Below, one piece after another: positions 1 through 64,000 of a stretch of DNA of 64,000 nt. Within the stretch, counting starts at the first letter, position 1; each line of letters starts with the position of its first letter. A program made the translations under genes and the position numbers. The stretch spans positions 307,979 to 371,978 of the forward strand of contig JBAZWG010000001.1 in the NCBI GenBank assembly GCA_041660505.1, in the 5' to 3' direction. A model generated the notes under the pieces. The model saw nothing but the letters and a program-made list of their open reading frames with translations, searched no databases and was not told the origin of the DNA. Source of the stretch: Minisyncoccota bacterium (GTDB lineage: Bacteria; Patescibacteriota; Minisyncoccia; Phycocordibacterales; JACRKE01).

Positions 1-308
1 AATGTGCCGTCGACAATTGCGTTCAGGCTTTTATGCAACACATAATCGTATAATGTATTGACTCCTTTGTTCGCCGCTCTTTGAAAAATATGAGCGTTCG
101 TACCATTGTAGCCCGGGCAGAGCTTTCTGATCTCGTCTGCATCAATCAGGATTGGCTTTTTGATAAACTTCTCGGCTAGTCGCCGAGCAACTTCGGTTTT
201 ACCCGCGCCCGGAGATCCGGCCATAAAAATCGTTATAAGCTTTACGTCGGTCTGATATTCATCGAGACTTGCGAACCGCCTGACAAGTTCTTTTGAGTGT
301 CGCTTAAT
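1..308 (-). CDS. Partial P-loop NTPase/kinase (zeta-toxin or AAA_33-like). The 3' end lies outside the window.
   Basis: The minus-strand translation reads ...VKLITIFMAGSPGAGKTEVARRLAEKFIKKPILIDADEIRKLCPGYNGTNAHIFQRAANKGVNTLYDYVLHKSLNAIVDGT. This is a Walker A motif (GSPGAGKT) preceded by a hydrophobic beta-strand. The ORF opens after an in-frame stop near 309-311, and the only ATG is inside the P-loop, so the true start is probably non-canonical. Confidence 0.4.
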   Translation of the reverse strand, partial: MKRHSKELVRRFASLDEYQTDVKLITIFMAGSPGAGKTEVARRLAEKFIKKPILIDADEIRKLCPGYNGTNAHIFQRAANKGVNTLYDYVLHKSLNAIVDGT

Positions 309-424
309 CTAGGTAAGAGCTTCCTCTGATTGTGTTTCCTCAATGTTCATTTTGATATTGTACCTCGTATACAAAGCAAACTCAATAAGTGGCGCAATCA
401 TGATTTTTGGGCTATAGTGGAGAG

Positions 425-2209
425 ATGAATATTGAAACCAAAACCTGCCAGAATTGCAAAAAGAGCTTTAATATTGAGCCGGAAGACTTTGAGTTTTACG
501 AAAAAATAAAAGTTCCTCCGCCTACTTTCTGTCCTGACTGCCGACTGAAAAGAAGACTGATCTGGAGAAATGAACGAGCTTTATTTAAAAGAAAGTGTGA
601 CGCCACAGGAAAGGAAATATTCTCCATGTTTCATCCTGACGCCCAAGTCAGAGTCTATGATCGCGATTATTGGTGGTCAGATTCATGGGATGCCACTGAT
701 TATGGCCGAGAATATGACTTTAATAGGCCATTTTTTGAACAATTCAAAGAACTTATCCGTGACGTGCCGTGGTTTAGCCGCTCGGTGAACGATACAGTGA
801 ACAGCGATTATTGTATGAATGCAGGGTGGCTCAAGAATTGCTACCTTCTTTTTTCTGCGGCTTATAACGAGAACTGCAACTATTCAGTAGACTTGGACAA
901 TTCGAGAGAATGTGCGGATTTGTTTTTCTGCAGTTATTGCGAACTTTGTTACACCTCTTGCGGCTGTTCAAATTGCTATAAGGTGTTCTATTCTGTAGAT
1001 TGTCGAAATTGCCAGGAAACATTTTACTCGAAAAATTGCACGAATTGTTCCAATATTTTCGGCTGTGTAAATTTAAACAATAAACAATATTGTATTTTTA
1101 ATCAGCAATATTCTGCCGAAGAATACAAAAATAAGCTGCTTGAATTAAATCCGTTCTCTTATGAAAATCTTGACGACAATGCTGAGAAATTCAAAGAGTT
1201 CGCTTACCGCTTCCCCGTTAGGTCTATGCACGGCAGGCAGAATGTTAATGTATCCGGAGATCATCTAAACAATTCAAAGAACGTCTCGAATTCTTATTAC
1301 TGCGGATCACTCGAAGACTCTCGTTTTTGCCAGTTCCTATTGACACCCCCTGGTTCGAGAGACTGTTACGACTTTACTGTTTTTGGCACAAATTCAGAAT
1401 TGGTATATGAAAACTGCCAATCGGGTATCGATGTTTCAAGACTAAAATTCTGCGCGTATATGTATCCGGCATCTCATGATGCTGAATATTCAATCACGTC
1501 TCCGTCTTCAAGCTATATCTTTGGCTGTGCCGGACTTAAAAGGAAACAATATTGCATCTTAAACAAGCAGTATAGTAAAGAAGAATACGAAGCGCTCGTA
1601 CCGAAGATAATTCAGCAGATGAATAATATGCCGTACATTGACGCGCAAAAGCGTGAATACAGATATGGGGAATTCTTTCCGATGGAACTTTCTCCCTTTG
1701 CCTACAACGAGACATTAATCTATGACTTGTTTCCGCTATCGCCAAACGAAGTGACGAGTAAAGGATATATCTGGCGAGAGCAGACCAAGAAGACTTATTC
1801 TATAACCAAACTGGCAAATGACTTGCCCGACAAAATCACAGATACTGATGATAGTATTGTAAACGAGGTAATTTCTTGTTTACATCAAGGTGATTGTCCT
1901 CATAATTGCGTTTCTGCATTCCGTATAACATCACAAGAACTTGATTTATTGCGAAGATTTAATCTTCCTCTCCCGCGTCTGTGTTTCGCTTGTCGACACA
2001 GTGAAAGACTTTCATACAGAAACCCGCTCAAGCTCTGGCACCGCCAGTGTCAGTGTGGAGGTTTAACCTCCACCAATAGTGTCTACCAAAATACCGTATC
2101 TCATACTCATGGCGTGAACCAATGCCAAAACACCTTTGAAACATCGTACGCTCCCGACCAGCCGGAGATTATCTATTGTGAATCTTGTTATCAGCAGGAA
2201 GTGGCCTAG
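425..2209 (+). CDS. Cysteine-rich protein, paralog 1 of a tandem triplet. It has zinc-ribbon-like N- and C-terminal domains. Family unknown.
   Basis: The track ORF is 407..2209; the start is chosen at MNIETKTCQNCKK by alignment with the paralog starts MNPETKxCQNC. The N-terminus has CxxC...CPxCRxxRR. An internal duplicated module ends FGCxNLNNKQYCIFNQQYSAEEY and again FGCAGLKRKQYCILNKQYSKEEYEAL. The C-terminus ends NTFETSYAPDQPEIIYCESCYQQEVA. Confidence 0.7.
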   Translation: MNIETKTCQNCKKSFNIEPEDFEFYEKIKVPPPTFCPDCRLKRRLIWRNERALFKRKCDATGKEIFSMFHPDAQVRVYDRDYWWSDSWDATDYGREYDFNRPFFEQFKELIRDVPWFSRSVNDTVNSDYCMNAGWLKNCYLLFSAAYNENCNYSVDLDNSRECADLFFCSYCELCYTSCGCSNCYKVFYSVDCRNCQETFYSKNCTNCSNIFGCVNLNNKQYCIFNQQYSAEEYKNKLLELNPFSYENLDDNAEKFKEFAYRFPVRSMHGRQNVNVSGDHLNNSKNVSNSYYCGSLEDSRFCQFLLTPPGSRDCYDFTVFGTNSELVYENCQSGIDVSRLKFCAYMYPASHDAEYSITSPSSSYIFGCAGLKRKQYCILNKQYSKEEYEALVPKIIQQMNNMPYIDAQKREYRYGEFFPMELSPFAYNETLIYDLFPLSPNEVTSKGYIWREQTKKTYSITKLANDLPDKITDTDDSIVNEVISCLHQGDCPHNCVSAFRITSQELDLLRRFNLPLPRLCFACRHSERLSYRNPLKLWHRQCQCGGLTSTNSVYQNTVSHTHGVNQCQNTFETSYAPDQPEIIYCESCYQQEVA

Positions 2210-2261
2210 TTTATAGATAACTTGACTACCTAGCGCAAAGGATATACAATATCGCTATCAC

Positions 2262-2310
2262 TACGAAGGAGACCCTTGTGTGTATCCGTACACATCGGGG
2301 GCTTTTTCTT
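2262..2310 (+). terminator. Candidate rho-independent terminator between convergent genes
   Basis: A GC stem (cccttgtgtgtatccgtacacatcggggg) is followed by ctttttctttt, downstream of the paralog-1 stop and opposite the NYN gene stop. Confidence 0.4.
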
Positions 2311-2311
2311 T

Positions 2312-2803
2312 TCAGACCCTCTTTCGTTGAAACTTATGGTATTGCTCATTCAAAAAAAGCAGGTTTATATTCTTGTTTTTGAGGAGGATAGAGCACTTGC
2401 CTTTATTGGGCGCAACAACTCCGCCGAGCGCTGATTCATTTTGTAAGAATTCCACCAGACAGCCGAAGTCGCCATCGCCGGTAACAAGCACGGCCGAATC
2501 ATACGCTTTAGTATAAAAATCAGAGACGGCCTTAAGCACCAATTCGGCATCGCAGTTCCCTTTCACTAGACCCTCAAATGTTATGGTTTGTTTGAAAATA
2601 AGAACAAAGCCACATATCTGCAAATATTCGTAAAATTTCGCTCGGTCAGGAACGAGTCCTATAAACAGATAGCAATGTGCGGGATTATACTTCTGCCGTA
2701 ACCAACCGCGAAATTTCTTATAATCGATCTCAAATCCCAGCTCTTTTGCTCCGCGATAGAGGTTATTCCCGTCAATATAAATATTTATTCTCTTCACAAC
2801 CAA
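2312..2803 (-). CDS. NYN-domain (LabA/DUF88-like) PIN-fold protein
   Basis: 163 aa. The sequence IYIDGNNLYRGAKELGFEIDYKKF...AVLVTGDGDF is typical of the NYN/LabA nuclease fold. Confidence 0.65.
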   Translation of the reverse strand: MVVKRINIYIDGNNLYRGAKELGFEIDYKKFRGWLRQKYNPAHCYLFIGLVPDRAKFYEYLQICGFVLIFKQTITFEGLVKGNCDAELVLKAVSDFYTKAYDSAVLVTGDGDFGCLVEFLQNESALGGVVAPNKGKCSILLKNKNINLLFLNEQYHKFQRKRV

Positions 2804-2896
2804 ATTCTAACATATTGCGCACAAAGATGTATAAAACAAGAAAACCCGCCGGGTGGACAGATTTTCTTGTCCCCCCTTTGCGGGCTTTAAAATGCG

Positions 2897-3220
2897 CTAT
2901 TCGACACTCACCTTCTCTCCCTCGGCTGTCAGATACGTCCGGGGATAGACTACTACCACCTCCTCCCCTTCGACCGGGTGGATTGCCCAGTCGCCGAGGC
3001 GACCCTCGGACTTGGCCTCGGTATCGGCGGGGAGAATCGTCACCTCTTCGATCTCCCAGAAGAGGGCAAGCAGGCAGAACACCACGCCTGCGACCAGCAG
3101 GCCGCAGGCGCCTGCCGCGATAGCCGGGTAGGCCATCGCGAAGAGGATCGCCCCGTATCCCGCGAGACACGAGATCTCGCAGAAGAGAGCAACTCGAAAA
3201 AAAGTCTTGAAAGAAATCAC
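2897..3220 (-). CDS. Small hypothetical membrane protein inside a GC-rich islet
   Basis: 107-aa ORF with two hydrophobic helices (AGYGAILFAMAYPAIAAGACGLLVAGVVFCLLALFW). Local GC is much higher than the flanks. The overlapping Arg-rich plus-strand ORFs look like GC artefacts. Confidence 0.3.
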   Translation of the reverse strand: MISFKTFFRVALFCEISCLAGYGAILFAMAYPAIAAGACGLLVAGVVFCLLALFWEIEEVTILPADTEAKSEGRLGDWAIHPVEGEEVVVVYPRTYLTAEGEKVSVE

Positions 3221-3351
3221 TGGGATTCCCTCCTGTCAAAAAGCGCTTTGCGTAGTGCTGCGCCGGAGATATTAAAACATATAAAAGAGAGAAAGTCCAG
3301 AGCGAATTATTCTGATGCGTTTGTTTGGATTTTAGGATATAATTACTCAAT

Positions 3352-5106
3352 ATGAACCCGGAAACAAAGGCTTGTCAGAATTGTAAAAAGCACTTCACTA
3401 TAGATTCTAGAGACTTTGAATTTTACGAAAAAATAAGTGTTCCCCAGCCGACTTGGTGCCCTTGGTGCCGGATGATTCGGCGCATGGCCTTCTGGAATGA
3501 GCGTAGCTTCTTTAGGCGCACAGGAGACGATGGCAAACCGGTGCTATCAACTTACCCTCAAGAGTCTCTCTTCAAAATTATAGACGAGGATAAGTGGTGG
3601 TCAGACAGCTTCGATACATTAAGCTATGGCAGGGATTACGATTTTTCTCGACCGTTTTTCGACCAACTTAAAGAATTAGCCTCTACTGTGCCCTTCCCCC
3701 ACCGCGCCGGGATGGAATTGATAGATAGCGAGTATTCCAATAACTCAAACCATCTGAAGAACTGCTACATGTGCTTTAATTCCGCCAAGTGCGAAGACTC
3801 TTTATATTGCGTATTTTCTGGCGCGGTAAAAAATTGCATCGACATACTAAGCGGGTCGGACTGCGAGCTGTGCTATAACCTCGAGACCGGGAGCAGATGT
3901 CATAAAGTCTTCTTTGCCAGCAACACCGACGGCTGTATCAACTCGTGGCTCATGTACAACTGCAACAACTGCAGTGACTGCTTAGGTTGTGTTAATCTGC
4001 ATAAAGCGCAATATCACATCTTCAATAAGCCGTATTCTAAAGAAGAATACTTTAAGAAATTAGGAGGGTTAAATCTTGGCTCGCACCGAGCGCTCGAAGA
4101 ACACAAGAACGTCTGGCATGAGCTAATGCTCAAGTCTCCGAGAAAGTACTATGTCGGGATACAGAATGTGAATTCTATCGGCGATCTTGTCGCCCACTCC
4201 AAAGACGCTAAATATTGTTACGAAGCCTATGGGTTGGAAAGTGTTGCTTATTCCCAAGCACTGGCGCCTACGGTCCGCGATAGTTACGACTTCACCAACT
4301 GGGGCGTTAATGCCGAGAGAGTTTATGAGGCGGTAGATTGCGGCATACACGCATATGATATTAAATTCTCCTTCGGCTGTTCGCCGAACTGTAAAAATAT
4401 ACAATATTCGCTTGGTATTTTCTCCTCATCAGACTGCTTCGGTTGTGTCGCTACTAAAAAGGCACAGTATTGCATCTTGAATAAGCAATATAGTAAAGAA
4501 GAATACGAGGCACTCATACCGAAGATCGTCGAGCACATGAATGCGATGCCATACATTGACGCGCTTGGCCGGAAATATACATACGGCGAATTTTTCCCGC
4601 CCGATATGGCGCCATACGCGGCGAACGAGACTGCTCTGCTCGACTTTACCGATTTAGATGAAGAAAAGTCAGAGGCCTTCGGTCTAATCTGGCGCGAGAC
4701 TAAAACAGCAGAATATAAAACGACTATACAAGCGAAAGATCTGCCGGACAATATCAAAGACGCCGGTGAGAATATTACGAAAGAGATTATCGCCTGTGCC
4801 GGGTGCGAGAGAGCTTACAGAATTATTCCCACAGAGTTCACTTTTTATAAAACATACTCTATTCCTATACCCCGCAAATGCCATAATTGCAGATTTAAAG
4901 ATAGAGTAGCCTTCCGCAATCTGCCCAAGTGGTACCCCGGCAAGTGTAAGTGCGGAGGTCTCGCCTCCGCCAATGGGATGTACCAAAACACCGCAGAACA
5001 CCCACACGGCGCAGAACCCTGCCCCAACACCTTCGAGACGACGTACGCACCCGACCGTCCAGAAATTATTTACTGCGAGAAGTGTTATCAGCAGGAAGTG
5101 GTATAA
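3352..5106 (+). CDS. Cysteine-rich protein, paralog 2 of the tandem triplet
   Basis: 584 aa. It shares MNPETKACQNCKKHFTIDSRDFEFYEKISVPQPTWCPWCRMIRRMAFWNE with the other paralogs, has the internal motif KAQYCILNKQYSKEEYEALIPKIVEHMNAMPYIDA, and ends NTFETTYAPDRPEIIYCEKCYQQEVV. Confidence 0.75.
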   Translation: MNPETKACQNCKKHFTIDSRDFEFYEKISVPQPTWCPWCRMIRRMAFWNERSFFRRTGDDGKPVLSTYPQESLFKIIDEDKWWSDSFDTLSYGRDYDFSRPFFDQLKELASTVPFPHRAGMELIDSEYSNNSNHLKNCYMCFNSAKCEDSLYCVFSGAVKNCIDILSGSDCELCYNLETGSRCHKVFFASNTDGCINSWLMYNCNNCSDCLGCVNLHKAQYHIFNKPYSKEEYFKKLGGLNLGSHRALEEHKNVWHELMLKSPRKYYVGIQNVNSIGDLVAHSKDAKYCYEAYGLESVAYSQALAPTVRDSYDFTNWGVNAERVYEAVDCGIHAYDIKFSFGCSPNCKNIQYSLGIFSSSDCFGCVATKKAQYCILNKQYSKEEYEALIPKIVEHMNAMPYIDALGRKYTYGEFFPPDMAPYAANETALLDFTDLDEEKSEAFGLIWRETKTAEYKTTIQAKDLPDNIKDAGENITKEIIACAGCERAYRIIPTEFTFYKTYSIPIPRKCHNCRFKDRVAFRNLPKWYPGKCKCGGLASANGMYQNTAEHPHGAEPCPNTFETTYAPDRPEIIYCEKCYQQEVV

Positions 5107-5114
5107 TGACTGGC

Positions 5115-5150
5115 AAGGTTCAACCTTGGGCATTCAAAAGGTTGAACCTT
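5115..5150. repeat. Paired palindromic element AAGGTTCAACCTT-N-AAGGTTGAACCTT (family 1)
   Basis: aaggttcaaccttgggcattcaaaaggttgaacctt lies between paralog 2 and paralog 3. It is the same unit found at nine other sites in the window. Confidence 0.8.
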
Positions 5151-5160
5151 AAGACAGACC

Positions 5161-6900
5161 ATGAACCCAGAAACTAAAAGTTGCCAAAACTGCCAAAACC
5201 CGTTCGTCATCGAGCCGGAGGATTTCGGGTTTTACCAAAAGATAAAAGTTCCCCCGCCGACTTGGTGTCCGGAGTGTCGAAATGTACGACGAATGGCGTG
5301 GAGGGAGTATATGACCCTGTATCGCGGCGTTTGTGCGATGTGCCAGAAACAAATCGTAACCATTCATGCCCCGGGCGGGCCATTCACCATCTATTGCCGA
5401 GAATGCTTCAGATCAGACAAATGGAGCCCTCTTGACTATGGTAGAGATTACGACTTCGACTCTCCGTTTTTTACACAATATCGTCGCTTGATGGAAGCAG
5501 TCCCCCGACCGGCGTTAACCGGCTCGAATCTTGTGAACAGCGATTACACTCACGCCTGCGAGAGCATTAAAAACTGCTACTACACTTTCTTTAGTTTCCA
5601 AACCCAAGATTCGGAAAATTGCTATGCGCTATTTCTGTCTCAAAATTGCTTCGACTGCTATGTGACTGACAATTCTAACCAGGCTTATGAATCATTGCAT
5701 TCAAACAGATTGTACAGAGTGAGTTTCGGCTACTTCGCTGATGAATGCCTAGAATCGTCTTTCTTGTATGACTGTGTCGGCTGTTCAGACTGCTTCGGTT
5801 GTATAAATTTGAGGAAACAAAAATACTGCATTTTTAACGAGCAATTTTCCAAGGAAGATTACAAAGAAAGGATAAAATATTGGGATATCGGCAGTTATGC
5901 CAAACTCAAAGAAGCAAAGAAAAAATTCAGGGAACTCTATCTTTCTACGCCCCACCGTTATGCCAACATCCATCATAGCCAAGATGTTACCGGCGATATC
6001 ATTCGAGACGCTAAAAACTGCCACGCGTGTTTTTCTGCACTTGATGGTGTGGAAAATTGCAAATACCTGTATTTGGGCGGCTTAAACTTGAAAGACAGCA
6101 TGGATGTGAGCGGTGTTGGGTTGTCATCTGCGCTCCTATATGAAGTTTTTGGGATTACCGGAAATGCGTTTCGATGCTTTTTTTCTGTAGGCGGCGGTAA
6201 TTCCCAGAATACCTGGTATAGCGATTGGGCTAATAATTCATCGGACATCTTCGGCTGTATCTCTGTTAAGAATGTTAAAAATTGTATTTTAAATAAAAAG
6301 TATTCAAAAGATGAGTATGAGGCAATGATCACGAAGATCAAGAAACAAATGGACGAAGTCCCGTATGTCGACAAAAAGGGCAGAATATATAAGTTCGGCG
6401 AGTTCTTTCCGACTGAACTATCCGCTTATGCGTACAATGAATGTTTCGGGTTCCCGTTCTATCCGAAGACAAAAGAAGCGGTATTGGCCGAAAACTGGCG
6501 ATGGCAAGAATCAGCTGTCAGATCATATAATATCACCAAGGAGCCGCTAGATTTACCGGACAATATTCGAGATACTCCAGATTCTATTTGCAATGAAATT
6601 GTCGGCTGTATCGATTCCGATTGTGGCCATCAGTGCACCACAGCCTTCAGGATAAGCAAAAATGAACTCAATTTTTACAGGAGCATGAATGTCGCCTTGC
6701 CGAGGAAATGCCCGACATGCCGCACAGATGAACGCTTCGCTTGGCGGAACCGATATACTCTCTGGGAAAGACAATGTATGTGCGCGGTTGAGAGTCATGG
6801 TCATGGCAAACAATGCATAAACCGCTTCGAAACTACCTTCTCACCTGAGAAACCGGAGATTATTTACTGCGATCAATGTTATAAAGCAGAATTTATCTAA
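5161..6900 (+). CDS. Cysteine-rich protein, paralog 3 of the tandem triplet
   Basis: 579 aa. It starts MNPETKSCQNCQNPFVIEPEDFGFYQKIKVPPPTWCPECRNVRRMAWRE, carries a second CxxC...CxxC ribbon (CAMCQK...YCRECF), and ends INRFETTFSPEKPEIIYCDQCYKAEFI. Confidence 0.75.
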   Translation: MNPETKSCQNCQNPFVIEPEDFGFYQKIKVPPPTWCPECRNVRRMAWREYMTLYRGVCAMCQKQIVTIHAPGGPFTIYCRECFRSDKWSPLDYGRDYDFDSPFFTQYRRLMEAVPRPALTGSNLVNSDYTHACESIKNCYYTFFSFQTQDSENCYALFLSQNCFDCYVTDNSNQAYESLHSNRLYRVSFGYFADECLESSFLYDCVGCSDCFGCINLRKQKYCIFNEQFSKEDYKERIKYWDIGSYAKLKEAKKKFRELYLSTPHRYANIHHSQDVTGDIIRDAKNCHACFSALDGVENCKYLYLGGLNLKDSMDVSGVGLSSALLYEVFGITGNAFRCFFSVGGGNSQNTWYSDWANNSSDIFGCISVKNVKNCILNKKYSKDEYEAMITKIKKQMDEVPYVDKKGRIYKFGEFFPTELSAYAYNECFGFPFYPKTKEAVLAENWRWQESAVRSYNITKEPLDLPDNIRDTPDSICNEIVGCIDSDCGHQCTTAFRISKNELNFYRSMNVALPRKCPTCRTDERFAWRNRYTLWERQCMCAVESHGHGKQCINRFETTFSPEKPEIIYCDQCYKAEFI

Positions 6901-7024
6901 TATGTTTTGGAAGTTGAAGAAATATCGTTACTTGTTTAACATACTATGGCAATCTATTGTATTTAAGATTAAGATATTTTGGTATAACTTGCTAAAATAA
7001 GATTAAAAGCTAATTATAAATCAT

Positions 7025-7591
7025 ATGGAGACACATCGTTCGAAGGTGCTTAAGTGGATTCTGACTATCGCCATTGTTATCGTGCTTAACCTGTTCTTCA
7101 CCTTCGCCATACGTCTCGGATATAAGGAGCCTTTGCGCGAAGCATTCTGCCCTGTCAACCAGGTCAACGAGCAGATTACTAGTAAAGACAAGTGCGTCAG
7201 TGCCGGCGGACAGTGGAACGAGTACGGTACGATGGTATCTCCGGACGGCTACAGCCAACCGGTTAAGGTGGCGCCGGCCGGGACGGTCGTGCTCACGGGC
7301 TCATGCTGGTTGGAGTACACTTGCCTTAAGAACTTCGATGCAGTGCTATCGGTTTATAACCGCAACGTGTTCGTGATACTTATAATCTTGGGAGTAATCT
7401 CGCTCGGCGTGGGCTATGCAGTCGGCGCGAGCTCGGCCGTATCACTCGGACTTTCGCTCGGCGGCATCTTGGCTCTTATCATCGCCTCGATGCGCTATTG
7501 GTCTGACATGGACGACATCGTGCGAGTCATCGTCCTCGCCATCGCTCTCGTCGCCCTCCTCTGGTTCGGGATTAAGAAATTCAAGGACTAA
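7025..7591 (+). CDS. Hypothetical integral membrane protein
   Basis: 188 aa. It has an N-terminal TM helix (ILTIAIVIVLNLFFTFAI) and C-terminal TM helices. The upstream region is AT-rich and promoter-like. Confidence 0.5.
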   Translation: METHRSKVLKWILTIAIVIVLNLFFTFAIRLGYKEPLREAFCPVNQVNEQITSKDKCVSAGGQWNEYGTMVSPDGYSQPVKVAPAGTVVLTGSCWLEYTCLKNFDAVLSVYNRNVFVILIILGVISLGVGYAVGASSAVSLGLSLGGILALIIASMRYWSDMDDIVRVIVLAIALVALLWFGIKKFKD

Positions 7592-7600
7592 ACGAACGAA

Positions 7601-7636
7601 AAGGTTCAACCTTTTGCTTGCTTAAGGTTGAACCTT
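7601..7636. repeat. Family-1 paired palindrome
   Basis: aaggttcaaccttttgcttgcttaaggttgaacctt sits in the convergent gap before rplE. A degenerate agaaggtttaaccttct follows at 7656-7672. Confidence 0.75.
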
Positions 7637-7669
7637 CCTGTGCTTTATTTTTTTAGAAGGTTTAACCTT

Positions 7670-8203
7670 CTATTTCTTGAACGGGACGCCGATGGCTCTT
7701 AAGAGCGCTTCGGTCTGCTTCTTGTCTTTGCTTGTAGTCGTGAAGGTGACGGCCATACCGAAGGCGTCTTTGATGTCTTCATCGGCTGACTCGGGGAAGA
7801 TGGTGTGTTCTTTAATACCCAGGGTATAGTTGCCCATCGCGTCGATACCTGTAACAGGATAGCCACGGAAGTCGCGGATACGAGGCAATGTGATGTTCAA
7901 AAGTTTATCGAGGAAGCCGTACATGCGGGCACCGCGGAGGGTCACCTTCATACCGACGATATCGCCCTGGCGAGATTTGAATGACGCGATAGCAATCTTG
8001 GCCGGGCGCGGAGACGGCTTCTGGCCGGTAATCTTAGCCAAGCGTTCCGAGACGAGCTCAAGGCGCTTCTTGTCGTGGTTCTTGCCGGTACCAACAGAGA
8101 CCACTACTTTCGTCAGTTTAGGCACAGCCATCACGTTCGTCAGCTTGAACTGCTCCTTGAGCTTGGGGGCTTCTGCTTTGTATTTTTCTTGTACGGATGC
8201 CAT
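7670..8203 (-). CDS. rplE: 50S ribosomal protein L5
   Basis: 177 aa. MASVQEKYKAEAPKLKEQFKLTNVMAVPKLTKVVVSVGTG... is a canonical L5 sequence. Confidence 0.95.
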   Translation of the reverse strand: MASVQEKYKAEAPKLKEQFKLTNVMAVPKLTKVVVSVGTGKNHDKKRLELVSERLAKITGQKPSPRPAKIAIASFKSRQGDIVGMKVTLRGARMYGFLDKLLNITLPRIRDFRGYPVTGIDAMGNYTLGIKEHTIFPESADEDIKDAFGMAVTFTTTSKDKKQTEALLRAIGVPFKK

Positions 8204-8217
8204 ATTTTTTGTCTATC

Positions 8218-8255
8218 TTAAGGTTCAACCTTTTGGATGCCTAAGGTTGAACCTT
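8218..8255. repeat. Family-1 paired palindrome
   Basis: ttaaggttcaaccttttggatgcctaaggttgaacctt lies between rplX and rplE. Confidence 0.8.
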
Positions 8256-8263
8256 GCTAGTCA

Positions 8264-8572
8264 TTATTCAAGTTCTGCTCCAGACTTCTTTGTTACGCGA
8301 GTCTTCTTCTCGCCAATCATCTTCACGCCCGTGCGGGTCGGCTTGTCGCTCTTCGGGTCTACGATCATCACGTTCGAGACGTGCATTGGCGCGGCTTGTT
8401 CCACAATCTGACCTTTCTGCCCTTGCTTGCGTGGCTTCTGGTGAGACTTCTTGATATTGACGCCCTCAACAAGCACCTTGTTGTCGGCAGGAAAGGCACG
8501 GAGTACTTTGGCCACTTTGCCACGATCCTTACCTTTTACCACCATTACTTTGTCGCCTTTTTTGATTTTCAT
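8264..8572 (-). CDS. rplX: 50S ribosomal protein L24
   Basis: MKIKKGDKVMVVKGKDRGKVAKVL... matches the KOW-domain L24 protein. Confidence 0.93.
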   Translation of the reverse strand: MKIKKGDKVMVVKGKDRGKVAKVLRAFPADNKVLVEGVNIKKSHQKPRKQGQKGQIVEQAAPMHVSNVMIVDPKSDKPTRTGVKMIGEKKTRVTKKSGAELE

Positions 8573-8645
8573 GATTTTGTTTTTGACTTTCTCCTCAACA
8601 CTCGGTGTTTAGTGCTCCCAACACCGAGTGTTTTCCCGAAAGTCT

Positions 8646-9026
8646 TTATACCACCTCTGGTGCGAGAGAAATAATCTTCTGATAACCGACCTCACCGAGC
8701 TCGCGCGGGATAGGACCGAATACGCGGCCGCCGATTGGCTCTTTCTTCTTCTTCGTATCTTTGTCGATAATAACCACCGCATTCTCGTCGAAGCGCAGGT
8801 AGGTACCGTCCTTGCGGCGGAAGGCCTTCTTCTGGCGCACCACAATAGCCTTTAAGACATCCTTCTTCTTGATCTGGCGGCGCGGTTCGGCAACCTGGAC
8901 GGACAGGATAACCATCTCGCCAATCTCGGCGTAGTGCTTCTTGGAACCGCCAAGCACCTTGAAGATGCGTCCGATACGGGCTCCGGTGTTGTCTGCGATC
9001 TTTACAATTGAGCGTGGTTGAATCAT
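8646..9026 (-). CDS. rplN: 50S ribosomal protein L14
   Basis: MIQPRSIVKIADNTGARIGRIFKVLGGS... matches L14. Confidence 0.95.
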   Translation of the reverse strand: MIQPRSIVKIADNTGARIGRIFKVLGGSKKHYAEIGEMVILSVQVAEPRRQIKKKDVLKAIVVRQKKAFRRKDGTYLRFDENAVVIIDKDTKKKKEPIGGRVFGPIPRELGEVGYQKIISLAPEVV

Positions 9027-9035
9027 GGTAGTTTT

Positions 9036-9098
9036 TGTACTTGGACGCTTGGCTTCTGGGAACAGGGCACGGAAGCCGAGCGTCCAAGTTCCTTATCT
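9036..9098. repeat. Family-2 hairpin element (TTGGACGCTYGGCTTC ... GAAGCCGAGCGTCCAA)
   Basis: 16-bp perfect inverted arms at 9041-9056 and 9072-9087, with loop tgggaacagggcacg. It lies between the rpsQ stop and the rplN start. Confidence 0.8.
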
Positions 9099-9359
9099 TA
9101 TCTTTTCGACAATAGTGAAGCGCTTCTCCTTTGACATCGGACGGCATGGCATCATGCGGACGACATCCCCTGCGGCGTACTCATTCTTCTCGTCATGTGC
9201 CTTAAACTTCTTATCGTGCACGATAAACTTGCCGTACTTCGGGTGTTTCTTATAGGTTGAGACGAGCACGACCGCAGTCTTGTCCATTTTGTGCGACAAG
9301 ATTTTACCTTGTAAGCCCTTGCCTATTTTCTGACCTGTTTTTTGTGTTTTTGTTTCCAT
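9093..9359 (-). CDS. rpsQ: 30S ribosomal protein S17
   Basis: METKTQKTGQKIGKGLQGKILSHKMDKTAVVLVSTYKKHPKYGKFIV... matches S17. The track ORF extends to 9386 through the family-1 repeat (MNLKEDKII prefix). The start is placed at the ATG at 9357-9359. Confidence 0.9.
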   Translation of the reverse strand: METKTQKTGQKIGKGLQGKILSHKMDKTAVVLVSTYKKHPKYGKFIVHDKKFKAHDEKNEYAAGDVVRMMPCRPMSKEKRFTIVEKIR

Positions 9360-9377
9360 AATAATTTTGTCTTCTTT

Positions 9378-9412
9378 AAGGTTCAACCTTTTGGATGCCT
9401 AGGGTTGAACCT
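9378..9412. repeat. Family-1 paired palindrome
   Basis: aaggttcaaccttttggatgcctagggttgaacctt lies between rpmC and rpsQ. Confidence 0.8.
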
Positions 9413-9422
9413 TTTCCAGTCT

Positions 9423-9629
9423 TTACTTTTTCTCGTTCAATTTAGTCAGAATTCGGGCGATATCGCGCTTCATAACACTTGATGCCTTCACGTTCTTCAC
9501 TCGCGCGCCGGAGACACCGAAGCGGAAGTTCTTTAACGCCTCGCGTTTCTCGCCGAGCATTTTCTTCAAGGCATCGGTGCCTGAGTCTTGAACTTCTTTG
9601 CGATGAGTTGTAGTGTGTTTCGTTGCCAT
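9423..9629 (-). CDS. rpmC: 50S ribosomal protein L29
   Basis: MATKHTTTHRKEVQDSGTDALKKMLGEKREALKNFRFGVSGARVKN... matches L29. The track ORF extends N-terminally through the family-2 hairpin. The start is placed at the ATG at 9627-9629. Confidence 0.85.
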   Translation of the reverse strand: MATKHTTTHRKEVQDSGTDALKKMLGEKREALKNFRFGVSGARVKNVKASSVMKRDIARILTKLNEKK

Positions 9630-9643
9630 ATTTTTTGTATTTT

Positions 9644-9702
9644 GTACTTGGACGCTCGGCTTCTGGGAACAGGGCACGGAAGCCGAGCGTCCAAGTTCCT
9701 TA
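9644..9702. repeat. Family-2 hairpin element
   Basis: Arms at 9648-9663 and 9679-9694 carry the same loop as the 9036 copy. It lies between the rplP stop and the rpmC start. Confidence 0.8.
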
Positions 9703-10116
9703 TCTTGCTATAATCCTTGTCTTAACGCCGAGCTTCGTGCCTGCTTTGCGGAGCGCCTCGCGCGCCGTTGCCTCATCGGTACCGTCGATCTCAAAGAGAA
9801 TACGACCCGGGTCCACCTGGACGCAGTAGCCTTGCGGATCGCCCTTGCCCTTACCCATCTTCACTTCTGCCGGCTTGGCGGTGAATGGTCGGTCGGGGAA
9901 GACGCGAATCCAGAGCTTACCCGTCTTCTTCAAGCATCGCATGATTGCTTTGCGGGATGCTTCAATCTCGTTCGAGCGGATGCGGTCGTGACCCTCGGTC
10001 TTGAGTCCGAATGAACCGAAGGCGAGCGTGGTACCGCGCGTCTCCATGCGCACTTTGCCTGTGTTTTTGCGGCCGGTCTGCCACTTTCTGAATTTTACTT
10101 TTTTCGGGAGTAACAT
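9700..10116 (-). CDS. rplP: 50S ribosomal protein L16
   Basis: [40 protein letters not shown]... matches L16. The track ORF start at 10143 lies in the family-1 repeat; the ATG at 10114-10116 is preferred. Confidence 0.92.
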
Positions 10117-10134
10117 AAATTTTTTGTCTTCTTT

Positions 10135-10170
10135 AAGGTTCAACCTTTTGGATGCCTAAGGTTGAACCTT
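10135..10170. repeat. Family-1 paired palindrome
   Basis: aaggttcaaccttttggatgcctaaggttgaacctt lies between rpsC and rplP. Confidence 0.8.
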
Positions 10171-10179
10171 TTCCAGTCT

Positions 10180-10872
10180 TTATTTCTTTGCTTCGTTCTG
10201 CGTCTGCGACTTCTTGGCGGCTTCGAAGATTTCTCCGCGATAAATCCATACTTTGATACCAATGTCGCCATATGACATGTGCGCCTTTTCGCGAGCGAAG
10301 TCGATATCGGCGCGGAGTGTCTGAAGCGGGAGACGTCCTTTCATCAGCGCTTCTCGGCGGCTCATATCAGCACCGCCCAAACGGCCGGACAGTACGACGC
10401 GCACGCCTTGCACGTCGCGGTTGGCGGACACTTTCTCGATTGCTTGCTTCATAACGCGACGGAATGTCAGGCGCTTCTCCAAGCTCTCGGCAATCTGCAT
10501 TGCGACGACTGCCGCATGCTTCTCCGGTACGCGGACCTCTTCAATCTCGAGACGCACATCCTTTGGTACCTCGATCTTCCAGCGTTTGAGCTGGGCCATG
10601 ATGTCGGTGCGGAGTTTGGTTACCCCTTCCCCACTTCTGCCGATAATCATACCCGGGCGGGCGGTCTTGATGATGATTTTATAGCTGTTGGCACCGCGCT
10701 CGAATTCAATACCGTCCAGAGAGTACGGGCGCAATTTCTTTTGTAAATATTCACGAAGAAGCACGTCGGCCTTCAAGAACGAACGGAATTTGCCGGCCTC
10801 GCCATACCAGCGCGAGCGCCAGTCTCGCAGAATTACCAATCTATGTGCATATGGATGGACTTTGTGTGACAT
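10180..10872 (-). CDS. rpsC: 30S ribosomal protein S3
   Basis: 230 aa. MSHKVHPYAHRLVILRDWRSRWYGEAGKFRSFL...KH domain...GIKVWIYRGE matches S3. Confidence 0.95.
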   Translation of the reverse strand: MSHKVHPYAHRLVILRDWRSRWYGEAGKFRSFLKADVLLREYLQKKLRPYSLDGIEFERGANSYKIIIKTARPGMIIGRSGEGVTKLRTDIMAQLKRWKIEVPKDVRLEIEEVRVPEKHAAVVAMQIAESLEKRLTFRRVMKQAIEKVSANRDVQGVRVVLSGRLGGADMSRREALMKGRLPLQTLRADIDFAREKAHMSYGDIGIKVWIYRGEIFEAAKKSQTQNEAKK

Positions 10873-10874
10873 AA

Positions 10875-11270
10875 TTATTTTTGAACTTGGACGCTTGGCT
10901 TCCGGGCCTTGTTTTGAGAAGCCGAGCGTCCAAGTTCCTTACCTTCATCGAGCGTAAGCGAGATGTGGCTGGTGCGCTTGTGGATCGGGTAGGCTCGGCC
11001 GAAGGCGCGGGGCATTGAGCGCTTCATTGTGACACCGGCGTTAACCGTTACATTCTTCACCATCAAGCTGTCTTTGTTCAATTTAAAATTATTCTCTGCG
11101 TTGGCAACAGCGGACATAAGCAATTTCTTCATTGGAGCCGCACCGCGCTTAACCATAAGGTCGAGCTGGGCCAAAGCGTCACTCACCTGCCTGCCGCGAA
11201 TAGCGTCGGCAATGAGACGGACTTTGCGGGGTGATTGTCTATAAGATTGTAATGATGCTTTGACTTCCAT
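10875..11270 (-). CDS. rplV: 50S ribosomal protein L22, with a repeat-encoded C-terminal extension
   Basis: MEVKASLQSYRQSPRKVRLIADAIRGRQVSDALAQLDLM... matches L22. The last ~19 aa (LGRSASQNKARKPSVQVQK) are encoded by the family-2 hairpin. The stop abuts the rpsC ATG. Confidence 0.9.
   Translation of the reverse strand: MEVKASLQSYRQSPRKVRLIADAIRGRQVSDALAQLDLMVKRGAAPMKKLLMSAVANAENNFKLNKDSLMVKNVTVNAGVTMKRSMPRAFGRAYPIHKRTSHISLTLDEGKELGRSASQNKARKPSVQVQK
10882..10942. repeat. Family-2 hairpin element, translated as the C-terminal tail of rplV
   Basis: Arms at 10887-10902 and 10919-10934 carry a different loop (cgggccttgttttgaga). No stop codon separates the conserved L22 body from the element. 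Confidence 0.75.
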
Positions 11271-11301
11271 ATTCTTAAATTCTCAAATTCTCTAATTCTG
11301 T

Positions 11302-11655
11302 TTATTTCTTCGCTCCCGTGGCTGCAGTCGTCGCCTCTTTGGCAGACTTAGCGGCGTTAAGCTCAGCCTCCTTCTTTTTGGCTTCAAGCTCCTTCTGCAT
11401 CTTACCACCATGGCGAAGGAATTTGCGGGTAACCGAGAATTCGCCCAATCGATGCCCCACCATGTCTTCGGTCACAAGGACCTCGATATGTGCACGGCCG
11501 TTGTGGACGCCAAACTTGAATCCGACCATCTCCGGCGCGATCTGGCAGGCGCGCGACCAAGTCTTAATAACCCCGGCTTGATCCGGCTTCTTACCCTCAA
11601 TCTTTTTCATGAGTCGCGGGTCGACGTATGGGCCTTTCTTGAGTGATCGTGACAT
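11302..11655 (-). CDS. rpsS: 30S ribosomal protein S19
   Basis: [57 protein letters not shown]... matches S19, with a Lys/Ala-rich C-terminal tail. Confidence 0.93.
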
Positions 11656-11731
11656 TGTTTTGAAAATAATGTCCCCAAAGGGACAATGCGCTATACTACC
11701 AGAAAACAGCCCCCTCTGTCAACGAAAATAT

Positions 11732-11762
11732 CCCATGTCCGAGGTCTCGCCTCGGACATGGG
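11732..11762. repeat. REP-like hairpin (family 3) immediately after the transposase stop
   Basis: cccatgtccgaggtctcgcctcggacatggg has a 13-bp stem and a 5-nt loop. Confidence 0.85.
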
Positions 11763-11763
11763 A

Positions 11764-12564
11764 TTATTCCTTAAATCCGAGCTCGGCTATGGCTGGGTCC
11801 TCCCCCTCAACCAGTTCTTCAGCATCTTCGAACAAGAAGTCTCGGTGCTCTTTTTTATCTTCGAAGATCTCCCAAAATAACTCGGGCGTAAGTAGTGAAG
11901 GAAAGTTTTTCGCTCCCAAATAGTCAGCACAGCTCGACCAGCGATAATTCTTCAAAAAAGCCTCTATTCTTCTATTGTCCGAGGCGAGACCTCGGACATC
12001 GTGTATTGGCATGAGATCGACGGGATTAAGGTGTATATATCGCGCCAATACCGGAAGATACTGCTCATTGGTCACTTCCTTGCTCTTGAATAGTCCTTGG
12101 TAAAGTGCGCCTGTGCGCTTGTGCTTTTTATTAAAAAACATCGTATGCCCTGTCAGAACTTTTTGCATGAACTTACTCAATCCCGTATCGGTCTTCGGCG
12201 AAAGTAGGAGGTGGATATGGTTCGGCATCAGCGCATAGGCCACAATGTCTACGAGCTTCTCCCGTTTATCGGGCTTTTCTGTCTTGTCCGAGGTCTCGCC
12301 TCGGACATTAGAATTTGAGGGGGTTTTACCTGCGTCGCCCTTCAGTTTACCTTCGTTGCGGATCTTTTCTATCGGTGCGGTGTCGTTACAGACATACAAA
12401 TAATGAATAAACCGCCTGTAGTCGCGATTGTCCAGAAAAATATCGCGCTTCTCCGTCCCCCGATTATAGATATGATAATAAGCTCCCGCCTCAAATGGTA
12501 TTCGTTCCATATAGCCTAGTATACCACGGATAATGGCGGAGGTTGAACCTCCGCCATATAACAA
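11764..12564 (-). mobile_element. tnpA: IS200/IS605-type HuH tyrosine transposase (REP-associated RAYT-like), inserted between rpsS and rplB
   Basis: It contains an HuH motif (ALMPNHIHLLL) and a downstream tyrosine region (ARYIHLNP). The likely real start is MERIPFEAGAYYHIYNRG at 12510. Two copies of the GTCCGAGG-N5-CCTCGGAC hairpin lie in-frame inside it, at 11976-11999 and 12285-12307, encoding VRGLASD and VRGETSD. A ggcggaggttgaacctccgcc hairpin at 12533-12553 sits just upstream. Confidence 0.75.
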
Positions 12565-12611
12565 AAAACACCATTCTTATTGAATAGTGTTTTTTAGTTT
12601 TGATTTTCTTT

Positions 12612-13451
12612 TTATCGAGCTTTGCGGCCGGGGCGTCTACTGACGACGAAGACGTTTGAATACTTCTTGGGTGTGCGGGTTTTGTGGCCTCCGGTGACCT
12701 TTCCAGTGCGGGTCTTTGGGCGCTTGGTGCCACGGCCTTGGCGGCCTTCTCCACCACCATATGGATGATCTACCGGGTTCATGGCCGTACCACGGACCTT
12801 CGGACGTCTACCGAGCCAGCGTGATTTGCCTGCCTTGCCTAATTGAACGAGTTGGTTCTCATCATTCGATACTGCGCCAATCGTGGCGTAACTGTTCTCG
12901 TTGACTTTGCGGACTTCGCCGGATGGGAGTTTGATACTCGTAAATCCTGCGTCGGATGCAAGCACTTCACAAAAATTACCGGCCGAGCGGGCGATCTTGG
13001 CGCCGCCACGGGGGTGAATTTCGATATTATAGACAAATGTTCCGGCCATCAGTTTCTTGAGCGGCAGTCTGTTGCCGGTTGCGACCGGTGCATTCTCGGA
13101 CACAATAAAGCTGTCGCCTACTTTCATGTTCTTCGGTGCCAAAATATAGCGACGTTCACCATCTTTATAGAGTACGAGCGCAATGAAGCCTGTGCGGTTC
13201 GGGTCATATTCAACAGACTCGACAGTCGCCGGAATATCAAATTTGTTGTACATGAAATCCACAAGGCGATACATGCGCTTGTGTCCGCCACCTTTGTGGA
13301 ACGAAGTAACACGACCCTTATTATTACGGCCAACATCGCGCTTACCACCCAAGGTAAGAGCCTTATGTGGTTCATTACGCGTAATAAACTCCCGGTAATT
13401 GATGCCGGTCATATTGCGTCTGGATTTGGATGTGGGAGAGTAGTGTTTCAT
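12612..13451 (-). CDS. rplB: 50S ribosomal protein L2
   Basis: 279 aa. It carries the ...GGGHKRMYR... and ...HPYGGGEGR... motifs of L2. Confidence 0.96.
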   Translation of the reverse strand: MKHYSPTSKSRRNMTGINYREFITRNEPHKALTLGGKRDVGRNNKGRVTSFHKGGGHKRMYRLVDFMYNKFDIPATVESVEYDPNRTGFIALVLYKDGERRYILAPKNMKVGDSFIVSENAPVATGNRLPLKKLMAGTFVYNIEIHPRGGAKIARSAGNFCEVLASDAGFTSIKLPSGEVRKVNENSYATIGAVSNDENQLVQLGKAGKSRWLGRRPKVRGTAMNPVDHPYGGGEGRQGRGTKRPKTRTGKVTGGHKTRTPKKYSNVFVVSRRPGRKAR

Positions 13452-13460
13452 ATTGGTTTT

Positions 13461-13499
13461 CCGAGGCGAGACCTCCGCCTTTGCCGGAGGTCTCGCCTC
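13461..13499. repeat. GC-rich hairpin related to family 3 (GAGGCGAGACCTCCG / CGGAGGTCTCGCCTC)
   Basis: 15-bp perfect inverted arms around loop cctttgc, between rplW and rplB. Confidence 0.8.
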
Positions 13500-13507
13500 T
13501 TCTATCG

Positions 13508-13804
13508 TTATGCAATTTCAATCTTATCGCCCTTTTTTAAATAGATTACCGCTTTCTTCACGCCTCCCTTGAAGCCGGCTTTACCGCGGACGACGACCGC
13601 CTTGCGCGGATTGGTCGTGATAGCCACCTTCTTCGGTGTGACACCGAACAGTTTCTTAACGGCATTAACCACTTCTGCCTTGTTGGCGCGCGCGTCAATC
13701 TCGAAGGTATATGTAGGAGTGTCCACGCGCTCGGCAAGCATCGTCGCCTTCTCTGTTATGCGCGGTCTTCGTAATACCGTAAATTGTGCGTGTAAATTTT
13801 TCAT
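13508..13804 (-). CDS. rplW: 50S ribosomal protein L23
   Basis: MKNLHAQFTVLRRPRITEKATMLAERVDTPTYTFEIDARANKAEVVNAVKKLFGV... matches L23. Confidence 0.92.
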   Translation of the reverse strand: MKNLHAQFTVLRRPRITEKATMLAERVDTPTYTFEIDARANKAEVVNAVKKLFGVTPKKVAITTNPRKAVVVRGKAGFKGGVKKAVIYLKKGDKIEIA

Positions 13805-13805
13805 A

Positions 13806-14468
13806 TTATGCGCGGTTGGCCAGCTTCTTTAAACTTTTTTCCGGATTCTCGATTACGATATATTTATACTGCAGTGCATCGACCGGGTTAATGTTGCGTG
13901 CCTCATCAATCTTGGCCGACTGGATATTGCGGAAGCTCTTGAAGAGTTCGGTATTGGCCTCGCCCATAAGGACAAGGGCGCGCGAACCATTCTTGTACGC
14001 GATCTTCTCGTAGCCGGAAATTTTCGAAAATGCAACAAGACTCTCGGCTGCTTTCTTGGTCTTGGGTGCGGCGCCAAAGTTGAAGCTGTCAACGAAAAGC
14101 AATTCGCCCTCCTTCATCTTTTGCGACAAGATAGCGAACAAGGCCTTGGTCTTCATCTGCTTGTTGACCTTGCGAACGTAGTTGCGCTCCTTTAATGGTC
14201 CGTGTGTGACTCCACCGTGGCGCCATAATGGCGAACGGATAGAGCCATGGCGTGCGCGGCCTGTCCCCTTCTGCTTCCACGGCTTGATACCGCCACCGGC
14301 CACTTCGGCGCGATCTTTGGCATCCGCCCACGGCTCACGAGCTGACGATTGCATCGAAGTAATCACTTGGTGCACCATGTCGCTATTCCACGGCGTCGAG
14401 AATACCGAACGTGGGAGTGTTACCTTGCCCGTCTCTTTGCCCTCTTGATTGTAGACTTTTGCTTCCAT
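13806..14468 (-). CDS. rplD: 50S ribosomal protein L4
   Basis: 220 aa. ...PWKQKGTGRARHGSIRSPLWRHGGVTHGP... matches L4. Confidence 0.94.
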   Translation of the reverse strand: MEAKVYNQEGKETGKVTLPRSVFSTPWNSDMVHQVITSMQSSAREPWADAKDRAEVAGGGIKPWKQKGTGRARHGSIRSPLWRHGGVTHGPLKERNYVRKVNKQMKTKALFAILSQKMKEGELLFVDSFNFGAAPKTKKAAESLVAFSKISGYEKIAYKNGSRALVLMGEANTELFKSFRNIQSAKIDEARNINPVDALQYKYIVIENPEKSLKKLANRA

Positions 14469-14498
14469 ATGTATTTTCTAAAAACTACAAACTAAAAA

Positions 14499-15110
14499 CT
14501 AGTTCTTGCTTCGTATTTCCAACAGTGTTCCCCGACGTCCCGGAACTGCGCCTTCGATAAATAATTTGCCTGCTTCTGAATCAACCCTGACGATTTTGAG
14601 ATTGCGAACGGTGACGCGGTCACTGCCCATGCGGCCGCCCATTTTCTTGCCGCGGAAGACGCGTTGGATACCGCCGGCACCGAGTGAGCCCGGGGCATGT
14701 TCCGAGTGCTTCTGACCATGCGAGCGCGGACCGCCATGGAAGCCGTGACGTTTGATAACACCTTGGAATCCTTTACCCTTAGACGTGCCCGAGACGTGTA
14801 CAACATCGCCCTCTTTGAACTGTGTTAGATCAAGGGCTGAACCGCGAGCAAGATCCGGAACGGTGCGCTTGAAGCGGAACTCTTTAATGGCTTTGGGCTT
14901 GCCTAACTCCTTAACATGTCCGGCAACGGACTTGGAAATATGCTTTCTTGTGCCATAAGCAACCTGCGCGGCATCATATCCATCCTTGGCTTTTGTCTTT
15001 ACTTGAGTGACGACATTGGCGGCGGCGTTAATAACCGTGACCGGATGCACCGTGCCTTTGTCATCGAAGATCTGACTCATGTATTCTTTTGTACCCAAAA
15101 TGAACTTCAT
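14499..15110 (-). CDS. rplC: 50S ribosomal protein L3
   Basis: 203 aa. MKFILGTKEYMSQIFDDKGTVHPVTVI...SGTSKGKGFQGVIKRHGF... matches L3. Confidence 0.95.
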   Translation of the reverse strand: MKFILGTKEYMSQIFDDKGTVHPVTVINAAANVVTQVKTKAKDGYDAAQVAYGTRKHISKSVAGHVKELGKPKAIKEFRFKRTVPDLARGSALDLTQFKEGDVVHVSGTSKGKGFQGVIKRHGFHGGPRSHGQKHSEHAPGSLGAGGIQRVFRGKKMGGRMGSDRVTVRNLKIVRVDSEAGKLFIEGAVPGRRGTLLEIRSKN

Positions 15111-15133
15111 AACGGAATTTTAGAATTTAGGAA

Positions 15134-15481
15134 TTACAGCATCTTTACGTCAATATTCACACCGGCTGGCAAACTTAAATTCGTGAGCGACTCGACAATC
15201 TTGGCCGATGGCGACAGGATGTCGATCAAGCGCTTGTGCGTACGCATCTCGAACTGTTCGCGGGAATTTTTGTCGATGAAGGCACCTCTATTGACCGTAT
15301 ACTTCTTGATATCGGTCGGGAGCGGAGTCGGACCTTCTACTGCCGCCTCGTTCCTCATCGCGGTATCTATAATCTGGCGAACACTCTGATCCAGGATCTT
15401 GTGTTCGTAAGCAGACACGCGAATGCGGAGCTTCGTCGGCTTGTCCTTGGCTGATTCAATTTTCTTGGTTTTTGTTGCCAT
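15134..15481 (-). CDS. rpsJ: 30S ribosomal protein S10
   Basis: ...[40 protein letters not shown]... matches S10. Confidence 0.94.
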
Positions 15482-15487
15482 AGTGTA

Positions 15488-15527
15488 ATCGGAGGTCCGA
15501 CCTCCCTCTGGAGGTCGGACCTCCGAT
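15488..15527. repeat. GC-rich double palindrome (CGGAGGTCCGACCTCC arms)
   Basis: atcggaggtccgacctcc-ctct-ggaggtcggacctccgat lies between tuf and rpsJ. It is related to the CGGAGGTC family. Confidence 0.8.
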
Positions 15528-15531
15528 TTCT

Positions 15532-16722
15532 TTACGCGTTGATTTTCGTTACAACTCCTGCACCCACCGTCTTGCCACCTTCACGGATAGCGAAGCGTTG
15601 CTTCTCTTCCAAAGCTACCGGGGCCACGAGCTTGACTGTGATGTTGACCGTATCACCAGGCATAACCATCTCTGTGCCGGCCGGCAATGTCACGTCGCCC
15701 GTCACGTCCGTCGTGCGGACGTAGAACTGCGGCTTGTAACCATTGAAAAACGGCGTGTGACGGCCTCCTTCTTCTTTCTTCAAAACGTAAATTTCTGCGG
15801 TGAAATCGGTGTGAGGAGTGACTGAACCAGTCTTACATAGGACCTGACCGCGGGTAACATCTTCTTTCTTGGTACCGCGGAGGAGAATACCGGCATTGTC
15901 GCCAGCGATACCCTCGTCAAGCTGTTTGTTGAACATTTCGATACCGGTAACGGTCGTCTTGGAAGTCGGGTGAATGCCGACAATTTCTACTTCTTCACCT
16001 ACCTTAATCTTCCCGCGTTCTACACGGCCGGTGACCACAGTACCGCGGCCTTCAATAGAGAACACGTCTTCGATAGGCATGAGGAATGGCTTGGCGACAT
16101 CGCGAACAGGCTCAGGAATATAAGTATCCAAGGCGTCTGTGAGCTCAAGAACTTTCTTGACCCACTCATCATTTACATCCTTGCCTTCCAGCGCCTTAAG
16201 GCCGGAGCCGCGGATAATCGGACAATCCTTATCGAAGCCCTGCTTGGCCAATAGGTCGCGTACCTCCTCTTCAACGAGGTCGATAAGCTCTTTGTCGTCA
16301 ACCATGTCGCATTTGTTCAAGAAGACAAGTACCTTTGGCACACCAATCTGCTTGGCCAAAAGAATGTGCTCGCGAGTCTGTGGCATCACGCCATCGGTTG
16401 CGGCAACAACGAGAATAGCCCCATCCATCTGGGCGGCACCGGTGATCATGTTCTTGATATAGTCGGCGTGTCCCGGAGCGTCGATGTGCGCGTAGTGGCG
16501 TTTATCTGTGGCGTATTCGTTGTGAGAAAGGGCGATAGTAATACCGCGCGCCTTTTCTTCCGGCGCAGAGTCAATCTGGTCTACCGACTTCATGCGCACA
16601 GTCTTACCCGCCAAGTTGAGCGAGTGGAGGATGGCCGCGGTCAAAGTGGTCTTGCCGTGGTCAACGTGACCGATGGTGCCGACATTTACGTGCGGCTTGG
16701 AACGATCAAATGCTTCTGCCAT
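15532..16722 (-). CDS. tuf: Elongation factor Tu
   Basis: 396 aa. It has [18 protein letters not shown] and NKCD, the canonical GTPase motifs of EF-Tu. Confidence 0.98.
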
Positions 16723-16807
16723 ATTTTTTAAATAAGATTATTAATACTAATTTTTTATAACGTCAGGAATCGCGCTCTACGAGGACGCAATACCTATTTA
16801 AAACAAA

Positions 16808-16845
16808 GCCACGCACATAATCATGCGTGGCTTGTATAGTAGCAG
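16808..16845 (-). terminator. Rho-independent terminator after the 1284-aa surface protein gene
   Basis: On the minus strand, gccacgca-tgattatgt-gcgtggc is followed by tttgtttt. Confidence 0.6.
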
Positions 16846-16867
16846 ATTCTAGGGCTATCCGTCAATA

Positions 16868-19800
16868 CTACTTGAGCGAGGCTTTCAAGGCTTGCAGAGC
16901 CTTAAGAATACTGGCAAGTTGTAGATTCATACTCTTCGTATTTAACGATGCTGCCGCCGCCGTAACCGTAAAGTTAGCGGTAGCCCTTCCACCATCAGGG
17001 TTTGTGACAACAACTTCCTTGCTTCCGGCTGCGGTAATGTTGCTACCGAGTACTTGAGCAACCATCCAAGTGCTAGATCGTGCCCTTCCACTGCCATCCG
17101 ACGATAGAACTTGATTTACCGGCACTCCACCAAAGGTGACGGTGGAATTGAGGGCAAAGTTGGTTCCATTAATAGTTAGCCAGAAATATGAGGGGTTTGA
17201 GCCGGCAACGAGTGTTGCCGGAGAGAGCGAGGTGATGGTGGGAGTAGTGGCGGCAGGCGTGACAACCGTGAATACTGATGGTAGTCTCACATAGCCACCT
17301 GCGGACTGATAGACTATTAAACCATAACTGCCGGGTAGGAAATTGGTTGGTATATCCCAAGTCACACTATTGCCAGTAATATTTTGGGCAATATAGATAT
17401 TGCTTGGCCCCTCTGTCGCTAACGTAATAGGGCCTGTAGAACCGGCGGGTACTCTTGTAAAACCAACTGTTACCCTAGAGCCTGGATTTATTATGCTACC
17501 TGATGCTGGTGTGACTGTGATACCGCTTACCGAGGTGGTGGGGATGGGGGTAGCGGAGACCACTGTGTAATCCACTGTCACTGTATTCCCTATCTGTGCG
17601 CCTGACCTCTGCAATTTCCACTGTCGACTGATTGCTCCGAGATTACTCGTACCTTCAGTGAGGAATGTCACGGTGTAGCTTCCATCGCTATTTCGCACCA
17701 CCGTACTGCAGTTTGAATTACTCTGCAAAGAGATAGAACTGCACACCTGACCTCCGTTAAACTCCGGTCCTCTGTATAGATTAACATCGTTACCCCACAC
17801 CGCCGTACCTGTGTTTTTCACAGTGATAGTCGGTCGGAATGTACTGTTTTGAACCACATTTTTGTTCGCCGGAACTCCACCTACTGTGAGAGTCGCTTGA
17901 TAGGTAGGTTCAGCGACAACTGGGGCTCCATACTGCACATCGGCCTGGTAGTACCAACCTGACACCTGCGTGTCACCGTTATATGCGACTACGACATAGT
18001 GATATTTTGTTCCAAGTACCAGAGTCCTGCCGTTACTACCTGTATCTACACAAGATGGCGCATTCGGGCTGAAGCCGATGGCACAGTCAGTGCTAACGTC
18101 AGACCAGAAATCCTTACGGTCAGAGAGACTCCCGTCTGTCGGGCTAACGACATAGCGCAAGAAAGCGTATCTGTTGTAATTTGGGTGCTTAGGCCAAGTG
18201 AAGGTTATCTTGCCGGCGGTTGTGTCTGCGACTGCTGTGGCGGTGGTCGGTACGGTCTGGGTAGCATCGATAATAATATTCCTTATAGAGGAACATGTGG
18301 TCAAATTCTTTTTACATACGCGTATCTGTAGATTTCCAACAGGAGTATCGCCGCCAGTACCCAGATTCAATGCACCAAGACCTAATTGGATATCGGCCAC
18401 AGAAGTGTTCCAATTTGTAGCACTTGCAGCTTTATATTGAACCGTGGCTAATTCAGTTGAAGAAATTTCGAGAAATGACCACGTTAGTGACACTGATTGA
18501 CCCATAGTGACATGAGCACCCTCAATAGGATTATTTATGGTAATAGACCCCATGATTGTTGGTGTCGTTCCATACACCACATCGGCTTGATATGAGTATT
18601 CACTTGTAGGAACTTGGCTTATGTAGCCGTTCCATGCATATACTTTGTATCGATATTTTGTTCCAAGCACTAGACCTGATTTGTCGACACAAGACGGTGA
18701 GTTACGATCGAAAGAGTTTGAACTGGTTGTGCTTGAACATTCACCAGTGTCTGACCATAAATATTTTTCCACGGCAGATTCCGTACCAGCTGAATTTACC
18801 GTCCTGCGAGAAACAACATATCTATTGTATGTCGGGTGCTTCGGCCAAGTGAATGTAACCTTACCGGCGGTTGTGTCTGCGACCGCGGAAGCCGTTAGGG
18901 TTGTTGGGTTGTTGATTGTAATACCGTCTGTTTTTGCCGTTGCGATTATTAAGCCTTCGGGATGGACCGTGGCATCAGCGAGGGCGATACTAAGCAGATA
19001 TTCACCTGCTGGGATTGCATTAGTATTCGGTAAAGTCCAGCTCATTGTCCCGGCTGATGCGATTGGATGAGCACTCAAACCGACGTCTTGCTGTGGTAGC
19101 CCGGTGTCGCTACCTACTGGATACAGCGATACCACCACAAATAGATTATGATTTGTCGGCAAATTTGTAGTCGTCCAATTTACTGCGTAAGTAGCACCTT
19201 TCTGTAAACGGTTGCCACCGCTCGGTCCAGTAATTGTGATTGTCGGGGAAACCGGCGCTGTCGCAGTCAGGCGGGTCCCTGTACCGTATACAGTCCCTGC
19301 GGAACGCAATTGAATCAAACCTGCATCTGCGCTGTCGATCTTTCCGTCATCGTTTACATCACACGACCTACTGGCCGGACATGAGAATCCGGGTTTATTT
19401 ATGGAAAGGTTGTACATAAACGACACATCCGTGCTGGTGAATGCGCCGTCGCCGTTCACATCAAATGTTGAATCGGGAACATTAATGACTCCATTGTCCA
19501 ATCTGGCTCCCTGACCAAACTTAGCTTGCGAAAGCCTCGATGCCATGAGTGCCGTATCGCTGTCGTCCACTTTTCCATCTCCATTCAAATCACACTTCTC
19601 TATCGTACAGACAGATGTTTTGCCGAGAGTGAAGTTGATTATATTCTGCTGATCTGAAGAATCTACTCTGCCGTTTGCATTTATATCGAGAGCACTGTCG
19701 AGAAGTTTGATGTCTCCGGTGTTTGTCGGGACAAAACGTGCACCGGTACCAAATATCATGTTGGTGCCCATAGTTCTGTAAACCATAAGCTGTGAGTCAA

Positions 19801-20722
19801 CTATGTCAACAACACCGTCTTTGTTTAGATCGCACTTATTGGGCGTGCAAGCAGACTGCGTGCCGGCAATATAATTCTCTAAGGTTTGTACATCACTAGG
19901 AGAGACTCTTCCGTCGTTGTTTAGATCCAAATTAGCATCCGGCACGAGAATCTGTGCCACAGGCAGAACAGGCGTCTTTCCCGCTATATAATTTTGAATT
20001 ACCTTCAGGTCAATTTGGTCTACTCTAGTATCACCGTTTAAATCACAAGAGAGAATTGGGCATGTCTCTTGTCCATTAATAACTTTCTTCATGAGGTCAA
20101 TACTGCGCTGGTCTGCATGCCCTGTACCGGCTAGGTCATAATTCTGAAGAAGGTAGAACTGCGGTACGGCGATACTGCCTGCAGATGTCTCGATGGTAAC
20201 CTGACATGCCGGCGGGGTACCGCCTGCCGTATTCGCGCGCGGACAATCCGGAGTCTCGTGCAATTCCGGAATGACGAATTGGAGTCTTGTGCCATTACCG
20301 GTCGAGGAGACGTTCTCTACCCGCTTGCCGCCTATGACTACCGTGTCGGTAGCGTCGAAGTTGCGTCCGGTGATTACCACTGTCATGCCCGGCTCGCCCA
20401 TATAAGGCGTTATTGCAAAAACGGTTGGTTTGGAAGTCAGTAATCCTTGCAATGACTGGATGGCACTATAGAGTGCGGAGCTGATGAGGTTTTCGTAGTT
20501 TATTCTCTGGGTGTTTGTAATCTCGGGCGAATTGCGGACAAGATCGAGTAGATCATAGCCAGTAGTAATACTATTACAGGCCGACCGCATGCCGGCAGAC
20601 GGATTGTTGGCCAGAATAGTTGTGCATTGGCTCCGCGCATCGGCAGACACGCTGTGCGGGAATACGGTAACAGACACGAAAACAAGACCTGCCAGAAGGA
20701 GGCCTCCTAAAAGTTTTTTCAT
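16868..20722 (-). CDS. Giant secreted surface protein with IPT/TIG-like, Ig/FN3-like and about seven dockerin-like Ca-binding repeats
   Basis: The true start MKKLLGGLLLAGLVFVSVTV is a signal peptide with its ATG at 20720-20722. The track ORF runs to 20905 through the upstream gene. It carries repeats of the form CDLNGDTRVDQIDLKVIQNYIAGK and CDLNKDGVVDIVDSQL. It ends ...QLASILKALQALKASLK. Confidence 0.8.
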   Translation of the reverse strand: MKKLLGGLLLAGLVFVSVTVFPHSVSADARSQCTTILANNPSAGMRSACNSITTGYDLLDLVRNSPEITNTQRINYENLISSALYSAIQSLQGLLTSKPTVFAITPYMGEPGMTVVITGRNFDATDTVVIGGKRVENVSSTGNGTRLQFVIPELHETPDCPRANTAGGTPPACQVTIETSAGSIAVPQFYLLQNYDLAGTGHADQRSIDLMKKVINGQETCPILSCDLNGDTRVDQIDLKVIQNYIAGKTPVLPVAQILVPDANLDLNNDGRVSPSDVQTLENYIAGTQSACTPNKCDLNKDGVVDIVDSQLMVYRTMGTNMIFGTGARFVPTNTGDIKLLDSALDINANGRVDSSDQQNIINFTLGKTSVCTIEKCDLNGDGKVDDSDTALMASRLSQAKFGQGARLDNGVINVPDSTFDVNGDGAFTSTDVSFMYNLSINKPGFSCPASRSCDVNDDGKIDSADAGLIQLRSAGTVYGTGTRLTATAPVSPTITITGPSGGNRLQKGATYAVNWTTTNLPTNHNLFVVVSLYPVGSDTGLPQQDVGLSAHPIASAGTMSWTLPNTNAIPAGEYLLSIALADATVHPEGLIIATAKTDGITINNPTTLTASAVADTTAGKVTFTWPKHPTYNRYVVSRRTVNSAGTESAVEKYLWSDTGECSSTTSSNSFDRNSPSCVDKSGLVLGTKYRYKVYAWNGYISQVPTSEYSYQADVVYGTTPTIMGSITINNPIEGAHVTMGQSVSLTWSFLEISSTELATVQYKAASATNWNTSVADIQLGLGALNLGTGGDTPVGNLQIRVCKKNLTTCSSIRNIIIDATQTVPTTATAVADTTAGKITFTWPKHPNYNRYAFLRYVVSPTDGSLSDRKDFWSDVSTDCAIGFSPNAPSCVDTGSNGRTLVLGTKYHYVVVAYNGDTQVSGWYYQADVQYGAPVVAEPTYQATLTVGGVPANKNVVQNSTFRPTITVKNTGTAVWGNDVNLYRGPEFNGGQVCSSISLQSNSNCSTVVRNSDGSYTVTFLTEGTSNLGAISRQWKLQRSGAQIGNTVTVDYTVVSATPIPTTSVSGITVTPASGSIINPGSRVTVGFTRVPAGSTGPITLATEGPSNIYIAQNITGNSVTWDIPTNFLPGSYGLIVYQSAGGYVRLPSVFTVVTPAATTPTITSLSPATLVAGSNPSYFWLTINGTNFALNSTVTFGGVPVNQVLSSDGSGRARSSTWMVAQVLGSNITAAGSKEVVVTNPDGGRATANFTVTAAAASLNTKSMNLQLASILKALQALKASLK

Positions 20723-20825
20723 AATATATTGTTGCCTCGATGGGCTAATTAATTGCACTAAATATAATAATAAAGAGACGAGGTAAGTGTACCTCGTCTC
20801 TTTAGATGTGACAAGTTGATAAAAA

Positions 20826-21239
20826 TTACAGCGTTGTTTCGATAATTTCAACAAATTCTTCGATATCTCGGTATCGCTTCGTGAGCACATCGTACAGAAT
20901 GTCATAATTCACTTTTACATAATCATGCGCTATCACATTTCGAAATCCGACCATTTTCACCAATCTTTCCGATAGGTCATGCGGAATAACGTTATTCTCA
21001 TCGAGAACATAGAATGTTTCGCTCAAGGTGGTCGGCTTCCTTAATCTCTTGTAAGCAACTACCGCCTCGGCAAGATCGATCGTACTCTGGGCCATGAGAT
21101 ACAAATACCGCTCCACGGCTCCGCGTATCGTTTCATCAGCTACAATTTCTTCTTGTGATAACGTTCGATATCGGGCAATGGCTGTCAGATACTTACGCAC
21201 AAAGCCGATCATATTTTCAAGCACTATTTTATTCGACAT
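20826..21239 (-). CDS. HEPN-domain toxin (HepT/DUF86-like)
   Basis: 137 aa. It has the R-x4-HxY motif (GFRNVIAHDYV) and overlaps the upstream MNT gene by 11 nt. Confidence 0.75.
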   Translation of the reverse strand: MSNKIVLENMIGFVRKYLTAIARYRTLSQEEIVADETIRGAVERYLYLMAQSTIDLAEAVVAYKRLRKPTTLSETFYVLDENNVIPHDLSERLVKMVGFRNVIAHDYVKVNYDILYDVLTKRYRDIEEFVEIIETTL

Positions 21240-21633
21240 ATACTTTTTTTGTTAAGCCATGGCGCAATAGTATCTTCCGAAAATCAAAATATTCATTTAA
21301 AATCTTTGGTTCTGTAAGTACACGGAACGGTTCACGCTCAAAGATAATCTCTCCTTCGGCAATAGCCGCATACTTGAGTTCTGGAGAAATAGCATCGTTC
21401 AAGATCACAAGGTCAACGGCGTCGACTTTTAGAATGTAAGATAGGTCGGCTAAGAGCTTGAGTTTGAGGTCGCTCCGTTCTAGCGAAGACAGTTTATCGA
21501 ACTGGACGGCGAAGTCATAATCGCTCATCGGCCCCGCGTCGCCGCGCGCGCGCGAGCCGAAGAAGTACGCAACAACTACTTGCGGGCAGGCGCTAAAGAC
21601 CTCTGTTATCTTACGTTTGGTGGCAGTATCCAT
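21229..21633 (-). CDS. Minimal nucleotidyltransferase (MntA-like antitoxin)
   Basis: It has VVAYFFGSRARGDAGPMSDYDFAV (GS-x9-DxD). The start is placed at MDTATK at 21633. Confidence 0.75.
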   Translation of the reverse strand: MDTATKRKITEVFSACPQVVVAYFFGSRARGDAGPMSDYDFAVQFDKLSSLERSDLKLKLLADLSYILKVDAVDLVILNDAISPELKYAAIAEGEIIFEREPFRVLTEPKILNEYFDFRKILLRHGLTKKVYVE

Positions 21634-21704
21634 AGTGTTAGTCCTAAAACAGACAAGGCCATTGTACCTTGTCTGTTTTGTTATCACAAGTTTATACTAC
21701 TTTC

Positions 21705-24575
21705 TTACTTCACCATTGCCTTGAGCGCCCGCAGCGCAGAGATGATACTCGCGAGTTGCGAGGATGCGGTGGCCGTACTAGATGGCGTAGCGCCTGCCTT
21801 GTTAGACCAGCCAGTGAGTGCTGTATCATTTTGCCAAGCGGAGACCGCATAGTAATAGGTAGTGCCATTGGTCAGACCCGTATCGGTATAGCTTGTCGCT
21901 CCGCCTTCTACCCAGATTACTTGAATAGGGTCAGTCCCCCAGCGCATCGTTGACACCGTACTTCGGTATAGCGAGTATTTCGTTGCGTTAGGATAAGTGC
22001 TCCAAGAAAGCGAGATTCTACCATTACCAACAGTCGGCACGTTCACAACCGGCGTACCGGATATTGCAGAATCGGCGAACGGGGCGGGCGCAAGAACAGT
22101 AAGAGCCGATTGTGCCGAAGCAACCGTTGTGGCAAGTGTACCCATACAATAGCCGAAACAGGCATTGCTTGGCGTGTACAATACTGCGCGTAACGATGTT
22201 TGCCCGGCAGACAGATTACACAAAGTTTCCACATCTGCAAGACACTGTCCGTTCAATGCAGGCACTTGCCAAGTACGCGTTCCGCTCGTAGACAATCCGT
22301 CACCGATAGATTGATGAAATGGCTGATTGCCAACCAAGAGCCTTACAGCACTGTCTGCTGGCGCATTGGTTGATTGCCAAGAAATAGTTACTGTATCGCC
22401 CGGACAAACGGACGTACTACTTAAGTTCGTAATTGCAATAGACGGTGTCGCAGCGGTTGGGGCCGTCATGCTCGCGATATTACTTGCAGAGTTCTGTGTC
22501 GAACGGTCTGGCCCAAGCGGGAATAATTTATAATAATATGTGCCTGTCCAACCGGCCGCACGATGATCGGTGAATGATGTGGCGGAGGGAGACAAACCGA
22601 ATGCCAGCGCCTTGGTGGCAGTGTTGTTGAGCGGAACCGAAGAATCTGATGAAATATAAAGGTCGTAACCCTGTGCGCCTGAAGCTGGCGACCATGCTAC
22701 CAGAACACTCGTACCATCACTTTGCACAGATGCATGCAGGTCGGTAACATAAGCGGGACGAACGGGCGTACCGGACGTGACGTTAAAGGTTACGCTCCAT
22801 GTGCCCGAGTTCGTATAACTGATAGAATTTACTGTAATGTTTACCGGCGTGAATCCGGAAGCCACGCCGATATTCTTCGTCTGTCCTTCATAGAGATAGT
22901 CTGAATCCGCGAGTAATGTACCCGCACTGGTATAGAACTTAAACTTCACTTCAATCGGTCCATCACCGCCCATAGAATCCGCACTGTCTGCGTAGAGAAC
23001 CAGGCCATTATTGAGGAGGAGCGAGTCCCAGCTATGCAGTGTCTTCGTACCCTCACCGGTAAAGGTTGGGGTAACTGTAAATGTTTTACAGAAGTCGGTA
23101 GGATTAGTGCTTGAGAAGTCAATTCGAGCGCACACAGTATTAGGACCGGGAAGTGTCAAGCCAGAGGTGGCGGTACGTTGCGTAGTCGCACCGGGCGCAA
23201 TAGTCGGAATCGTGTCGGTTGATCCATTCAAGGTAAAGCTCGTCGGCACAGACGCAGTTGTCCCGTTATTCTTTATGGTTGCCGTCCAGGTAGCAGTCAC
23301 CCCGCCCAAAATCGGGTTGGCACTGGCCGTAATGTCAATGACACTAAGACCCGAGCTCGATGTGCCGCCGGTGATAGTAAACGGTGCATCGCTCTTATCT
23401 TCCACAGTGCCCGTGCCATCGCTCTTGTAGCCGATGATATAAATCTTGAAGATTGCACCGTTGCCCAAGTCACTCGCGGAGATAAACTGCGAAGGAACCC
23501 ACGAAAGGCTCCCTTGTCCTCCTATGCCTCCCACAGAGATATCGCGTCCAATCCAGGCGTAGGATGCATCATTGCGATAGAGCGCAATGGATACGCTGGA
23601 AAGATTGTTTGGTGCGTATGTAATCGTCTGATTGCCGGACAACGAGAAAGACTCACCGCCATTCGGAGAGATTACCTTAATACTTGCAGGCTGATTGTTG
23701 ATAACTACACCAGCAGGGCCATTAACATAGTCGCCCGCGGTCCCTTCTACTGGACTGGATGAATTGCACCACAACGAGACACTATAGGTATTTGGAGTTA
23801 TGTGTAAGGTTCGACTTCCGGAGGATCCGACATTGTCGTATTGCACATATTCAGCATTTTGATTGCTGTTTACACTCATTGAACAGTTAGCGGCATTGGA
23901 TGACCACGTCGCAGATACATCACGGCCGGCTGCAGGGACACTCGTGATCGCATTGTGCGAACCGTCAAGACTCAAAGTTGCGTGGATCGTCCCGGTTGAA
24001 ACCAATCTAAACGGATTATTACTGCGATCGGTTTCGCCGGTCACCGTATTCACAAGGCGGACATAATAGCCATCGCCGGGAGTTGGTAGGTTACCATAGG
24101 TATCCAAATCGCCAGACCAGTGGATTGAGGCCTTGCCTGACTCGATAATCTTGCCGAGGGTTATAAAATTGCCGTTCACTCGCTTCTCAAGATAAGCGTT
24201 TACTTGTGAAATTGCCGGGTTGATACCATTGTCCGGATCATACGGTGTCCATAATATGGTGTGGGTGTCACCGAGTTGCCACTGTTCACCGCCGTTTGGC
24301 ACGGTCAGCCTAAGCGACGAACTCTGTCTCCAACCTCCGCCTCCTTGCCCTTGTGCAATGAGCTGATTAACTAATACCTGGAGTGCCAGCGCCTGCTTTA
24401 ACAAATTAACTTGGGCCTGGAGTTCTGCAACGGTGCCACCGGGCATACTGTACACTTCATTTATTAATGCTTGTACCTGCGCTTGCAACTCTGCTGCCGT
24501 CGCCGCGTGAACTGCCGGCGCGCCGGACACGAAAACAAGACCTGCCAAAAGGAGGCCTCCTAAAAGTTTTTTCAT
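21705..24575 (-). CDS. Giant secreted surface protein (paralog of the 16868 gene), rich in Ig/FN3-like beta domains
   Basis: True start MKKLLGGLLLAGLVFVSGAPAVHA at 24575. The signal peptide and 5' UTR are near-identical to the 20722 gene. An N-terminal coiled-coil region is present (AELQAQVQALINEV...). It ends SSQLASIISALRALKAMVK. Confidence 0.8.
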   Translation of the reverse strand: MKKLLGGLLLAGLVFVSGAPAVHAATAAELQAQVQALINEVYSMPGGTVAELQAQVNLLKQALALQVLVNQLIAQGQGGGGWRQSSSLRLTVPNGGEQWQLGDTHTILWTPYDPDNGINPAISQVNAYLEKRVNGNFITLGKIIESGKASIHWSGDLDTYGNLPTPGDGYYVRLVNTVTGETDRSNNPFRLVSTGTIHATLSLDGSHNAITSVPAAGRDVSATWSSNAANCSMSVNSNQNAEYVQYDNVGSSGSRTLHITPNTYSVSLWCNSSSPVEGTAGDYVNGPAGVVINNQPASIKVISPNGGESFSLSGNQTITYAPNNLSSVSIALYRNDASYAWIGRDISVGGIGGQGSLSWVPSQFISASDLGNGAIFKIYIIGYKSDGTGTVEDKSDAPFTITGGTSSSGLSVIDITASANPILGGVTATWTATIKNNGTTASVPTSFTLNGSTDTIPTIAPGATTQRTATSGLTLPGPNTVCARIDFSSTNPTDFCKTFTVTPTFTGEGTKTLHSWDSLLLNNGLVLYADSADSMGGDGPIEVKFKFYTSAGTLLADSDYLYEGQTKNIGVASGFTPVNITVNSISYTNSGTWSVTFNVTSGTPVRPAYVTDLHASVQSDGTSVLVAWSPASGAQGYDLYISSDSSVPLNNTATKALAFGLSPSATSFTDHRAAGWTGTYYYKLFPLGPDRSTQNSASNIASMTAPTAATPSIAITNLSSTSVCPGDTVTISWQSTNAPADSAVRLLVGNQPFHQSIGDGLSTSGTRTWQVPALNGQCLADVETLCNLSAGQTSLRAVLYTPSNACFGYCMGTLATTVASAQSALTVLAPAPFADSAISGTPVVNVPTVGNGRISLSWSTYPNATKYSLYRSTVSTMRWGTDPIQVIWVEGGATSYTDTGLTNGTTYYYAVSAWQNDTALTGWSNKAGATPSSTATASSQLASIISALRALKAMVK

Positions 24576-24621
24576 GATATGTTGTTGCCCTGAAGGGTAA
24601 TTAATTGACAATGTGCTTATA

Positions 24622-24649
24622 ATATCACCCCCCCCCCGGCGAGTCACAA
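24622..24649 (-). promoter_or_regulatory. Candidate promoter with a G10 homopolymer in the -35/-10 spacer (phase-variation candidate)
   Basis: The minus strand reads ttgtga-ctcgccgggggggggg-tgatattataag, about 50 nt upstream of the MKKLL start. The C10 run lies at plus-strand coordinates 24628-24637. Confidence 0.5.
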
Positions 24650-24784
24650 GGGGACAAATGCGAATTTCAGATCATTTTAAAGACAAAACTGCTGGTTTTA
24701 TCTCCCGCACATATCTCTCATATACCGGAATGATCGAGCAATGACAAATATTTCTCGGCATTCTCTCTGTGTATAATATTGATT

Positions 24785-25174
24785 TTATAGTGTTTGTAAA
24801 TACTGACGCCTTAATGCCAGCAACTTCTTTGATTCCCAATAAAGATCATACACGTACACGGCAAAACGGTCGAACCACCCGGGCTCGCGTTCATAGAGCA
24901 ATATCCCATCCTCTATAGCTCCTCGTTGATATATCGGCGACATTTGGGCTAGTTGTGCAACTTCGACATCTATAGCCATCTTTTGAGAGATTGCCGCCGC
25001 AATCTGACCGACTTCAATTGTGCTAAGTTCAGATTTTACAGCAATACCGATATCAATATCACTTAATCTATTCGCATCCCCTCTCGCTTGCGAACCGAAG
25101 AGAATCGCCGCCTGTAAATCATACTGCGGGGCTATTTCGGCGATAGTTTTCCGTAATAATTCCGTATCTATCAT
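24785..25174 (-). CDS. Minimal nucleotidyltransferase (MntA-like), with no intact HEPN partner
   Basis: It has AAILFGSQARGDANRLSDIDIGIAV. Downstream, 24660-24784 holds only a short remnant ORF. Confidence 0.7.
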   Translation of the reverse strand: MIDTELLRKTIAEIAPQYDLQAAILFGSQARGDANRLSDIDIGIAVKSELSTIEVGQIAAAISQKMAIDVEVAQLAQMSPIYQRGAIEDGILLYEREPGWFDRFAVYVYDLYWESKKLLALRRQYLQTL

Positions 25175-25219
25175 ATCTACCAGTATATTGCCTTTCTAGC
25201 CTTGGCGCAAGAAGAAATT

Positions 25220-26494
25220 CTAGTAGCTATAATACGCCGATGTCGTAAACGTATTGATCGGGCTGTAGACCGGTGTGCCGGTGCTAAGTGATGCGACTAG
25301 GCGGTATTGATACACAGTACCCGGCTGGAGATATGTGACCGGCGCGCTCACAGGTATTATGCCGGCCTGGAAGGTATTGTTGGTCTTGTTCGTGCGCATG
25401 ACGGTGTTTGCATTGGTCACATCGGTGCCATATTCGAACCATGTCCAGACGGTGTCACCGCTTGTGTTGGTGAGATTGACGGTGCCGTTAACAGTCGCGC
25501 TGTTTGGCGTGATGTTTGTTGCTTGGGTTGTCGCTGTAGAGCTAATCGCGCTCGTCACGACATTATTGTAGCCGTAGTTATATCCATACGCGTTGGTCGG
25601 TGTAGTTACAACAACCGGTGCCGACACCACAGAAACTTGCGAACAGTCGCTCGTAACACACGCGTAAACTACGTAGGTATGCGTACTGTTGGGAACCAAG
25701 TTACTAACCTGCAACGTTTTATTGGATGTAACTGATATCACACTAGACTGATTGTTCGGCAAGACCTCTACAACCTTGAACGAATAGATACCCGTCGTGT
25801 TATACCAAGTCAGCACAACGGAATTCGGCATAAGGGATGACGCCGTAAGGCTAAATGGTGCGCCAGCCGTTACCACTGACACGCCGTTATATCCGGTCGT
25901 CCCATTATCTACTTGGAAATAGAGCGTATTACTGCCGGTGCCGTCTGGCTTACGCAAGCGAACACCGTAGTTCCCCGGTGTGACCGGTGATGCGCAGGCG
26001 TTCTGATCTATCGAAGGATTGGAGCAAGGATATTTGATCGTCGTTGGGAAGATGAAGCCGAAGCCCGGGTCGACTACGTCGACAGTAACATAAGACTGCC
26101 CCGGCGGGATAATTTCTATCCTGTCATTCACGGTGATGTTACTGCCCTGGAAGTTGACTCGGACGCCGGCCATACCTGATGACGGCGAGAGCATTGAGAG
26201 ATACGGCGCCGGCAAAGAAATGACCGGCGGTGTCATCGGCGGGTAATTCGTGGTGCCAGACTGGGAGTTGGTATAGCTCGCGTTATTGACTTGAAGTTGT
26301 AACTGGAGCGCCTGTTGGAGGAGCTGAATCTTCTGGGTCAATTGTTCATTGGTGTCGCTAGGTAGTGACTGCACAAGATTCAAAATATACTGCACCTGCG
26401 CCTTCTGGCTGTCCATTGTAGGGTTATACATCTGGGCCGAGGCCGTAAGAGGCAAGAGCATCGCGCACAAAATATAAAGGGTGTATTTTTTCAT
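25220..26494 (-). CDS. Secreted protein with an N-terminal coiled coil and an IPT/TIG-like domain
   Basis: It has the signal peptide MKKYTLYILCAMLLPLTASA, then QVQYILNLVQSLPSDTNEQLTQKIQLLQQALQLQLQ and LSPSSGMAGVRVNFQGSNITVNDRIEI. Confidence 0.7.
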   Translation of the reverse strand: MKKYTLYILCAMLLPLTASAQMYNPTMDSQKAQVQYILNLVQSLPSDTNEQLTQKIQLLQQALQLQLQVNNASYTNSQSGTTNYPPMTPPVISLPAPYLSMLSPSSGMAGVRVNFQGSNITVNDRIEIIPPGQSYVTVDVVDPGFGFIFPTTIKYPCSNPSIDQNACASPVTPGNYGVRLRKPDGTGSNTLYFQVDNGTTGYNGVSVVTAGAPFSLTASSLMPNSVVLTWYNTTGIYSFKVVEVLPNNQSSVISVTSNKTLQVSNLVPNSTHTYVVYACVTSDCSQVSVVSAPVVVTTPTNAYGYNYGYNNVVTSAISSTATTQATNITPNSATVNGTVNLTNTSGDTVWTWFEYGTDVTNANTVMRTNKTNNTFQAGIIPVSAPVTYLQPGTVYQYRLVASLSTGTPVYSPINTFTTSAYYSY

Positions 26495-26573
26495 ACACAT
26501 AGTTTAGCGCTTTTGAGTACGCTCTGCAACCAGTTTCCCCTCTCCTTCGGGGAGGGGCGCAGGGGGAGGGGCT

Positions 26574-28721
26574 TTACTTCCTCGCTTCGATAATCTGGGC
26601 TTCGATATTCTTGGAGACAATCTGATATTCGCAGAATTCCATGGTGAAGCTGGCGCGGCCCTCGGTCATACTGCGGAGCTGAGTGACGTAGCCGAACATT
26701 TCCGATAGTGGCACTTTGGCATTGACCACTTTGTTCTGTCCGCGATTTTCCATACCTTCTATTTGGGCGCGGCGGGATGACAGGTTACCGGTCACGTCAC
26801 CCATAAACTTCTCGGGCGTCACCACCTCCACCTTCATTATCGGCTCGAGGATAACCGGGCCGGCGCGTTTGGCCGCTTCTTGGAAGGCGATGGAGCCCGC
26901 CATTTTGAACGCCATTTCGGACGAGTCCACGTCGTGAGATGAACCGAAGGTGAGCTCGACGGATACATCCACAACCGGGAAGCCGGCAAGAATACCGCGG
27001 CCAAGAGCTTCGCGCACGCCTTTCTCAACGGCCGGGATAAATTCATTCGGAATGACACCGCCCTTGATACTGTTGATGAACTCGAAGTGGTCCTCGCGCG
27101 TCGTATTCTTCGAGACTTTTTTATCAGGGTCAACAGCCTCAAGCGGTTTGACGGTAAGCACGCAGTGGCCGTACTGACCGCGACCGCCGGACTGCTTGAT
27201 GTGCTTGCCTTCCGCCTCGGCGCTCTTCGTGATGGTCTCCTTGTACGCCACCTGCGGTTTGCCGACGTTCGCCTCCACATTAAATTCGCGCTTCATGCGG
27301 TCAATGATAATTTCGAGGTGGAGCTCACCCATGCCGGAGATAATCGTCTCCATTGTCTCTTCATCGGTCGAGATTCTAAATGTTGGGTCTTCGTCCGAGA
27401 GGCGCTTCATGGCCAAGCCCATCTTCTCTTGGTCGGCCTTGGTCTTGGGCTCAATGCGCATAGACACGACCGACTCCGGGATCTTGATAGACTCGAGCAC
27501 GATAGGATGTGCCTCATCACAGAGCGTGTGGCCAGTCTTGGCTTCTTTAAGCCCTACCGCCGCCGCGATTTCACCGGCGAAGACTTTCTTAACCTCTTCG
27601 CGTTCATTCGCATGCATGCGGAGGATACGGCCAAGGCGTTCGCGCGAACCGGTACTGGCGTTATAAACATAAGAGCCAGACTCGATTGTGCCGGAGTAGA
27701 CGCGGAAGAAGGTGAGCTGGCCAACAAACGGATCTGATTGTAATTTGAAGGCAAGAGCCGAGAAAGGCTGGTCGTCAGAAGCCGGGCGAGTAATCTCCTC
27801 ACCCGTGTTCGGGTCAGTCCCCTTCGTGACCGGGATGTCTAGCGGCGATGGCAAGTAGTCAACGACAGCATCGAGCACAAGTTGGACGCCTTTGTTCTTA
27901 AGAGCCGAACCGCAGAGCACAGGGACTATCTTGTTGTCGATTACCGCTTTGCGGAGAATTTTCTTGAGGCGCGCGATATCGATCTCTTTACCTTCCAGAT
28001 ATTCATTCATCGCGGTGTCATCTTCGGCCACAATCTTCTCGATGAGTTCGTGATGGAATTTCTTGGCTGTCTCGAGCAAGTTTTCCGGAATTTCCGCCTC
28101 TTTTACCACACTGCCTTTGTCTCCTTCGAAGTAGAACGCCTTCATTTGGAGCAGGTCAATAACGCCTTCATGCTTATCCTCTTCGCCAATTGGGATTTGC
28201 ATTCTTACTGCGTCCTTCGTAAGCCGGTCTAATATTGTGGCGTAAGAATGTTCGAAGTTACCTCCCGTGCGATCGAGTTTGTTAATGAAGCAGATGCGCG
28301 GCACGTTGCCCTCGTCGGCATAACGCCAGTTGGTCTCGGATTGGGGCTCTACGCCGGCCACGCCGTCAAATACTACGACAGCGCCGTCCAAGACGCGCAA
28401 AGAACGACGCACTTCGATAGTGAAGTCAATGTGCCCCGGGGTGTCAATAATATTGAAGCGGAGCTTTTTACTGACGTCCTTCTTATCGGCAACGTAAGTC
28501 GGTGTCCAGAAGGCCGTGGTTGCAGCCGAGGTAATAGTAATACCGCGCTCGCGCTCTTGCTCCATCCAGTCCATGACGGTGTCGCCCTCGTGTACCTCGC
28601 CGATCTTGTGTGATACGCCGGTGTAGAAAAGGATGCGCTCCGAAGTGGTCGTCTTGCCCGCATCAATGTGGGCGATGACGCCGAAGTTACGTACTCTGTC
28701 CAAAGGATAATCTCGATTCAT
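26574..28721 (-). CDS. fusA: Elongation factor G
   Basis: 715 aa. It has [10 protein letters not shown] and DTPGHIDF, the canonical sequences of EF-G. Confidence 0.97.
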
Positions 28722-28848
28722 GAAAATAATTTCGAATTTCTAATTTTTAATTTCGAATGAAACAAAAAAGCACGAGTGCTTGTGTCGCCATACAATACAG
28801 TAAAATTGGGAAATAATCAACCCGCGCGAGTCCGCATTCCGAGGTTCG

Positions 28849-28879
28849 AAAGTGGTCAACACCCGATGTTGACCACTTT
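28849..28879. repeat. GGTCAACA-N-TGTTGACC hairpin (family 4)
   Basis: aaagtggtcaacacccgatgttgaccacttt is followed by ttgatt on the plus strand. A second copy is at 62727-62759. Confidence 0.7.
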
Positions 28880-28880
28880 T

Positions 28881-29024
28881 TGATTAACCAACCAAACTTC
28901 TTTTCTCCTCTTCGAATGCTTTCAGCTTGCTTAATTCTTTACTACTCCAGCGGCAGGAATGGCCGGTTTTGTTCGGCTTGCACAGTGCACAACTGCGCTT
29001 TTTATTTTTCAATCTTTTGCGCAT
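28881..29024 (-). CDS. Small basic Cys/His-containing ORF (47 aa), function unknown
   Basis: MRKRLKNKKRSCALCKPNKTGHSCRWSSKELSKLKAFEEEKRSLVG. It is below the 60-aa cutoff of the track and was found by manual translation. It lies between rpsG and fusA, where nothing is expected. Confidence 0.25.
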
Positions 29025-29177
29025 GATTAAATTTTACTTGATTTTTTATGTGTTCCATCATATACTTATCTCGTGCTTGGAGGGCTTCAGCCCTGTCACG
29101 GCTATCCATGCTGTAGCCAGGCACGCTAAAGGACATCGTTCAGAATATGGCGGTGTTTTTTAGTTTCTGGTACTTCT

Positions 29178-29693
29178 TTAATCATTCTCAGGGTCACCAC
29201 CATGCAGTATCCTACGTTTCGCCTCTTTGTTAATTTTCCAGAATGGAATGATGCTCCAGAAATACTTTTCTCCGCCAGCTACTTCTTTGACAATTACTTT
29301 GACGCGGACGTTATCCAAAACCGCGATGAATTCATAGAACGAAACATCTTTAAGAACATGCTCCCAGCGATTATTCGTCTTTTGTGATTCGAACCGTTTA
29401 GTATGGAATATGCCTTGTACCGTCCGCGAGAGTCTTAAGACTTCAGGTGCCAAATGTAATAATTTAAGCCGTGCATACTGGTCATGGTGCGGCCGCGCTT
29501 GTTGATCCGATTTGAATTTTAAATGTCGAATCCCCTTAGCATTGAATGCGATGTCTCCGGAAAAATACGGACAGCGCACAGATTTAATAGTTTCATAAAA
29601 TGCTTCTGCTCTATCGCGATGTGCCAGGAAGTCAGCTTCATCTTTCAAATTAAACTTTCCCATGTAGCCGTCATTATAGCGCAGTCGAAACAA
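29178..29693 (-). CDS. Hypothetical protein inserted between rpsG and fusA
   Basis: 171-aa ORF (MFRLRYNDGYMGKFNLKDEADFLAHRDRAEAFYETIK...). No family was recognised. Confidence 0.45.
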   Translation of the reverse strand: MFRLRYNDGYMGKFNLKDEADFLAHRDRAEAFYETIKSVRCPYFSGDIAFNAKGIRHLKFKSDQQARPHHDQYARLKLLHLAPEVLRLSRTVQGIFHTKRFESQKTNNRWEHVLKDVSFYEFIAVLDNVRVKVIVKEVAGGEKYFWSIIPFWKINKEAKRRILHGGDPEND

Positions 29694-29724
29694 ATCAGTT
29701 GTACCCGGAATGGGGACAACGCAA

Positions 29725-29760
29725 AAGGTTCGACCTTTTACTTGCTTAAGGTCGAACCTT
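29725..29760. repeat. Family-1 paired palindrome (tcgacc variant)
   Basis: aaggttcgaccttttacttgcttaaggtcgaacctt. Confidence 0.7.
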
Positions 29761-29785
29761 GGAAATACAAATTCGGGAAATCAAA

Positions 29786-30256
29786 CTACCAGGCGAAGTG
29801 GGCGAAGGCTCTGTTTGCCTCTGCCATCTTGTGAGTATTCTCGCGCTTCTTGACGCCCTCGCCTTCGTTCTTATTGGCGGACATTATTTCTTCTACCAGG
29901 CGCTTGTGCATAGGCTTGCCCTTTTTGGCGAAGGCGGCGTTGATGAGCCAGCGGAAGGCGAGTGACTGGCGGCGCTCCGGGCGCACTTCGCGAGGTACTT
30001 GGTAGGTCGCACCACCAATTCGACGTGAGCGGACCTCCATAAGCGGGGCGACGTTCTTGATGGCGTTCTCGAAGAGCTCGAGCGGAGCCTCGGTCTTGCC
30101 GGCGGTTTTAAGCTCGTCCAACATGCCGTAAACGATCTTCCTCGCTGCATTCTTCTTGCCGCGCTCCATTATATAGTTGGTGAACTTAGAAACCACTTCA
30201 GAATTATATTTGAAGTCTGGTGTAACTTTATTTCGGTTTTTTACTTTTCTGCGCAT
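29786..30256 (-). CDS. rpsG: 30S ribosomal protein S7
   Basis: 156 aa. ...KFTNYIMERGKKNAARKIVYGMLDELK... matches S7. Confidence 0.95.
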   Translation of the reverse strand: MRRKVKNRNKVTPDFKYNSEVVSKFTNYIMERGKKNAARKIVYGMLDELKTAGKTEAPLELFENAIKNVAPLMEVRSRRIGGATYQVPREVRPERRQSLAFRWLINAAFAKKGKPMHKRLVEEIMSANKNEGEGVKKRENTHKMAEANRAFAHFAW

Positions 30257-30273
30257 AATTTTTGTCTGTCTTT

Positions 30274-30309
30274 AAGGTTCAACCTTTTGGATGCCTAAGG
30301 TTGAACCTT
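30274..30309. repeat. Family-1 paired palindrome
   Basis: aaggttcaaccttttggatgcctaaggttgaacctt lies between rpsL and rpsG. Confidence 0.8.
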
Positions 30310-30326
30310 GGCCAGTCTTTATTTCT

Positions 30327-30749
30327 TTATTTCTTTCCTGCCTTCGGAGCCTTTGCACCGTACTTGCTGCGACCTTGGCCGCGCTTCTCTACCCCACCGG
30401 CGTCCAAGCGTCCACGCACAATATGGTAGCGCACACCGACAAGGTCCTTCACACGGCCGCCGCGAATCATCACGACAGAGTGCTCTTGCAGGTTGTGGCC
30501 GATGCCCGGGATGTAGGCGGTGACTTCCATACCGTTCGTCAAGCGTACGCGAGCAACTTTACGGAGAGCGGAGTTCGGCTTCTTCGGCGTTGTGGTCTTT
30601 ACCAATGTACAAACACCGCGCTTGAAGGGCGACGGGTAATAAATCGGCTTGTTTTTGATCGTGTTGAACCCGCGCGAAAGAGCGATCGTGCGGATCTTGC
30701 GCTTCTGAACTTTGCGCGGCTTGCGGACAAGTTGATTGATGGTTGACAT
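30327..30749 (-). CDS. rpsL: 30S ribosomal protein S12
   Basis: [70 protein letters not shown]... matches S12. Confidence 0.96.
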
Positions 30750-30832
30750 GTAAGTGAGTATGATAGCAGAAATTTGCCTATAATGTCAATTTGCCGTAGG
30801 CTTAACTAGGTTTTGGCGGGGAAAGGAAGGAT

Positions 30833-31216
30833 ATGATAATAATAAAGCCTGTGAGGCGGAAGCGGCGCCTCGATGACATCTTGGGAGAAATCCTAGCGTT
30901 CGAGAGCGACCTCGAACGCGACTTCAAGAATACAGCGGCGGCCATTGGCTCGCCGAACTTCGTTTATCACCTTCAGAAGACTCATGCGAATTGCTTCAGT
31001 CTTTTGGATTTGGTGAACACCAAGTTTCATAGACCAGCCGATTTGCCTCCAAGTGCAAAGAAGGAGAATTTGCTACCTCTTTGCGATTGGACAGTTCTAC
31101 TCCTCGAGCGGGTCATCGACACCTGCAAGAAGAGAAAGGACTCGCAAGTCCCATGGTCCTTGGAGCCAGGAGTCGAGAGACTCAAGGCTATCAGGGCGAA
31201 CATTTCCGTCATTTGA
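30833..31216 (+). CDS. Hypothetical small protein (cassette A)
   Basis: 127 aa. A ggcggggaaaggaagg RBS-like sequence precedes it, and a TATAAT at 30781-30786 lies about 50 nt upstream of the ATG. A conserved 3' box plus hairpin follows. Confidence 0.45.
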   Translation: MIIIKPVRRKRRLDDILGEILAFESDLERDFKNTAAAIGSPNFVYHLQKTHANCFSLLDLVNTKFHRPADLPPSAKKENLLPLCDWTVLLLERVIDTCKKRKDSQVPWSLEPGVERLKAIRANISVI

Positions 31217-31373
31217 ACGGCCGCGCGTGAATCCCGCCACACGCCGGCCCATTGCGACCCCTCCGCTCGACACAGAGCAGTGAGGGGTCGCTTCTTTTCC
31301 ACAGAAATTTGCCTTAAACGTCAAGATGTGTTACTCTAATTACAGTTTGATTGGCGGGAAAGGAAGAGAAGAA

Positions 31374-31700
31374 ATGAAATTCTTGACTAGAGGTGTGTTT
31401 CTCAAGGTCGAGGAGCTTGTCCATGCTCTTCGCGCTAAGAGCACACTCGAGGTGCACACCATGAGGTGGCACCTTTTCGTTTACCTCGGGGCCGGTGAAG
31501 CCGAGAAATTCGGGATCACTCGTCCCGAAAACACGGCCACGGATCTGAAAGTTGCCAGGGATTGGACCGAGGCAACCTTGAAGAGACTCTCGGCACTGAC
31601 CGGGTCGTGCTTTTTCGAGGAGCAACTCTCTCTCCTCGAGAGACCTCTGCCCCAGACGGCCAGTAAGGTCTCGGACGAGTTCGAGGAAATCACTGGCTGA
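31374..31700 (+). CDS. Hypothetical small protein (cassette B)
   Basis: The start MKFLTRG is preceded by ggcgggaaaggaag. The same 5' box (agaaatttgcct) and 3' box (cgtgaaycccgccacacgccggccca) as cassette A flank it. The ORF is unrelated to cassette A. Confidence 0.45.
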   Translation: MKFLTRGVFLKVEELVHALRAKSTLEVHTMRWHLFVYLGAGEAEKFGITRPENTATDLKVARDWTEATLKRLSALTGSCFFEEQLSLLERPLPQTASKVSDEFEEITG

Positions 31701-31801
31701 TCAGCCCGACCAACGGCCTGCGTGAACCCCGCCACACGCCGGCCCAATACAAAGCCTCCCTCGCATGGTGCGTCGGAGGCTTTGAACTTTCTATGAGATA
31801 C

Positions 31802-32431
31802 TTAAGCGCCAAGAATCAGCTTAATCAAAAAGTATTCGAAATTCACAAGCCATGTTACGCCGGACGAGTTCAAGAAAACAATGAGAATAAAAACCAAAAA
31901 GAGCTGATTGCGCGTCATAAACTCTTCTATATATCTTAAGTGATACGGCAAGAGGGCGAAGAGAAGCTTAGAGCCGTCCAGAGGCGCAACCGGCAAAAGA
32001 TTAAATATACCTAATGAAATATTAACAAATATGATTGTGAACAGTAATGTCTGCGCGGGAAGACTAAAATAACCAAAGAAGAAGCGCGAGATAAGCCCGA
32101 AGACAATAGCCAAGAAAAGATTAGATAAAGGCCCGGCGGCGGCAACTATTGCCGGCCCCCACTTCCCTGCCTTTAGATTATACGGATTATACGGCACCGG
32201 CTTGGCCCAGCCGAAGGGGAATCCGGCAAGCGAGGTTATTATCGGCACTAGAATTGACCCGACAGGATCAAGATGTTTAAGAGGGTTCAATGTCAGCCGA
32301 CCGGCGTATTTGGCCGTCGGGTCGCCGAGTATGTAAGCCACATAACCATGCGACACCTCGTGCACGATAACCGACATAATGAGTACGGCGAGCGAGAAAA
32401 TTATAGTGAGTAGGCCAGTATCTTGCGGCAT
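31802..32431 (-). CDS. Site-2 protease family (M50) zinc metalloprotease
   Basis: 209 aa and polytopic. It has HEVSHGYVA (HExxH) in the first TM region. Confidence 0.75.
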   Translation of the reverse strand: MPQDTGLLTIIFSLAVLIMSVIVHEVSHGYVAYILGDPTAKYAGRLTLNPLKHLDPVGSILVPIITSLAGFPFGWAKPVPYNPYNLKAGKWGPAIVAAAGPLSNLFLAIVFGLISRFFFGYFSLPAQTLLFTIIFVNISLGIFNLLPVAPLDGSKLLFALLPYHLRYIEEFMTRNQLFLVFILIVFLNSSGVTWLVNFEYFLIKLILGA

Positions 32432-32461
32432 AGTGATTTATATGATAACATAATGGCTCTT

Positions 32462-32665
32462 ATGGCAAAAGCATGTCCACTATGTGCGCGAACGTCAGCC
32501 TCGGGCGGAGGATACTCCAACCGTGTTCGTGCTACCAAATTTAACCCGACCGGCACGGTAGCCAAGAAGGTTAACCTCCAATGGGCCAAGATCAAAGACG
32601 GCAGTAGAATGAAGATCTGCACCCGCTGTATCAAGGGCAACAAGAATCTCACCGCTACGCGGTAG
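32462..32665 (+). CDS. rpmB: Probable 50S ribosomal protein L28 (zinc-ribbon form)
   Basis: MAKACPLCARTSASGGGYSNRVRATKFNPTGTVAKKVNLQWAKIKDGSRMKICTRCIK. It is small and basic with CxxC...CxxC and an SN..TK..NP core. The track ORF starts at TTG 32423. Confidence 0.5.
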   Translation: MAKACPLCARTSASGGGYSNRVRATKFNPTGTVAKKVNLQWAKIKDGSRMKICTRCIKGNKNLTATR

Positions 32666-32701
32666 TTGAAAGTTTTAAAGTTTAAAGTTGAAAGTTCGGG
32701 A

Positions 32702-34735
32702 TTACTTCCGAGCTTTTTTAGTTGCGGCTGCGCCTTCTACTGACAGCACTTTACTTGTCATTGTGTTCATGCCGTTTACAAATTGTGATGATGAGATAAG
32801 GGATGGTGAGCTCGTAGATACCGGCTCGAGACGAATCTCGTACTTGAGCGTGAAATCTTTTTTTGTAGAGATGTACGCGTAATCAGTTTTAGTAAATACG
32901 TCCTTCGGAATCTTGCTTATGACCGGCACATCGTCTCCCCATGGCGCGAAGTCGAAGCCGGCTTTAACGGTGGGCTTCTTCGCTGTCTGCGGATGTTCGA
33001 GACGAATCTGATTCGGCGTCTTCATCAGCTCGCTTAGCGACATTGGGAATTCGCCGGCCACAGTCTTGTAACTCCCGAGTGCATAGAAAATACTTGAGAC
33101 ATTAGTTTCTTGCTTGTGTTCGTAATATTGGTCCAGGGTCATCCCCGAGAGCGATGCATAGGCTTCGACTGCGGAGATAACATTACCGGGTGCGACTAAA
33201 CTGATCGGCGTATTAATATCAGAAAGAGTCAGTGATGATTCGGTAACCATCATTTTATCTTTCGTGGCAGGGTCACTTTCGTCATAAGCGATTTTGGAGA
33301 GCGCATGCACCTTGACTGGGAAGGCTGTCTGCGGGTCGATCCAAACCTGCATCGCCACATTCGGGTCTGTATCTAATTTAACATCGTATTTATATGTGCG
33401 CGTATCTCCAATATTCTCATTTGCGAGATAGGTGGCAGAAGCATGCGTATTCTGCATGGTTTCTATGGCACTTAATACTTGTGGCGCGCTCGAGGCCATA
33501 CTGCCGAGCGAGAAACCGAACTCGTCCGCCGTGGTTTTATCAAACTTAACCCACTTGCCTTCAACCTTCGAAAGATCGAAGAGCCCGAGCGACGGAAGTT
33601 TATTGAGTTGAGCATAAAACGTTTCTCCTATTTTCATGAAACTGGCTTCTGAAGTGAAGGAAACTCCCCCCACGGTGCCGGTGAGCGTACCGTGAAGTTG
33701 GCCATTCTTATTAAGCACCGAACTTGAATCGGTTATATCGGCAGAACCGGATATATCCGCGTGAATGGTCATATCAGCCGGCATTCCGTAACCTGACATA
33801 CCTGTAACGGCAGGAGTTGTAGAACCGGTGACGAGTGCCTTGGGTGGCCGAGGGACAGAATTATCATAAGGCTCTGTCTTAACATCGATAGAGGCGGAGT
33901 AACCGAATGTATTAATAGAAGAAAACTTACCGAGCATCGCCCCGAAGAGCTGATCCTTGGGATACCTCTCGAAGAACGAAGAAACGAATGGCAGTTTGCT
34001 AATCTGGTCAGACAAAGCCGGCGGCAACCACGAACCGGTCATAGCGAACGATACGCCCGAGCCGATACTGGCCAGCACAACAAGCACAAGGACAACCATC
34101 GCGAGCTTATAAAAGATTCCGTGCTTTTTCTTTGGCATTACGCTAATCACAGCACCTGGCGGAGTCTTTGGTGCAGGTGCAGGTATTGGAATCGCTTTCG
34201 GCACCACCTCCGCTTGCGGGACAGATGGGTGCATCAAGTCCATCGGCATTGTTGGAATACCCGTAAGTGTGGTACTCAAACTCTGGGCCAGATTTTCATG
34301 AGCTGCGGGTGTCGGAAGAGTCATTCCGCGAGGAGCGGCTACTGGTGCGGGTATCGGCGCATAAGCAACTGCGGGTGTTGAGGACGCAAATTCAATTTTA
34401 GTATCTTGTTTTATCGCGGCAGACAGATCGTTCATCAAGTCTTGATCCGCCGGATGCGTCATAAGAGGAACGTCAATAGGAGCAACTGGCGCCGGCGGTG
34501 TTACGGGCTTTGGTGCCACCGGTTCCGCTTTAGCGGTCGGGATGGGCATTGCTGGTTTCGTCACAAGCCTATCTTTTTTAATTTCGGCTATTGCATTCTC
34601 TATTGCTTGTACCGAGTAACCAACCTTGATCAAGTCGGCCTTAGTTACATCTTCTTTACCGTTTGTAACTTCGCCTTTTAGATATTCCCAAATGACTCCG
34701 CCTTTTGTAATGGTATCCATACATCTATTATACAA
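32702..34735 (-). CDS. Hypothetical single-pass membrane protein with a Pro-rich linker and a large extracytoplasmic domain
   Basis: 677 aa. It has a Pro/Ala-rich segment, then the TM helix FYKLAMVVLVLVVLASIGSG, then about 440 aa of Ser/Thr-rich domain. It lies upstream of comEC. Confidence 0.55.
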   Translation of the reverse strand: MYNRCMDTITKGGVIWEYLKGEVTNGKEDVTKADLIKVGYSVQAIENAIAEIKKDRLVTKPAMPIPTAKAEPVAPKPVTPPAPVAPIDVPLMTHPADQDLMNDLSAAIKQDTKIEFASSTPAVAYAPIPAPVAAPRGMTLPTPAAHENLAQSLSTTLTGIPTMPMDLMHPSVPQAEVVPKAIPIPAPAPKTPPGAVISVMPKKKHGIFYKLAMVVLVLVVLASIGSGVSFAMTGSWLPPALSDQISKLPFVSSFFERYPKDQLFGAMLGKFSSINTFGYSASIDVKTEPYDNSVPRPPKALVTGSTTPAVTGMSGYGMPADMTIHADISGSADITDSSSVLNKNGQLHGTLTGTVGGVSFTSEASFMKIGETFYAQLNKLPSLGLFDLSKVEGKWVKFDKTTADEFGFSLGSMASSAPQVLSAIETMQNTHASATYLANENIGDTRTYKYDVKLDTDPNVAMQVWIDPQTAFPVKVHALSKIAYDESDPATKDKMMVTESSLTLSDINTPISLVAPGNVISAVEAYASLSGMTLDQYYEHKQETNVSSIFYALGSYKTVAGEFPMSLSELMKTPNQIRLEHPQTAKKPTVKAGFDFAPWGDDVPVISKIPKDVFTKTDYAYISTKKDFTLKYEIRLEPVSTSSPSLISSSQFVNGMNTMTSKVLSVEGAAATKKARK

Positions 34736-34776
34736 TGCGCGGATATATAATGATATTGAAAACAGTGGAAAAGTTT

Positions 34777-35658
34777 TTATTTCTTTTGCGCGATAGTATT
34801 ACCGTCGGAGACGAAGGTTATTGTACCCTGCTCATCCGTGCGTAAGTACGGGACGCCGAATTTCGCGAGCTTATCCAACGTTTCTTTATTCGGATGACCG
34901 TATTTATTGTCTTTACCGACAGAAATAATAGCGAATGAGGGTTTAACATATCCAAGCAGTGCTTCGCCGGTTGCGGTCTTAGAACCGTGATGACCCAATT
35001 TTAAAATATCGGCCTTAAGATTATCGCCGTCTAGCGATGCGAGATAATTTTCGACCGCTTGCGGTTCGTCGGCGGTCATAAGCACGCGAGTTTTGCCGTA
35101 AATCAATTCTGACACAATGGATTTATCATTAGTGTCACCGCCTTCTATGTATCTGTCGGGGAATAATATTCGCAACGTTGCTCCCCCGCCGAGGTCAACT
35201 ACTTGCCCGCGTTTGGCGATAACGACCGGTATCTCCTCTGTCTTGGCAATTCGTTCAACGAGTTGTTCTTGTTTATTAAGAGAATTGCCGGGCGACACCA
35301 TCAAGGCGCCGACATCATCGCGCGACAGCACGCTTGGCATACCGCCGGAATGGTCTAAGTCGGGGTGCGTCTCCATCACGAAGTCGATACGGCGATCATA
35401 GAATGGCAATTCATTGCCAAGCCTGCGCAAGACGATACTACCCGGGCCGGCATCGATGAGCGCATGATTCCCCACCGGTGACTCAATATATATAGAGTCG
35501 CCTTGGCCGACGTCTAGGAACGAGATAGTCAGTTTGCCTTGTCTTAACTCGTGGGATAATACATAAGCAAAGAAAAATACCGATACGCAAAGCCCGAGAA
35601 GAAAAGCTAGTTTAGCGTAGTGCTTTTTTGTGAAGAATTTCAGGTAATTTCCTTTCAT
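34777..35658 (-). CDS. comEC: ComEC/Rec2 C-terminal metallo-beta-lactamase domain (3' part of a split comEC)
   Basis: It has ...ISFLDVGQGDSIYIE...HPDLDHSGG...LKLGHHGSKT. It overlaps the upstream ORF by 47 nt in another frame. Confidence 0.75.
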   Translation of the reverse strand: MKGNYLKFFTKKHYAKLAFLLGLCVSVFFFAYVLSHELRQGKLTISFLDVGQGDSIYIESPVGNHALIDAGPGSIVLRRLGNELPFYDRRIDFVMETHPDLDHSGGMPSVLSRDDVGALMVSPGNSLNKQEQLVERIAKTEEIPVVIAKRGQVVDLGGGATLRILFPDRYIEGGDTNDKSIVSELIYGKTRVLMTADEPQAVENYLASLDGDNLKADILKLGHHGSKTATGEALLGYVKPSFAIISVGKDNKYGHPNKETLDKLAKFGVPYLRTDEQGTITFVSDGNTIAQKK

Positions 35659-37072
35659 ACAATATCAAGCATAGCATGGCCAGATACCAGATAAGCATTA
35701 ATGCCGTAGGCAATGAAGCGATTTGCAAATACGCGAACGGCAGATGAGCGGCGAGCGACACAACTCGTAAAACGTACAAAAGCAAAATGTGAGTCGGCAC
35801 GAGCGCAATGAATGCGACCGGATATGCAATGAAGCCGAGCACGATCATTATTGCGCCCAAGAGCATTAATGTCGGGACGACAGGCAGGATAAGAATATTG
35901 GCGAGAAGCGAGATGAGAGACACTATCCCCGTCTTATATATAATGAGTGGCATTATCATAGCCTCGGCCGCAATTGTGCCCGTAAGAATTTCTTTGACTC
36001 CGTAGAGCGCTGGTGCGCGTACGAGCAAACGACCAACAACCGGCGAGAGCCAGATAATGCCGGCGGCAGCGAGGAAAGAGAGTTGGAATGAGAAATCATA
36101 AAGAGGCGTAAGCGGATTCCAAAGAGACATTAGCAGTGCCGTGACCACAAGTGCCGTGCCGGCATCATATGTCCTGCCTTCTTTTTGCGCGAGCAAAAGT
36201 ATCACAGACATCACTGCCGCACGCACAGCCGAGGCAGAAAGCCCGGTCATAATGACGAACAAAACAATCATTACCCCGCTTAGGCCGAGGCCGATAGCCG
36301 TGGGTATACCGAAATATAAAATGACTGCTCCGATAGCATTCGCAATTATCGTAATGTTGTAACCCGATATGGCGACCACATGCGAGACGCCTGTCTGATT
36401 GAATTCGGCAAGTACCTCTTTGCCTATCGTCGTACGCGCACCGATCAAGATGCCGGCGACGAGCGACGACTCCGGCTCCGGCAGAAGTTCTGATATTTTA
36501 TTTAGGAATGTATGCTTGATTCCGTAAAGAAAAGAAAATGCAGAATTGCCTGCACCGCTCTTTATTTTCGATACGCTCGCATATTTAAACTCATACTGAA
36601 TACCGCGGAGTTTTAAGTATTCCTTCCAATAATCCGTCACGTTGGTCGCCTCAACTGCAGTTAAATTACCTTTTATGGAGATCAGATCACCGTAAGTAAA
36701 TTCCTGCGGGCCGTTTAATGTCACCACGGCCTCTTTATTTTTAAACATAGAGTCGTCAGTAAACTTAAGCGTTAGCCGCATACCGGTGTCTTGCTCTACC
36801 GGTTCGTCATTAACTACTGCCTGTATATTCACACTTTGCGCCGGTAGAAGTGCGGGTTGATTCACCTGCCAGAATTCATAACGAAAGATACCGAGACTTG
36901 TGGCGATTAGAAATACTGCGGTAATAAGCACTGCTCGTTCGCGCGATACGAACGGTAATATGAGCGCAAGCAGAAGCAAGAAAATCCCCACAGACCAGCC
37001 GAGCGCGAGAAAATAGGCAACAAAAATACCTGCGACGAATCCGACGCAGGCAGTGTAAACGTAAACACGCAT
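35612..37072 (-). CDS. comEC: ComEC/Rec2 N-terminal membrane channel domain (5' part of a split comEC)
   Basis: 486 aa and polytopic (DUF4131 plus a competence-like domain). An A6 tract at 35624-35629 lies 10 nt before its stop. Confidence 0.75.
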   Translation of the reverse strand: MRVYVYTACVGFVAGIFVAYFLALGWSVGIFLLLLALILPFVSRERAVLITAVFLIATSLGIFRYEFWQVNQPALLPAQSVNIQAVVNDEPVEQDTGMRLTLKFTDDSMFKNKEAVVTLNGPQEFTYGDLISIKGNLTAVEATNVTDYWKEYLKLRGIQYEFKYASVSKIKSGAGNSAFSFLYGIKHTFLNKISELLPEPESSLVAGILIGARTTIGKEVLAEFNQTGVSHVVAISGYNITIIANAIGAVILYFGIPTAIGLGLSGVMIVLFVIMTGLSASAVRAAVMSVILLLAQKEGRTYDAGTALVVTALLMSLWNPLTPLYDFSFQLSFLAAAGIIWLSPVVGRLLVRAPALYGVKEILTGTIAAEAMIMPLIIYKTGIVSLISLLANILILPVVPTLMLLGAIMIVLGFIAYPVAFIALVPTHILLLYVLRVVSLAAHLPFAYLQIASLPTALMLIWYLAMLCLILYERKLPEILHKKALR

Positions 37073-37075
37073 AGC

Positions 37076-37519
37076 CTACGCCTTATGATTATCAATAGCC
37101 TCGTTCGAGAGCCGGTCGGCTTCTTTATTCTTTTCGCGCGGGACGTGGGTAAAGGTAATGTGCGGAAAGTGGCTGGCAATCGTCATCACGCGGTCGAACT
37201 GTTCACGCAAGACCGGATGCTTCACGCGATAGAGCCCATTCAACTGCCGCACAGCGAGCTCGGAGTCCATCCGCACATCCAGGTGCGTATCCTTCGCCGC
37301 AGCGCCTACGATCTTCTTAGCTTCAGTCAGCCCCAGAATAATAGCCTGATATTCGGCAAAATTATTCGTCTGGTTACCAAGATATTCTGTGCATTCTTTA
37401 AGTACCTTCCCGTCAGCATCAGTAATATAAGCCCCCGCCCCGGCAACGGCTTTATCTTTCACTTGATTATTCCGCGAAGCCCCGTCGGTATAGATAATTA
37501 ACTTTTGCACGACCATCAA
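37076..37519 (-). CDS. rnhA: Ribonuclease HI
   Basis: It has IYTDGASRNN...AGAGAY...NNFAEYQAIILGL...HVPREKNKEAD. Confidence 0.85.
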   Translation of the reverse strand: MMVVQKLIIYTDGASRNNQVKDKAVAGAGAYITDADGKVLKECTEYLGNQTNNFAEYQAIILGLTEAKKIVGAAAKDTHLDVRMDSELAVRQLNGLYRVKHPVLREQFDRVMTIASHFPHITFTHVPREKNKEADRLSNEAIDNHKA

Positions 37520-37521
37520 AC

Positions 37522-37932
37522 TTATTGTATCCTCGAAGAATCGTAGGCCGTGCGTACCTCAGTGCGGAGCCATGTTTTAGCATCTGTGTAACTAGCGAAA
37601 ACCGCCTCCTTTTGTGCGGTGCGCAACAGTTCACCGACTGGGCCATCAGGAAGTTCACCCTTAAAATCAACCACACAGTTATAGCCAGAAGTATGATCGG
37701 CACCCTTAACAATACGATATTCAACGTTTACTCCTTTAAGGATTGGATGAATTTCTGCGGCAGCATCATCAACGAACTCAGGCGCCACTCCGCCTTCCTT
37801 CGCCTTTTGTCGAGTAAGTTCTGCAAATCGCTCCGAAGAACCCGTGGGCAGTCTGTTTGCCTGCAAGGAATCCTGAATCTCAATGTCTTGCGCTTTTTCC
37901 TCTTCGTGGGTACCTGGTACTGATTCGCTCAT
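37522..37932 (-). CDS. Hypothetical protein
   Basis: 136-aa ORF, 3 nt upstream of rnhA. No family was recognised. Confidence 0.45.
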   Translation of the reverse strand: MSESVPGTHEEEKAQDIEIQDSLQANRLPTGSSERFAELTRQKAKEGGVAPEFVDDAAAEIHPILKGVNVEYRIVKGADHTSGYNCVVDFKGELPDGPVGELLRTAQKEAVFASYTDAKTWLRTEVRTAYDSSRIQ

Positions 37933-37999
37933 TTTATTGTTGTTTACTAAATAATGTTGTCATTATATCCTTCACGCGACATTTTGCAATCCACGCCCC

Positions 38000-39682
38000 T
38001 TATTCCACAAGACCGCCTTGTGCATAGGCCCAATCTACAATTCTAAGCCGTAACTCGTGCGGGTATTTGAAGGTGGATTTTTCTAGCGTTACTTGTAGAT
38101 CAAGCTTCGTATCTAGTTTGATATTTTTGAACTCGTCATAGGTGAAGAACTTAATAGCGCCTATACTACTGCGTGACTTTTTGAGAATTAATTCTGTATG
38201 TATCCCTTCTTTGCCGAAGAATCTTACTTCGCTCACCTCGACATTCTTTAAACTGAATACCGGCTTCTCGTTACCAACACCGAACGGCGCGAATTGATCT
38301 ACCTCTCTGTACATTTCCCAGGTTATGTCATTAACGTCAATCTCTATATATTCTGATTTTTCTATTTGAGCCTTATTATAGAGAGTTGAACTCTCTAAGT
38401 TAAGCTTCTTGTAAGCAGATATCAGTGCCGGTGCAAACAATTCTATTTTATCTTCGTAGATTGAGAAGCCGCCGGCGAGTTCGTGCCCGCCGAAGTCTAA
38501 GAATATTTCATTGGAAATTTCTTTCGTTTCTGTCATCAGCTCTACTATATTTACCGAACCGTCGGAACGGCACGAGCCTTTCAGATGTGTTGAAGTGTGT
38601 TTGCCCCAGACGAACGCTGGCTTCTCATATTTCTCTGCGAGCATATTGGCGGCGAGGCCTACTATCCCCGGCTTCCAGTCTCTATGGCCTATCACTATAA
38701 CGGGTAAATCGGTGTGTAAATGCATGAGCGCCTCGGCTTCTTGGATGATAATTTGCACTTCACTCTTCCTGTCTGCATTGTGATCCAGTAATTTTTGCAC
38801 GAGCTCCGCCGCCTCGCCGCCATCTTCGGTCGTGAGCAATTTGAAGGCATCATAGGGGTCGCCCATCCTACTCGCCGCGTTTATGTGCGGGCCGATGGTG
38901 AAGCCGACGTCATCTTCTGTTAGATTTTCCGGCCTAACATTTTTCTTTTTTAACAATTGCAAAATACCGACCCTAGGAGTTTTACGTAATACTTTGAGCC
39001 CGTAATAAGCCAAGACTCTATTCTCGCCGGTCAGAGAAACCATATCGGCAATAGTTGCAAGACCGGCCAGATCAAGCAACCATTTCTCCCAGCCTTTCGG
39101 TAGCTCGAACTTCCCCTCTTTCATCAAAGCCTGCACTAACTTAAACGCCGTGCCCGCACCGCAAATATTTTTATTTTTATACTTGTCACCTTTCTTTTGT
39201 GCGTTTATTATTGCGTAAGCTTTCGGTAGTTTATCCTGAACAATATGGTGATCTGTAATTATTACATCAATGCCAAATTTACTCGCCTCGTCAACCGCTT
39301 CTGTATCTGTGATACCGCAATCTACCGTGATAATTAATGAAGCGTGTTGTTTCTGGAGTTTGCGCACCGCTTCTACTGTCATGCCGTACCCCTCTGTATA
39401 TCTATGCGGAATATAGGCGCTGATTTTCTTGTACCCGATTTTTTTGAAAAATTCGTAAAGTAATGCCGTGCCCGGAATGCCATCGCAATCATAGTCGCCG
39501 AAGATGACTATCTGTTCTTGATTCGAAATTGCATGGAGAATTATTGCGACCGCTTTCTTCATCCCCGAAAACAGGAATGGATCGTGCAAGTCGCGCACAT
39601 AGTCCGGATGCAAGAATATTTCTGCCGCCTTTTTTGTTGTTATGCCGCGTGCTTTGAGCAGCTGTTGCGTAAGGCTGGCCAT
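38000..39682 (-). CDS. recJ: Single-stranded-DNA-specific exonuclease RecJ (DHH/DHHA1)
   Basis: 560 aa. It has the DHH-family motifs ...IFGDYDCDGI... and ITDHH. Confidence 0.85.
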   Translation of the reverse strand: MASLTQQLLKARGITTKKAAEIFLHPDYVRDLHDPFLFSGMKKAVAIILHAISNQEQIVIFGDYDCDGIPGTALLYEFFKKIGYKKISAYIPHRYTEGYGMTVEAVRKLQKQHASLIITVDCGITDTEAVDEASKFGIDVIITDHHIVQDKLPKAYAIINAQKKGDKYKNKNICGAGTAFKLVQALMKEGKFELPKGWEKWLLDLAGLATIADMVSLTGENRVLAYYGLKVLRKTPRVGILQLLKKKNVRPENLTEDDVGFTIGPHINAASRMGDPYDAFKLLTTEDGGEAAELVQKLLDHNADRKSEVQIIIQEAEALMHLHTDLPVIVIGHRDWKPGIVGLAANMLAEKYEKPAFVWGKHTSTHLKGSCRSDGSVNIVELMTETKEISNEIFLDFGGHELAGGFSIYEDKIELFAPALISAYKKLNLESSTLYNKAQIEKSEYIEIDVNDITWEMYREVDQFAPFGVGNEKPVFSLKNVEVSEVRFFGKEGIHTELILKKSRSSIGAIKFFTYDEFKNIKLDTKLDLQVTLEKSTFKYPHELRLRIVDWAYAQGGLVE

Positions 39683-39702
39683 ATGAGCTATGATTGTAGC
39701 AT

Positions 39703-40113
39703 ATGGATTGTATCTTCTGTAAAATCATCCGGGGCGAGATACCGTGCGAGAAAGTCTATGAAGATGAGTTCGTTTTATCGTTCTTGGATATCAACCCGGT
39801 AATGCCTGGACATACGTTGGTAATTACCAAAGAACATCATGCCAATATTTTGGAAGTAGCCGAAGGCACGCTCGAGCGCCTCGCAACCCGCGTGCAGAAA
39901 GTGGCGCGCGGAGTTAAAGACGGCACATTAGCGGACGGCATCTTCGTCTCAACCTTATCCGGCGAAGCCGCCGGCCAAAGCGTCTTCCACATCCACTTCC
40001 ACATAATCCCCCGTTATGAAAATGACGGCCTGGTAAACTGGCCGTACAAACCGTACGCCCCGGGCGAGAGAGAAGAAGTTGCCAAGAAAATTAAGACTGC
40101 TTTGAGTTCTTAA
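39703..40113 (+). CDS. HIT-family (histidine triad) hydrolase
   Basis: It has MDCIFCKIIRGEIP...VFHIHFHIIPR (HxHxHxx). Confidence 0.85.
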   Translation: MDCIFCKIIRGEIPCEKVYEDEFVLSFLDINPVMPGHTLVITKEHHANILEVAEGTLERLATRVQKVARGVKDGTLADGIFVSTLSGEAAGQSVFHIHFHIIPRYENDGLVNWPYKPYAPGEREEVAKKIKTALSS

Positions 40114-41221
40114 GGGCTTCGATGGCCGGCAGGGTGCCTTTGGCCAAGAAGTCTATCATGGCGCCGCCGCCTATTGAGACGAAGGTGAATTTGTCTAAGA
40201 GGCCGAGCTTTTTTATCGAGGCAATGGTGTCGCCACCGCCGACTATCGTTCCCGCCTTTGACTCCGCCAAGATTTTCGCCATGCTTTCCGTGCCTTCTTT
40301 ATAGCCTTTTTCATAGACCCCTAACGGCCCGTTCCATAGCACAAACCTCGCTTTCGCGATTTCTTTACCGAGCATTTGTATCGTGTCTAGTCCGACATCG
40401 AGCATATTCTCGTTCGTTTGTACCAAATCCGGATTTTTGGTTAAAGACTGTCCATCGCGATCTACAACAACATCTGCCGGCAACAAAACATTTTTATATC
40501 CCAAAATTTTCTTGGCTTCTTTAAGATCGCCGTCGACCAATGAAAGCCCTGTTTCATAGCCTTTTACTCTAAATAAAGTGTTGGCAAGCGAACCGCCGAC
40601 GAACACCGTGTCGGCCTTACCGGCGAACTGGTGCACTAAAGGAATTTTCGTATCTGCCTTGGCCCCGCCGAAGATGCAGAGGAATGGATGCGTCGGTTCG
40701 AAGGCGCCGGAGAGCTGGACGACCTCTTCGGCAAATTCAAGCCCGGCATAACTTGGTAAATATTCCGTAACGCCGACAACGGAGGCGTATGAACGATGAG
40801 CGTCCGGAAATGATTCGTTAACAAAAAAATCTGCGCAAGATGCAAGTTCTTTTGCAAAGATAGGATCGTTCTGCTCCTCGCGCGGATCGGTACGGATATT
40901 CTTGAGCACAACCCCTTCTCCGGGCAGAAGTGCGTCAACTTTTTCGTTAACAATCTTCGGATCAAGTGAGTCAACATATAAGAATCCGAAATATCGCGCG
41001 ATAGGTTCTGTACTCTCTTCCCCGTCGTGCCCGATGTGGCCGACCAGAATTATCTTCACCTTGTTCTCTTTAAGATATTCGATGGTCGGCTTAATGCGGT
41101 TGAGCCGAAAGTCTTCTGTTACTTCTCCATCGGTTATGGGCACGTCCATGCCGGCGACAACCAAGGCTCTTTTGCCCTCCAGGCTCGGTATGCTCCCAAT
41201 TTGTGGCAGATTGTTATGCAT
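40091..41221 (-). CDS. pgk: Phosphoglycerate kinase
   Basis: 376 aa. It has ...ESFPDAHRSYASVVGV... and GGGA/GGGDT. It lies directly upstream of tpiA. Confidence 0.8.
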   Translation of the reverse strand: MHNNLPQIGSIPSLEGKRALVVAGMDVPITDGEVTEDFRLNRIKPTIEYLKENKVKIILVGHIGHDGEESTEPIARYFGFLYVDSLDPKIVNEKVDALLPGEGVVLKNIRTDPREEQNDPIFAKELASCADFFVNESFPDAHRSYASVVGVTEYLPSYAGLEFAEEVVQLSGAFEPTHPFLCIFGGAKADTKIPLVHQFAGKADTVFVGGSLANTLFRVKGYETGLSLVDGDLKEAKKILGYKNVLLPADVVVDRDGQSLTKNPDLVQTNENMLDVGLDTIQMLGKEIAKARFVLWNGPLGVYEKGYKEGTESMAKILAESKAGTIVGGGDTIASIKKLGLLDKFTFVSIGGGAMIDFLAKGTLPAIEALKNSKQS

Positions 41222-41987
41222 GTGCGGCGTTACTTGCTATACGAATAATTTCAGAAAAGTTCTTGGGGTTCAAACTCTCTCGGCCGACAAGCAGACCGTC
41301 TACATGAGAAATAGAGAGTAGTGCGGTGGCGCCTTTCATATCGACAGATCCGCCGTAGAGCGTGCGCACTTTATTACCCGTCTTACTCAAGACGCTCGCC
41401 AGCACTTTGCGGATATAAAGCATCATCTGTTCAATCTCCTCCGGCTCGGCGGCGCGGGCCGCGTCTTTGCCTATCGCCCAGACCGGCTCGTAGGCTATGA
41501 CGATGCGGCCGGAATCTTTCTTCTGTACACCCTTAAGCCCAGCCGTTAGCTGGTCTTGAACGGCAGAGAGATAAAAGCCATGTTCATCACGCTGTTTCTC
41601 ACCGACGCAAAGAATAATAGTGAAGCCCAAAGCAAGAGCCATTTTAACTTTCTTATTAATCATTTCGTCGGTATCACCCGCCGCGCGCCGTTCCGAATGG
41701 CCAATAATGAGATATGAAGCGCCGGCACCACGTAACATAAGCGGAGAAATTTGACCCGTATAGGCGCCGACCTTCTCGAAGTAGGCGTCCTGCGCACCAA
41801 GCTTGAGCTTGTCCGAGCGAAACATTCTATTAATTTCAGAAAGATATATGTCCGGCGGACAGAGAACGGTCATAACATTTTTAGCAGTCAGAGCCTCTTT
41901 CTTTATGCTATTCACTATCCCCTTAGCCACCTTAAGCGACTCGGGATTCATCTTCCAATTCCCTATTATTAATTTTTTATATTCCAT
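41214..41987 (-). CDS. tpiA: Triosephosphate isomerase
   Basis: It has IIGNWKMN...IAYEPVWAIG...GGSV. Confidence 0.9.
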   Translation of the reverse strand: MEYKKLIIGNWKMNPESLKVAKGIVNSIKKEALTAKNVMTVLCPPDIYLSEINRMFRSDKLKLGAQDAYFEKVGAYTGQISPLMLRGAGASYLIIGHSERRAAGDTDEMINKKVKMALALGFTIILCVGEKQRDEHGFYLSAVQDQLTAGLKGVQKKDSGRIVIAYEPVWAIGKDAARAAEPEEIEQMMLYIRKVLASVLSKTGNKVRTLYGGSVDMKGATALLSISHVDGLLVGRESLNPKNFSEIIRIASNAAHA

Positions 41988-41996
41988 GTCGTAATA

Positions 41997-43469
41997 CTAC
42001 TGTATTTCGCGCCACTTTAACAGTGCGTAGTTGGAGGAGACCAGCGGGAAAGATGGAGGCGGACTATAAAACAAGTTCTGATCATAGACATAAGTGCGCG
42101 TTTGGTAGCCGGTACCGTCGGCGTAGGCAAAGCCGGGACGGTCGAATGAAGTCATTGAACCGTAGAGATATAGGGACGCACGCGTATCATAGGGCGAGCA
42201 CTTATCATCATCCCCTTCTTTTTTATCAAATTTGAAACGTTGGACTGACCCGTCCTTCGCAATAAGCGCCGCATCGATGCGCAAGTTATCATCGCTCTGC
42301 CAACCGATATTGATGTTATTCTGGCCGAAAATTCCGATAACATCGGTACCGTCATAGTTGGTATATCGGATGCCGTGATTTATCGTTATATTTTTCTCTT
42401 GCCCGCTGAAACTTCCGGCAGCGAGCGTTACTCGCGTGTTGTTAACCTGTCCATCAATCCACAAGTCATCTTCAACGAAGATTATGCCGTTGGCGGGATA
42501 ATTGTTGGTACTCAATTTAGTTTCCGTATCTATTGCGCCCAATTCCCAGCCACTCTGCCCGCCGTTCGACGGACAGCTACCTCTGGGGACAAGTTTGTCT
42601 ACGTTATACACGTCGAAAGTACCGTTGATCTTAAGCACAATATGGTAACCGGCAGAATTCCCACCAGCTTTTGATAAGTGGAAGCCGCTTGAGGTTAATG
42701 ACTTTGTTTTCAAATCAAGCATAGTTGCCGTCAAGCTGGCGAAGCTTACCGCCGGAACAGTATAAAATGGCGGGAACTGTCGGCCGGCCAGGAAGACATC
42801 CGGCCGTGACGGAATAGACTGCACCGGCGGAACAGGGTCCACGGGAGAAACGTTGGTATTTACTCCTATCCTCTCCGTGTGTCCGTCGTCATCATAGGTA
42901 TCAATTGCGGCACTGACGATATTGTGGGCGACACCGTTGAATTGGATGCCGTGATTGCTGTGGACGAGACCATATGACTGTGCTCCGGTGCCCATCACCA
43001 TGCTCGAGTCGGTAAGAATTGCATACTTTGCGAACGAAGCCAGAGCGAGCGTTGCTTGAACCTTGCGCGTAATGCTCGAATCTTCTGCAACAGAACCGAT
43101 AGAAGTTATCACGACAGTCGTGGCACCTAGAGGCGGCGGCGTGATGGTTAAGGAATAACTTCCGATAGTATTCCCCAGTTTATCTTGATAAGTGTGCACA
43201 TAAGGCCCGACATGACCGGTGCCATCTTGATAATCGTTCTGGAAATGGGCAAGGTGCCAGCGATAGTATTCAATACCCGCCTCGGCAATATGGAATGCTT
43301 GTTCGCGTAAAACAGCCTTGCGAGTTGCATTCAGTGACGCTACTCCCCACAAAGCCAAGGCGCCAAGAAGAACGCTGCCTACGGTAGCAAAGACAAGGAC
43401 TTGGACGAGGAGAGCACCTCCGGAAGTTTTTAGTTTGTAGTTTTTAGTTTTTAGTAAAAACAAGATCAT
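41997..43469 (-). CDS. PilX-like type IV pilus assembly protein (N-terminal PilX domain)
   Basis: The N-terminus SGGALLVQVLVFATVGSVLLGALALWGVASLNATRKAVLREQAFHIAEAGIEYY matches the PilX_N pattern. Confidence 0.6.
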   Translation of the reverse strand: MILFLLKTKNYKLKTSGGALLVQVLVFATVGSVLLGALALWGVASLNATRKAVLREQAFHIAEAGIEYYRWHLAHFQNDYQDGTGHVGPYVHTYQDKLGNTIGSYSLTITPPPLGATTVVITSIGSVAEDSSITRKVQATLALASFAKYAILTDSSMVMGTGAQSYGLVHSNHGIQFNGVAHNIVSAAIDTYDDDGHTERIGVNTNVSPVDPVPPVQSIPSRPDVFLAGRQFPPFYTVPAVSFASLTATMLDLKTKSLTSSGFHLSKAGGNSAGYHIVLKINGTFDVYNVDKLVPRGSCPSNGGQSGWELGAIDTETKLSTNNYPANGIIFVEDDLWIDGQVNNTRVTLAAGSFSGQEKNITINHGIRYTNYDGTDVIGIFGQNNINIGWQSDDNLRIDAALIAKDGSVQRFKFDKKEGDDDKCSPYDTRASLYLYGSMTSFDRPGFAYADGTGYQTRTYVYDQNLFYSPPPSFPLVSSNYALLKWREIQ

Positions 43470-44077
43470 AGATTATCTTTCAAATTACGAATCGTCACTT
43501 GAGTACCGTCGACTATCGGAGCCGGTGAACGGTTCGGGTCAGGATCGACGCTCACGTTAACTTTTACCAAGCGCACTTGATCTATCGGTACAGGCTGGGT
43601 AAACGGCGCGCTATTACCGGTATAGGTGTCCGGATAATATGAAAATATTGCACTGCCGTTTGTGACGGTGTGCACCAGCTCTATAATTTTCTCGTTCGCA
43701 AGATTATATGTCGGCGGAGAGCCCAGTGTCGGCGAGATTATCCCCCTCTTTAATATATTGCCGCTCATATAATATCTGACCTTCTCGTGCGTACCATCGC
43801 CGTTTACATCGGAGAAAAAAGTAATGGCCGAACTTGATGCGACTATAAACAAGTAATCGCCGGCATCGGAGGGTTCGGCGGTTCGCAACTCTGCCGTGAA
43901 TTGCTTGAGTCCGCGACGCAATTCGTCTGATGCGATAAGCCGTTCTTGGTTGTAGGCGTTCAACGAGAAAACATCCCTGCTGAATGAGCTTACGGCAATA
44001 GCCAAGATTGCAAGAATAGCGATTGAAACCAGAAGCTCGGTCAACACAAATCCTTTATTATCATGTAGCCTCTCCAT
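43466..44077 (-). CDS. Type IV prepilin-like protein (minor pilin/pseudopilin)
   Basis: It has the class III signal MERLHDNKG|FVLTELLVSIAILAILAIAV, with Gly-Phe cleavage and Glu at +5. Confidence 0.75.
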   Translation of the reverse strand: MERLHDNKGFVLTELLVSIAILAILAIAVSSFSRDVFSLNAYNQERLIASDELRRGLKQFTAELRTAEPSDAGDYLFIVASSSAITFFSDVNGDGTHEKVRYYMSGNILKRGIISPTLGSPPTYNLANEKIIELVHTVTNGSAIFSYYPDTYTGNSAPFTQPVPIDQVRLVKVNVSVDPDPNRSPAPIVDGTQVTIRNLKDNL

Positions 44078-44080
44078 AAA

Positions 44081-45865
44081 TTATTGATGCGTAATATAAA
44101 CCAGGCGCTGCTGCCAGTCATCACTTACTAATATGTCATTTGCTATGGCCGTTGTATAGCCCGGAGCACTAATGGTGGCGGTGTAATAATTAGGAGAGCT
44201 ATATTTGGTCAGACCTTGGAACAACACTTCCCCCGACGGCGTGCAGGCAGTGGTGTACTGAAATTGCACGTCTGTTACGGACGGCGTCAAAGTAGACGAC
44301 GCGGTTTGTAAGAGTACTTTATACCTGAAGTAGCGATTGTTCGCGAGCTCACTGCCGATGGAATTTTGTGCCAGCGTGTAATACGTGCTTGCAGTACCGT
44401 CCGGGCCGATATAGTTCCAGGTGGTATTGTCGGTGTTGGCGGCAATTTGCATGCGCACCGCATTCGCCCCGACACCTGCCGGCACATCGACGGGGTTCCA
44501 TTTTACATTATAGAGCGACGCGACTATGCCAAGGTCGAAGCTAGATGATGTTAACCAACCGGACGGTGCGTAGGTCGAAAAAGTTTTGAGCAGACTGATT
44601 TGCCCAGCTGGCGTGATAGATATGTTGCCGTCAGAGTCATAAAATTTAGTTTGGTCGGTATAGTTCGCCTGCCCTGCTCCGCCGGACCAGTCTGTCTGTT
44701 CCAATACTCCAACGCCAGTCGACTTAGAAAGATTAACACTGTTCCCCGTCAGCGTGACGGTCGCGCCGGAAACAGGAAGTTTAGTGGCCGTGTCTTTTAT
44801 ATCCAAGAGCAACGCCGCCGCTTGTCTGGTATAAACTGTGAGGTTTATCGTCGCCGTCGAGGCAGGGGCGATAGCTATCGGCATTATCGGCAAAGCGCCG
44901 CCCAAATCATATGTTGTGCTGGATGATGTTATCGTGTAGTTGTCCCATTCGAGATTCGGGACAGTAATACTCCCTGTCGCACCGGTATTCTGTCGAACAA
45001 AGTATTTATAAACCGGCAAACCACTCTTGGTGCCTATTGTTTTATTGCCTCGGAGCATGAATGGGAAGTTCGGTTGTGGAACGCAAGATGTATTAACACT
45101 CTGGAATACTGGCGAGGCGGTCCGGTCTATATAAAACGAGAGACCGGTAGTCTGCCCTGCCGAGACTGTCGCATCGCGCACGGTTGGTGTCGGATTATCG
45201 CTTGTCACTTTATACGTTTTATCTGTGGAATAATTATCTTTAGTCGTGCTTAGCGCGTACGAAAGACTTGACGGTTTGACGTCATAAATAGTAAGCACCC
45301 CCTGCGCGTTAGTAACATCGAAGAAATTCAGATTGGGTGATACTGCGGTGTTGACGATCGTTACTTGCGCGCCTTGCACCGGCTGGGCAGAAGCATCGCG
45401 GACAGTAATCTTTAACGCACCGTTGTTGGTGGTGGTCTCAAGATTCTTCGGTGCTATCGTGGTTGTGAGCGCGATTGGCGTAAATTTTTTACACATACTG
45501 CAATCGACTGATATCTGCGCGAGCTTGTAATCTGCCTCGGCAGGGTCCGTCGGAAAGATACCATCCGACGGGTCATCGACATTACGGATGGTCGTCGTCA
45601 CCCGAAAGGTGTTGCCATCGCGAACGGTAGTAGTCGACTCCGTAACGACACCAGCCGGGATGCCGCCGATAATGCCGACGCTCTGATAAGGCAGATTGTG
45701 CAAAATTTCTATCTGCTCGTTCGCAAGCTCGATAGCATCAAGCTTGTCCCCCGCTCCGCGAGTAACGATCATCACGCTCGCGTAAGACTGATACATGGCG
45801 ATAGAGACGATAGCAAGCAATGCCGCCCCAACGACAATCTCAACCAGTGAAAATCCGCGCTTCAT
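44081..45865 (-). CDS. Large (594 aa) prepilin-type protein
   Basis: It has MKRG|FSLVEIVVGAALLAIVSIAM, a prepilin N-terminus, followed by a large beta-rich domain. Confidence 0.7.
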   Translation of the reverse strand: MKRGFSLVEIVVGAALLAIVSIAMYQSYASVMIVTRGAGDKLDAIELANEQIEILHNLPYQSVGIIGGIPAGVVTESTTTVRDGNTFRVTTTIRNVDDPSDGIFPTDPAEADYKLAQISVDCSMCKKFTPIALTTTIAPKNLETTTNNGALKITVRDASAQPVQGAQVTIVNTAVSPNLNFFDVTNAQGVLTIYDVKPSSLSYALSTTKDNYSTDKTYKVTSDNPTPTVRDATVSAGQTTGLSFYIDRTASPVFQSVNTSCVPQPNFPFMLRGNKTIGTKSGLPVYKYFVRQNTGATGSITVPNLEWDNYTITSSSTTYDLGGALPIMPIAIAPASTATINLTVYTRQAAALLLDIKDTATKLPVSGATVTLTGNSVNLSKSTGVGVLEQTDWSGGAGQANYTDQTKFYDSDGNISITPAGQISLLKTFSTYAPSGWLTSSSFDLGIVASLYNVKWNPVDVPAGVGANAVRMQIAANTDNTTWNYIGPDGTASTYYTLAQNSIGSELANNRYFRYKVLLQTASSTLTPSVTDVQFQYTTACTPSGEVLFQGLTKYSSPNYYTATISAPGYTTAIANDILVSDDWQQRLVYITHQ

Positions 45866-45867
45866 AG

Positions 45868-47085
45868 CTAGCTTATCGAGTTACCAATAGAATAGATGGG
45901 TTGAATGATAGAAATGGCGAAAAATCCGACGGCACCTCCGATAAGGAGCATCATGAGAGGCTCGATGATCGTCGACATATCTTTGGTCGCTGAGTCTACC
46001 TCCTCTTCATAAAAAACTGCGGTCTTCATCAGCATTCCGGCCAAGTCTCCTGTCTCCTCTCCCACTTCTATCATCTCACCCACAAGTATCGGGTAGAGCT
46101 TCTCGTTGGCTTGGAAGACGGCAGAAAGCGGCTTGCCTTTTTGAACAGCGCTGACAGCTTCATCCAAAACTTGCTTATATAAGTCGTTCTGCATTACGCC
46201 CTTGGTTGTCTCCAAGGCTTGCACCATATCCACACCGGAGGAGATAAGCGACGAGAGCGTGCGTGCGGTCTGTGCGGCGTTGGATTGTTTTATTATATTA
46301 CCAATAACCGGCGCATGCAGGGATATAAAGGTAACTGCACGCTTACCAAACACCGTCTTAAAGAACCAAGTAAGCAGTGCGACAGTGGCGATAAGCACGA
46401 ATAGCGCGATAAAATAATGATTGACCAGAAAAGAGCTCGTCCCGATAATGAGCTGGGTCTGCCACGGCAGGGCCACATGCATCGAGGTGAACGTCTTGGT
46501 CAATGTCGGCACGACGAATATCATCATCAGGACACTGATAATAATCATTATACCGATAATGACTGCGGGGTATATCATCGCCCCCTTGACCTTGCGCTGG
46601 ATGGTGTAAGTCTTCGTCATCTGTTCGGCGAGCATCTTAAGAGAGCTTGGGAGATTACCCGACTGCTCCCCCGCTTTAACCATCGCCGAGAAAACCGGCG
46701 GGAATATCTTGCTCTCCTTCGCCAACGCATCACTCAAGCTCCCGCCGGCGTCTATCTCGGCAGTAATCTCTTTGGCCACTTTCTTTAATTTTTGATTGCT
46801 TGTCTGACGATCCAGAATTTTAAGCGCGCGCGAAAGCGATAAGCCGGCCGTGAGCATCGAGCTTAAGTTGTTGGCGAAGGTGATCTTGTGCTTAAGAGGC
46901 ACCGAGACAACCATCTCGTTCAAGCCTTTGAAATAGTCGGCAAAAGCCTTGGTCTCGGCAGTCGCCGAGACGATAGAAAGTCCCTCCTTACGCAACTCGT
47001 GCGCCAGCTCGAACTTATCCCGCGCCTCGCGGACGCCAGTCGCACTCGCGCCACTAGCATTTTTCGCAGTGTACTTGAACTTCAT
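45868..47085 (-). CDS. pilC: Type IV pilus assembly platform protein PilC (GspF family)
   Basis: 405 aa. It has two T2SSF repeats and 3 TM helices. Confidence 0.85.
   Translation of the reverse strand: MKFKYTAKNASGASATGVREARDKFELAHELRKEGLSIVSATAETKAFADYFKGLNEMVVSVPLKHKITFANNLSSMLTAGLSLSRALKILDRQTSNQKLKKVAKEITAEIDAGGSLSDALAKESKIFPPVFSAMVKAGEQSGNLPSSLKMLAEQMTKTYTIQRKVKGAMIYPAVIIGIMIIISVLMMIFVVPTLTKTFTSMHVALPWQTQLIIGTSSFLVNHYFIALFVLIATVALLTWFFKTVFGKRAVTFISLHAPVIGNIIKQSNAAQTARTLSSLISSGVDMVQALETTKGVMQNDLYKQVLDEAVSAVQKGKPLSAVFQANEKLYPILVGEMIEVGEETGDLAGMLMKTAVFYEEEVDSATKDMSTIIEPLMMLLIGGAVGFFAISIIQPIYSIGNSIS
47045..47085. repeat. 41-bp direct repeat, copy 1 (the pilC 5' end)
   Basis: ctcgcgccactagcatttttcgcagtgtacttgaacttcat is repeated at 48317-48357 with 3 mismatches. 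Confidence 0.85.
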
Positions 47086-47106
47086 ATGTTTATAGTATAG
47101 CGCACC

Positions 47107-48228
47107 TTAGCCAGAGATAAAATCAGAAAAGTTTTCTTTATTCACAGTTATATAGCTACCTTGGTATGTCTCGATAAAGTTCTTTGGTGGACGGGCGTGC
47201 TTCTCTCCCCATTTGAATTCATAACCATGGATTGCTCCATCATACTCTTCAACATAATCAACTTCCCCACTACGGCGGTCTCTCCAAAAGAAATGATTTC
47301 GATACATCATGGAGTTTCCCAGGGACTTCATTCTTTCAACGATGCAAAAGTTCTCCCAAAGTGCCCCAATATCATCTCTTACCGGAAGCTGATTGAAACG
47401 ACTAATAATAGCGTTACGCATTCCAAGATCGTAGAAGTATATCTTGTTTTTTTTGCCGATTTCATTTCTTGGATTCCGTGATAGAGGATAGAGCGTGAAA
47501 ATAACAAAAGACTTCTCGAGCAAATCAAGATATCGAGAAATAGTGACTCTGCCTGTTTCAAGTTTCGTCGCTAATTCATTCAATGAAACTTCGTTCCCCA
47601 CTTGCAGCGCTAATAATTGCAATAGATTTGTGAGTAGCTTTGGTTTTTTTACTTGTTCAAATTCGAGTACATCTCGGAAAAGGTAGTTGGAGGATATATT
47701 TTGCAGAAATAGTTCTGCGTCATGCCACCCGCGCTGAGTGAGCTCGGGATAACTTCCATAACGCAACATTGAGTCCAAGACGTTTGCCATCTCCCATGGC
47801 TCCTTCATTGCCGCAATTTCCCCATACGAAAATGGATAGAGATGGAATTCAACCGATCTGCCTGTTAGCGGTTCGCTAATCTTATTTGCCAAATCAAATG
47901 ATGACGACCCTGTAGCCAGTAGTTGTAGTTCAGGAAATGTATCTTTGAGCAACTTCAGTGCTAAACCAATGTTTTCTACTCTTTGAGCTTCATCGAGAAC
48001 AAAAAATGTGCCCTCCCCAAGGTATGCCCGCAATTGCGCAGCATTCTGTGATTCAAGCGCTTGACGCGTTTCCAGATTCTCGCAATTAATATACTTCCCC
48101 TTGCGGTCTTTCAGAATCTCTTTTGCCAGCGTGGTTTTGCCAACCTGACGAGGGCCATAAAGTATCGCTATTTTACCCTGCTCTAGCCAATGTTCAATTT
48201 GGGCCTTAATAGTACGTTTTATGAACAT
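47107..48228 (-). CDS. AAA+ ATPase of the DUF4143/COG1373 type
   Basis: 373 aa. It has Walker A (ILYGPRQVGKTTLA) and Walker B (FFVLDEAQ). It is flanked by a duplicated pilC start segment. Confidence 0.7.
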   Translation of the reverse strand: MFIKRTIKAQIEHWLEQGKIAILYGPRQVGKTTLAKEILKDRKGKYINCENLETRQALESQNAAQLRAYLGEGTFFVLDEAQRVENIGLALKLLKDTFPELQLLATGSSSFDLANKISEPLTGRSVEFHLYPFSYGEIAAMKEPWEMANVLDSMLRYGSYPELTQRGWHDAELFLQNISSNYLFRDVLEFEQVKKPKLLTNLLQLLALQVGNEVSLNELATKLETGRVTISRYLDLLEKSFVIFTLYPLSRNPRNEIGKKNKIYFYDLGMRNAIISRFNQLPVRDDIGALWENFCIVERMKSLGNSMMYRNHFFWRDRRSGEVDYVEEYDGAIHGYEFKWGEKHARPPKNFIETYQGSYITVNKENFSDFISG

Positions 48229-48316
48229 AATGTATGTATATATTACAATATAATCAGTTAATATGTAACTTACATGTACATTATATACACACAGAGATGA
48301 ATGTCAAGTGTGTGCT

Positions 48317-48357
48317 TTCGCGCCACTAGCATTTTTCGCAGTGTAATGAAACTTCAT
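48317..48357. repeat. 41-bp direct repeat, copy 2 (a duplicated pilC start fragment encoding MKFHYTAKNASGAKAH*)
   Basis: ttcgcgccactagcatttttcgcagtgtaatgaaacttcat. Confidence 0.85.
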
Positions 48358-48361
48358 TATA

Positions 48362-51300
48362 CTAATCTTTCATACAGGTATAAAGAGTACCCGCAGAACC
48401 TGAACCACCACTTCCGAATGGAAACCCGACGCGCGTGTAGCCAGCAGGACAACCACTATTATAAATATTTACGACAGTCTTGCATGCCCGCGAACCTCCA
48501 GACAACGGAGCTCCAGTACTACTTATCAATGCCGAGCCACACCAAGATCCAACTGGGGCAGCATTACTGTCGACATAATCCTTGGTTGTGACTGTGGAGC
48601 CGGTGTCACCAGAAACCGTGCTTCGAGATGAAATCTTCCCCGCGGTGCCAATGTCAGTATTAGCAACAATACCGCCCAAAACAGTCACGCTACCGTTAAG
48701 ATAAGATGCTCCGCTTACTCTCATTATTCCGTTAACTTCAAGCTTGTAAGACGGTGTTGTGTTCCCGATACCGACATTCCCCTGATACGTCGTAATCGTT
48801 TCTGTGTTATTAGAATAGAGATGCAATTTACTGCCAGCTCCTGAATTATAACCGATGTACATGTCTTTATCGATAGCGCTGTTCGTATTTTGCAGTACGC
48901 GCATGTTGGCATATTGATCGGCCGAGGAAAGATCGATTCCTTGCGCCGCACCAGTACCGCTTATAACAAGCTTAGCTGTAGTTGGTGAGTTTGTACCAAT
49001 GCCTACATTCCCCGTACTTGTCACGAGAGCTGGTCCTTGGTCGGAGGAGAAATACCCTCCGTAACCACCTACCCCAGTCGCTTTGGCGTAAATTCCATAT
49101 GTAGCTCCATTACTGATAACACCGTAGGAACCGGTATTTAGAACTCGAATTCCAACGGTGCCACTGCTGGATACTTCTAGCTTGGCATTAGAAAGTGTTT
49201 GTGTGCCAATACCGACATTGCCACCAAAATATGATTGACCATTGCCGTAGAAATCGTACCCGCCGCTACCCCCACCTTGCCCCATAACACCGTTGCCCGT
49301 ACCGATACCTACTCCAAATACCCCGCTTACATTACTCATCGCATACACACCGTAGCTGTTACCACCCCTTACATCAAGCTTCGCAACTGGTCCGGGTGTC
49401 CCAATTCCAATATTTGTACCATCGTCATAGATGTTAGAATTAGCAATAGCGCTGGCAGAGCTGAATTTGGAAATGTATCCAGCAGAACCGCTTCCTGTTA
49501 CAGTTCCTCCTCCACCGCCACCTGCCGGCGTCTGCCATGTGGCAAGACCCGCCGCATCGGAAGTCAAAACTTTGCCCGCGCCCGGGGTGCCACCAGTAAT
49601 CTTGACTTGTCCTGCAACCTCAAGCTTCGCACCAGGTGTAATTGTGCCTATACCGACATTTCCGGTCGAGCCTTGCATTGTCGCAAAACTTTTACCTGCA
49701 CCAGAAGCGTTAGCCGAACGGAAAATGATGTTGCCGGTTGCGCTCGGTGCGTTCACATAAGTGTTTGTCCCATCTGTAAGCATCGAATAGTCTACACCGC
49801 TTCTCCACCATGCAGAGTAGGAGCTCGGATATGATGGATGCGTACCCATAAAAGTGTTGCCGGCTGCACTAACATTACCCGTAGCCGTAATGTTACTACT
49901 TGAATTGATTGCACCGGAGACATCGAGTTTTGCGCCCGGTGAAGCGGTGCCGATACCGACATTTCCTCCCGTATCTGCTATCACCGTAGTGCCGCGCAGA
50001 TAATTAATACCGTTGCCGAGATAATTGAAAGATGTTAAACCTGCCGTGGAATCTTTACCAGCCGGTAGTCTGACCTCGCCATAAGCAACTTCAAACTTTG
50101 CGTTTGGTGTCTGTGTGCCTATACCAACACCGCTTCCGTTGTCAAATATTATAGAATTGGTGAGTGCGCTTGTGCCCCATTTCGACAAGAAGTTGGTCGT
50201 GAGAGATCCGACTTTCGGATCAGTTTCTGACACGACACTGGCCCATGATGTCCTACAATCAGCATTTATACATAAACCGGTGCCGTTTATCGAACCGCCA
50301 ACATTAAGTTTATGGGTTGAGAAGGGTGCGGATACTGCCGCATTGCCAGTGTTCGTATCTAACCTAAATCCATAATTCCCGCTTGTGTCGGTCAACCCTA
50401 CTTGTGTAGTACCGAGCATACCTATATATGCTTGATCTGTAGTGTTGTTATTGAAGTAAAGCCCGGCCGCAGTACTGGCTCCTTTGCGTATACGCGACCA
50501 ACCATAAACATCAAGCTTCGCCGTAGAGGGAGTTGTGCCGATGCCAATATTGTCGAGATAATAAGCTCCGCCGCTAATTGATACGAATGGTGATGAACCA
50601 GCAGGCCCTGTTGGGCCTGTCGCACCAGTCGGCCCGGTTGACCCTGCAGGACCGGTGGCACCTTGGGGACCGGTCGGCCCGGATGCCCATGTACCGTCTC
50701 CGCGAAGGAAGGTCGCCGCCGTAGCACCTGCGGGAAGTTTGGCGACAGTTACGGCGTTTGGAGCGATCTTAGCAGTAGTCACGCCACTATCTGCGAGAGA
50801 GAGCGCTGTCGCCACAGAAGACCCGTTTCCTGTGATTGGTGAGTTAGCAAACACAGTCGCAACTGGTGCTGACCAGCTACCGTCATAACCGAGAAATGTT
50901 CCTGCATTCTTTACGCCGGCCAGCTTTGCGATAGTAACGCTACCGTCTGCTATTTGCGCAGTTCCCACTCCGCTGTTTGCGATTCCGATTGTACCGGTTG
51001 TTGTAATAGTTCCGCCCGATAATCCTGTGCCGGCGGTTATACTTGTCACTCCGCTTGAAGCCGGCGTCTGCCAAGTCGCAAGTCCTGCGCCGTTGGATGT
51101 AAGCACCTTATTATTCCCCGGAGTACCGCCGTCAATTTTAATCTGTCCGGCAATTTCAACAATTCCGCTATTGTTATTCGTGATATTATTCCCCGATGTC
51201 GTCCATTGAGTTGTTGGAGTTGCCCAAGTACTATCACCTCGGAGAAAAGTTGTGTTGTTTGCTGTGCCACTGCCTAGGCGGGCAGTGGCCATAGTACCTG

Positions 51301-52090
51301 TTGTAATCTTGCTGGCGGGCAGTGCACCGACATAATATGGGACGAGAACACCGTTTCCGACTATTGTAGTTCCGTCGACAGCGACACTTGCGTATGGCCA
51401 AGCAGTGCGACAGTCGGTACCGAGGCACATTCTCGATGTAGATGCCGTACCTTTAACTTCGAAGCTGCCGGTCGTTGTGGCATTACCGGCTAGCATTGTA
51501 TTGCCCGTAAACCACGAGTCACCGGAGACCAGGAACTTTTTACCGCCGTTATTACTGGTGCCGATACTCACATTGCCGGTAGTATTGTCAGAGTACAAGC
51601 CGGCAACAGGTCCGAGCATGACCACTGACCCATCTTCACTCACCGCACTGTCTGTCAGGCTTGTGCTTAGTGCGTCCCATTTGGCTAATTTATTCTGCGT
51701 CCCAGACCCGCCGACCGAGCCGGCGCCAACGGTTGAGAAACACGTACTGGCAGAACCCAAACAGATCTTGTTTGCGAGAATATCTCCGAAGACATCAAGC
51801 TTGAGATTCTGATTTATCTGTAGATCGGCAGCCGCATCGCGGGGTGCGTATACACTCGGCAGGCCTATAGTAGAAAGTCCGTTGTCAACCGACAAGCCGA
51901 CAGGAACACCGGAGTCTGTTCCCACGCGGAGTCCGCCCTGCTTGGTCTGATCTGACGCGCCGCTAGAAATAGGTGCGTCTTTATCCGCGCCCGGCGGAGT
52001 TTGAGTAGGGCCAGTCCAAGCGAGCGCGGACGGAATTAGAGAATTAAAGAATATAAGAATTATTGGGAAAATTTTTAGGGCTTTAGTCAT
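48362..52090 (-). CDS. Giant secreted fibre-like protein with collagen-like G-X-Y repeats and phage tail-fibre-like Gly-rich repeats
   Basis: 1242 aa. It has the signal MTKALKIFPIILIFFNSLIPSALA-WTGPTQTPPG, the collagen-like tract GPTGPQGATGPAGSTGPTGATGPTGPAGS, and many GNVGIGTxxPxAKL(E/D)V units. It ends in a Cys-containing globular tail. Confidence 0.75.
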   Translation of the reverse strand: MTKALKIFPIILIFFNSLIPSALAWTGPTQTPPGADKDAPISSGASDQTKQGGLRVGTDSGVPVGLSVDNGLSTIGLPSVYAPRDAAADLQINQNLKLDVFGDILANKICLGSASTCFSTVGAGSVGGSGTQNKLAKWDALSTSLTDSAVSEDGSVVMLGPVAGLYSDNTTGNVSIGTSNNGGKKFLVSGDSWFTGNTMLAGNATTTGSFEVKGTASTSRMCLGTDCRTAWPYASVAVDGTTIVGNGVLVPYYVGALPASKITTGTMATARLGSGTANNTTFLRGDSTWATPTTQWTTSGNNITNNNSGIVEIAGQIKIDGGTPGNNKVLTSNGAGLATWQTPASSGVTSITAGTGLSGGTITTTGTIGIANSGVGTAQIADGSVTIAKLAGVKNAGTFLGYDGSWSAPVATVFANSPITGNGSSVATALSLADSGVTTAKIAPNAVTVAKLPAGATAATFLRGDGTWASGPTGPQGATGPAGSTGPTGATGPTGPAGSSPFVSISGGAYYLDNIGIGTTPSTAKLDVYGWSRIRKGASTAAGLYFNNNTTDQAYIGMLGTTQVGLTDTSGNYGFRLDTNTGNAAVSAPFSTHKLNVGGSINGTGLCINADCRTSWASVVSETDPKVGSLTTNFLSKWGTSALTNSIIFDNGSGVGIGTQTPNAKFEVAYGEVRLPAGKDSTAGLTSFNYLGNGINYLRGTTVIADTGGNVGIGTASPGAKLDVSGAINSSSNITATGNVSAAGNTFMGTHPSYPSSYSAWWRSGVDYSMLTDGTNTYVNAPSATGNIIFRSANASGAGKSFATMQGSTGNVGIGTITPGAKLEVAGQVKITGGTPGAGKVLTSDAAGLATWQTPAGGGGGGTVTGSGSAGYISKFSSASAIANSNIYDDGTNIGIGTPGPVAKLDVRGGNSYGVYAMSNVSGVFGVGIGTGNGVMGQGGGSGGYDFYGNGQSYFGGNVGIGTQTLSNAKLEVSSSGTVGIRVLNTGSYGVISNGATYGIYAKATGVGGYGGYFSSDQGPALVTSTGNVGIGTNSPTTAKLVISGTGAAQGIDLSSADQYANMRVLQNTNSAIDKDMYIGYNSGAGSKLHLYSNNTETITTYQGNVGIGNTTPSYKLEVNGIMRVSGASYLNGSVTVLGGIVANTDIGTAGKISSRSTVSGDTGSTVTTKDYVDSNAAPVGSWCGSALISSTGAPLSGGSRACKTVVNIYNSGCPAGYTRVGFPFGSGGSGSAGTLYTCMKD

Positions 52091-52160
52091 GAATTTATAT
52101 ATTATTGTAATTACTCTATTATATTCCTAAATTCTAAAATTCTTTAATTCTGTCTGTGTA

Positions 52161-53972
52161 TTACTCATTCGCTACACGCAAGACTTCCTCTATGCTCGTT
52201 ACGCCTTGTGCGGCTTTAAATATGCCATCTTCGAACATCGTAAGCATGCCGGCCGCACGGGCAGTGCGCTCCAAGTCGGCATCGCTCGCGTTCTTGATGA
52301 TTAATTCTTTAATCGCCGGTGTCATCTTCATAATCTCGTGAATACCGACACGACTCTTATAGCCATCCGGGCAGTCTGGCGATGGCTTGGGGCGACAGAA
52401 TTGGATTTTTGAAAAGTCATCGGTCGGGCCGACTATTTTCTCTTCTCGTAATTTTTGCAGTACGACATCGAGATTAATATGCTTCTTTAGTGACTCTATC
52501 TCGCCCGCCGTCAGCGTGTATTTCTCGTTGACGTGGTGCAAACGCCGCACCAAGCGCTGAGCGATGACCACGTTAAGGGTTGAGACGAGCAAGAACGGCT
52601 CCACCCCCATATCAATAAGCCTCGGCACCGCACCGGCAGCCGAGTTGGTGTGCAAAGTAGAAAGCACAAGATGGCCGGTCAACGCCGCATTGATGGCAAG
52701 AGATGCTGTCTCTTTGTCGCGAATCTCCCCCACCATTATAATATTCGGATCTTGGCGCATCAGGGCACGCAAACCGGCACCGAAGGTCAGGCCGATGTCG
52801 GGCTTAACCTGCGTCTGATTAACACGACCCATCTGATATTCGATCGGATCCTCTATTGTAGAAATATTTACGTCCGGTGTATTTAGCGTGTCTATCATCG
52901 TATAGAGCGTCGTCGTCTTGCCCGAGCCGGTCGGGCCGGTGGCCAGGATTATCCCCGTCGTTTGTCTCATTGCGTCGTGAATAGCTTCGAGCCCGGCGCC
53001 ATGGAAGCCGAGCACCTCGAGAGTGAATCCCTTTGCTGTATCGGGAAGCAAGCGCATCACCACCTTCTCGCCGAAGTATGTCGGCAAGAGCGAAACGCGG
53101 AATGACACCTTCTGCCCAGTCTCGGCATTGTCGATTTTAAATCGTCCGTCTTGAGGCAAGCGCTTTTCATCTAGGCGCAGGTGCGAAAGCACTTTGATGC
53201 GCGCCACGATGCCGGAAGCGGCGGCGATTGGCAATATCATTGCGTCATGCAAGATACCGTCGATGCGATAGCGGATTACGAGCTGGCCCTCGAAAGGTTC
53301 GATATGAATATCCGACGCCTGCTGGAGAATGGCGTGCTCGAGCAAAGCGTCCACAATGCGCACCACCGGCACATCTTCTGCCAGCTTAGCCAGATCAGGA
53401 TCAACTTCAGGGCCAGAGGTGAGTCCTCTGACATTTTCAGCGGCCGAGGTGAGTCCTCCGGTTTCAGCGGAGGTCTCTCCTCGGCCACCTATCTTCCTCG
53501 CCTCTGAACTTATAATACTGCCAAACTCGTCGCGCAAGCTTTTCTGATATTGGATAAGACCTCCTTTTATAGATTCTGTGTCTGTGAGCCGCGGTAAAAT
53601 GCGCACACCCGTGCGCTTGGCGATGAACTCGATAGCCTCCACGTCTTGCGGATCAAGCATCGCTACCTCGATATTGTTGTCTTTATCTCTCGCGTAAGCG
53701 AGCACATTGTGTTTGCGCGCAATCGGTTCCGGGATTATTGCAAGCAGTTTCGGGTCTATCTTCTGACCCTTTAAAGATATGAATGGAATGCCGAAGAGGT
53801 ACGCCTGCACACGGCGGAATTCGTCTTCGGTAATCTTACCTTCAGAAACTAAAACGTCGCCGACCGTTCTATCCTTCTCCTTTGCAAGTTTATCTGCCGC
53901 GTCGAAGTCGGCACCAGAGATCAAGCCGGCATCGAGCACGAATTGCTTGAGCTGTTTGGTGTCGAGTTGCAT
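52161..53972 (-). CDS. pilB: Type IV pilus assembly ATPase PilB (GspE family), with an in-frame repeat-derived insertion in the linker
   Basis: It has an N-terminal GSPII_E_N domain and Walker A GPTGSGKTTTL. The start is placed at MQLDTKQL (53972), because the track start 53993 lies in a family-1 repeat. Nucleotides 53413-53486 encode RGETSAETGGLTSAAENVRGLTSG. Confidence 0.85.
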   Translation of the reverse strand: MQLDTKQLKQFVLDAGLISGADFDAADKLAKEKDRTVGDVLVSEGKITEDEFRRVQAYLFGIPFISLKGQKIDPKLLAIIPEPIARKHNVLAYARDKDNNIEVAMLDPQDVEAIEFIAKRTGVRILPRLTDTESIKGGLIQYQKSLRDEFGSIISSEARKIGGRGETSAETGGLTSAAENVRGLTSGPEVDPDLAKLAEDVPVVRIVDALLEHAILQQASDIHIEPFEGQLVIRYRIDGILHDAMILPIAAASGIVARIKVLSHLRLDEKRLPQDGRFKIDNAETGQKVSFRVSLLPTYFGEKVVMRLLPDTAKGFTLEVLGFHGAGLEAIHDAMRQTTGIILATGPTGSGKTTTLYTMIDTLNTPDVNISTIEDPIEYQMGRVNQTQVKPDIGLTFGAGLRALMRQDPNIIMVGEIRDKETASLAINAALTGHLVLSTLHTNSAAGAVPRLIDMGVEPFLLVSTLNVVIAQRLVRRLHHVNEKYTLTAGEIESLKKHINLDVVLQKLREEKIVGPTDDFSKIQFCRPKPSPDCPDGYKSRVGIHEIMKMTPAIKELIIKNASDADLERTARAAGMLTMFEDGIFKAAQGVTSIEEVLRVANE

Positions 53973-53983
53973 GAGATCGACAC

Positions 53984-54024
53984 CGAGGTTCAACCTTTTT
54001 GATGCCTAAGGTTGAACCTCGGTG
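53984..54024. repeat. Family-1 paired palindrome, extended variant (ccgaggttcaacc...ggttgaacctcgg)
   Basis: accgaggttcaacctttttgatgcctaaggttgaacctcggtgg. Confidence 0.8.
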
Positions 54025-54027
54025 GCA

Positions 54028-54504
54028 TTATTTGATAAGTACGATACGTTTCGCGCTAAATGAAGTGCTCGTGATATCCGCTCCGGCCTCCGCCGACACA
54101 TTCATCCCCGCCTTCAAGTCAGCCAGTTTGATATTCTTCTCTAGAAACGGATTGAACTGCTCCCCCGCCTTCGGCACCGCTTGCAGATTTAGCTCTCTGC
54201 TTATCAGAACAGTTGCGCCGGAGACCTCAACTGTATAGGCCGTCGAAGCTACCTTCCCCGCCGTCGGGTCATAAGGAGGCTGTACGTCGAGCGTTAGTGA
54301 GTTGCCGGAAACCGCTATTATTTTACCCGAGACACTGGTAATACGAGTCGGTGCTGGCGGGATGACCCCAGATTGCTGTAAGTTCGCGCGCACCTCTTGC
54401 CGGGCATTGCCAGCCCCGTTTTCGTAGCCCATGGTATATCCCGCGACTCCGCCGAGTATCAACCCGACAATAACTCCTATTATTATTTCTTTTGTTGTAT
54501 TCAT
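54028..54504 (-). CDS. Hypothetical membrane-anchored protein
   Basis: 158 aa. It has the N-terminal TM helix IIIGVIVGLILGGVAGY. It lies between the second fibre gene and pilB. Confidence 0.5.
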   Translation of the reverse strand: MNTTKEIIIGVIVGLILGGVAGYTMGYENGAGNARQEVRANLQQSGVIPPAPTRITSVSGKIIAVSGNSLTLDVQPPYDPTAGKVASTAYTVEVSGATVLISRELNLQAVPKAGEQFNPFLEKNIKLADLKAGMNVSAEAGADITSTSFSAKRIVLIK

Positions 54505-54513
54505 GATTATTAT

Positions 54514-57500
54514 TTATCGCTTGATGCAAGAAAATGCATAAGTTCTGGCCTCGTTGGCAAGCTGGGCATTATCTTTAATATTAAAGCTGATGGCTCCGGT
54601 AGTAACAATCTTCCAACCTGCTTCACACCCCTTCCCCGACATCGGTGCGATAAACGATGTCATGAAATCCCCGCTCGCAACCTTGGCCGCAATAACTGAA
54701 TCAGGAATTTCACATGAAGTGGGTGTGCAGTATGTCTGCGGTTGTATAAATGCTGAAACCCCATACCCTGCAATCGAACCGGCAGGAAGTGAGTTGTAGT
54801 TAGCTATTGTTGCACCGGTGCCTGCAGGACCTTGCGGTCCGGCAGGACCAGCCGGGCCCATTGGCCCAACTGTACCGCCAGTTCCTCCTCCAGTGATCCC
54901 TAAATCGGTTAGCGACTTCCAGCTCGCCGTACCATCACCAAATGAAGCAAGGATTTTTGATGTTTGTCCGGTACTCAAACCTTCCGTACCATCAGCAATA
55001 CGCACCTTGCCGCCGACTTCGAGCATGAGTTGAGGGGCGGTTTGCGCTTGTGCGGTTCCGATAAGAGAACTTACGGAAGCTGTTTGTTTTTGTGATTGCT
55101 GTTCATCTCCTCCAAATAGCGACGAGAACCATGAGCCGACCGAAGCCAACAATCCCTTCTTCTCGACATTGGCAATTGTTTTGCTTGCCGAAGCATTGAT
55201 TGAGAATATATTACTCTCGCTAGCCGGAACAAGAGGATAACACACCCCCTTATACAGAAGGGTATCTAGACTGGTAGACACTCCCGGCACAAAACTAAAG
55301 ATTGTGCCTGCGTCCAGTTGACCGCGACCCAATCCCATTGACCCCGGATTGTTGGTATATCCGGCAAAACATTTTGCATGGAGACCTGCAACCGCCGCAT
55401 ACCCATAGACTGAAGTGTTTGGCGCGACGACAGCGGGACCTTCTTGTGTAACAGGCGTATTGGTGTATGAGTGAACCGATGTGTACCAATCTTCAAACTT
55501 AGTATCATTTGGGGCGTGACAAATAGCGAGGGCTTTATGAGGTATTAAATCCCCGCCCGTATCTCGCATTTGGTCGAGAGTGGTCCAACCGGATGGACAC
55601 GTTGCCCGCTCTTCTTGAACTCCACTGGCCCCTTTAACAACAACCATGCCCACGCCTCCGGGGACGTCCGCCCAAGTTGTAAGTCGGTGATTATTCGGTT
55701 CACAAATAGCATGCAGGTTACTGATATGCGCAGTGAAACTATCGAGTTTAGTCATTCCGGATGGGCACGCACTGGTAGAACTCATAAAGCCGAGGCCGGA
55801 TGGAAGTGTCATCGTCTTTGGAGTCGGTGGTGCGTCAGTTGCCGTCATAGGTGGTAACACTGCCGGCGGGACCCCAGCCACTCCTGGCGACTTGCCGGTG
55901 GCAGATATAAGAACCTTGGCCCTAGCAATCACAGCCGTTCCATCTTTATCGCTTGCGGAGAAGTCTCCCCCGACACCACCAGGGCCACCACCTCTTCCAA
56001 CGACACCAGCACCGCCAAGATTGTTATAACCCATGACACCGTAAGTATTGCCATGTCCCACTATGCCATAGTTTCCAGTACTTTCACCGCGTATAGCAGC
56101 GCCCTTATCCGCAGACACCTCCAAGCGTGCGTCCTTCGGCTTTCTGACACCAACACCGATCCTTCCGTCTACATAGAGGTTGGCTGGGTCGGTCGGCGCG
56201 TCTGCCACTTCCGCTCCATAAGCGCCATGGGCTTTCCTTACGGCTTCGGCTTTTGTTATGCCGATACTTATATAGACACACATGGCATAATCGTCTTGCG
56301 TTATGCGATTGTCACCGTCTACATCAAGCTCTGCGAATTCCACAGTAGTTGGAGTATACGTGCCAAGCAGGTAGTTAGTTACTTTTTGCTGACTTGTCGC
56401 CGCTCCTCCTCTGCAATTCCCCCCACCGCCACCTCCTCCGCCAAGTTCACTTAAGCTCTTCCAACTAGCATTCCCCGTCGCGTCAGATGCGAGTACTTTT
56501 TTATCGCCTTCGTTAATACCTGTAAATTTGAGCGGACCGCTTGTTACAAGAGCCATGGAACCGGGATATCCAGTGAAAGAACCAGCGGTTGAACCATTCC
56601 CACTGCTTACGCCTGAAATTGCGATGGAACCCTGTCCTGTTACCGTCGCATCAACGCCTCTGGCGTCCACACCGTTCGTTTCTGTAATAATTCCGGTAGC
56701 ACTGCGAACATTACCGGTGTGTCTGATAGAAATACCAAGCGGTGATTTTACTCTGACTGAAGTGCCGATTTCTATCGCCCCCGGGTTTCCGGGAAAACTG
56801 TCGTATTGTCTCACCATCGAATCTCCAAGGACGCTACCGCCAACCCACTTAGGAAGATACCCTGGTGTACCACCGCCCGTAACGCCTGGTGGTGGCGGGG
56901 GGCAGTTGGTGCCTACACACTGTATTTTCGGTACGCAGATAGGCCTCCTTGTCGTCTGGTCGAAACCTTGAATCACTTTATCGACACCGCAATCGCCTAT
57001 CGCAGTTAAGATGGTCGGTGTGTCCGCACTGATAGTGCCACTTGTTGTAATTTTGTTAGGATCGGCGCCGTTGCCAGTGAAGACGATACCGTTGCCTTTA
57101 TTAAGTTCGCTGATGCCCGTATCGATAAAATCTCGCGTAACAAGATCAGACCATTTATTGATACAGTGCTGGTCGTCCGGCAAGCAGAGGCCAAGTGTCT
57201 TTATATTGCCTGCGACGTTGAAGAGCTGGGTGAAGAAGTTATTGTTATTATTGCCGACACCAGGATGGACAACTCCGTTATTGTCAGTAAATTCATAAAA
57301 TAACGAATCACCGAGGTTTGTAGCACCGAACCATCTGGCAAGCCTGCCTGGTGTGCCTTGGCCGGTTAGGCCACTACCCCCTGGCGTAATGATAATACAG
57401 TCAGCTGTCTGACCTGTTGCGATTTGCTCGGGGGTACAGATATTGGTGTTCGTAATATGATTGCTAATCTGCGTCCAGTCATATTGAGTAAAGCTATTCG

Positions 57501-57822
57501 TGATGTTAGTTCCACCGCCACCGCCAGAAGGCCAATTGGGACCCGTAACACAATTTCCGATATGGTCCGCTCTGGTAACATCAAAAAAACAAAATTGACC
57601 ACCAACCACTTTACTTGGCGTCAAAACACCGAATGGGTCGGTATTCATGTTCCCCACAATAACTCGCCCTTGTTTAACTTGTCCGGCAGGGCTAACATTA
57701 AGGGGTGCATCACAGCCCGAGTCGCCAGAAAGACAGCCCGGTGGCGTACGTAGTGGGCCAGTCCATGCCAAGACGACAATTGGGGCGACTAGTAGTATAA
57801 ATAGAGCGAAAGTTTTTTTCAT
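54514..57822 (-). CDS. Giant secreted fibre-like protein, paralog of the 48362 gene, with collagen-like repeats
   Basis: 1102 aa. Its N-terminus MKKTFALFILLVAPIVVLA-WTGPLRTPPG matches the other fibre protein. It has the collagen-like tract GPMGPAGPAGPQGPAGTG and a Cys-containing C-terminal domain. Confidence 0.75.
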   Translation of the reverse strand: MKKTFALFILLVAPIVVLAWTGPLRTPPGCLSGDSGCDAPLNVSPAGQVKQGRVIVGNMNTDPFGVLTPSKVVGGQFCFFDVTRADHIGNCVTGPNWPSGGGGGTNITNSFTQYDWTQISNHITNTNICTPEQIATGQTADCIIITPGGSGLTGQGTPGRLARWFGATNLGDSLFYEFTDNNGVVHPGVGNNNNNFFTQLFNVAGNIKTLGLCLPDDQHCINKWSDLVTRDFIDTGISELNKGNGIVFTGNGADPNKITTSGTISADTPTILTAIGDCGVDKVIQGFDQTTRRPICVPKIQCVGTNCPPPPPGVTGGGTPGYLPKWVGGSVLGDSMVRQYDSFPGNPGAIEIGTSVRVKSPLGISIRHTGNVRSATGIITETNGVDARGVDATVTGQGSIAISGVSSGNGSTAGSFTGYPGSMALVTSGPLKFTGINEGDKKVLASDATGNASWKSLSELGGGGGGGGNCRGGAATSQQKVTNYLLGTYTPTTVEFAELDVDGDNRITQDDYAMCVYISIGITKAEAVRKAHGAYGAEVADAPTDPANLYVDGRIGVGVRKPKDARLEVSADKGAAIRGESTGNYGIVGHGNTYGVMGYNNLGGAGVVGRGGGPGGVGGDFSASDKDGTAVIARAKVLISATGKSPGVAGVPPAVLPPMTATDAPPTPKTMTLPSGLGFMSSTSACPSGMTKLDSFTAHISNLHAICEPNNHRLTTWADVPGGVGMVVVKGASGVQEERATCPSGWTTLDQMRDTGGDLIPHKALAICHAPNDTKFEDWYTSVHSYTNTPVTQEGPAVVAPNTSVYGYAAVAGLHAKCFAGYTNNPGSMGLGRGQLDAGTIFSFVPGVSTSLDTLLYKGVCYPLVPASESNIFSINASASKTIANVEKKGLLASVGSWFSSLFGGDEQQSQKQTASVSSLIGTAQAQTAPQLMLEVGGKVRIADGTEGLSTGQTSKILASFGDGTASWKSLTDLGITGGGTGGTVGPMGPAGPAGPQGPAGTGATIANYNSLPAGSIAGYGVSAFIQPQTYCTPTSCEIPDSVIAAKVASGDFMTSFIAPMSGKGCEAGWKIVTTGAISFNIKDNAQLANEARTYAFSCIKR

Positions 57823-57829
57823 AAAAAAA

Positions 57830-58144
57830 TTATTTATTATTTTTTAAAAGATTTTGTACTTGTTTAAGACTTAGGACGGGGTGGCTACTGGTATCGATAT
57901 TAGAAGTTAATAGTTTTTTGCTCTCGGTTTCGCTTAAAATCGGCCCTTGTGTTTTGTTTTTAATATTGGTTCCTGCTTCCGGTGCGAAAGTAAGCTCATT
58001 ATCTACCGCTTTTGGCGGGTTAAGGTATACATAAAGCCCGGTACTGCCGAGAAGCAGTAAGACGGTGATGCTTAATGCGACAAGCGGCCATCTTTTGTGA
58101 GTTGGCACCGACGGTTCATAAAGTTGTTCGAGTTCTTGACGCAT
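57830..58144 (-). CDS. Hypothetical small membrane-anchored protein
   Basis: The start is placed at MRQELEQLYEP..., which has a TM helix (LVALSITVLLLLGSTGLYVYL). The track ORF is 57830..58213. Confidence 0.4.
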   Translation of the reverse strand: MRQELEQLYEPSVPTHKRWPLVALSITVLLLLGSTGLYVYLNPPKAVDNELTFAPEAGTNIKNKTQGPILSETESKKLLTSNIDTSSHPVLSLKQVQNLLKNNK

Positions 58145-58145
58145 T

Positions 58146-58394
58146 TTATTTACGATTTCGAGAATTAAACATCGCATCCATATTGTTGCGATATTTGGCG
58201 ATAGTCTGCTCAAGCTGGGCCGCAGAGGCAGGGCTCCCCGGCTGATATGTCATCGTATTAGACGCGGGCACAGTATTCGCAGGCGCCGATTGTTTTAAAA
58301 GAACCATGGCGAAGATGCCAATTGTGCCAAGCACAAGTAAAACCAACGCACACACGATAAAAATAATTTTCGCTCGCGTACTCACGCTATTCAT
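58146..58394 (-). CDS. Hypothetical small membrane-anchored protein
   Basis: 82 aa. It has the TM helix IIFIVCALVLLVLGTIGIFAMVLL. Confidence 0.4.
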   Translation of the reverse strand: MNSVSTRAKIIFIVCALVLLVLGTIGIFAMVLLKQSAPANTVPASNTMTYQPGSPASAAQLEQTIAKYRNNMDAMFNSRNRK

Positions 58395-58510
58395 TATACT
58401 AGAGGTGCGCTGTTTAAAACAGGTATTTGACTGTTGATAACTTTGTATGGTAGTATATTATGTCTGTCCGTCGGTATCCGAACGGACATTTCTTTTATAA
58501 AATAATGAAT

Positions 58511-58552
58511 ACCGAGGTTCAACCTTGAGCATCTTAAAGGTTGAACCTCGGT
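58511..58552. repeat. Family-1 paired palindrome, extended variant
   Basis: accgaggttcaaccttgagcatcttaaaggttgaacctcggt lies directly upstream of nusA. Confidence 0.8.
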
Positions 58553-58563
58553 ACCCACAAATT

Positions 58564-59718
58564 ATGTTCGACATGAAAGCAATGACGGGTGCGCTAACAC
58601 AGCTCGAAGAAGAGCGCGGCATCCCTAAGGAGAAGATTATAGAGGCTATCGAGCTGGCCCTAGCCGCCGCGTACAAGAAAGATTACGGCAAGAAGAACCA
58701 GATAATCCGCGCGCACTTCGATATCACGACCGGCGCCCTGCAATTCGAGCAGGTCAAGAAAGTGGTGGATGAGTCGGTGCTAAAAGGCGAAGATGAAGAA
58801 GACGAGGAAGAGACGGAGGGTGATTCGCCAGCCGGCGAAAAGAAAGTCCGCTTCAATGAAGACCATCACATCATGCTCGCCGATGCGAAAATTATGAAGA
58901 AAGACGCCCAAGTTGGCGATGAATTGGTCTTCCCCTTGGACGACAAAGAAGACTTCGGCCGTATTGCCGCCCAGACAGCCAAGCAAGTCATCATTCAGCG
59001 TATTCGTGAAGCAGAGAGAGTCTCTATATTAGGAGAGTATGCCACCAAGGCCGGCGACATAGTCCAAGGCAAGGTCCAACAGATGGAGCGTGGCAACGTC
59101 TTCGTCGACCTCGGCCGAGCCGTCGGCATCCTCCCCTATGACGAGCAGATACCGGGCGAGCATTATCGCCAAGGCGAAAGAATAAAAGCATATCTTGTTC
59201 GCGTCGAGGAAGGCCCGCGCGGTGTTACCCTTCGCCTTTCTCGCTCGCATCCGCAATTTATTACTAAACTTTTCGAAATGGAGGCGCCAGAGATCGCAAG
59301 CGGTACCGTGCTTATTACAAACGTCGCCCGTGAAGCCGGTTCCCGCTCCAAGATTGCCGTTAAGGCGACAGACCCGCACATTGACCCTGTCGGCTCGTGC
59401 GTCGGCCAGCGCGGCGTCCGCGTCTCAACGGTCATCAGCGAACTCGGTGGCGAGAAGCTAGACATTATAGAGTGGTCGCCGATACCGGAGCAGTTCATCA
59501 GCAACGCCCTCTCCCCCGCAACTGCATCGAGCATTCAATTATTCCCAGAGACTAATGAGGCGAAAGTAGAAGTCGCCGCCGACCAGTTCTCCCTTGCTAT
59601 CGGCCGCGGAGGCCAGAACGTGCGCCTCGCCGCCAAGCTTACCGGCTGGAAGATAGACATCAGCTCGCCGGATATGCCGAAGCCGGAAGCCGTCGAAGCG
59701 CCTGCAGTTGCAGAATAA
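58564..59718 (+). CDS. nusA: Transcription termination/antitermination factor NusA
   Basis: It has an N-terminal domain, an S1 domain ([20 protein letters not shown]) and two KH domains (...[23 protein letters not shown]). The track ORF starts at 58525 inside the repeat. Confidence 0.88.
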
Positions 59719-59800
59719 AAAAACGGAATTTAAGAATTTTGGAATTAAAGAATATTCTGAAATTCTCAAATTCCTTAATTCTAAAATTCTGTCAAAAGCC

Positions 59801-59986
59801 ATGAATCAAAAAACTCCCGTTGGTCCAATAATTGGTTCCGGCATAGTTGTATTGGTGCTCGTCTTCGGCGCGGCGAGTCTCATAAGCAAAGTCTTCGCCG
59901 AGCGTGCGCACCCGACCGTTTTGCCCACCATCACAGAATACCAGCGCATAGATGAGACAGCCTCCACCTCACCGGCGAGACGGTAG
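59801..59986 (+). CDS. Hypothetical small membrane protein
   Basis: MNQKTPVGPIIGSGIVVLVLVFGAASLISKVFAE... has one TM helix. Confidence 0.3.
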   Translation: MNQKTPVGPIIGSGIVVLVLVFGAASLISKVFAERAHPTVLPTITEYQRIDETASTSPARR

Positions 59987-60027
59987 CAATTCTGGAACAG
60001 GGTGACGATTTGTGGTAAGATCGGGAC

Positions 60028-60897
60028 ATGAAAGCGCCGGATGAAACCTTACAAAAATTAAGAGAATATTTTGAAAAGCGTGATGACGTTGTTTTAGCTT
60101 ACCTCTTCGGTTCGCAGGCAAAGGGGACAGCGACACCTCATCGGTCGGACTATGACATCGCCGTTTATTTCGCGACCCCGTCCGGGACATTCGAATATGA
60201 AGCTGAAACTGGTGAATACCAGACCGAGAGTGCGATCTGGAGCGACTTGGAATCAATTACACATGAAGATATTGATCTTGTGGTTCTTAATCGGGCGCCT
60301 GCCTCTGTGGTCTTTTCCGCTATAAACGGGACCGAGGTTCTTGCAGAAAAAGATCGCGACCTTTTTATGAAGTTACTTCTCAAGAGCAGTGCCGATGCTG
60401 AAGACTACGCCGAGATGGTGCGCGATTACGCCGAGATAGCCGCAAGGTCCAGATCGCTAAGCCCGCAAGACATTCTCCGTTTAGAAAAAATCATGACATT
60501 CATGGGCAACGAAATGATCTTGCTCGAACAATATGGCGCAATCAGCCAGATCGAATTTCAACAGGATCCGCGGGCTAGGCGAGTGCTTGAACGCTCCGTC
60601 GAAATGCTCGTCAACGCAGGGCTTGATATTGCCAAAATATTGCTCGCTTCCGGCCGAAGAAACATTCCGGACAAGTATGCCGAAGTAATGAAGAATCTTG
60701 GATATCTGGATAATTTTGACAATGACACCGCCTTGTGGCTGTCACGTTCCGCAACGCTCCGCAACATTGTCGCGCATGAATATCTCGATCTTGAATATAC
60801 AAAGATAACCACCTTCCTGACGGGGAAAGAAAAGTATTTTACTTACTTAATGCAATACGCGAAAGAGGCGGTCCGAAAACAGAGAGAAGAAAAGTAG
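60028..60897 (+). CDS. Fused nucleotidyltransferase (MNT)-HEPN protein
   Basis: The N-terminus has LAYLFGSQAKGTATPHRSDYDIAV (NTase). The C-terminus has LRNIVAHEYLDLEY (the HEPN R-x4-HxY motif). Confidence 0.75.
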   Translation: MKAPDETLQKLREYFEKRDDVVLAYLFGSQAKGTATPHRSDYDIAVYFATPSGTFEYEAETGEYQTESAIWSDLESITHEDIDLVVLNRAPASVVFSAINGTEVLAEKDRDLFMKLLLKSSADAEDYAEMVRDYAEIAARSRSLSPQDILRLEKIMTFMGNEMILLEQYGAISQIEFQQDPRARRVLERSVEMLVNAGLDIAKILLASGRRNIPDKYAEVMKNLGYLDNFDNDTALWLSRSATLRNIVAHEYLDLEYTKITTFLTGKEKYFTYLMQYAKEAVRKQREEK

Positions 60898-60908
60898 CGC
60901 GTAGCCAT

Positions 60909-60936
60909 TTGCAAATTTGGCGGGGGGGGGTAGAAT
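60909..60936 (+). promoter_or_regulatory. Candidate sigma70-like promoter with a G9 homopolymer in the spacer (phase-variation candidate)
   Basis: TTGCAA-atttggcggggggggg-TAGAAT has a 16-nt spacer, about 30 nt upstream of the MKKYLAG start. Confidence 0.5.
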
Positions 60937-60964
60937 GGATGTATTAATGCGTAATAAATTTTCT

Positions 60965-62695
60965 ATGAAAAAATATTTGGCGGGTCTGTTAATGACAGGC
61001 CTTGTTTTTGTTGCCGGTGCCGGTCTGGCGCAAGCCTCGACGTTAACTGACATGCAGGCACAAGTATCTAACATTTTGACTCAAGTCCAACAGTTACCGA
61101 GCGACACGATTGCCCAACTTCAGCTCAAAGTTTCGCTTCTCACTGGCGCGCTTGGACTCCAGCGACAGGTGAACACGTTGATCCAACATGAATCTTCCAC
61201 GATCAGCGCACAGACAGCGCAACAATCCGTTGATTGGAGATCACAGAATGCTTCACAAAATATCCCCATACTTTCATCTTTATCACCTACTTCAGGGGTA
61301 GTTGGAACAAGTGTCGCCATACAAGGGGAAAATATTGCCGTGTATGATCGTATTATTCTTCTTGGCGGACAAGCCGGATTGTCTTATGGAGTAGCGAGAT
61401 ACCGAGGTGAAGCGACTATATACAGGGGTGTTGCGGGCGGAATGGGTCAAGGTGCAAGTGGATCATTTTTTTACTTCATTATACCGACACAAGGTACTAT
61501 CGGGGGTTGTACCGGCTGTGCACCCGCACCGATAGTTACTCTTCCGGCTGGTGTATATGATGTGAGGGTTGAAAAGTCGGGATATACCGGCTCCGGGCCA
61601 ACAAGCAATTCTATGCAATTTCAGCTAATTGATACCGTAGCACCGACACCAAATGTGGTTATCTCGCCAGCCAATCCTTCAATTTCTATTTCATCCCCTG
61701 TCGCCGGCCAGACTTATTACAACGGTGAGAAAGATGTTATCTCAAACATTCAGTGGTCAACGTCGAACTTCGGTGGCATGAGTGTTTCTATTGTGTTAGA
61801 TGGACCGGCAATTCATAAAGTTCTCGCCGACACTATTCCAAACACGGGAAACTATACTTGGCATTCAGACACAACACTACCTAGTGGAAATTACACGATT
61901 CGCATCATAGGCGTTGTGCCGGGGTCAGAAAAGGGTCCGTTCGGTGAGGCCACAACTGCATTCTACTTAAACACCTATGTGCCCGCACCAACAATTTCTG
62001 TTATTTCGCCAACAACTGGAAATGTATTAAGTAATGGTGAAAAAGCTGTCATTACGCATGTCCAATGGACGACATCTAATTTCAATGGGTTAAACGTCAG
62101 TATTGTTTTGGAAGGAAGTGGTAACGGAATCTATAAAACCATCGCGAACACTGTTCCAAACACTGGCACTTACGCGTGGGCAACAGACTCGACAGTTCCC
62201 AGTGGCATTTATAGACTACGCCTCATGGGTGTAGTTCCCAACTCGGAGAAAGGCCCATTCGGCGAGGCCTACAGCGGATATTTTACAATCACCACACAAA
62301 CAGCGAGTATCCAGCCAACCCCGCTAGTTAACTATGATTTCAATGTTTCTATGGATGGTACTCCTAACTATGGCGGAATAATAGAAGTCGAAGCAGGAAA
62401 AAGTATTCATAAACAAGTTCGGTTTACAGTCGCCGGCAATCGTTCGCAGATAGTTGTTCCGACAGACAGCATACACACTACCTATATAAACGAAACAATG
62501 CCTAGGATTTCGTGGGACAGGAGCGAGTACAGCACGACTGAAGGAGGTGATATCGGAACGCTTACAATATCGACCGCGGGGGTCATTCCGGGACTTTCAG
62601 TAAGTGTTACGCATTCATTTAACGGGCGAGTATCAGGATCTAAGCAGATTTGGTATACACTTCGAGTGAAGAGTCCGTCTGCCACGATCCAATAG
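60965..62695 (+). CDS. Secreted protein with an N-terminal coiled coil and IPT/TIG- and Ig-like repeats
   Basis: It has the signal MKKYLAGLLMTGLVFVAGAGLAQA, then TDMQAQVSNILTQVQQLPSDTIAQLQLKV, then LSPTSGVVGTSVAIQGENIAVYDRI, and repeated ~110-aa Ig-like units (SNGEKxVIxxxQWTTSNF). Confidence 0.75.
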   Translation: MKKYLAGLLMTGLVFVAGAGLAQASTLTDMQAQVSNILTQVQQLPSDTIAQLQLKVSLLTGALGLQRQVNTLIQHESSTISAQTAQQSVDWRSQNASQNIPILSSLSPTSGVVGTSVAIQGENIAVYDRIILLGGQAGLSYGVARYRGEATIYRGVAGGMGQGASGSFFYFIIPTQGTIGGCTGCAPAPIVTLPAGVYDVRVEKSGYTGSGPTSNSMQFQLIDTVAPTPNVVISPANPSISISSPVAGQTYYNGEKDVISNIQWSTSNFGGMSVSIVLDGPAIHKVLADTIPNTGNYTWHSDTTLPSGNYTIRIIGVVPGSEKGPFGEATTAFYLNTYVPAPTISVISPTTGNVLSNGEKAVITHVQWTTSNFNGLNVSIVLEGSGNGIYKTIANTVPNTGTYAWATDSTVPSGIYRLRLMGVVPNSEKGPFGEAYSGYFTITTQTASIQPTPLVNYDFNVSMDGTPNYGGIIEVEAGKSIHKQVRFTVAGNRSQIVVPTDSIHTTYINETMPRISWDRSEYSTTEGGDIGTLTISTAGVIPGLSVSVTHSFNGRVSGSKQIWYTLRVKSPSATIQ

Positions 62696-62726
62696 GGCGG
62701 TTTGCTACCCTATTAATGGTTGTGGT

Positions 62727-62783
62727 AAATCTGGTCAACATCGGATGTTGACCAGATTTCAGTCCCCTCTCCTTCGGAGAGGG
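62727..62783. repeat. Two adjacent hairpins: a GGTCAACA-N-TGTTGACC element (family 4) and a CCCCTCTCC-TTCG-GAGAGGG element
   Basis: aaatctggtcaacatcggatgttgaccagattt is followed by cccctctccttcggagaggg. They lie in a convergent intergenic region and are probably bidirectional terminators. Related copies lie at 28849-28879 and 26537-26557. Confidence 0.65.
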
Positions 62784-63902
62784 TTAGGGTGAGGTGGTAT
62801 TGGATGTCAGCGCGAAGTTATTTTTCGCGTAATTGTACAAATTGCGAATGTCTGTGCCTACGTCCGGTGAACCTAACGCTATTATTGCTATTGGATGAGA
62901 GACACCGTTGTTTTGCAGATTAAACAATGCCACCATCGTCTCCTCCGCTGCGATAGTTTTACCGATTTTGCCACCAATGAAGGCCGGGTCGCCGGCGAAG
63001 ATGTTGAAGTTCTGCAGATCACCGAAGTCTGGCGCATCATAGGCGGTCGTCTTAAGTGTACCAGCCGATAATTTCAAAACAAAGCTTCTATTCGTATACA
63101 AGAATTTAGAAAGCTGGAAGAGATCTTCTGCGCTCGAAGTGTTGCCAGAGTCTCCACCGAACGGGTCGGTGAAGTGAGTGTGCGTCATGCCAATAGCCAA
63201 TGCCTTTCTGTTCATATTATTCACGAAGCTATTACCTGGCATTAGGTGTGCGAGCGCGACTGCCGCCTCATTCGATGACTCTTGCAAGAGCGGATAGAGA
63301 AGCTCGTAAGTGGTGTACTCCCTGCCGGCTTCAAGACGCGGGATAGAAGTCGTCGCCAGCATCTCTTTTGTGATTTCTACTTTTTTATCAAGATTTATAT
63401 ATTCTGCGGCGGTAAGCGCGGTTACAAGCTTTACTACAGAGGCTATCGGCACGACTTCTGTTTTCCCTTTCTCGGTAAAGACGAAGTTGTTGGTCAGATC
63501 GGCGACGAGGTACTGTCGCGCCTTCACCTGCGGCGGGCGGAAAGCGTAGCTTGAGTTATCGCCAGAGAACGACGCTTCATACACCAAAACCGGCATATTC
63601 ACTTTTACCAAGTCATAAACTTTCTTGGCGTCATCAGTGTTGAGACGGATACAACCGCCGGAATAGGTCGAGGCGACCGGCGTGCCGTCCTCATGATACG
63701 GCCAGCCGTGGATGAAGAAGTTGCCTTGGAAGACCATGCTCCATGGCTGATAAACACTGCCGAATGTCGAGAAATGATTCTTCTCTTTCGTTTCTATTTT
63801 ATAAATCCCTGCCGGCGTCTCCCACCAAGAACCGGGCTTGCCTTTGGTCAAAATTGGCACTTCCAGAACAGCTACGCCGTCTTGATAGACGTCGAGCTTC
63901 AT
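62784..63902 (-). CDS. Fused L,D-transpeptidase (YkuD) / D-alanyl-D-alanine carboxypeptidase (S11) cell-wall enzyme
   Basis: The N-terminus has ...FIHGWPYHEDGTPVASTYSGGCIRLN (the LDT catalytic Cys). The C-terminus has ...IASVVKLVT (SxxK) and SSNEAA (SxN). Confidence 0.7.
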   Translation of the reverse strand: MKLDVYQDGVAVLEVPILTKGKPGSWWETPAGIYKIETKEKNHFSTFGSVYQPWSMVFQGNFFIHGWPYHEDGTPVASTYSGGCIRLNTDDAKKVYDLVKVNMPVLVYEASFSGDNSSYAFRPPQVKARQYLVADLTNNFVFTEKGKTEVVPIASVVKLVTALTAAEYINLDKKVEITKEMLATTSIPRLEAGREYTTYELLYPLLQESSNEAAVALAHLMPGNSFVNNMNRKALAIGMTHTHFTDPFGGDSGNTSSAEDLFQLSKFLYTNRSFVLKLSAGTLKTTAYDAPDFGDLQNFNIFAGDPAFIGGKIGKTIAAEETMVALFNLQNNGVSHPIAIIALGSPDVGTDIRNLYNYAKNNFALTSNTTSP

Positions 63903-64000
63903 TGTCGTTAAATTCGCCTCAATAAAGCTGGTCTTGGCGTCTACGAAAGCTTTACGCGCATCGTCGAAATATTTGGCATTGCCAAGCGCAGAATATGAGC

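Follow-up and report, generated by a model that had tools for sequence, protein, structure and literature searches.

Near the beginning of the 64,000-nucleotide stretch of Minisyncoccota DNA analysed here (the window), three genes for Cys-rich proteins follow each other on the plus strand, and the question raised by this locus is what kind of proteins they encode and in which process these could take part. Paralog 1 occupies 425..2209 (594 aa), paralog 2 3352..5106 (584 aa) and paralog 3 5161..6900 (579 aa), the last two being separated by 54 bp. All three genes are intact and match the family HMM with 881, 930 and 721 bits, respectively. The mechanical ORF of paralog 1 is slightly longer (407-2209, TTG start, 600 aa), but its true start is likely to be the ATG at 425, since this codon aligns with MNPETK of paralogs 2 and 3 and has GGAGAG 3 bases upstream. 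Paralogs 2 and 3 are 47% and 40% identical to paralog 1, with about 190 invariant columns in the alignment of the three, in agreement with the initial annotation, which had described homologous, strongly diverged and old genes. The products contain 5.7-6.4% Cys, are mildly acidic (pI 5.6-6.6) and have no transmembrane segment or signal-like stretch (maximum KD19 = 1.2); proteins of this family, about 585 aa long, are cytoplasmic. Residues are numbered after paralog 2 below unless another paralog is named.

No characterised family could be assigned to the paralogs outside their terminal fingers by searches of Pfam, NCBIfam, PADLOC, PHROGs and PDB (sequence and fold), as had been anticipated. 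Homologs are nevertheless abundant: at least 6,667 were found, all in Patescibacteria (mainly Paceibacteria), along with 3,464 clusters at 50% identity (E<=1e-3), and the named ones are all "hypothetical protein" of Parcubacteria/Paceibacteria. This is a very large, undescribed family restricted to the ultra-small Patescibacteria and organised into arrays of ancient, 30-50% identical paralogs. The initial annotation considered one, two or three copies and a local expansion by old triplication. Instead, a locus of about 20 kb holds 1-11 copies, which always share one strand and are spaced by a median of 12 bp, and arrays of 2-11 tandem copies are spread across Paceibacteria. The median identity within an array is 40%, and for 95% of arrayed members the nearest relative is found in a different genome rather than in the same array. 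Paralog 1 belongs to a 29-member subfamily (45% identity cut), while orthologs of paralog 3 with 60-68% identity exist in many Paceibacteria. The triplet is thus not a local triplication; on these comparisons, the three window genes are real, ancient paralogs of different old subfamilies.

Zinc-ribbon-like modules had been noticed at both ends of the proteins, and this description holds. The N-terminal finger, module A (3352..3507, plus strand, aa 1-52; predicted ligands C8, C11, C36 and C39), is homologous to a second one, module A' (4777..4935, plus strand, aa 476-528; predicted ligands C482, C485, C510 and C513), as seen from the hhalign comparison of aa 1-56 with aa 475-530 (E=1.3e-16). 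In both, a pair of CxxC knuckles spaced by about 24 residues is kept across 194 homologs, the ligands being conserved at 96-99% in A and 89-98% in A'. Module A' is followed by a C-terminal ribbon, tail B' (4936..5103, plus strand, aa 529-584), with predicted ligands C532, C557, C575 and C578 (98-99% conserved) and a loop with C534, H550 and H552 in about 60% of members. With 12 Cys conserved at 89-99%, the ends are no low-complexity artefact. The tail motif NTFETTYAPDxPEIIYCxxCY, previously called invariant, is conserved but varies, as paralog 3 reads NRFETTFSPEKPEIIYCDQCY.

The pattern common to A and A' (CxxC ... F-x-F/I ... (D/E)(F/Q)xFY ... P-x-x-C-x-x-CR) is that of zf_Tbcl (PF13451, listed in Pfam as "probable treble clef domain"), which matches 18 of 49 family members at E<=0.1 (best E=1.1e-6). 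The copies in the window score below the Pfam cut-off, paralog 3 being the only one matched (E=0.044, 14.2 bits versus 24). As a predicted model only, module A resembles phage "putative zinc-ribbon domain" proteins of BFVD (probability 0.96-1.00, rmsd 0.5-0.6 A over 40 columns). These patterns identify both end modules as probable treble-clef zinc fingers of the zf_Tbcl kind, with a CxxC-x17-CxxC-type ribbon behind each. zf_Tbcl differs here in making up about 17% of the protein and in occurring twice, on both sides of some 430 residues lacking any match. Since the two fingers are basic (pI 8.9 for A and 9.6 for A'), nucleic acid binding by the family is plausible.

The ribbon behind the first finger is more variable. 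In paralog 2, module B (3508..3615, plus strand, aa 53-88) is a hairpin at the position of a zf_Tbcl_2-like ribbon, without Cys ligands; paralog 1 retains one of the four Cys and likewise lacks a ligand set. Paralog 3 has all four (5332..5406, plus strand; C58-x2-C61-x17-C79-x2-C82 as read from its sequence) and is the only one with the exact spacing (aa 58-82) of the CxxC-x17-CxxC domain (zf_Tbcl_2, PF23477; TIGR04272), for which zinc binding was shown in small Methanosarcina proteins (PMC12704099). Its scores are below the cut-offs (E=0.0078 and 16.3 bits versus 27 for PF23477; E=0.036 and 13.8 bits versus 36 for TIGR04272). Tail B' departs further from this domain by replacing the first knuckle with C532 and the distant C557. 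It aligns with the CxxC-x17-CxxC ribbon of the ATPases encoded nearby in other genomes (hhalign E=8.6e-5, probability 60%, a short match of 24 columns), and module B is weakly in register with both tail B' and the ATPase ribbon (E=0.005 and 0.02). The ribbon of paralog 3, correctly spotted in the initial annotation, had been taken for an extra one. However, the four module B positions are occupied by Cys in about 40-63% of the 194 members and the ribbon is retained in about 40%, so it is ancestral by this comparison and its ligands have been lost in paralogs 1 and 2. The family has three universally conserved four-Cys sites and one or two optional ones.

Between the ends lie two repeat modules, M1 (3727..4071, plus strand, aa 126-240) and M2 (4138..4536, plus strand, aa 263-395). 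In M1, some seven Cys/Ser-rich repeats of 12 residues are followed by a cap made up of CxxCxxCFGCVNLxxKQYxIFNxPYSKEEY and a helix; M2 is its second copy and ends with FGCxxxKKxQYCILNKQYSKEEYEA. The duplication proposed earlier is well supported (hhalign E=6.6e-29 for aa 106-240 versus aa 255-393), as is the common ending, FGCxxLxxKxYCI(F/L)NKxYSKEEY. For hydrophobicity, the autocorrelation amounts to 0.39 at lag 12 and 0.32 at lag 24, and lags 6 and 18 give values close to zero. Sequence conservation is lowest in the repeat regions, whose mean pairwise identity is 30-32% versus 50-57% in the fingers and end motifs. Across the 194 homologs, C207, C210 and C213 of M1 (86-95%) and C365 and C374 of M2 (90-95%) are conserved, while Cys of the repeats are conserved at 10-77%, most periodic ones at 20-75%, with Ser as the main replacement. 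Since most of them interchange with Ser, they are probably packing residues and not metal ligands. For most of these Cys, the exchange with Ser and the solenoid model described below speak against a metal-ligand periodicity.

AF2 models were obtained for paralog 2 (pLDDT 81.8, pTM 0.85) and paralog 3 (pLDDT 90.0, pTM 0.90), the latter showing a strand every ~6 residues. The M1 strands reach pLDDT 92-96, the second half of M2 only ~63. In a Foldseek search of PDB, nearly all of the top 50 matches were beta-helix proteins, led by LpxD, GlmU, gamma-carbonic anhydrase, LpxA and PglD; the scores were weak (E 1e-3 or worse, TM-score ~0.1, rmsd 17-21 A). M1 and M2 are therefore best described as predicted beta-solenoids. 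Left-handed beta-helices share with them short strands every ~6 residues and small residues such as Cys, Ser, Asn or Asp at fixed positions, but the period here is 12, not 18 or 20. Twelve-residue Cys-rich coils are found in the Tenebrio antifreeze protein, and pentapeptide-repeat proteins are also beta-solenoids. Disulfide-stapled coils are unlikely in this family because the protein is cytoplasmic.

Two more segments are well conserved. Segment X (3616..3726, plus strand, aa 89-125) is a helix region with the motif YGRDYDFSRPFFEQxxEL and pLDDT 94-96 in both models. Segment Y (4537..4776, plus strand, aa 396-475) is an acidic domain (pI 4.3, pLDDT 88-98) with MPYxDxxGRxYxYGEFFP, AYNET and DLPDxIxD. 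Outside the fingers, polar D85, Q105, N225, D313, N377, E413 and D466 are invariant. The overall architecture is zf_Tbcl, CxxC-x17-CxxC-type hairpin, helix, two modules of 12-residue repeats, acidic domain, zf_Tbcl and C-terminal ribbon.

The neighbours of paralog 1 in the window were correctly described as a P-loop kinase (a Zeta_toxin fragment at 3-308, minus strand, E=3.4e-17) and a NYN protein (2312-2803, minus strand, E=3.7e-16), and a GC-rich small ORF also lies inside the triplet. Neither NYN nor zeta-toxin genes were present in any of the other loci examined, so the suspected co-occurrence was not found.

A different association emerged from 82 loci, which represent the best matches to paralog 2, so that it may hold for some subfamilies only, though it is spread over several. 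At least one ATPase matching TrwB_AAD_bind, DUF87 or TraG-D_C is encoded within 10 kb in 34 of these loci (53 ORFs), and in 20 it directly adjoins a family gene (32 such pairs, separated by a median of 57 bp). These are soluble P-loop ATPases of the TrwB/VirD4/HerA type, encoded on the same strand and interleaved with the family arrays at short gaps. The long ones carry zf_Tbcl_2 (E=8.8e-15), i.e., the CxxC-x17-CxxC ribbon. In related genomes, the ATPase is in some cases fused to a membrane-anchored partner protein (two ORFs combine a transmembrane protein with it). The gene order SecDF, Sigma70_r4-HARE-HTH, transmembrane protein, ATPase, family copies, CutA, ATPase with zinc ribbon, EF-P is recurrent, and the ortholog most similar to paralog 2 (55% identity) is located between two TrwB/HerA-like ATPases. 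In Patescibacteria, 5,713 VirD4-like homologs were reported in 2,918 genomes, only 148 of them near virB4 (PMC12102498). By our estimate from these numbers, one would fall by chance into a 20-kb stretch of a ~1-Mb genome in about 4% of cases. Within the arrays, CutA-like genes are recurrent; some arrays also contain PemK/MazF-like and Fic/Doc-like inserts, recognised by eye only, and a single PaaX/Cas2-like gene was identified with Pfam.

We tentatively propose, at a probability of roughly one in three, that the family provides zinc-scaffolded adaptors or substrate-recognition partners of soluble TrwB/HerA-like ATPases. Such a zinc-stabilised subunit would cooperate with orphan hexameric motor ATPases, its two basic treble-clef fingers gripping nucleic acid or the ATPase itself. 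Each paralog could owe its own specificity to the solenoid faces, the most variable parts; this would explain the retention of many old paralogs. The short-gap, same-strand adjacency is reminiscent of accessories or substrates of type IV coupling proteins (VirD4/TrwB/TraD) and of partners of HerA/FtsK-type ATPases. In contrast to coupling systems, the ATPases of this family are soluble and not located beside virB4 or relaxase genes, and the family proteins resemble neither relaxases, TraM and NurA nor any other known partner. Several observations count against an ATPase partner: 48 of the 82 loci have no ATPase within 10 kb, the 64-kb window has no TrwB/HerA-like ATPase, paralog 3 orthologs are singletons beside housekeeping genes, and the match of tail B' to the ATPase ribbon is short. 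The window triplet may be a detached part of an ATPase-associated array, split by a later insertion of the NYN gene and the small ORF.

In streamlined genomes with conserved synteny, adjacency can stem from ancestry rather than function. The proteins could then be stand-alone, ATPase-independent nucleic-acid-binding zinc-finger proteins (RNA/DNA chaperones or regulators) that inherited their neighbours, a possibility that we consider real but doubtful. The basic fingers would fit it, as would the lack of ATPase neighbours of the window triplet and of paralog 3 orthologs, the housekeeping contexts (ribosomal proteins, SerRS, XseA, EF-P) and the JGI name of one homolog, "Zn ribbon nucleic-acid-binding protein". 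However, the protein as a whole is mildly acidic with a strongly acidic segment Y, about 80% of its length is not finger, and the presence of ATPases in 34 of 82 loci at operon-like gaps, compared to ~4% estimated for chance, together with the ribbon domain common to both proteins, argues against it.

[quoted passage not shown] Diverged paralog arrays are known for the VirB2 pilins of Patescibacteria (PMC12102498), and the extreme C-terminus of the family is strongly conserved. We find this rather unlikely, as the adjacent ATPases are soluble and usually far from virB4 (PMC12102498), and virB genes were absent from the loci inspected. Moreover, the paralogs are ancient and conserved between genomes instead of fast-evolving, three to five predicted zinc sites would make a poor unfolded substrate, and no family members were found on IMG/VR viral contigs.

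The Foldseek matches and the invariant polar residues outside the fingers could point to a beta-helix enzyme (a hexapeptide-repeat acyltransferase or a gamma-carbonic-anhydrase-like protein) whose paralogs differ in substrate. This is decidedly unlikely given the poor fold scores, the sequence period of 12 instead of 6 or 18, the absence of Hexapep matches (none at E<=1 for the three paralogs or at E<=0.1 for 49 members) and of any sequence relative found in PDB.

A protein associated with defence, immunity or toxin-antitoxin systems could be imagined from the NYN and Zeta_toxin genes flanking paralog 1, the arrangement in arrays, as is typical of immunity genes, the toxin-like and PaaX/Cas2-like inserts, and the matches of the ATPase to the PADLOC models mad8 and HerA. 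We regard it as very unlikely: the three paralogs have no PADLOC match at E<=1, NYN and zeta are absent from the other loci examined, the paralogs are old, and the arrays occupy conserved core synteny (SecDF to EF-P, DnaK to DnaJ) instead of variable islands.

A metal/redox buffer or Fe-S scaffold, to which the Cys content, the CxxCxxC clusters and the recurrent CutA-like genes might be attributed, is highly improbable, as the Cys-rich region does not have the conserved Cys clusters throughout that a metallothionein or Fe-S protein would show, most periodic Cys being exchanged for Ser and the conserved ones being finger ligands and a few Cys at the ends of the M modules.

Three intact ORFs lie on the + strand of the window at 407-2209, 3352-5106 and 5161-6900 (paralogs 1, 2 and 3). 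The initial annotation was right to describe them as a triplet of homologous, diverged same-strand genes: over the full length paralog 1 is 47% identical to paralog 2 and 40% to paralog 3. Judging from the sequence, translation of paralog 1 most likely starts at the ATG at 425, since this start aligns with MNPETK of paralogs 2 and 3 and GGAGAG is located three bases upstream. Scanning of the three paralogs against Pfam, NCBIfam, PADLOC and PHROGs has found nothing above cut-off, and searches of PDB sequences, using either one protein or a profile of 49 sequences, were empty, in agreement with the initial view that the proteins fit no characterised family. A sub-threshold match in these scans, T4_Y13H (E=0.15), has no known function; phrog_15341 (unknown function) matches residues 136-216 of paralog 2, within the first repeat module, M1 (E=1.6e-6). 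About 80% of the protein length is without counterpart in described families or solved structures.

The family has at least 6,667 matches in a 90%-clustered database and 3,464 clusters at 50% identity at E<=1e-3, including 1,282 at E<=1e-30; at least 574 loci are present among GTDB species representatives. All named sources are Patescibacteria MAGs (Sung-, Lipton-, Harrison-, Jorgensen-, Staskawicz-, Nomura-, Giovannoni- and Wolfebacteria, Paceibacterota). The proteins are called ‘hypothetical protein’ except for one ‘Zn ribbon nucleic-acid-binding protein’ and one ‘zinc-ribbon domain containing protein’, no database holds a family name or function, and the literature searched had nothing relevant on it, on PF13451 or zf-trcl, or on cysteine-rich paralogs in Parcubacteria. 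IMG/VR viral contigs were scanned and contained no family member. In a tblastn search against phages a single weak match to M1 (E=0.05) was obtained, which was judged compositional, the Campylobacter phage protein being pure (CxxCxx)n. This protein (phage CJLB-14, QXO06500.1, 2881-3306 in the fetched locus L085) has 142 aa, nearly all of them CxxCxx repeats, so similar Cys-periodic modules may occur in phages.

In the numbering of paralog 2 (584 aa), a CxxC-x24-CxxC finger (A, 1-52) and a hairpin (B, 53-88) form the N-terminal part, while a second finger (A', 476-528) and a Cys/His tail (B', 529-584) form the C-terminal one. The proposed duplication of the end modules is borne out by profile-profile comparison of sub-alignments (residues 1-56 versus 475-530, E=1.3e-16). 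The consensus RR-x-A-x-RNE, described as common to all three proteins, is not kept in every paralog, and the supposedly invariant tail deviates in paralog 3. PF13451 (zf_Tbcl) is matched by 18 out of 49 family members via A/A' (best E=1.1e-6), and both fingers appear to belong to this Pfam family. The structural model can be superposed at 0.5-0.6 Å over 40 columns on ‘zinc-ribbon domain’ proteins of phages (Foldseek against BFVD), the zinc ribbons being the only part matched in that search. Among 194 homologs from 84 loci, the ligands of A are 96-99% conserved, those of A' 89-98%, and the tail residues C532, C557, C575 and C578 98-99%.

The hairpin B of paralog 3 is an exact CxxC-x17-CxxC scoring under the zf_Tbcl_2 and TIGR04272 cut-offs; small Methanosarcina proteins with this motif were shown to bind zinc by ICP-MS (PMC12704099). 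This ribbon had been regarded as an extra element of paralog 3. Since the four B-site positions hold Cys in about 40-63% of the 194 homologs, it is an ancestral module and not an insertion, the ligands having been lost in paralogs 1 and 2. B' can be aligned over 24 columns with the genuine zf_Tbcl_2 ribbon present in the neighbouring ATPases considered below (E=8.6e-5). At both ends of the protein, then, a zf_Tbcl precedes a zf_Tbcl_2-like unit. Interpretation of the tail as a third zf_Tbcl was rejected (E=0.13). Conserved four-Cys sites number three per protein, plus optional ones. The protein is cytoplasmic and lacks any TM or signal-like stretch.

Between the ends lie the conserved segment X (89-125, a helix region with YGRDYDFSRPFFEQ), M1 (126-240), a helical linker (241-262), the second repeat module M2 (263-395) and the acidic conserved segment Y (396-475, with YGEFFP, AYNET and DLPD). 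Duplication of the middle modules, also claimed initially, is confirmed by the same type of comparison (residues 106-240 versus 255-393, E=6.6e-29); homology of X and Y was rejected (hhalign E=0.21). M1 consists of about seven 12-residue repeats, which in paralog 1 read LKNCYLLFSAAY, NENCNYSVDLDN, SRECADLFFCSY, CELCYTSCGCSN, CYKVFYSVDCRN, CQETFYSKNCTN and CSNIFGCVNLNN. Hydrophobicity autocorrelation is 0.39 at lag 12 and 0.32 at lag 24, with values near 0 at lags 6 and 18. The initial annotation took the proteins to look like nucleic-acid-binding or metal-binding multi-zinc-ribbon proteins. The Cys of the finger and tail sites are 89-99% conserved, while most periodic Cys of M1 and M2 are 10-77% conserved and replaced mainly by Ser. 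Exceptions are found in the end motifs (C207, C210 and C213, 86-95%; C365 and C374, 90-95%). Low conservation and Ser replacement argue for the periodic Cys being small packing residues rather than metal ligands.

The first AlphaFold2 model, built with 49 sequences, was poor in the middle modules (pLDDT ~60) and gave no Foldseek match in PDB. The second one (paralog 3, 103 sequences) reached pLDDT 90.0 and pTM 0.90, with M1 at pLDDT 92-96 and showing short strands every ~6 residues. Its top 50 Foldseek matches in PDB are almost all beta-helix proteins, at weak scores (E>=1e-3, TM ~0.1). Family-wide, the repeats vary more than any other region: pairwise identity is 30-32% there, compared with 50-57% in finger A and in the end motifs. 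As modelled, the middle of the protein is a probable new type of beta-solenoid.

Among the fetched loci, tandem arrays with all copies on one strand occur commonly. A census with the family HMM on ORFs of 84 such loci, with the window included in the counts, gave one copy in 34 sources, two in 15, three in 15, four in 11 and five to 11 in 10. One to three copies, the numbers asked about for relatives, do occur, but the range extends to 11 per source (L013), and the nine copies of L049 fill all 17 kb. Successive copies are separated by a median of 12 bp. Copies of the same array share a median of 40% identity (5-95%: 30-49%), and for 95% of arrayed members a relative in a different genome is closer than any in their own array. 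Orthologs of paralog 3 are 60-68% identical to it, and the best match of paralog 2 is 62% identical. These values contradict the local triplication suggested initially and indicate that the paralogs are ancient maintained subfamilies rather than a recent expansion. In the 840 kb genome of L086, which carries a singleton paralog 3 ortholog, two nearby ~600-aa genes without Pfam match (15585-17363 and 1-552) are candidates for further diverged members of the family.

A soluble P-loop ATPase with TrwB_AAD_bind, DUF87/HerA, TraG-D_C and T4SS-DNA_transf signatures is the recurrent neighbour of the family. Among 82 non-redundant loci, chosen as best matches to paralog 2 so that the counts apply to that selection, 34 contain at least one such ATPase (53 ORFs) and 20 have it directly adjoining a family member. 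Adjacent pairs number 32 to 34 depending on the count used, are on the same strand and have a median gap of 57 bp. A survey of Patescibacteria listed 5,713 VirD4-like homologs in 2,918 genomes, 148 of them near virB4, and left their function open (PMC12102498); at the resulting ~2 homologs per ~1-Mb genome, we estimate that ~4% of 20-kb stretches would contain an ATPase by chance, versus 41% observed. One recurring arrangement runs from SecD/F and Sigma70_r4+HARE-HTH through a TM protein of ~460 aa, a ~490-aa ATPase, family copies, CutA and a 610-830-aa ATPase to EF-P; a second recurrent placement is between DnaK and DnaJ. The closest paralog 2 ortholog (L001, 55% identity) is flanked by two ATPases. 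The window encodes no such ATPase in its 64 kb, and two paralog 3 orthologs stand alone among housekeeping genes.

In the long ATPases a bona fide zf_Tbcl_2 is present (E=8.8e-15), with a low-complexity tail behind it. By gene order the family is linked to soluble TrwB/HerA-type ATPases, which have one zinc module in common with it. Long forms (L007 12097-14160, L061 3878-6376 and 18 others) have CxxC-x17-CxxC in this zf_Tbcl_2, a low-complexity stretch of 150-350 residues and a conserved C-terminus ...(V/I)(I/N)xPG(E/D)(T/A)IKF. In L016 (10654-13056, 801 aa) and L027 (3178-5547, 790 aa) single ORFs join the TM protein (N-terminal, ~380 aa) to the TrwB/HerA-like ATPase, a fusion which suggests that the two work together at the membrane. 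At other loci the TM protein has a gene of its own (~460 aa), for which there is a weak precomputed ‘DUF8128’ label.

We infer, with a probability of roughly one in three, that the family protein is a zinc-scaffolded adaptor or specificity subunit of soluble TrwB/HerA-type motors. The fingers would hold nucleic acid or the ATPase, and the solenoid faces would provide each old paralog with its own target. More broadly, and only tentatively, the family, the soluble VirD4/TrwB-like ATPases and a membrane-anchored partner might form an unrecognised Paceibacteria-wide motor system for nucleic acids or proteins, with the ancient paralogs as interchangeable specificity subunits on a new zinc-clamped 12-residue beta-solenoid fold. 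With such a system, the existence of thousands of ‘orphan’ homologs of coupling proteins in Patescibacteria would be explained.

An autonomous nucleic-acid-binding protein is a possible, if doubtful, alternative: fingers A and A' are basic (pI 8.9 and 9.6), unlike the mildly acidic remainder of the protein, and neither the two singleton paralog 3 orthologs nor the window array have a TrwB-like ATPase beside them, set against the ATPase neighbourhoods of the other loci. A translocated effector is unlikely. A beta-helix enzyme is less likely again, the named matches LpxD, GlmU, gamma-carbonic anhydrase, LpxA and PglD all having weak Foldseek scores. Lower still we place a defence or TA-associated protein: a Zeta_toxin-type P-loop fragment (3-308, -) and a NYN gene (2312-2803, -) do neighbour the array as initially annotated, and both are absent from all other loci. 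A metal or redox buffer is highly improbable, even at the Cys content of 5.7-6.4% in the three paralogs.

The building blocks, treble-clef fingers and a beta-solenoid, are of known kinds. We rate as new the family, its architecture, the array organisation and the link to orphan coupling-protein-like ATPases, none of which is described in the libraries and papers searched. With genomes of about 0.7-1 Mb, Paceibacteria are believed to lose whatever is unneeded. Despite this reduction, 3 to more than 11 old 585-aa paralogs are kept, taking up to ~2% of the genome. The finding is solid and widespread; the mechanism is what we infer from it. If functional, the ATPase link offers a concrete partner for orphan homologs of coupling proteins that number in the thousands and whose role in Patescibacteria is acknowledged to be unsettled (PMC12102498); even without it, the domain architecture is new and the beta-solenoid probably of a new type, and both can be taken up in structural study.

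In the window, paralogs 1 and 2 are separated by two opposite-strand genes, the NYN gene and a small GC-rich (62%) ORF at 2897-3220 (-), which encodes 107 aa from a GTG start, has a hydrophobic N-half and no Pfam match. GC content rises to 62% at 2851-3220, coinciding with this ORF, from ~42% around it. The pair looks like an insertion splitting the array. Paralog 3 begins 54 bp after paralog 2 and is followed by a 188-aa membrane-like ORF and a ribosomal protein operon. As neither the small ORF nor the 188-aa ORF, like NYN and zeta, occurs at any other locus, all four are outside the system. Scanning the window for Rfam families and tRNAs gave no match. The GC content of paralog 1 (~0.33-0.44 in 300-bp windows) is lower than that of paralogs 2 and 3 (~0.40-0.52). 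The zeta fragment (Pfam E=3.4e-17; 3-352, -) runs past the window start, and an in-frame TAG (309-311) lies between it and the upstream ATG at ~350-352, so it may be a pseudogene or have an alternative start. Small genes are also inserted in the arrays of L008, L017, L026, L054, L070, L083 and others, some of them PemK/MazF- or Fic/Doc-looking (by eye only) and one PaaX/Cas2-like (Pfam); like the window array with its NYN and zeta genes, the arrays seem to tolerate or attract insertions.

Follow-up and report, generated by a model that had tools for sequence, protein, structure and literature searches.

The palindromic repeat that is scattered through the analysed stretch of DNA (64 kb in length, referred to here as the window) is best explained, with a probability of roughly 75%, as a REP/REPIN-type repeat linked to a RAYT-like HUH/Y1 transposase family. 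The repeats (family 1) form a genuine family, their hairpin covaries between genomes and they are physically associated with genes of this transposase family. The transposase encoded in the window is predicted from its structural model to have a RAYT-like fold, and sequence comparison indicates that the repeats turn over between close relatives.

Anatomy and placement of the repeat in the window

We searched the window for AAGGTTSAACCTT, allowing up to one mismatch and using 100 shuffles as the null, and found 19 units where 0.10 would be expected, a count that none of the shuffles reached. The units group as nine doublets of the form AAGGTTCAACCTT-N10-AAGGTTGAACCTT, and three further single palindromes carry the family-1 core (Table 1). 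The scattered paired palindromes noticed in an earlier, sequence-only reading of this DNA are therefore real, and the positions that it gave for them were right to within 1–3 nt. Each doublet has 13-bp arms and is 36 bp long overall, with a 10 nt spacer, which in four copies reads TTGGATGCCT on the + strand; the two inverted 13-bp units had been described correctly, whereas the spacer quoted, ttttggatgcct, takes in two unit bases. The units are perfect palindromes of the 6-N-6 type, with their centres 23 bp apart. With C always at the centre of unit 1 and G always at that of unit 2, the two units mirror each other as exact inverted repeats; in eight of the nine doublets, variants included, unit 2 reads as the perfect reverse complement of unit 1. 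In the variants at 29725, 53985 and 58514 the pairing between the units is preserved through changes on both arms, and at 29725 the change breaks the palindrome within each unit. The predicted RNA folds of the window copies have energies of −19 to −30 kcal/mol, with z-scores of −3.7 to −8.4. Neither a GTAG nor a CGTC tag was found at the window copies, the flanks of which are TAAWGACTGGMM and AAAGAMAGAC. In the five near-identical copies GAC stands at either end, from which we infer a resemblance to the insertion of IS200/IS605 elements 3′ of a short target. The spurious TTG-initiated ORF extension (TTG AAC CTT AAA GAA GAC, MNLKEDK) that had been pointed out earlier does arise in unit 2.

Table 1. 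Family-1 repeats, the transposase gene and its hairpins in the window.
Feature	Position	Strand	Context
Single palindrome GTGGAGGTTTAACCTCCAC, family-1-like core	2055..2073		Within ORF 407..2209
Family-1 doublet	5115..5150	+	Between two 37%-identical Cys-rich paralogues; 8 nt past TAA of 3352..5106, 10 nt ahead of ATG at 5161; sense loop GGGCATTCAA
Family-1 doublet	7601..7636	-	Past rplE end, convergent genes either side; sense loop AAGCAAGCAA
Single palindrome TAGAAGGTTTAACCTTCTA, family-1 core	7654..7672		Overlaps rplE stop codon
Family-1 doublet	8220..8255	-	rplX/rplE spacer; 8 nt past TAA, 16 nt ahead of ATG; sense loop AGGCATCCAA
Family-1 doublet	9378..9413	-	rpmC/rpsQ spacer; one arm mismatch (C-A sense, U-G antisense)
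Family-1 doublet	10135..10170	-	rpsC/rplP spacer; 9 nt past TAA, 18 nt ahead of ATG
Family-3 hairpin ATCCCATGTCCGAGG-N5-CCTCGGACATGGGAT	11730..11764	-	Abuts transposase stop codon (downstream cognate position)
Predicted RAYT-like Y1/HUH transposase gene, 248 aa	11764..12510	-	Between rplB and rpsS
Family-3 hairpin	11976..11998	-	In frame within transposase gene, second internal site; low-confidence model loop 171–176
Family-3 hairpin	12285..12307	-	In frame within transposase gene, first internal site; low-confidence model loop 56–79
Single hairpin ('hybrid') ATGGCGGAGGTTCAACCTCCGCCAT (sense strand), family-1 core GGAGGTTCAACCTCC	12533..12557	-	Ends 22 nt before transposase ATG
Family-1 variant doublet AAGGTTCGACCTT..AAGGTCGAACCTT (TCG/CGA)	29725..29760	-	After rpsG (rpsG/orf); inter-unit stem kept
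Family-1 doublet	30274..30309	-	rpsL/rpsG spacer; 17 nt ahead of rpsG ATG
Family-1 doublet	53985..54020 (stem 53981..54024)	-	GAGG..CCTC ends, 17-bp stem; between ORF 54028..54504 and pilB (T2SSE); stem foot 8 nt ahead of in-frame ATG at 53972
Family-1 doublet	58514..58549 (stem 58510..58553)	+	GAGG..CCTC ends, 17-bp stem; 10 nt ahead of in-frame nusA ATG at 58564

Although coding sequence makes up 91% of the window, none of the nine doublets falls within a gene (P about 4 × 10−10), so that family 1 is both over-represented and mainly extragenic here, like REPs. Six of the nine belong to ribosomal-protein operons, lying inside them or at their ends. The gene context, assigned by Pfam or translation, agrees with that proposed earlier (rplX/rplE, rpmC/rpsQ, rpsC/rplP, rpsL/rpsG, nusA, pilB and the Cys-rich paralogues). 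REPs are known to lie between unidirectional ORFs, just past coding regions, to form head-to-head dimers and, in some cases, to occur in repair genes (PMC3733652); the placement of family 1 matches this description and therefore counts for the REP/REPIN reading. The doublets are all co-oriented with transcription and their spacing is stereotyped, 8–17 nt past the stop codon and 8–18 nt ahead of the next ATG, an arrangement not to be expected of an element that is purely selfish. In the S10/spc operon, and in that of a close relative as well, no long spacer lacks a hairpin of one family or another, which selection for the hairpin as such could explain. Intrinsic terminators were rejected, as the sense-strand hairpins are followed by an A-rich leader and the next ATG, without a U tract.

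The same placement could also mean that the hairpins are primarily selected intercistronic mRNA elements, with the transposase link incidental or a mere source of raw material. They would then determine how stable individual operon segments are, by blocking 3′-exonucleases or serving as processing sites, or would keep the A-rich leader of the next cistron, which has no Shine–Dalgarno sequence, unstructured. The uniform sense orientation, the fixed distances to stop and ATG, the stability of the window hairpins and the presence of a hairpin in each long S10/spc spacer all speak for this, as does the scarcity of Shine–Dalgarno sequences (any 4-mer in only 7 of 56 window genes), from which it would follow that the leaders depend on an unstructured state. 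E. coli REPs, moreover, stabilise upstream mRNA (PMC3733652). We nevertheless regard this explanation as distinctly unlikely. No Rfam covariance model matched the window at the gathering score (0 matches), the sole arm mismatch (at 9378) is a C-A on the sense RNA, and the distribution of the repeat in other genomes, given below, argues against it.

Copies in other genomes and in a close relative

Across 47 species-representative assemblies, of which 37 carry a CPR label, we counted 116 exact doublets in 108 blocks, with about 0.001 occurrences expected by chance in 596 Gb by our own estimate. The host genomes are mostly Patescibacteria; in the literature on 'candidate phyla radiation' bacteria we found no report of family-1 repeats. 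The flank and spacer bases around the 13-mers vary between copies yet remain complementary. The stem extends contiguously by a mean of 2.27 nt outward and 2.22 nt inward, compared with a random expectation of 0.33, and at the six pair positions next to the arms, standard pairs of many types form in 66–92% of 59 copies. The covariation score is 0.204, compared with 0.098 for shuffles, and none of 500 shuffles reaches 0.204. The long RNA hairpin proposed in the sequence-only reading is thus borne out both by the folding energies and by the covarying flanks and spacers, the latter being a check that the reading had itself named. In some copies (L044, L089 and L185) CGTC stands at the foot of the stem, but it is paired.

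Only three of the 108 blocks are ribosomal loci, and the neighbouring genes are unrelated between genomes. About 31% of the doublets (36 of 116) lie within long ORFs; the 18 intragenic doublets that were checked by translation are all read through in frame, and UvrA and UvrC genes bear copies in L044 and L023. The strand bias is not general (10:4 for intergenic and 5:5 for intragenic copies), and many copies are perfect palindromes without a loop. The ribosomal count, the intragenic copies, the orientation ratios and the loopless palindromes weigh against a selected mRNA element; the first three of these leave unsupported the earlier suggestion of a conserved RNA-processing or translational signal of ribosomal operons.

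The close relative L190 retains the transposase at the same site (rplB/Y1/rpsS) with 90% identity, the ribosomal proteins being 77–96% identical, and both flanks of the transposase there are family 3. Its rpsC/rplP spacer has a hairpin doublet of different sequence without a family-1 unit, and no such unit was found in 12.9 kb of this genome; other spacers gain or lose hairpins between the window and L190. Presence and absence at an orthologous site, as expected of a mobile element, is therefore seen, with one orthologous family-1 site comparable. That the relative's spacer also has a hairpin could be counted for an mRNA element, but its sequence is not conserved and several spacers gain or lose hairpins. 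The different hairpin argues against a conserved regulator and for turnover; as the repeats appear to turn over between close relatives, they are probably not a conserved ribosomal regulator.

The same data bear on a role as DNA-level protein-binding sites, either a paired operator of a dimeric regulator (of a translation or pilus regulon) or DNA uptake sequences for competence. The perfect 6-N-6 palindrome of each unit, the 23 bp between the unit centres and the location of sites close to pilB and translation genes would suit such a role. Neisseria uptake sequences are often inverted pairs at gene ends. Patescibacteria are naturally competent (PMC10633639). However, an operator has no need of base pairing from one unit to the other, and such pairing is indicated by the fixed order of the centres (C, then G), by the compensatory variants and by the covariation of flanks and spacers. 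The sites are also found between cistrons and, in other genomes, within ORFs, rather than at promoters, and their neighbouring genes differ across genomes. The absence of units from the 12.9 kb of L190 and their low density in a relative of 1.3 Mb (14 or more exact doublets) are unlike a species-wide uptake signal. Binding sites of this kind are thus extremely improbable, and for the regulon operator suggested earlier we found nothing in favour, with the inter-unit and flank pairing standing against it.

The Y1/HUH transposase and its hairpins

The Y1 protein of the window has the motifs YHIYNRG, PNHIHLL (HUH) and YIHLNP (Tyr); N97-H98-x-H100 and Y158 (of YIHLNP) are invariant among 28 sequences, so both the HUH motif and the catalytic tyrosine are in place. 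It matches Pfam Y1_Tnp and its best NCBIfam match is REP_Tyr_transpos, although it scores 48.3 bits, below the cut-off of the RAYT equivalog NF047646 (80 bits). An AF2 model (pLDDT 82) was compared with known structures using Foldseek: E. coli TnpA-REP bound to REP (PDB entry 4ER8) was closest, with an E value of 3.9e-6 and a TM score (target) of 0.65, ahead of the IS608 and ISDra2 TnpA proteins (about 3e-4). A profile search of the PDB does not discriminate, matching ISDra2 TnpA and TnpA-REP about equally weakly. The protein has a C-terminal extension of roughly 90 aa (YRWSS..DY.G.KNFPS) that is absent from 4ER8. The hairpins downstream of the gene and at its two internal sites are family 3 (GTCCGAGG-N5-CCTCGGAC), and only the upstream hairpin, which lies at about the position of the cognate upstream hairpin in relatives, bears the family-1 core. 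As the gene is flanked mainly by family 3, the cognate enzyme of family 1 in this genome may be encoded outside the window.

In other genomes, a Y1 homologue is present in 12–13 of the 108 doublet-selected blocks, with about 0.9–2.6 expected (P below 2 × 10−5), and in at least eight of those blocks (L001, L098, L004, L083, L088, L076, L089 and L042) the family-1 palindrome immediately precedes the ATG, follows the stop codon or does both, so that the same repeat flanks the RAYT-like gene. An mRNA element leaves this flanking by the 13-mer unexplained. In a reciprocal set of 80 loci picked through the protein, 29 of the 68 evaluable loci have the same stem upstream and at the stop codon (−120 to −18 relative to the start; mostly −15 to +11 relative to the stop), and 25 loci also have it at fixed internal sites (nt 159–198 or 442–465). 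The stem sequence varies between these loci and the apex is usually RAGG-N5-CCTY, which the conserved part of family 1, AAGG-TTSAA-CCTT, fits as a member of the apices adjoining this Patescibacteria RAYT-like family. The family-1 13-mer itself is found in only eight of the 80 loci.

It might be supposed that the repeats instead derive from an active insertion sequence of the IS200/IS605 type, as its ends or as solo (MITE/PATE-like) derivatives, and are not the repeats of a domesticated single-copy RAYT. The match to Y1_Tnp and the indifferent profile search would allow this, the hairpins on either side of the gene resemble subterminal IS200/IS605 ends, and the occurrence of the 13-mer with at least six divergent transposase clusters would fit horizontal spread. 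Against it, the predicted fold is closest to TnpA-REP; the gene stays at an unchanged chromosomal site in the relative, diverging like its ribosomal neighbours; most of the homologous protein clusters are found on one or two contigs; the solo hairpins outnumber the gene copies; and there were no matches among 2.9 million viral contigs. The elements are like IS200/IS605 (IS608, ISDra2) and its non-autonomous derivatives in lacking long terminal inverted repeats and, by analogy, probably in their HUH/Y1 chemistry and recognition of single-stranded DNA hairpins. They differ in that the upstream and downstream hairpins are identical and not distinct left and right ends, in the single, syntenic gene copy without a TnpB partner in the window, and in the weaker fold match to IS200/IS605 TnpA. 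We consider such an origin very unlikely.

The miniature mobile element that had been among the earlier suggestions, and the suggested link to a RAYT-type transposase and to family 3, are thus supported by the lack of the element in the orthologous spacer of the relative, by the palindromes flanking Y1 homologues elsewhere and by the predicted TnpA-REP-like fold. Among the interpretations offered from the sequence, then, the mobile-element/RAYT one stood, and the conserved ribosomal signal and the operator did not.

Relation to known repeats and a possible mechanism

What defines these systems is a RAYT gene with abundant REPINs on its flanks (PMC3116915, PMC5581495). Like the REPs, REPINs and RAYTs of E. 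coli and Pseudomonas fluorescens (PMC3116915, PMC3479197, PMC5581495), family 1 consists of short hairpin-forming palindromes (20–40 bp for a REP) arranged as inverted two-unit doublets, abundant in extragenic space, and in other genomes an HUH/Y1 transposase gene has this palindrome on its flanks. The transposase is seemingly single-copy (one in 64 kb) and syntenic between relatives, its modelled fold is closest to 4ER8, and the hairpin sequence shifts along with the transposase between lineages. There are also differences: the unpaired GTAG tag is lacking, the conserved part being the RAGG-N5-CCTY apex of the hairpin; the Y1 protein has its C-terminal extension and falls below the NCBIfam RAYT cut-off; the Patescibacteria transposase genes bear their own hairpin in frame at one or two fixed sites; and the host belongs to the Patescibacteria. 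The family-1 doublet, at 36 bp, is also shorter than Pseudomonas REPINs. The latter are roughly 70–110 bp in length.

The GTAG- and CGTC-tagged REP super-families, including Rickettsia RPE-4/-6 (PMC3733652), similarly form head-to-head dimers able to fold into a larger hairpin, favour sites just past ORFs between unidirectional genes and have in-frame copies in housekeeping genes, notably uvrA, uvrB and uvrC, but the window copies of family 1 have neither tag. CGTC REPs have been reported without a dedicated transposase (PMC3733652), whereas family 1 adjoins one in other genomes.

By analogy with E. coli TnpA-REP and IS200/IS605 TnpA, the single-stranded doublet would fold as one long hairpin and the transposase would bind it once extruded from single-stranded DNA; the catalytic tyrosine would nick beside the hairpin, and the short element would be excised and then re-inserted or copied. 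Copies would survive where they are tolerated: past stop codons, in leaders and, elsewhere, in protein surface loops. In this genome one sub-family, recognised by the sense loop AGGCATCCAA and TAAWGAC..AGAC flanks, has probably expanded of late into spacers between the cistrons of the S10/spc and str operons. A secondary effect of the hairpins on mRNA is possible in this genome. It is conceivable, if rather doubtful, that a domesticated Patescibacteria RAYT supplies and renews RAGG-N5-CCTY hairpins that insulate or stabilise mRNA and offer the transposase a site for autoregulation; these may be placed between cistrons of operons without Shine–Dalgarno sequences, at stop codons and within the RAYT gene. 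If this is true, selection would be maintaining a hairpin at every junction, as signalled by the way in which families 1 and 2 alternate along S10/spc and by the replacement, and not loss, of the hairpin in the relative.

Structure of the family-1 doublets

A search of the window for AAGGTTSAACCTT with at most one mismatch returned 19 units where chance predicts 0.10. Every copy of the family-1 doublet has the same layout of 13 + 10 + 13 nt, and in 9/9 doublets the centre of unit 1 is C and that of unit 2 is G, so that unit 2 is the reverse complement of unit 1. The variant at 29725 (AAGGTTCGACCTT / AAGGTCGAACCTT) has the palindrome within each unit broken and the pairing between units intact, and in the copies at 53985 and 58514 both outer ends are altered to GAGG..CCTC, lengthening the stem to 17 bp. 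As these variants preserve the pairing between units, the relevant structure is one long hairpin. The long RNA hairpin proposed in the sequence-only reading is borne out by folding, with energies of -19 to -30 kcal/mol and z-scores of -3.7 to -8.4. Coding sequence makes up 91% of the window, and each of the nine doublets lies in intergenic DNA. The neighbouring genes named in that reading were verified; the spurious TTG starts that it had noted are also real and originate inside unit 2.

Positions of hairpins, palindromes and associated genes (window coordinates unless a handle is given; L001-L108 are blocks picked by the exact doublet, L110-L189 loci picked by the transposase protein)
Feature	Position	Context or form	Basis or remark
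Family-1 doublets	5115, 7601, 8220, 9378, 10135, 29725, 30274, 53985, 58514 (starts)		
Doublet neighbours, ribosomal spacers		rpsC/rplP, rpmC/rpsQ, rplX/rplE, rpsL/rpsG	Pfam or translation
Doublet neighbours, other ribosomal		rplE end; rpsG/orf	Pfam or translation
Doublet neighbours, non-ribosomal		pilB; nusA; two Cys-rich paralogues (37% identical)	Pfam or translation
Cys-rich paralogues	3352-6900	tandem, ~580 aa each, many CxxC pairs	no Pfam/NCBIfam match
Single palindromes with family-1 core	12533, 7654, 2055		
Family-2 hairpins	9039-9089, 9646-9696, 10883-10937	ACTTGGACGCTYGGCTTC-N15-reverse complement, 18-20-bp stem	rpsQ/rplN, rplP/rpmC, rplV/rpsC spacers
Other S10/spc palindromes	8597; 13463; 15487		
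GAGG-N5-CCTC / GGAGGTCSGACCTCC-type palindromes, doublets	15487-15528; 13463-13499; 53416-53482; 4955	tuf/rpsJ; rplW/rplB; in or near pilB; in ORF 3352..5106	
Transposase gene region	11764-12612	inside S10 operon, rplB/rpsS	
Terminator-like hairpin	12563-12595	sense strand ahead of transposase gene, with TATACT box	
Transposase genes with own palindrome inside	window 11764-12510; L110-L189; L051, L060, L089		
Doublet in ArgRS	L011:7062, L106:4827, L085:978		L011 and L106 by Pfam; L085 by near-identical flanks
Doublet in MiaB-like enzyme	L005:4188, L046:1018		L005 by Pfam; L046 a 63%-identical homologue
Doublets in UvrC (two copies, one gene), UvrA (two genomes), ValRS, IleRS-like protein, PheRS-beta (two genomes)	L044:2199, 2901, 5592; L023:2964; L017:4183; L034:3585; L016:4259; L010:4336		Pfam
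Blocks of non-CPR-labelled MAGs	L004, L005, L025, L029, L035, L044, L055, L057, L071, L074, L076, L081, L089, L090, L098		

Distribution and turnover

Counted with exact units and a spacer of 8-12 nt, the doublet is found in 116 copies, which are spread over 108 blocks belonging to 47 species-representative assemblies; by our own estimate ∼0.001 would be expected by chance in the 596 Gb. Of these assemblies, 37 are labelled Patescibacteria (Moranii-, Saccharibacteria, Taylor-, Paceibacterota and others), three are unlabelled and seven carry other labels. Metagenome-assembled genomes (MAGs) labelled Gammaproteobacteria, Bdellovibrionales, Micavibrio or Bacteroidetes contain the doublet, and some of them the transposase too. 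At least some of these MAGs are probably mislabelled: the 'Bdellovibrionales' label, for one, is doubtful on sequence grounds, because its MiaB-like protein is 63% identical to a Moraniibacteriota counterpart. Spread beyond Patescibacteria was dropped as a reading on a check of this one label. A scan of viral contigs gave no matches to the doublet and thus no sign of phage carriage.

The arms are invariant among the collected copies because the search demanded exact arms; the spacers and flanks vary among genomes yet stay self-complementary (CGGCTAGCCG, TGGCTAGCCA, AGCCGCGGCT and others). Contiguous pairing continues beyond the arms for a mean of 2.3 nt on the outer side and 2.2 nt on the inner side, compared with 0.33 expected. 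For the 59 copies whose spacer is 10 nt, the six positions adjoining the arms form standard pairs, of many types, in 66-92% of cases, and the covariation score is 0.204 versus 0.098 for shuffled data (0/500 shuffles as high); the pairing collapsed on sliding the partners. Outside the window the context is ribosomal in only three of the 108 blocks (L078, L080 and L091), and ribosomal placement was therefore dropped as a general rule. A general sense orientation was likewise dropped, as copies of the asymmetric GAATCGGGAAA-loop type divide 10:4 between genes and 5:5 within genes, which is not significant.

Elsewhere, 36 of the 116 doublets are located >45 nt within long ORFs, and all 18 that were checked are read through in frame (KVQP..RLNL, EGSTFG.PKVEPS or RFNL..KVEP). 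In other Patescibacteria such doublets add 12-13 residues to the products of essential genes, which, together with the false TTG starts, calls for caution in annotation. The insertion site in ArgRS is identical in three blocks (L011, L085 and L106); the L011 and L106 proteins are just 30% identical. Intragenic REPs, notably in uvr genes, have precedents among Rickettsia RPEs and tagged REPs (PMC3733652). The intragenic copies thus fit the REP class and argue against a dedicated intercistronic signal.

The contigs L190-L192 of a close relative encode ribosomal proteins 77-96% identical to those of the window and a protein 90% identical to its transposase, with the gene in the same position, between rplB and rpsS. 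The idea of a conserved element did not hold up here: the relative's 12.9-kb stretch contains no family-1 units and the rpsC/rplP hairpin is replaced, as is predicted for a mobile or replaceable repeat. The replacement, ACTTGG-GAGGCTAAGCCTC-N15-GAGGCTTAGCCTC-CCAAGT, is also a doublet of 13-nt palindromes (fold -38.9 kcal/mol) and matches the window spacer just at the stop codon and the terminal ACAAAAAATTT-ATG; rpsC/rplP nevertheless retains some hairpin. In L190 the family-2-like outer stems (ACTTGG..CCAAGT) enclose different inner palindromes. The rplV/rpsC spacer of the window has a family-2 hairpin and is 65 nt long; that of the relative is 3 nt. The pattern is reversed at rpsJ/rplC and rpsS/rplV. 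Since the repeats turn over among close relatives, they are possible strain markers. At L190 12353-12365 the first 13-nt palindrome (GAGGC-TAA-GCCTC) has the rpsC stop codon TAA as its loop, so that the repeat overlaps the end of the coding sequence.

Association with a Y1 transposase

Among all of the window proteins, only the Y1_Tnp ORF 11764-12510 recurs across the 108 blocks, with homologues at 32-42% identity in 12-13 of them (∼1-3 expected). Doublets flank the transposase gene on both sides in L001 and L098 and immediately precede its ATG in L004, L083 and L088; in L089, L042 and L076 the gene is bracketed by single extended palindromes, for example TTGACG-AAGGTTGAACCTT-CGTCAA. For the reciprocal test, 80 metagenome loci were picked by the transposase protein alone, of which 68 could be evaluated. 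In 29 of the 68 one stem is found both upstream, starting at -120 to -18 relative to the ATG, and at the stop codon, mostly within -15 to +11; in 25 loci the stem is also intragenic, at nt 159-198 or 442-465. Loci differ in stem sequence, with RAGG-N5-CCTY as the usual apex. Just eight of the 80 loci have the exact family-1 13-mer, which accompanies transposases of at least six divergent clusters. The link between repeat and transposase suggested from the sequence is thus upheld, both by the recurrence of the Y1 homologue and by the palindromes flanking its gene elsewhere.

The transposase genes carry the flanking palindrome in frame at one or two fixed sites (nt ∼159-198, 442-465), with the insert reading, for example, GGPTS or GGSTS in homologues. 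To our knowledge, no RAYT gene has been described as containing its own REP; the internal palindrome could be an autoregulatory site. The family (∼220-250 aa) has the motifs YHIYNRG, an invariant N-H-x-H (HUH), G.LFQG.FK and an invariant tyrosine in YIHLNP, followed by a C-terminal extension, YRWSS..DY.G.KNFPS. Pfam assigns the window protein to Y1_Tnp and the top NCBIfam model is the REP-associated tyrosine transposase, with a score under its cut-off. A single-sequence search of the PDB gave no matches and a profile search gave only marginal, non-discriminating ones. The AF2 model (pLDDT 82) is nearest to PDB entry 4ER8, E. coli TnpA-REP with a REP hairpin (E 3.9e-6), followed by the IS608 and ISDra2 TnpA structures (∼3e-4), and its low-confidence loops, 56-79 and 171-176, are the sites of the in-frame palindromes of the window gene. 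In L190 (9403-10000) an extra 100-aa ORF and 278 nt lie upstream of the transposase gene; the window has neither.

The hairpins at the gene itself belong in part to family 3 (TGTCCGAGG-N5-CCTCGGACA), which is found at both flanks in the relative and as two internal copies and a downstream copy in the window. The upstream hairpin in the window, GGCGGAGGTTCAACCTCCGCC, has the family-1 core and GAGG..CCTC ends like the copies at 53985 and 58514. RAGG-N5-CCTY fits family 1 and family 3 alike; a single enzyme could serve both, or a second transposase gene could lie outside the window.

The best-supported reading is that family 1 is a REP/REPIN-type repeat processed by a RAYT-like HUH transposase, which would act on the hairpins in single-stranded DNA. 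The observed transposase association, fold and turnover favour this reading and, with it, the miniature mobile element that was among the earlier suggestions. Catalysis is proposed by analogy with E. coli TnpA-REP (PMC3479197) and the REPIN literature (PMC3116915, PMC5581495). The kind of system is already known, and the Patescibacteria variant differs in several features: the repeat is a doublet of 36 bp whose units are self-palindromic, it has a conserved apex in place of a GTAG tag, the transposase clade has a C-terminal extension and stereotyped hairpin copies within its own gene, and the hosts are Patescibacteria. We found no literature linking REP/RAYT with Patescibacteria, within incomplete coverage, and a full-text search for the 13-mer gave only two unrelated fungal-primer papers. 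On this reading the REP/RAYT relationship extends to Patescibacteria, and a conspicuous repeat of a reduced genome is explained without a new regulator. The compact rule that emerges (an RAGG-N5-CCTY apex, with a hairpin ahead of, within and at the stop codon of the transposase gene) might serve to locate cognate hairpin-transposase pairs across thousands of metagenome-assembled genomes.

Placement in the ribosomal operons

All nine window copies are probably co-oriented with transcription, judging from their loops: six have RGGCATYMAA in the sense of the flanking genes and the remaining three are nearer to it in sense than in the opposite orientation. Five copies are near-identical over ∼55-60 nt, reading TAA-W-GAC-TGG-MM, the 36-mer, AA(A)GA-N-AGAC, an A-rich leader and ATG, with TAA as the upstream gene's stop codon. 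The hairpins start 8-17 nt past the stop codon and end 8-18 nt ahead of the ATG. Each long S10/spc operon spacer contains a strong hairpin, family 2 (ACTTGGACGCTCGGCTTC-N15-reverse complement) alternating with family 1 along the operon, and the palindromes at 15487-15528, 13463-13499, 53416-53482 and 4955, like family 1, conform to the RAGG-N5-CCTY apex rule. Shine-Dalgarno motifs are essentially absent from the window (an SD-like 4-mer at 7/56 gene starts).

Selfish spread alone does not account for the sense orientation, for the fixed distances to start and stop codons or for the presence of a hairpin in each long spacer. These features could reflect selection against other placements in operons lacking Shine-Dalgarno motifs, or a genuine role of the hairpins in the mRNA; if the hairpins do shape expression of these operons, this would bear on the balance of ribosomal protein synthesis. 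That their primary function is at the RNA level is, we think, quite improbable, and the broader idea of a 'domesticated hairpin supply' is doubtful. The case for an operator, uptake signal, terminator or IS end is weak; parS, dif, NrdR and CIRCE-like operators were rejected for mismatch in sequence, copy number or position. No Rfam match at gathering scores was obtained in the window, and a tRNA/tmRNA scan found none. A tRNA-like T-arm was rejected since the loop is too short, anti-Shine-Dalgarno mimicry since AAGGTT matches over 4 nt only and the genes here lack such motifs, and a CRISPR solo repeat since there is no array. GTTCAAC/GTTGAAC fits the attC consensus RYYYAAC/GTTRRRY by eye; an integron attC site was rejected on position, the copies being set among conserved ribosomal-protein genes and not in a cassette array.

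The spc operon ends after rplE (window 7025-8203), where the adjacent gene (7025..7591, no Pfam match) is convergent, so that rpsN, rpsH, rplF and subsequent genes must be elsewhere. Many window genes have a TATAAT-like box within ∼10-20 nt of the ATG, a pattern that suggests very short leaders or leaderless mRNAs.

Follow-up and report, generated by a model that had tools for sequence, protein, structure and literature searches.

On the minus strand of the window, by which we mean the whole 64-kb stretch of DNA analysed here, an open reading frame lies between the genes for ribosomal proteins L2 (rplB) and S19 (rpsS), on the same strand as both (Table 1). It spans positions 11764–12564 and encodes 266 residues from a TTG codon, or 248 residues from the ATG at 12510. 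Pfam PF01797 (Y1_Tnp) matched the protein with 39.6 bits (cut-off 23; E = 6.7e-10) and was its sole Pfam domain at E ≤ 0.1; neither Bac_DnaA_C nor HTH domains (HTH_23, HTH_28) were found in its tail at this threshold. The HuH motif (PNHIHLL, with H98 and H100) and the catalytic tyrosine motif (RYIHLNP, with Y158) fall on columns that are invariant across the family; the latter contains YIHLNP, the class-2 signature Y---NP, and the protein has a C-terminal YRWSS tail. Because a profile search of the PDB by sequence yielded no match at E ≤ 0.01, with ISDra2 and 4ER8 being marginal (E 0.035–0.2), a fold comparison was needed. With an AF2 model of the protein (pTM 0.77) as the query, Foldseek ranked 4ER8, a complex of TnpA_REP with a REP hairpin, first (E = 1.1e-5), followed by the TnpA structures of IS608 and ISDra2 (2A6O, 2VJV). 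The open reading frame encodes a protein of the Y1 HuH transposase family. The preliminary description of the locus, which had reported the gene with its NHIHLL and RYIHLNP motifs and had proposed Y1_Tnp and RAYT profiles as a check, is borne out for the gene, the motifs and the Pfam domain; the RAYT equivalog of NCBIfam (REP_Tyr_transpos) scored 48.3 bits, under its cut-off of 80. The score of the transpos_IS200 equivalog was also under its cut-off (15.8 bits, cut-off 55).

The gene occurs once in the window. Its product is 100% identical to a protein labelled 'transposase' on a 719-kb contig of Ca. Paceibacterota (P0001), the protein cluster to which it belongs is confined to one contig, and in a scan of species-representative genomes the closest relative was no nearer than 46% identity. 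Orthologues at 90% and 67% identity (loci L001–L003, L004) keep the position between rplB and rpsS, and comparison with L001 gave a dN/dS of 0.05–0.06 at a dS of ∼1.1. Judged by its single copy, stable position and low dN/dS, the gene looks RAYT-like rather than IS-like, and these comparisons point to a domesticated-looking, vertically inherited gene under strong purifying selection. For the RAYT reading of the preliminary description, the 4ER8 fold, the single copy and the dN/dS of ∼0.05 are favourable; the failed equivalog cut-off and the lack of GTAG tags are not.

The rplB–rpsS junction and its palindromes

The hairpin and T-run right after rplB (−10.4 kcal/mol, z = −5.3) are retained at the orthologous L004 site via compensatory changes, a terminator after rplB is also found in L106 and L105, and we infer that the rplB-distal hairpin acts as a terminator. 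The extended −10 of the Y1 gene is conserved in L004 and reads TGATACAAT in L001; its placement would imply that the Y1 mRNA is leaderless or near-leaderless. The promoter-like site before rpsS is conserved in L001 and L004 and is also present in L105. In L104, L106 and L107 the junction between rplB and rpsS is empty, and TTGACA-17-TAnnnT still precedes rpsS. Because these gene-less relatives keep a promoter before rpsS, the junction is a transcription-unit boundary. In L105 it is occupied by other genes, and rearrangement breakpoints lie at the same junction elsewhere. A 229-aa open reading frame at the L105 junction was tested as a Y1 relative and rejected. The comparison supports the view that the Y1 module fills a natural gap between Paceibacteria units that end with rplB and start with rpsS, and that the operon is uninterrupted. 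To place the gene within an essential operon, as had been done before, was an overstatement: the module is framed by a terminator-like hairpin on one side and a promoter-like site on the other and does not lie inside a transcript, and the comparison with relatives lacking the insertion, which had also been proposed, revealed empty junctions that keep the promoter before rpsS and in some cases the terminator after rplB. A widespread association of the family with the S10 operon was also rejected. The Y1 gene lies between rplB and rpsS in the window lineage only; in L101 and L051 it lies 1–1.9 kb upstream of rpsS, where the locus sequence shows no rplB upstream of Y1, and the remaining Y1 family loci map elsewhere. 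There is nothing unusual in the ribosomal-operon location as such: the junction bears a promoter and recurs as a site of insertions and breakpoints.

The palindrome GTCCGAGG-N5-CCTCGGAC, denoted type A, has exactly three copies in the window (0.03 expected from shuffles), at 11737, 11977 and 12286; one copy lies 3′ of the stop codon of the Y1 gene and two lie in-frame within its coding sequence, and no exact copy was found beyond the gene in the 64 kb. The downstream copy overlaps the stop codon by its final nucleotide, folds as ssDNA with −18.9 kcal/mol (z = −10) and is terminator-like, being followed by ATTTTCGTT; the internal copies carry no T-run. In-frame copy 1 is located in the loop that joins helix A to strand 2, N-terminal of the HuH motif, and copy 2, with the opposite loop orientation, in a loop C-terminal of the Tyr helix. 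Residues 49–79 around the former and 171–176 at the latter have pLDDT < 50 in the AF2 model, and the two segments that hold the palindrome-coded peptides are the only internal ones below this value, so both in-frame palindromes are predicted to reside in disordered, permissive loops. The perfect hairpin after the stop codon had already been noted, as had the two internal copies encoding VRGETSD and VRGLASD in both loop orientations; we confirmed all three, and the stem of the first extends to 15 bp. A further palindrome, of type B, lies upstream of the gene and had been overlooked. Its 3′ end is 22 nt from the ATG; it abuts the extended −10 and covers the spacer and −35 of the promoter-like site. 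Neither GTAG (GT[AG]G) nor 'double foot' tags were found in types A and B, whose flanks, (A)TGTCCGAGG...CCTCGGACA(T), are symmetric. In some other lineages CTAC...GTAG occurs within the stem, in opposite polarity.

Table 1. Features at the Y1 gene of the window and in the neighbouring ribosomal protein cluster.
Feature	Position	Strand	Basis
rpsS (ribosomal protein S19), downstream neighbour	11302..11655	-	Pfam Ribosomal_S19
Small hairpin TGTCCC-TTTG-GGGACA, rpsS leader	11670..11685	-	Sequence; conserved in L001, L004, L104
Promoter-like site for rpsS and later genes, TTGACA-18-TAGTAT, TG extension	11693..11722	-	10/12 consensus positions
Downstream palindrome, type A, stem extended to 15 bp	11730..11764		Folding, sequence
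Y1 HuH (RAYT-like) gene, 248 aa	11764..12510	-	Pfam, invariant columns, AF2 and Foldseek, dN/dS
In-frame palindrome 2, type A, loop flipped, codes DVRGLASDN (aa 171–179)	11976..11998		
In-frame palindrome 1, type A, TGTCCGAGG-N5-CCTCGGACA, codes NVRGETSDK (aa 68–76)	12285..12307		
Extended −10, TGGTATACT, 7 nt 5′ of ATG	12518..12526	-	Sequence reading
Upstream palindrome, type B, ATGGCGGAGGTTGAACCTCCGCCAT, 11-bp stem, 3-nt loop	12533..12557		Folding, sequence
Terminator-like hairpin and T-run right after rplB, AAAAAACACTATTC-AATAA-GAATGGTGTTTTTT	12563..12595	-	Folding
rplB (ribosomal protein L2), upstream neighbour	12612..13451	-	Pfam Ribosomal_L2_N and Ribosomal_L2_C
Doublet (REPIN-like) of type-A core, GAGGCGAGACCTC-N11-GAGGTCTCGCCTC, fills rplW|rplB spacer	13463..13499		−22.3 kcal/mol
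Doublet of TCGGAGGTCCGACCTCCGA type, fills tuf|rpsJ spacer	15487..15528		−25.3 kcal/mol

Related hairpins occur elsewhere in the window. Those previously placed at 13461–13499 and 15488–15527 are real and form doublets with slightly different limits (Table 1). In other genomes, the Y1 genes P0004 and P0009 are both flanked and interrupted by the palindrome of the TCGGAGGTCCGACCTCCGA type, and the abundant dispersed doublets of the window are of the AAGGTTCAACCTT type, unlike the gene's own hairpins. The expected over-representation was found for the class RAGGT-N3-ACCTY, with 23 occurrences in the window against 0.18 expected, but did not extend to the exact hairpin, which within the 64 kb is restricted to the gene. 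An exact-match scan of a metagenome collection located the exact type-A hairpin in only 12 contigs. Members of the hairpin class also sit in-frame in the linker of a PilB-like ATPase and in two Cys-rich paralogues of the window. An Rfam scan of positions 8000–17500 returned one sub-threshold chance match (symR, 23.7 bits versus 61).

Palindrome turnover and the family-wide pattern

Types A and B differ by two compensated stem pairs and the loop. Orthologous sites of the window and L001 carry type A and those of L004 type B, the L004 orthologue having type B upstream, inside and downstream of the gene; at in-frame site 1 L004 has a type-B palindrome, and at in-frame site 2 no palindrome. The upstream site of the window retains type B. 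At two of the three type-A sites shared by the window and L001 (in-frame site 2 and the site downstream of the gene) the loops are exactly inverted, and the stems of the shared sites are identical despite the dS of ∼1.1. This pattern suggests that the palindromes undergo templated turnover, in which the position stays constant, the type switches and the loop flips.

Among 76 Patescibacterial homologues, one lineage-specific perfect palindrome brackets the Y1 gene, ∼20–50 nt 5′ of the ATG and 0–25 nt 3′ of the stop codon, and matched upstream and downstream palindromes are present in nearly all of them. No additional copies of the gene-associated palindrome were found in the ±10-kb flanks of nearly all loci. 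Raw hairpin density (stems of at least 7 bp, GC-containing) amounted to 0.84 per kb in Y1 coding sequences and 0.61 per kb outside and was rejected as a test, being non-discriminating because the genomes are full of hairpins; plain sharing of 11-mers between coding sequence and flanks was dropped because AT-rich low complexity raised the control rate, to 24%. We therefore used a palindrome-identity test. A palindrome identical to that in the flanks was present inside the coding sequence of 23 of the 76 Y1 genes and of 1 of 223 control open reading frames drawn from the same loci (Fisher p = 2e-14). Strong hairpins within the coding sequence were found in 31 of the 76 genes, compared with 7.2 in codon shuffles. 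In the loop-1 pentapeptide [QEKR]G.[TSPA][LFS], codons 1–2 pair perfectly with codons 4–5 in 12 of the 32 cases, whereas 0.18 are expected from codon usage; according to this codon complementarity, palindromy resides at the nucleotide and not at the amino-acid level. The in-frame hairpins are specifically tied to the Y1 gene family and constitute a family trait.

Copies within the coding sequence are missing from ∼60–70% of the family members, including one whole clade, and because most members and this clade do without them the palindrome is not required for the protein. Decayed copies are seen in L101 (GGSTY) and L014 (HGKTL), and the position of the insertion is shared by homologues at 35–67% identity with quite different palindromes. 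Of 75 genes, 56 have a −10-like hexamer that ends 4–9 nt 5′ of the ATG and only 3 have an SD-like motif, and the distance from the 3′ end of the upstream palindrome to the ATG has a median of 22 nt across the family.

A candidate REPtron-like module and competing readings

The locus is probably a REPtron-like module, that is, a single-copy, vertically inherited class-2 Y1 HuH gene (RAYT/TnpA_REP-like) together with its cognate palindromes. The elements are arranged in the order palindrome, extended −10, ATG, HuH/Tyr gene and palindrome, with one or two more copies in-frame. By analogy with E. coli TnpA_REP and REPs, the protein would bind its own hairpins on single-stranded DNA and cleave and rejoin them, and hairpins near or inside the gene would repeatedly be swapped for the current variant, from either strand. 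We propose that it is the hairpins at its own gene that are replaced because the enzyme is made beside that gene. Replacement of this kind would lead to copies that match at one gene and differ between lineages, to one site that lags behind (type B upstream) and to loops that flip, and insertions would persist only in-frame and in permissive loops because of the strong purifying selection on the gene. The flanking copies probably serve in addition as insulator or terminator and possibly as an operator beside the promoter. Several observations count against the model: the palindromes are fully symmetric, without the GTAG guide tetranucleotide required by E. coli-type RAYTs; a near-private palindrome is unlike classical REP populations, and the dispersed doublets of the window are of another type; the protein stays under the RAYT equivalog cut-off; and the copies in the coding sequence are missing from ∼60–70% of the family. 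Homogenisation may also have come about independently of the enzyme, via conventional gene conversion of short tracts or template switching at hairpins.

It is possible, if unlikely, that the palindrome inside the gene is under selection as a cis-acting element, and not just tolerated as an insertion, acting for example in operator binding or as an RNA or ssDNA hairpin roadblock, with matched sites for self-regulation or sensing or with the gene as a seeding master copy. The constant insertion position across homologues at 35–67% identity with differing palindromes, the fixed place of the upstream palindrome immediately 5′ of the −10 in a gene with a leaderless mRNA (median distance to the ATG 22 nt) and the interior–flank match in 23/76 genes versus 1/223 controls are consistent with such a role. 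So are the identical stems in the window and L001 at a dS of ∼1.1, but these are equally explained by recent homogenisation. Moreover, loop orientation is not conserved, the copies are absent from most members and a whole clade and have decayed in L101 and L014, and the hairpin class stands in-frame in unrelated genes of the window, as opportunistic insertion predicts. We are quite doubtful that in this large, CPR-specific clade of Y1 enzymes the palindrome in the coding sequence is a maintained functional site of a three-site, self-recognising module, in which the gene would regulate itself and hold the protected master copy of a hairpin seeded into intergenic spacers and permissive protein loops of a streamlined genome; if true, much of what punctuates the operons of these genomes would be the work of a single domesticated enzyme.

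An active autonomous IS200/IS605-type element that jumped into the ribosomal protein cluster, with the flanking hairpins as its left and right ends, would be in line with the Y1_Tnp domain, with the empty rplB–rpsS junction of related genomes and with palindromes that border the coding sequence as in IS200 and delimit the module between the rplB hairpin and the rpsS promoter-like site. The features of the gene nevertheless make this very improbable: transpos_IS200 reached 15.8 bits against a cut-off of 55, the motif is Y---NP (class 2) and not Y---Q, the protein has 248 residues with a C-terminal tail as opposed to ∼150, there is a single copy in 64 kb with the protein cluster on one contig, the position is stable in orthologues at 90% and 67% identity with dS > 1, tnpB is absent, and both ends consist of perfect, symmetric palindromes that match an internal copy exactly. 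Scarcely credible is the reading of the hairpins as ordinary intrinsic terminators or mRNA-stability structures that are unlinked to the Y1 protein, with internal copies due to chance or a protein-level preference. Hairpins are indeed common genome-wide (0.61 per kb outside versus 0.84 per kb inside Y1 genes) and the downstream copy scores as terminator-like, but the exact hairpin is present three times where 0.03 are expected, the types switch together between orthologues and the internal copies have no T-run. This reading is already largely refuted by the codon-complementarity test, which places palindromy at the nucleotide level (12/32 versus 0.18 expected), and by the palindrome-identity test, in which the interior–flank identity is Y1-specific (23/76 versus 1/223).

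Relation to known systems

The candidate module shares with E. coli-type REPtrons (Nunvar 2010; Ton-Hoang 2012; Messing 2012, PDB 4ER8; Corneloup 2021, PMC8266576) the Y1 HuH fold, for which 4ER8 is the best match, the Y---NP motif, the single-copy, housekeeping-like inheritance, and bracketing palindromes that are lineage-specific and apparently co-evolve with the gene. Cleavage and strand transfer by TnpA_REP have been demonstrated on ssDNA REPs (PMC8266576). Unlike those of E. coli-type REPtrons, the window palindromes are perfect and symmetric, without GTAG and without a bulge, and in the sequence scanned are nearly private to the gene instead of being present in hundreds of copies; the window protein is ∼90 residues longer than an E. 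coli-type RAYT and has a WSS tail and a helical C-terminus. For a leaderless promoter with a palindrome directly upstream of the −10, we found no description for REPtrons in the literature.

Self-targeted, in-frame REPs, which the preliminary description had regarded as unusual, are already known from RAYTs of subclass 2.4 (Bertels group 4), where REPs lie in-frame inside tnpA_REP and were called unique to 2.4 (Quentin 2018, PMC6006769). In both cases cognate REPs are found inside and flanking the transposase gene, the frame is intact and a peripheral variable region is affected. The present family is distinguished from subclass 2.4 by its motifs (NH[FIY]H, FQ/YQ, YIHLNP, WSS), a ∼85-residue tail after the Y motif, insertions before the HuH motif (helix A–strand 2) and after the Tyr helix, its CPR/Patescibacteria hosts and its low-copy palindromes. 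The family consensus NHFH, LFQG, YIHLNP and WSS (NHIH, LYQG, YIHLNP and WSS in the 248-residue window protein) resembles the second-variant motifs of subclass 2.1 (Bertels group 1/TIRYT; NH[YF]H, FQ, Y[IV]HLNP, SS tail, ∼238 aa), as judged by motif comparison only, without the HMMs of Quentin et al., and, as in that subclass, the repeats on either side of the gene could be taken for terminal inverted repeats. Subclass 2.1 differs in its distal C-terminal HTH domain, which was not detected here, and has been reported to lack REP-like structures nearby (Di Nocera 2013; Quentin 2018, PMC6006769), whereas matched hairpins are nearly universal in the present clade. Short in-frame palindromes in permissive loops of functional genes are likewise typical of intragenic REPs and Rickettsia palindromic elements (Ogata 2000; Di Nocera 2013, PMC3733652). 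The present elements are much shorter (21–31 nt), and their strongest position-conserved association is with the gene of the putative mobilising enzyme itself.

The IS200/IS605 elements IS200, IS608 and ISDra2 have in common with the present genes the Y1 HuH core and the hairpin-bordered gene. The left-end hairpin of IS200 also blocks read-through transcription. These elements are multi-copy, with a TnpA of ∼150 residues, a Y---Q motif, asymmetric subterminal hairpins with guides and often tnpB, none of which is seen in the window.

The clade appears from its motifs and palindromes to differ from known RAYTs with in-gene REPs in its 2.1-like motifs, the lack of GTAG, other insertion sites and low-copy palindromes. 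In-gene REPs would then not be unique to subclass 2.4, which extends the phenomenon beyond one RAYT subclass, and a REPtron architecture is possible in a clade with subclass-2.1-like motifs. Even the tiny, streamlined CPR/Patescibacteria genomes keep systems of this kind, and several of their proteins accommodate peptides encoded by hairpins. RAYT and REP are the standard example of the domestication of a bacterial transposase, and the spread of REPs and the co-evolution of enzyme and hairpin are still unsolved. The family offers an unusually clean natural experiment on these questions: the palindromes are short and perfect, with apparently very few per genome and three to four at fixed sites around and inside one gene, and a comparison of genomes with enzymes at 90% and 67% identity reveals replaced types and inverted loops.

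Identity of the Y1 gene and its hairpins

The window originates from a Candidatus Paceibacterota (CPR/Patescibacteria) genome, and the Y1 ORF product shares 100% identity with a 'transposase'-annotated protein on a 719-kb contig. The ORF belongs to a minus-strand ribosomal-protein cluster with the order tuf, rpsJ, rplC, rplD, rplW, rplB, Y1 ORF, rpsS, rplV, rpsC, rplP and onward. Its assignment to the HuH transposases in the preliminary description was borne out by a profile search, which yielded 39.6 bits for Pfam Y1_Tnp (curated cut-off 23). The columns of the HuH motif (H98, H100) and of the tyrosine (Y158, within RYIHLNP) are invariant over 22 homologues. Comparison with the PDB by sequence alone was marginal; the top fold match of the AlphaFold model (pTM 0.77) was 4ER8, E. 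coli TnpA_REP with a REP hairpin, with the IS608 and ISDra2 transposases next in rank. The score against the NCBI RAYT equivalog model stayed below its cut-off (48.3 bits, cut-off 80); the NCBI IS200 model barely matched (15.8 bits, cut-off 55).

The type A hairpin, GTCCGAGG-N5-CCTCGGAC, occurs exactly three times in the 64-kb window (0.03 expected). As described previously, a perfect hairpin follows the stop codon and two copies, encoding VRGETSD and VRGLASD, lie in-frame within the coding sequence with opposite loop orientations. The type B hairpin upstream of the gene shares the core GAGGT...CCTC with type A. In the predicted model, internal pLDDT values below 50 are confined to residues 49-79, the helix A/strand 2 loop ahead of the HuH motif (loop 1), and 171-176, the loop past the Tyr helix (loop 2); both hairpin-encoded peptides map to these stretches.

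Positions of genes, hairpins and repeats in the window
Feature	Position	Strand	Remark
rplB	12612-13451	-	
rpsS	11302-11655	-	
Y1 ORF	11764-12510	-	248 aa from ATG at 12510, the likely true start
Type A, downstream copy	11730-11764		abuts stop codon; stem extended to 15 bp
Type A, in-frame copy 1	12285-12307		codes NVRGETSDK
Type A, in-frame copy 2	11976-11998		codes DVRGLASDN
Type B, ATGGCGGAGGTTGAACCTCCGCCAT	12533-12557		just 5' of Y1 gene start
Terminator-like hairpin with T-run	12563-12595		directly after rplB; kept in L004 with compensatory changes
AAGGTTCAACCTT-N10-AAGGTTGAACCTT doublets	5115-5150, 7601-7636, 8220-8255, 9378-9413, 10135-10170		
Further doublets	29725-29760, 30274-30309, 53981-54024, 58510-58553		
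Cys-rich paralogous ORFs with hairpin	407-2209, 3352-5106	+	hairpins at 2055-2073, 4952-4970
Third Cys-rich paralogue	5161-6900		
PilB/GspE-like ATPase ORF	52161-53993	-	hairpin-coded units at ~53440-53500
Palindromes of 53-67 nt	9033-9099, 9640-9706, 10879-10945		ribosomal cluster
AAATTCTN arrays	11261-11307, 52113-52159, 59744-59798		8-nt period

The rplB-rpsS junction

The preliminary description located the insertion correctly between rpsS and rplB, but its placement inside the S10 operon is weakened. The region before rpsS contains a promoter-like, TG-extended TTGACA-18-TAGTAT that has been conserved in two orthologous genomes (loci L001 and L004). Four further Paceibacteria (L104-L107) were obtained via their S19 proteins; in L104, L106 and L107 the junction is empty (52-95 nt) and TTGACA-17-TAnnnT is still there. 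A terminator after rplB is also predicted in L106 and L105, and the L105 junction (1969-3500) contains three unrelated inserted ORFs, including a DAGK-family gene. A distance of 1-1.9 kb separates the Y1 gene from the downstream rpsS in L101 (Vogelbacteria; 5001-6673) and L051 (9992-12546), where rplB was not detected in the locus sequence upstream of the Y1 gene. Collectively, these arrangements indicate that the junction in Paceibacteria is probably both a transcription-unit boundary and a recurrent site of insertion and rearrangement or breakage. The Y1 module, bounded by its two palindromes, has a terminator-like hairpin on one side and a promoter-like site on the other, which removes most of the surprise attached to an 'essential operon'; the setting is ordinary. 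In L001 (5420-5955), the stretch from rplB to the Y1 gene contains two additional short ORFs, one for a hydrophobic protein of 100 aa with no Pfam match and one for a ~47-aa peptide; a type A hairpin follows each.

Palindromes in the Y1 family and their turnover

Relatives of 35-46% identity were found at 80 loci in a scan of species-representative genomes; the records are almost without exception labelled as Patescibacteria/CPR lineages or unclassified 'bacterium' MAGs, and 76 distinct Y1 genes were analyzed. One lineage-specific perfect palindrome, for example AATATTCGGACTTGCGAAGTCCGAATATT (L009), ACAAGGTTCAACCTTGT (L039) or a 38-nt palindrome (L026), brackets nearly all 76 genes, ~20-50 nt 5' of the ATG and 0-25 nt past the stop; it is almost never found elsewhere within the ±10 kb flanks. 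A strong hairpin within the coding sequence was present in 31/76 genes (codon-shuffle mean 7.2, maximum 14), in 22 of them in the helix A/strand 2 loop and in six just past YIHLNP. The interior palindrome is identical to that flanking the same gene in 23/76 cases, compared with 1/223 control ORFs of matched size in these loci (Fisher p = 2e-14). In the closer relatives P0004 and P0009, obtained separately, TCGGAGGTCCGACCTCCGA occurs on either side of the gene and also within it, where it codes for GGPTS. Of the instances of the loop motif [QEKR]G.[TSPA][LFS], 12/32 show perfect complementarity between codons 1-2 and 4-5 (0.18 expected from family codon usage), demonstrating that the signal resides at the nucleotide level. 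Carriage of such gene-matched palindromes is a trait of the Y1 gene family.

An extended -10 element, TGGTATACT, is predicted to end 7 nt 5' of the window Y1 ATG; L004 has conserved this element, and its counterpart in L001 reads TGATACAAT. A -10-like hexamer ends 4-9 nt 5' of the ATG in 56/75 family genes, an SD-like motif is seen in only 3/75, and the upstream palindrome ends at a median of 22 nt 5' of the ATG, immediately preceding the -10. This arrangement suggests that the Y1 mRNA is leaderless and that the palindrome is placed as an insulator or operator.

The gene is kept between rplB and rpsS in L001-L003 (90% protein identity) and L004 (67%). Alignment of the window, L001 and L004 revealed palindromes of differing type at the same positions: in L001 all four sites are type A; in the window the upstream site is type B and the remaining three are type A; in L004 type B occupies the upstream, loop 1 and downstream sites, and loop 2 lacks a palindrome. 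Since the types differ by two compensated stem pairs and the loop, the occurrence of the same changes at multiple sites requires templating. At two of the three type A sites shared by the window and L001 (in-frame copy 2 and the downstream copy) the loops are exactly reverse-complemented, and the stems are identical despite a synonymous divergence of ~1.1 over the gene (dN/dS 0.05-0.06). Taken together, these comparisons mark a functional, constrained protein gene whose hairpins undergo active replacement or flipping.

Other hairpins and relation to known systems

The wider class RAGGT-N3-ACCTY is represented 23 times in the window (0.18 expected), mostly as REPIN-like AAGGTTCAACCTT-N10-AAGGTTGAACCTT doublets filling intergenic spacers, several within the ribosomal cluster. 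No Y1 gene with this hairpin type was found in the 64-kb window; homologues in other genomes, such as L039, carry exactly the doublet core. The class also occurs in-frame in two Cys-rich paralogues and in a PilB-like ATPase linker. The Cys-rich hairpins, GTGGAGGTTTAACCTCCAC (CGGLTST) and GCGGAGGTCTCGCCTCCGC (CGGLASA; type B stem with type A loop), lie exactly 151 nt before the stop; the third paralogue has none at the corresponding site, and a Pfam scan of one paralogue (3352-5106) gave no hit. The ATPase carries three tandem hairpin-coded units (...GGRGETSAETGGLTSAAENVRGLTSG...) in the linker between MshEN and T2SSE. Conserved hairpin arms are GGAGGT/ACCTCC, a Shine-Dalgarno-like sequence paired with one resembling the 16S rRNA 3' tail, or AAGGT/ACCTT (e.g. 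12538-12552, 15491-15524). In a third repeat family, ACTTGGACGCTCGGCTTC...GAAGCCGAGCGTCCAAGT, the 10879-10945 copy lies inside the 3' end of rplV and would add ~20 residues (…LGRSASQNKARKPSVQVQK) to L22. The AAATTCTN arrays occupy spacers directly 5' of minus-strand genes, e.g. between rpsS and rplV.

Of the 12 metagenome contigs on which the exact type A hairpin was found, 11 had no Y1 gene detected, so type A is dispersed at low copy number. Some metagenome copies directly abut other hairpin types (L086/L088, CAAGGTTCAACCTTG; L092, AACTTGGACGC...), resembling the mosaic BIME-like clusters of classical REPs.

Established features of RAYT genes include flanking REPs ('REPtrons'), a housekeeping-like existence as single copies, and GTAG-dependent cleavage and strand transfer on ssDNA REPs in vitro (PMC8266576; PMC5581495), and intragenic REPs and RPEs that keep the reading frame have also been described (PMC3733652). 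In-frame insertions of REPs into tnpA_REP genes were reported by Quentin et al. 2018 (PMC6006769). The earlier observation is thus borne out, and its reading as a RAYT-like gene with its own in-frame REP-like hairpins is essentially right, but in-gene REPs have been published before. The present family differs from those genes in its insertion sites and CPR hosts, and from GTAG-requiring RAYTs in lacking the tag. Compared by motifs only, it shares NH[YF]H, FQ, Y[IV]HLNP and the SS tail with subclass 2.1 (about 238 aa; PMC6006769); unlike that subclass, which has HTH domains and was reported without REP-like structures nearby, it lacks HTH domains and is palindrome-bracketed. Our literature search found no paper on this Y1 clade or its hairpins. 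New are the clade and, as predicted from sequence, its fixed three-site architecture with a leaderless promoter, together with the conserved insertion loop, the near-private copy number of the gene's palindrome, and type switching and loop flipping that can be seen directly. The enzyme probably mediates cis-biased hairpin replacement at its own gene, with the products filtered by selection, and a functional role for the copy within the coding sequence is possible.
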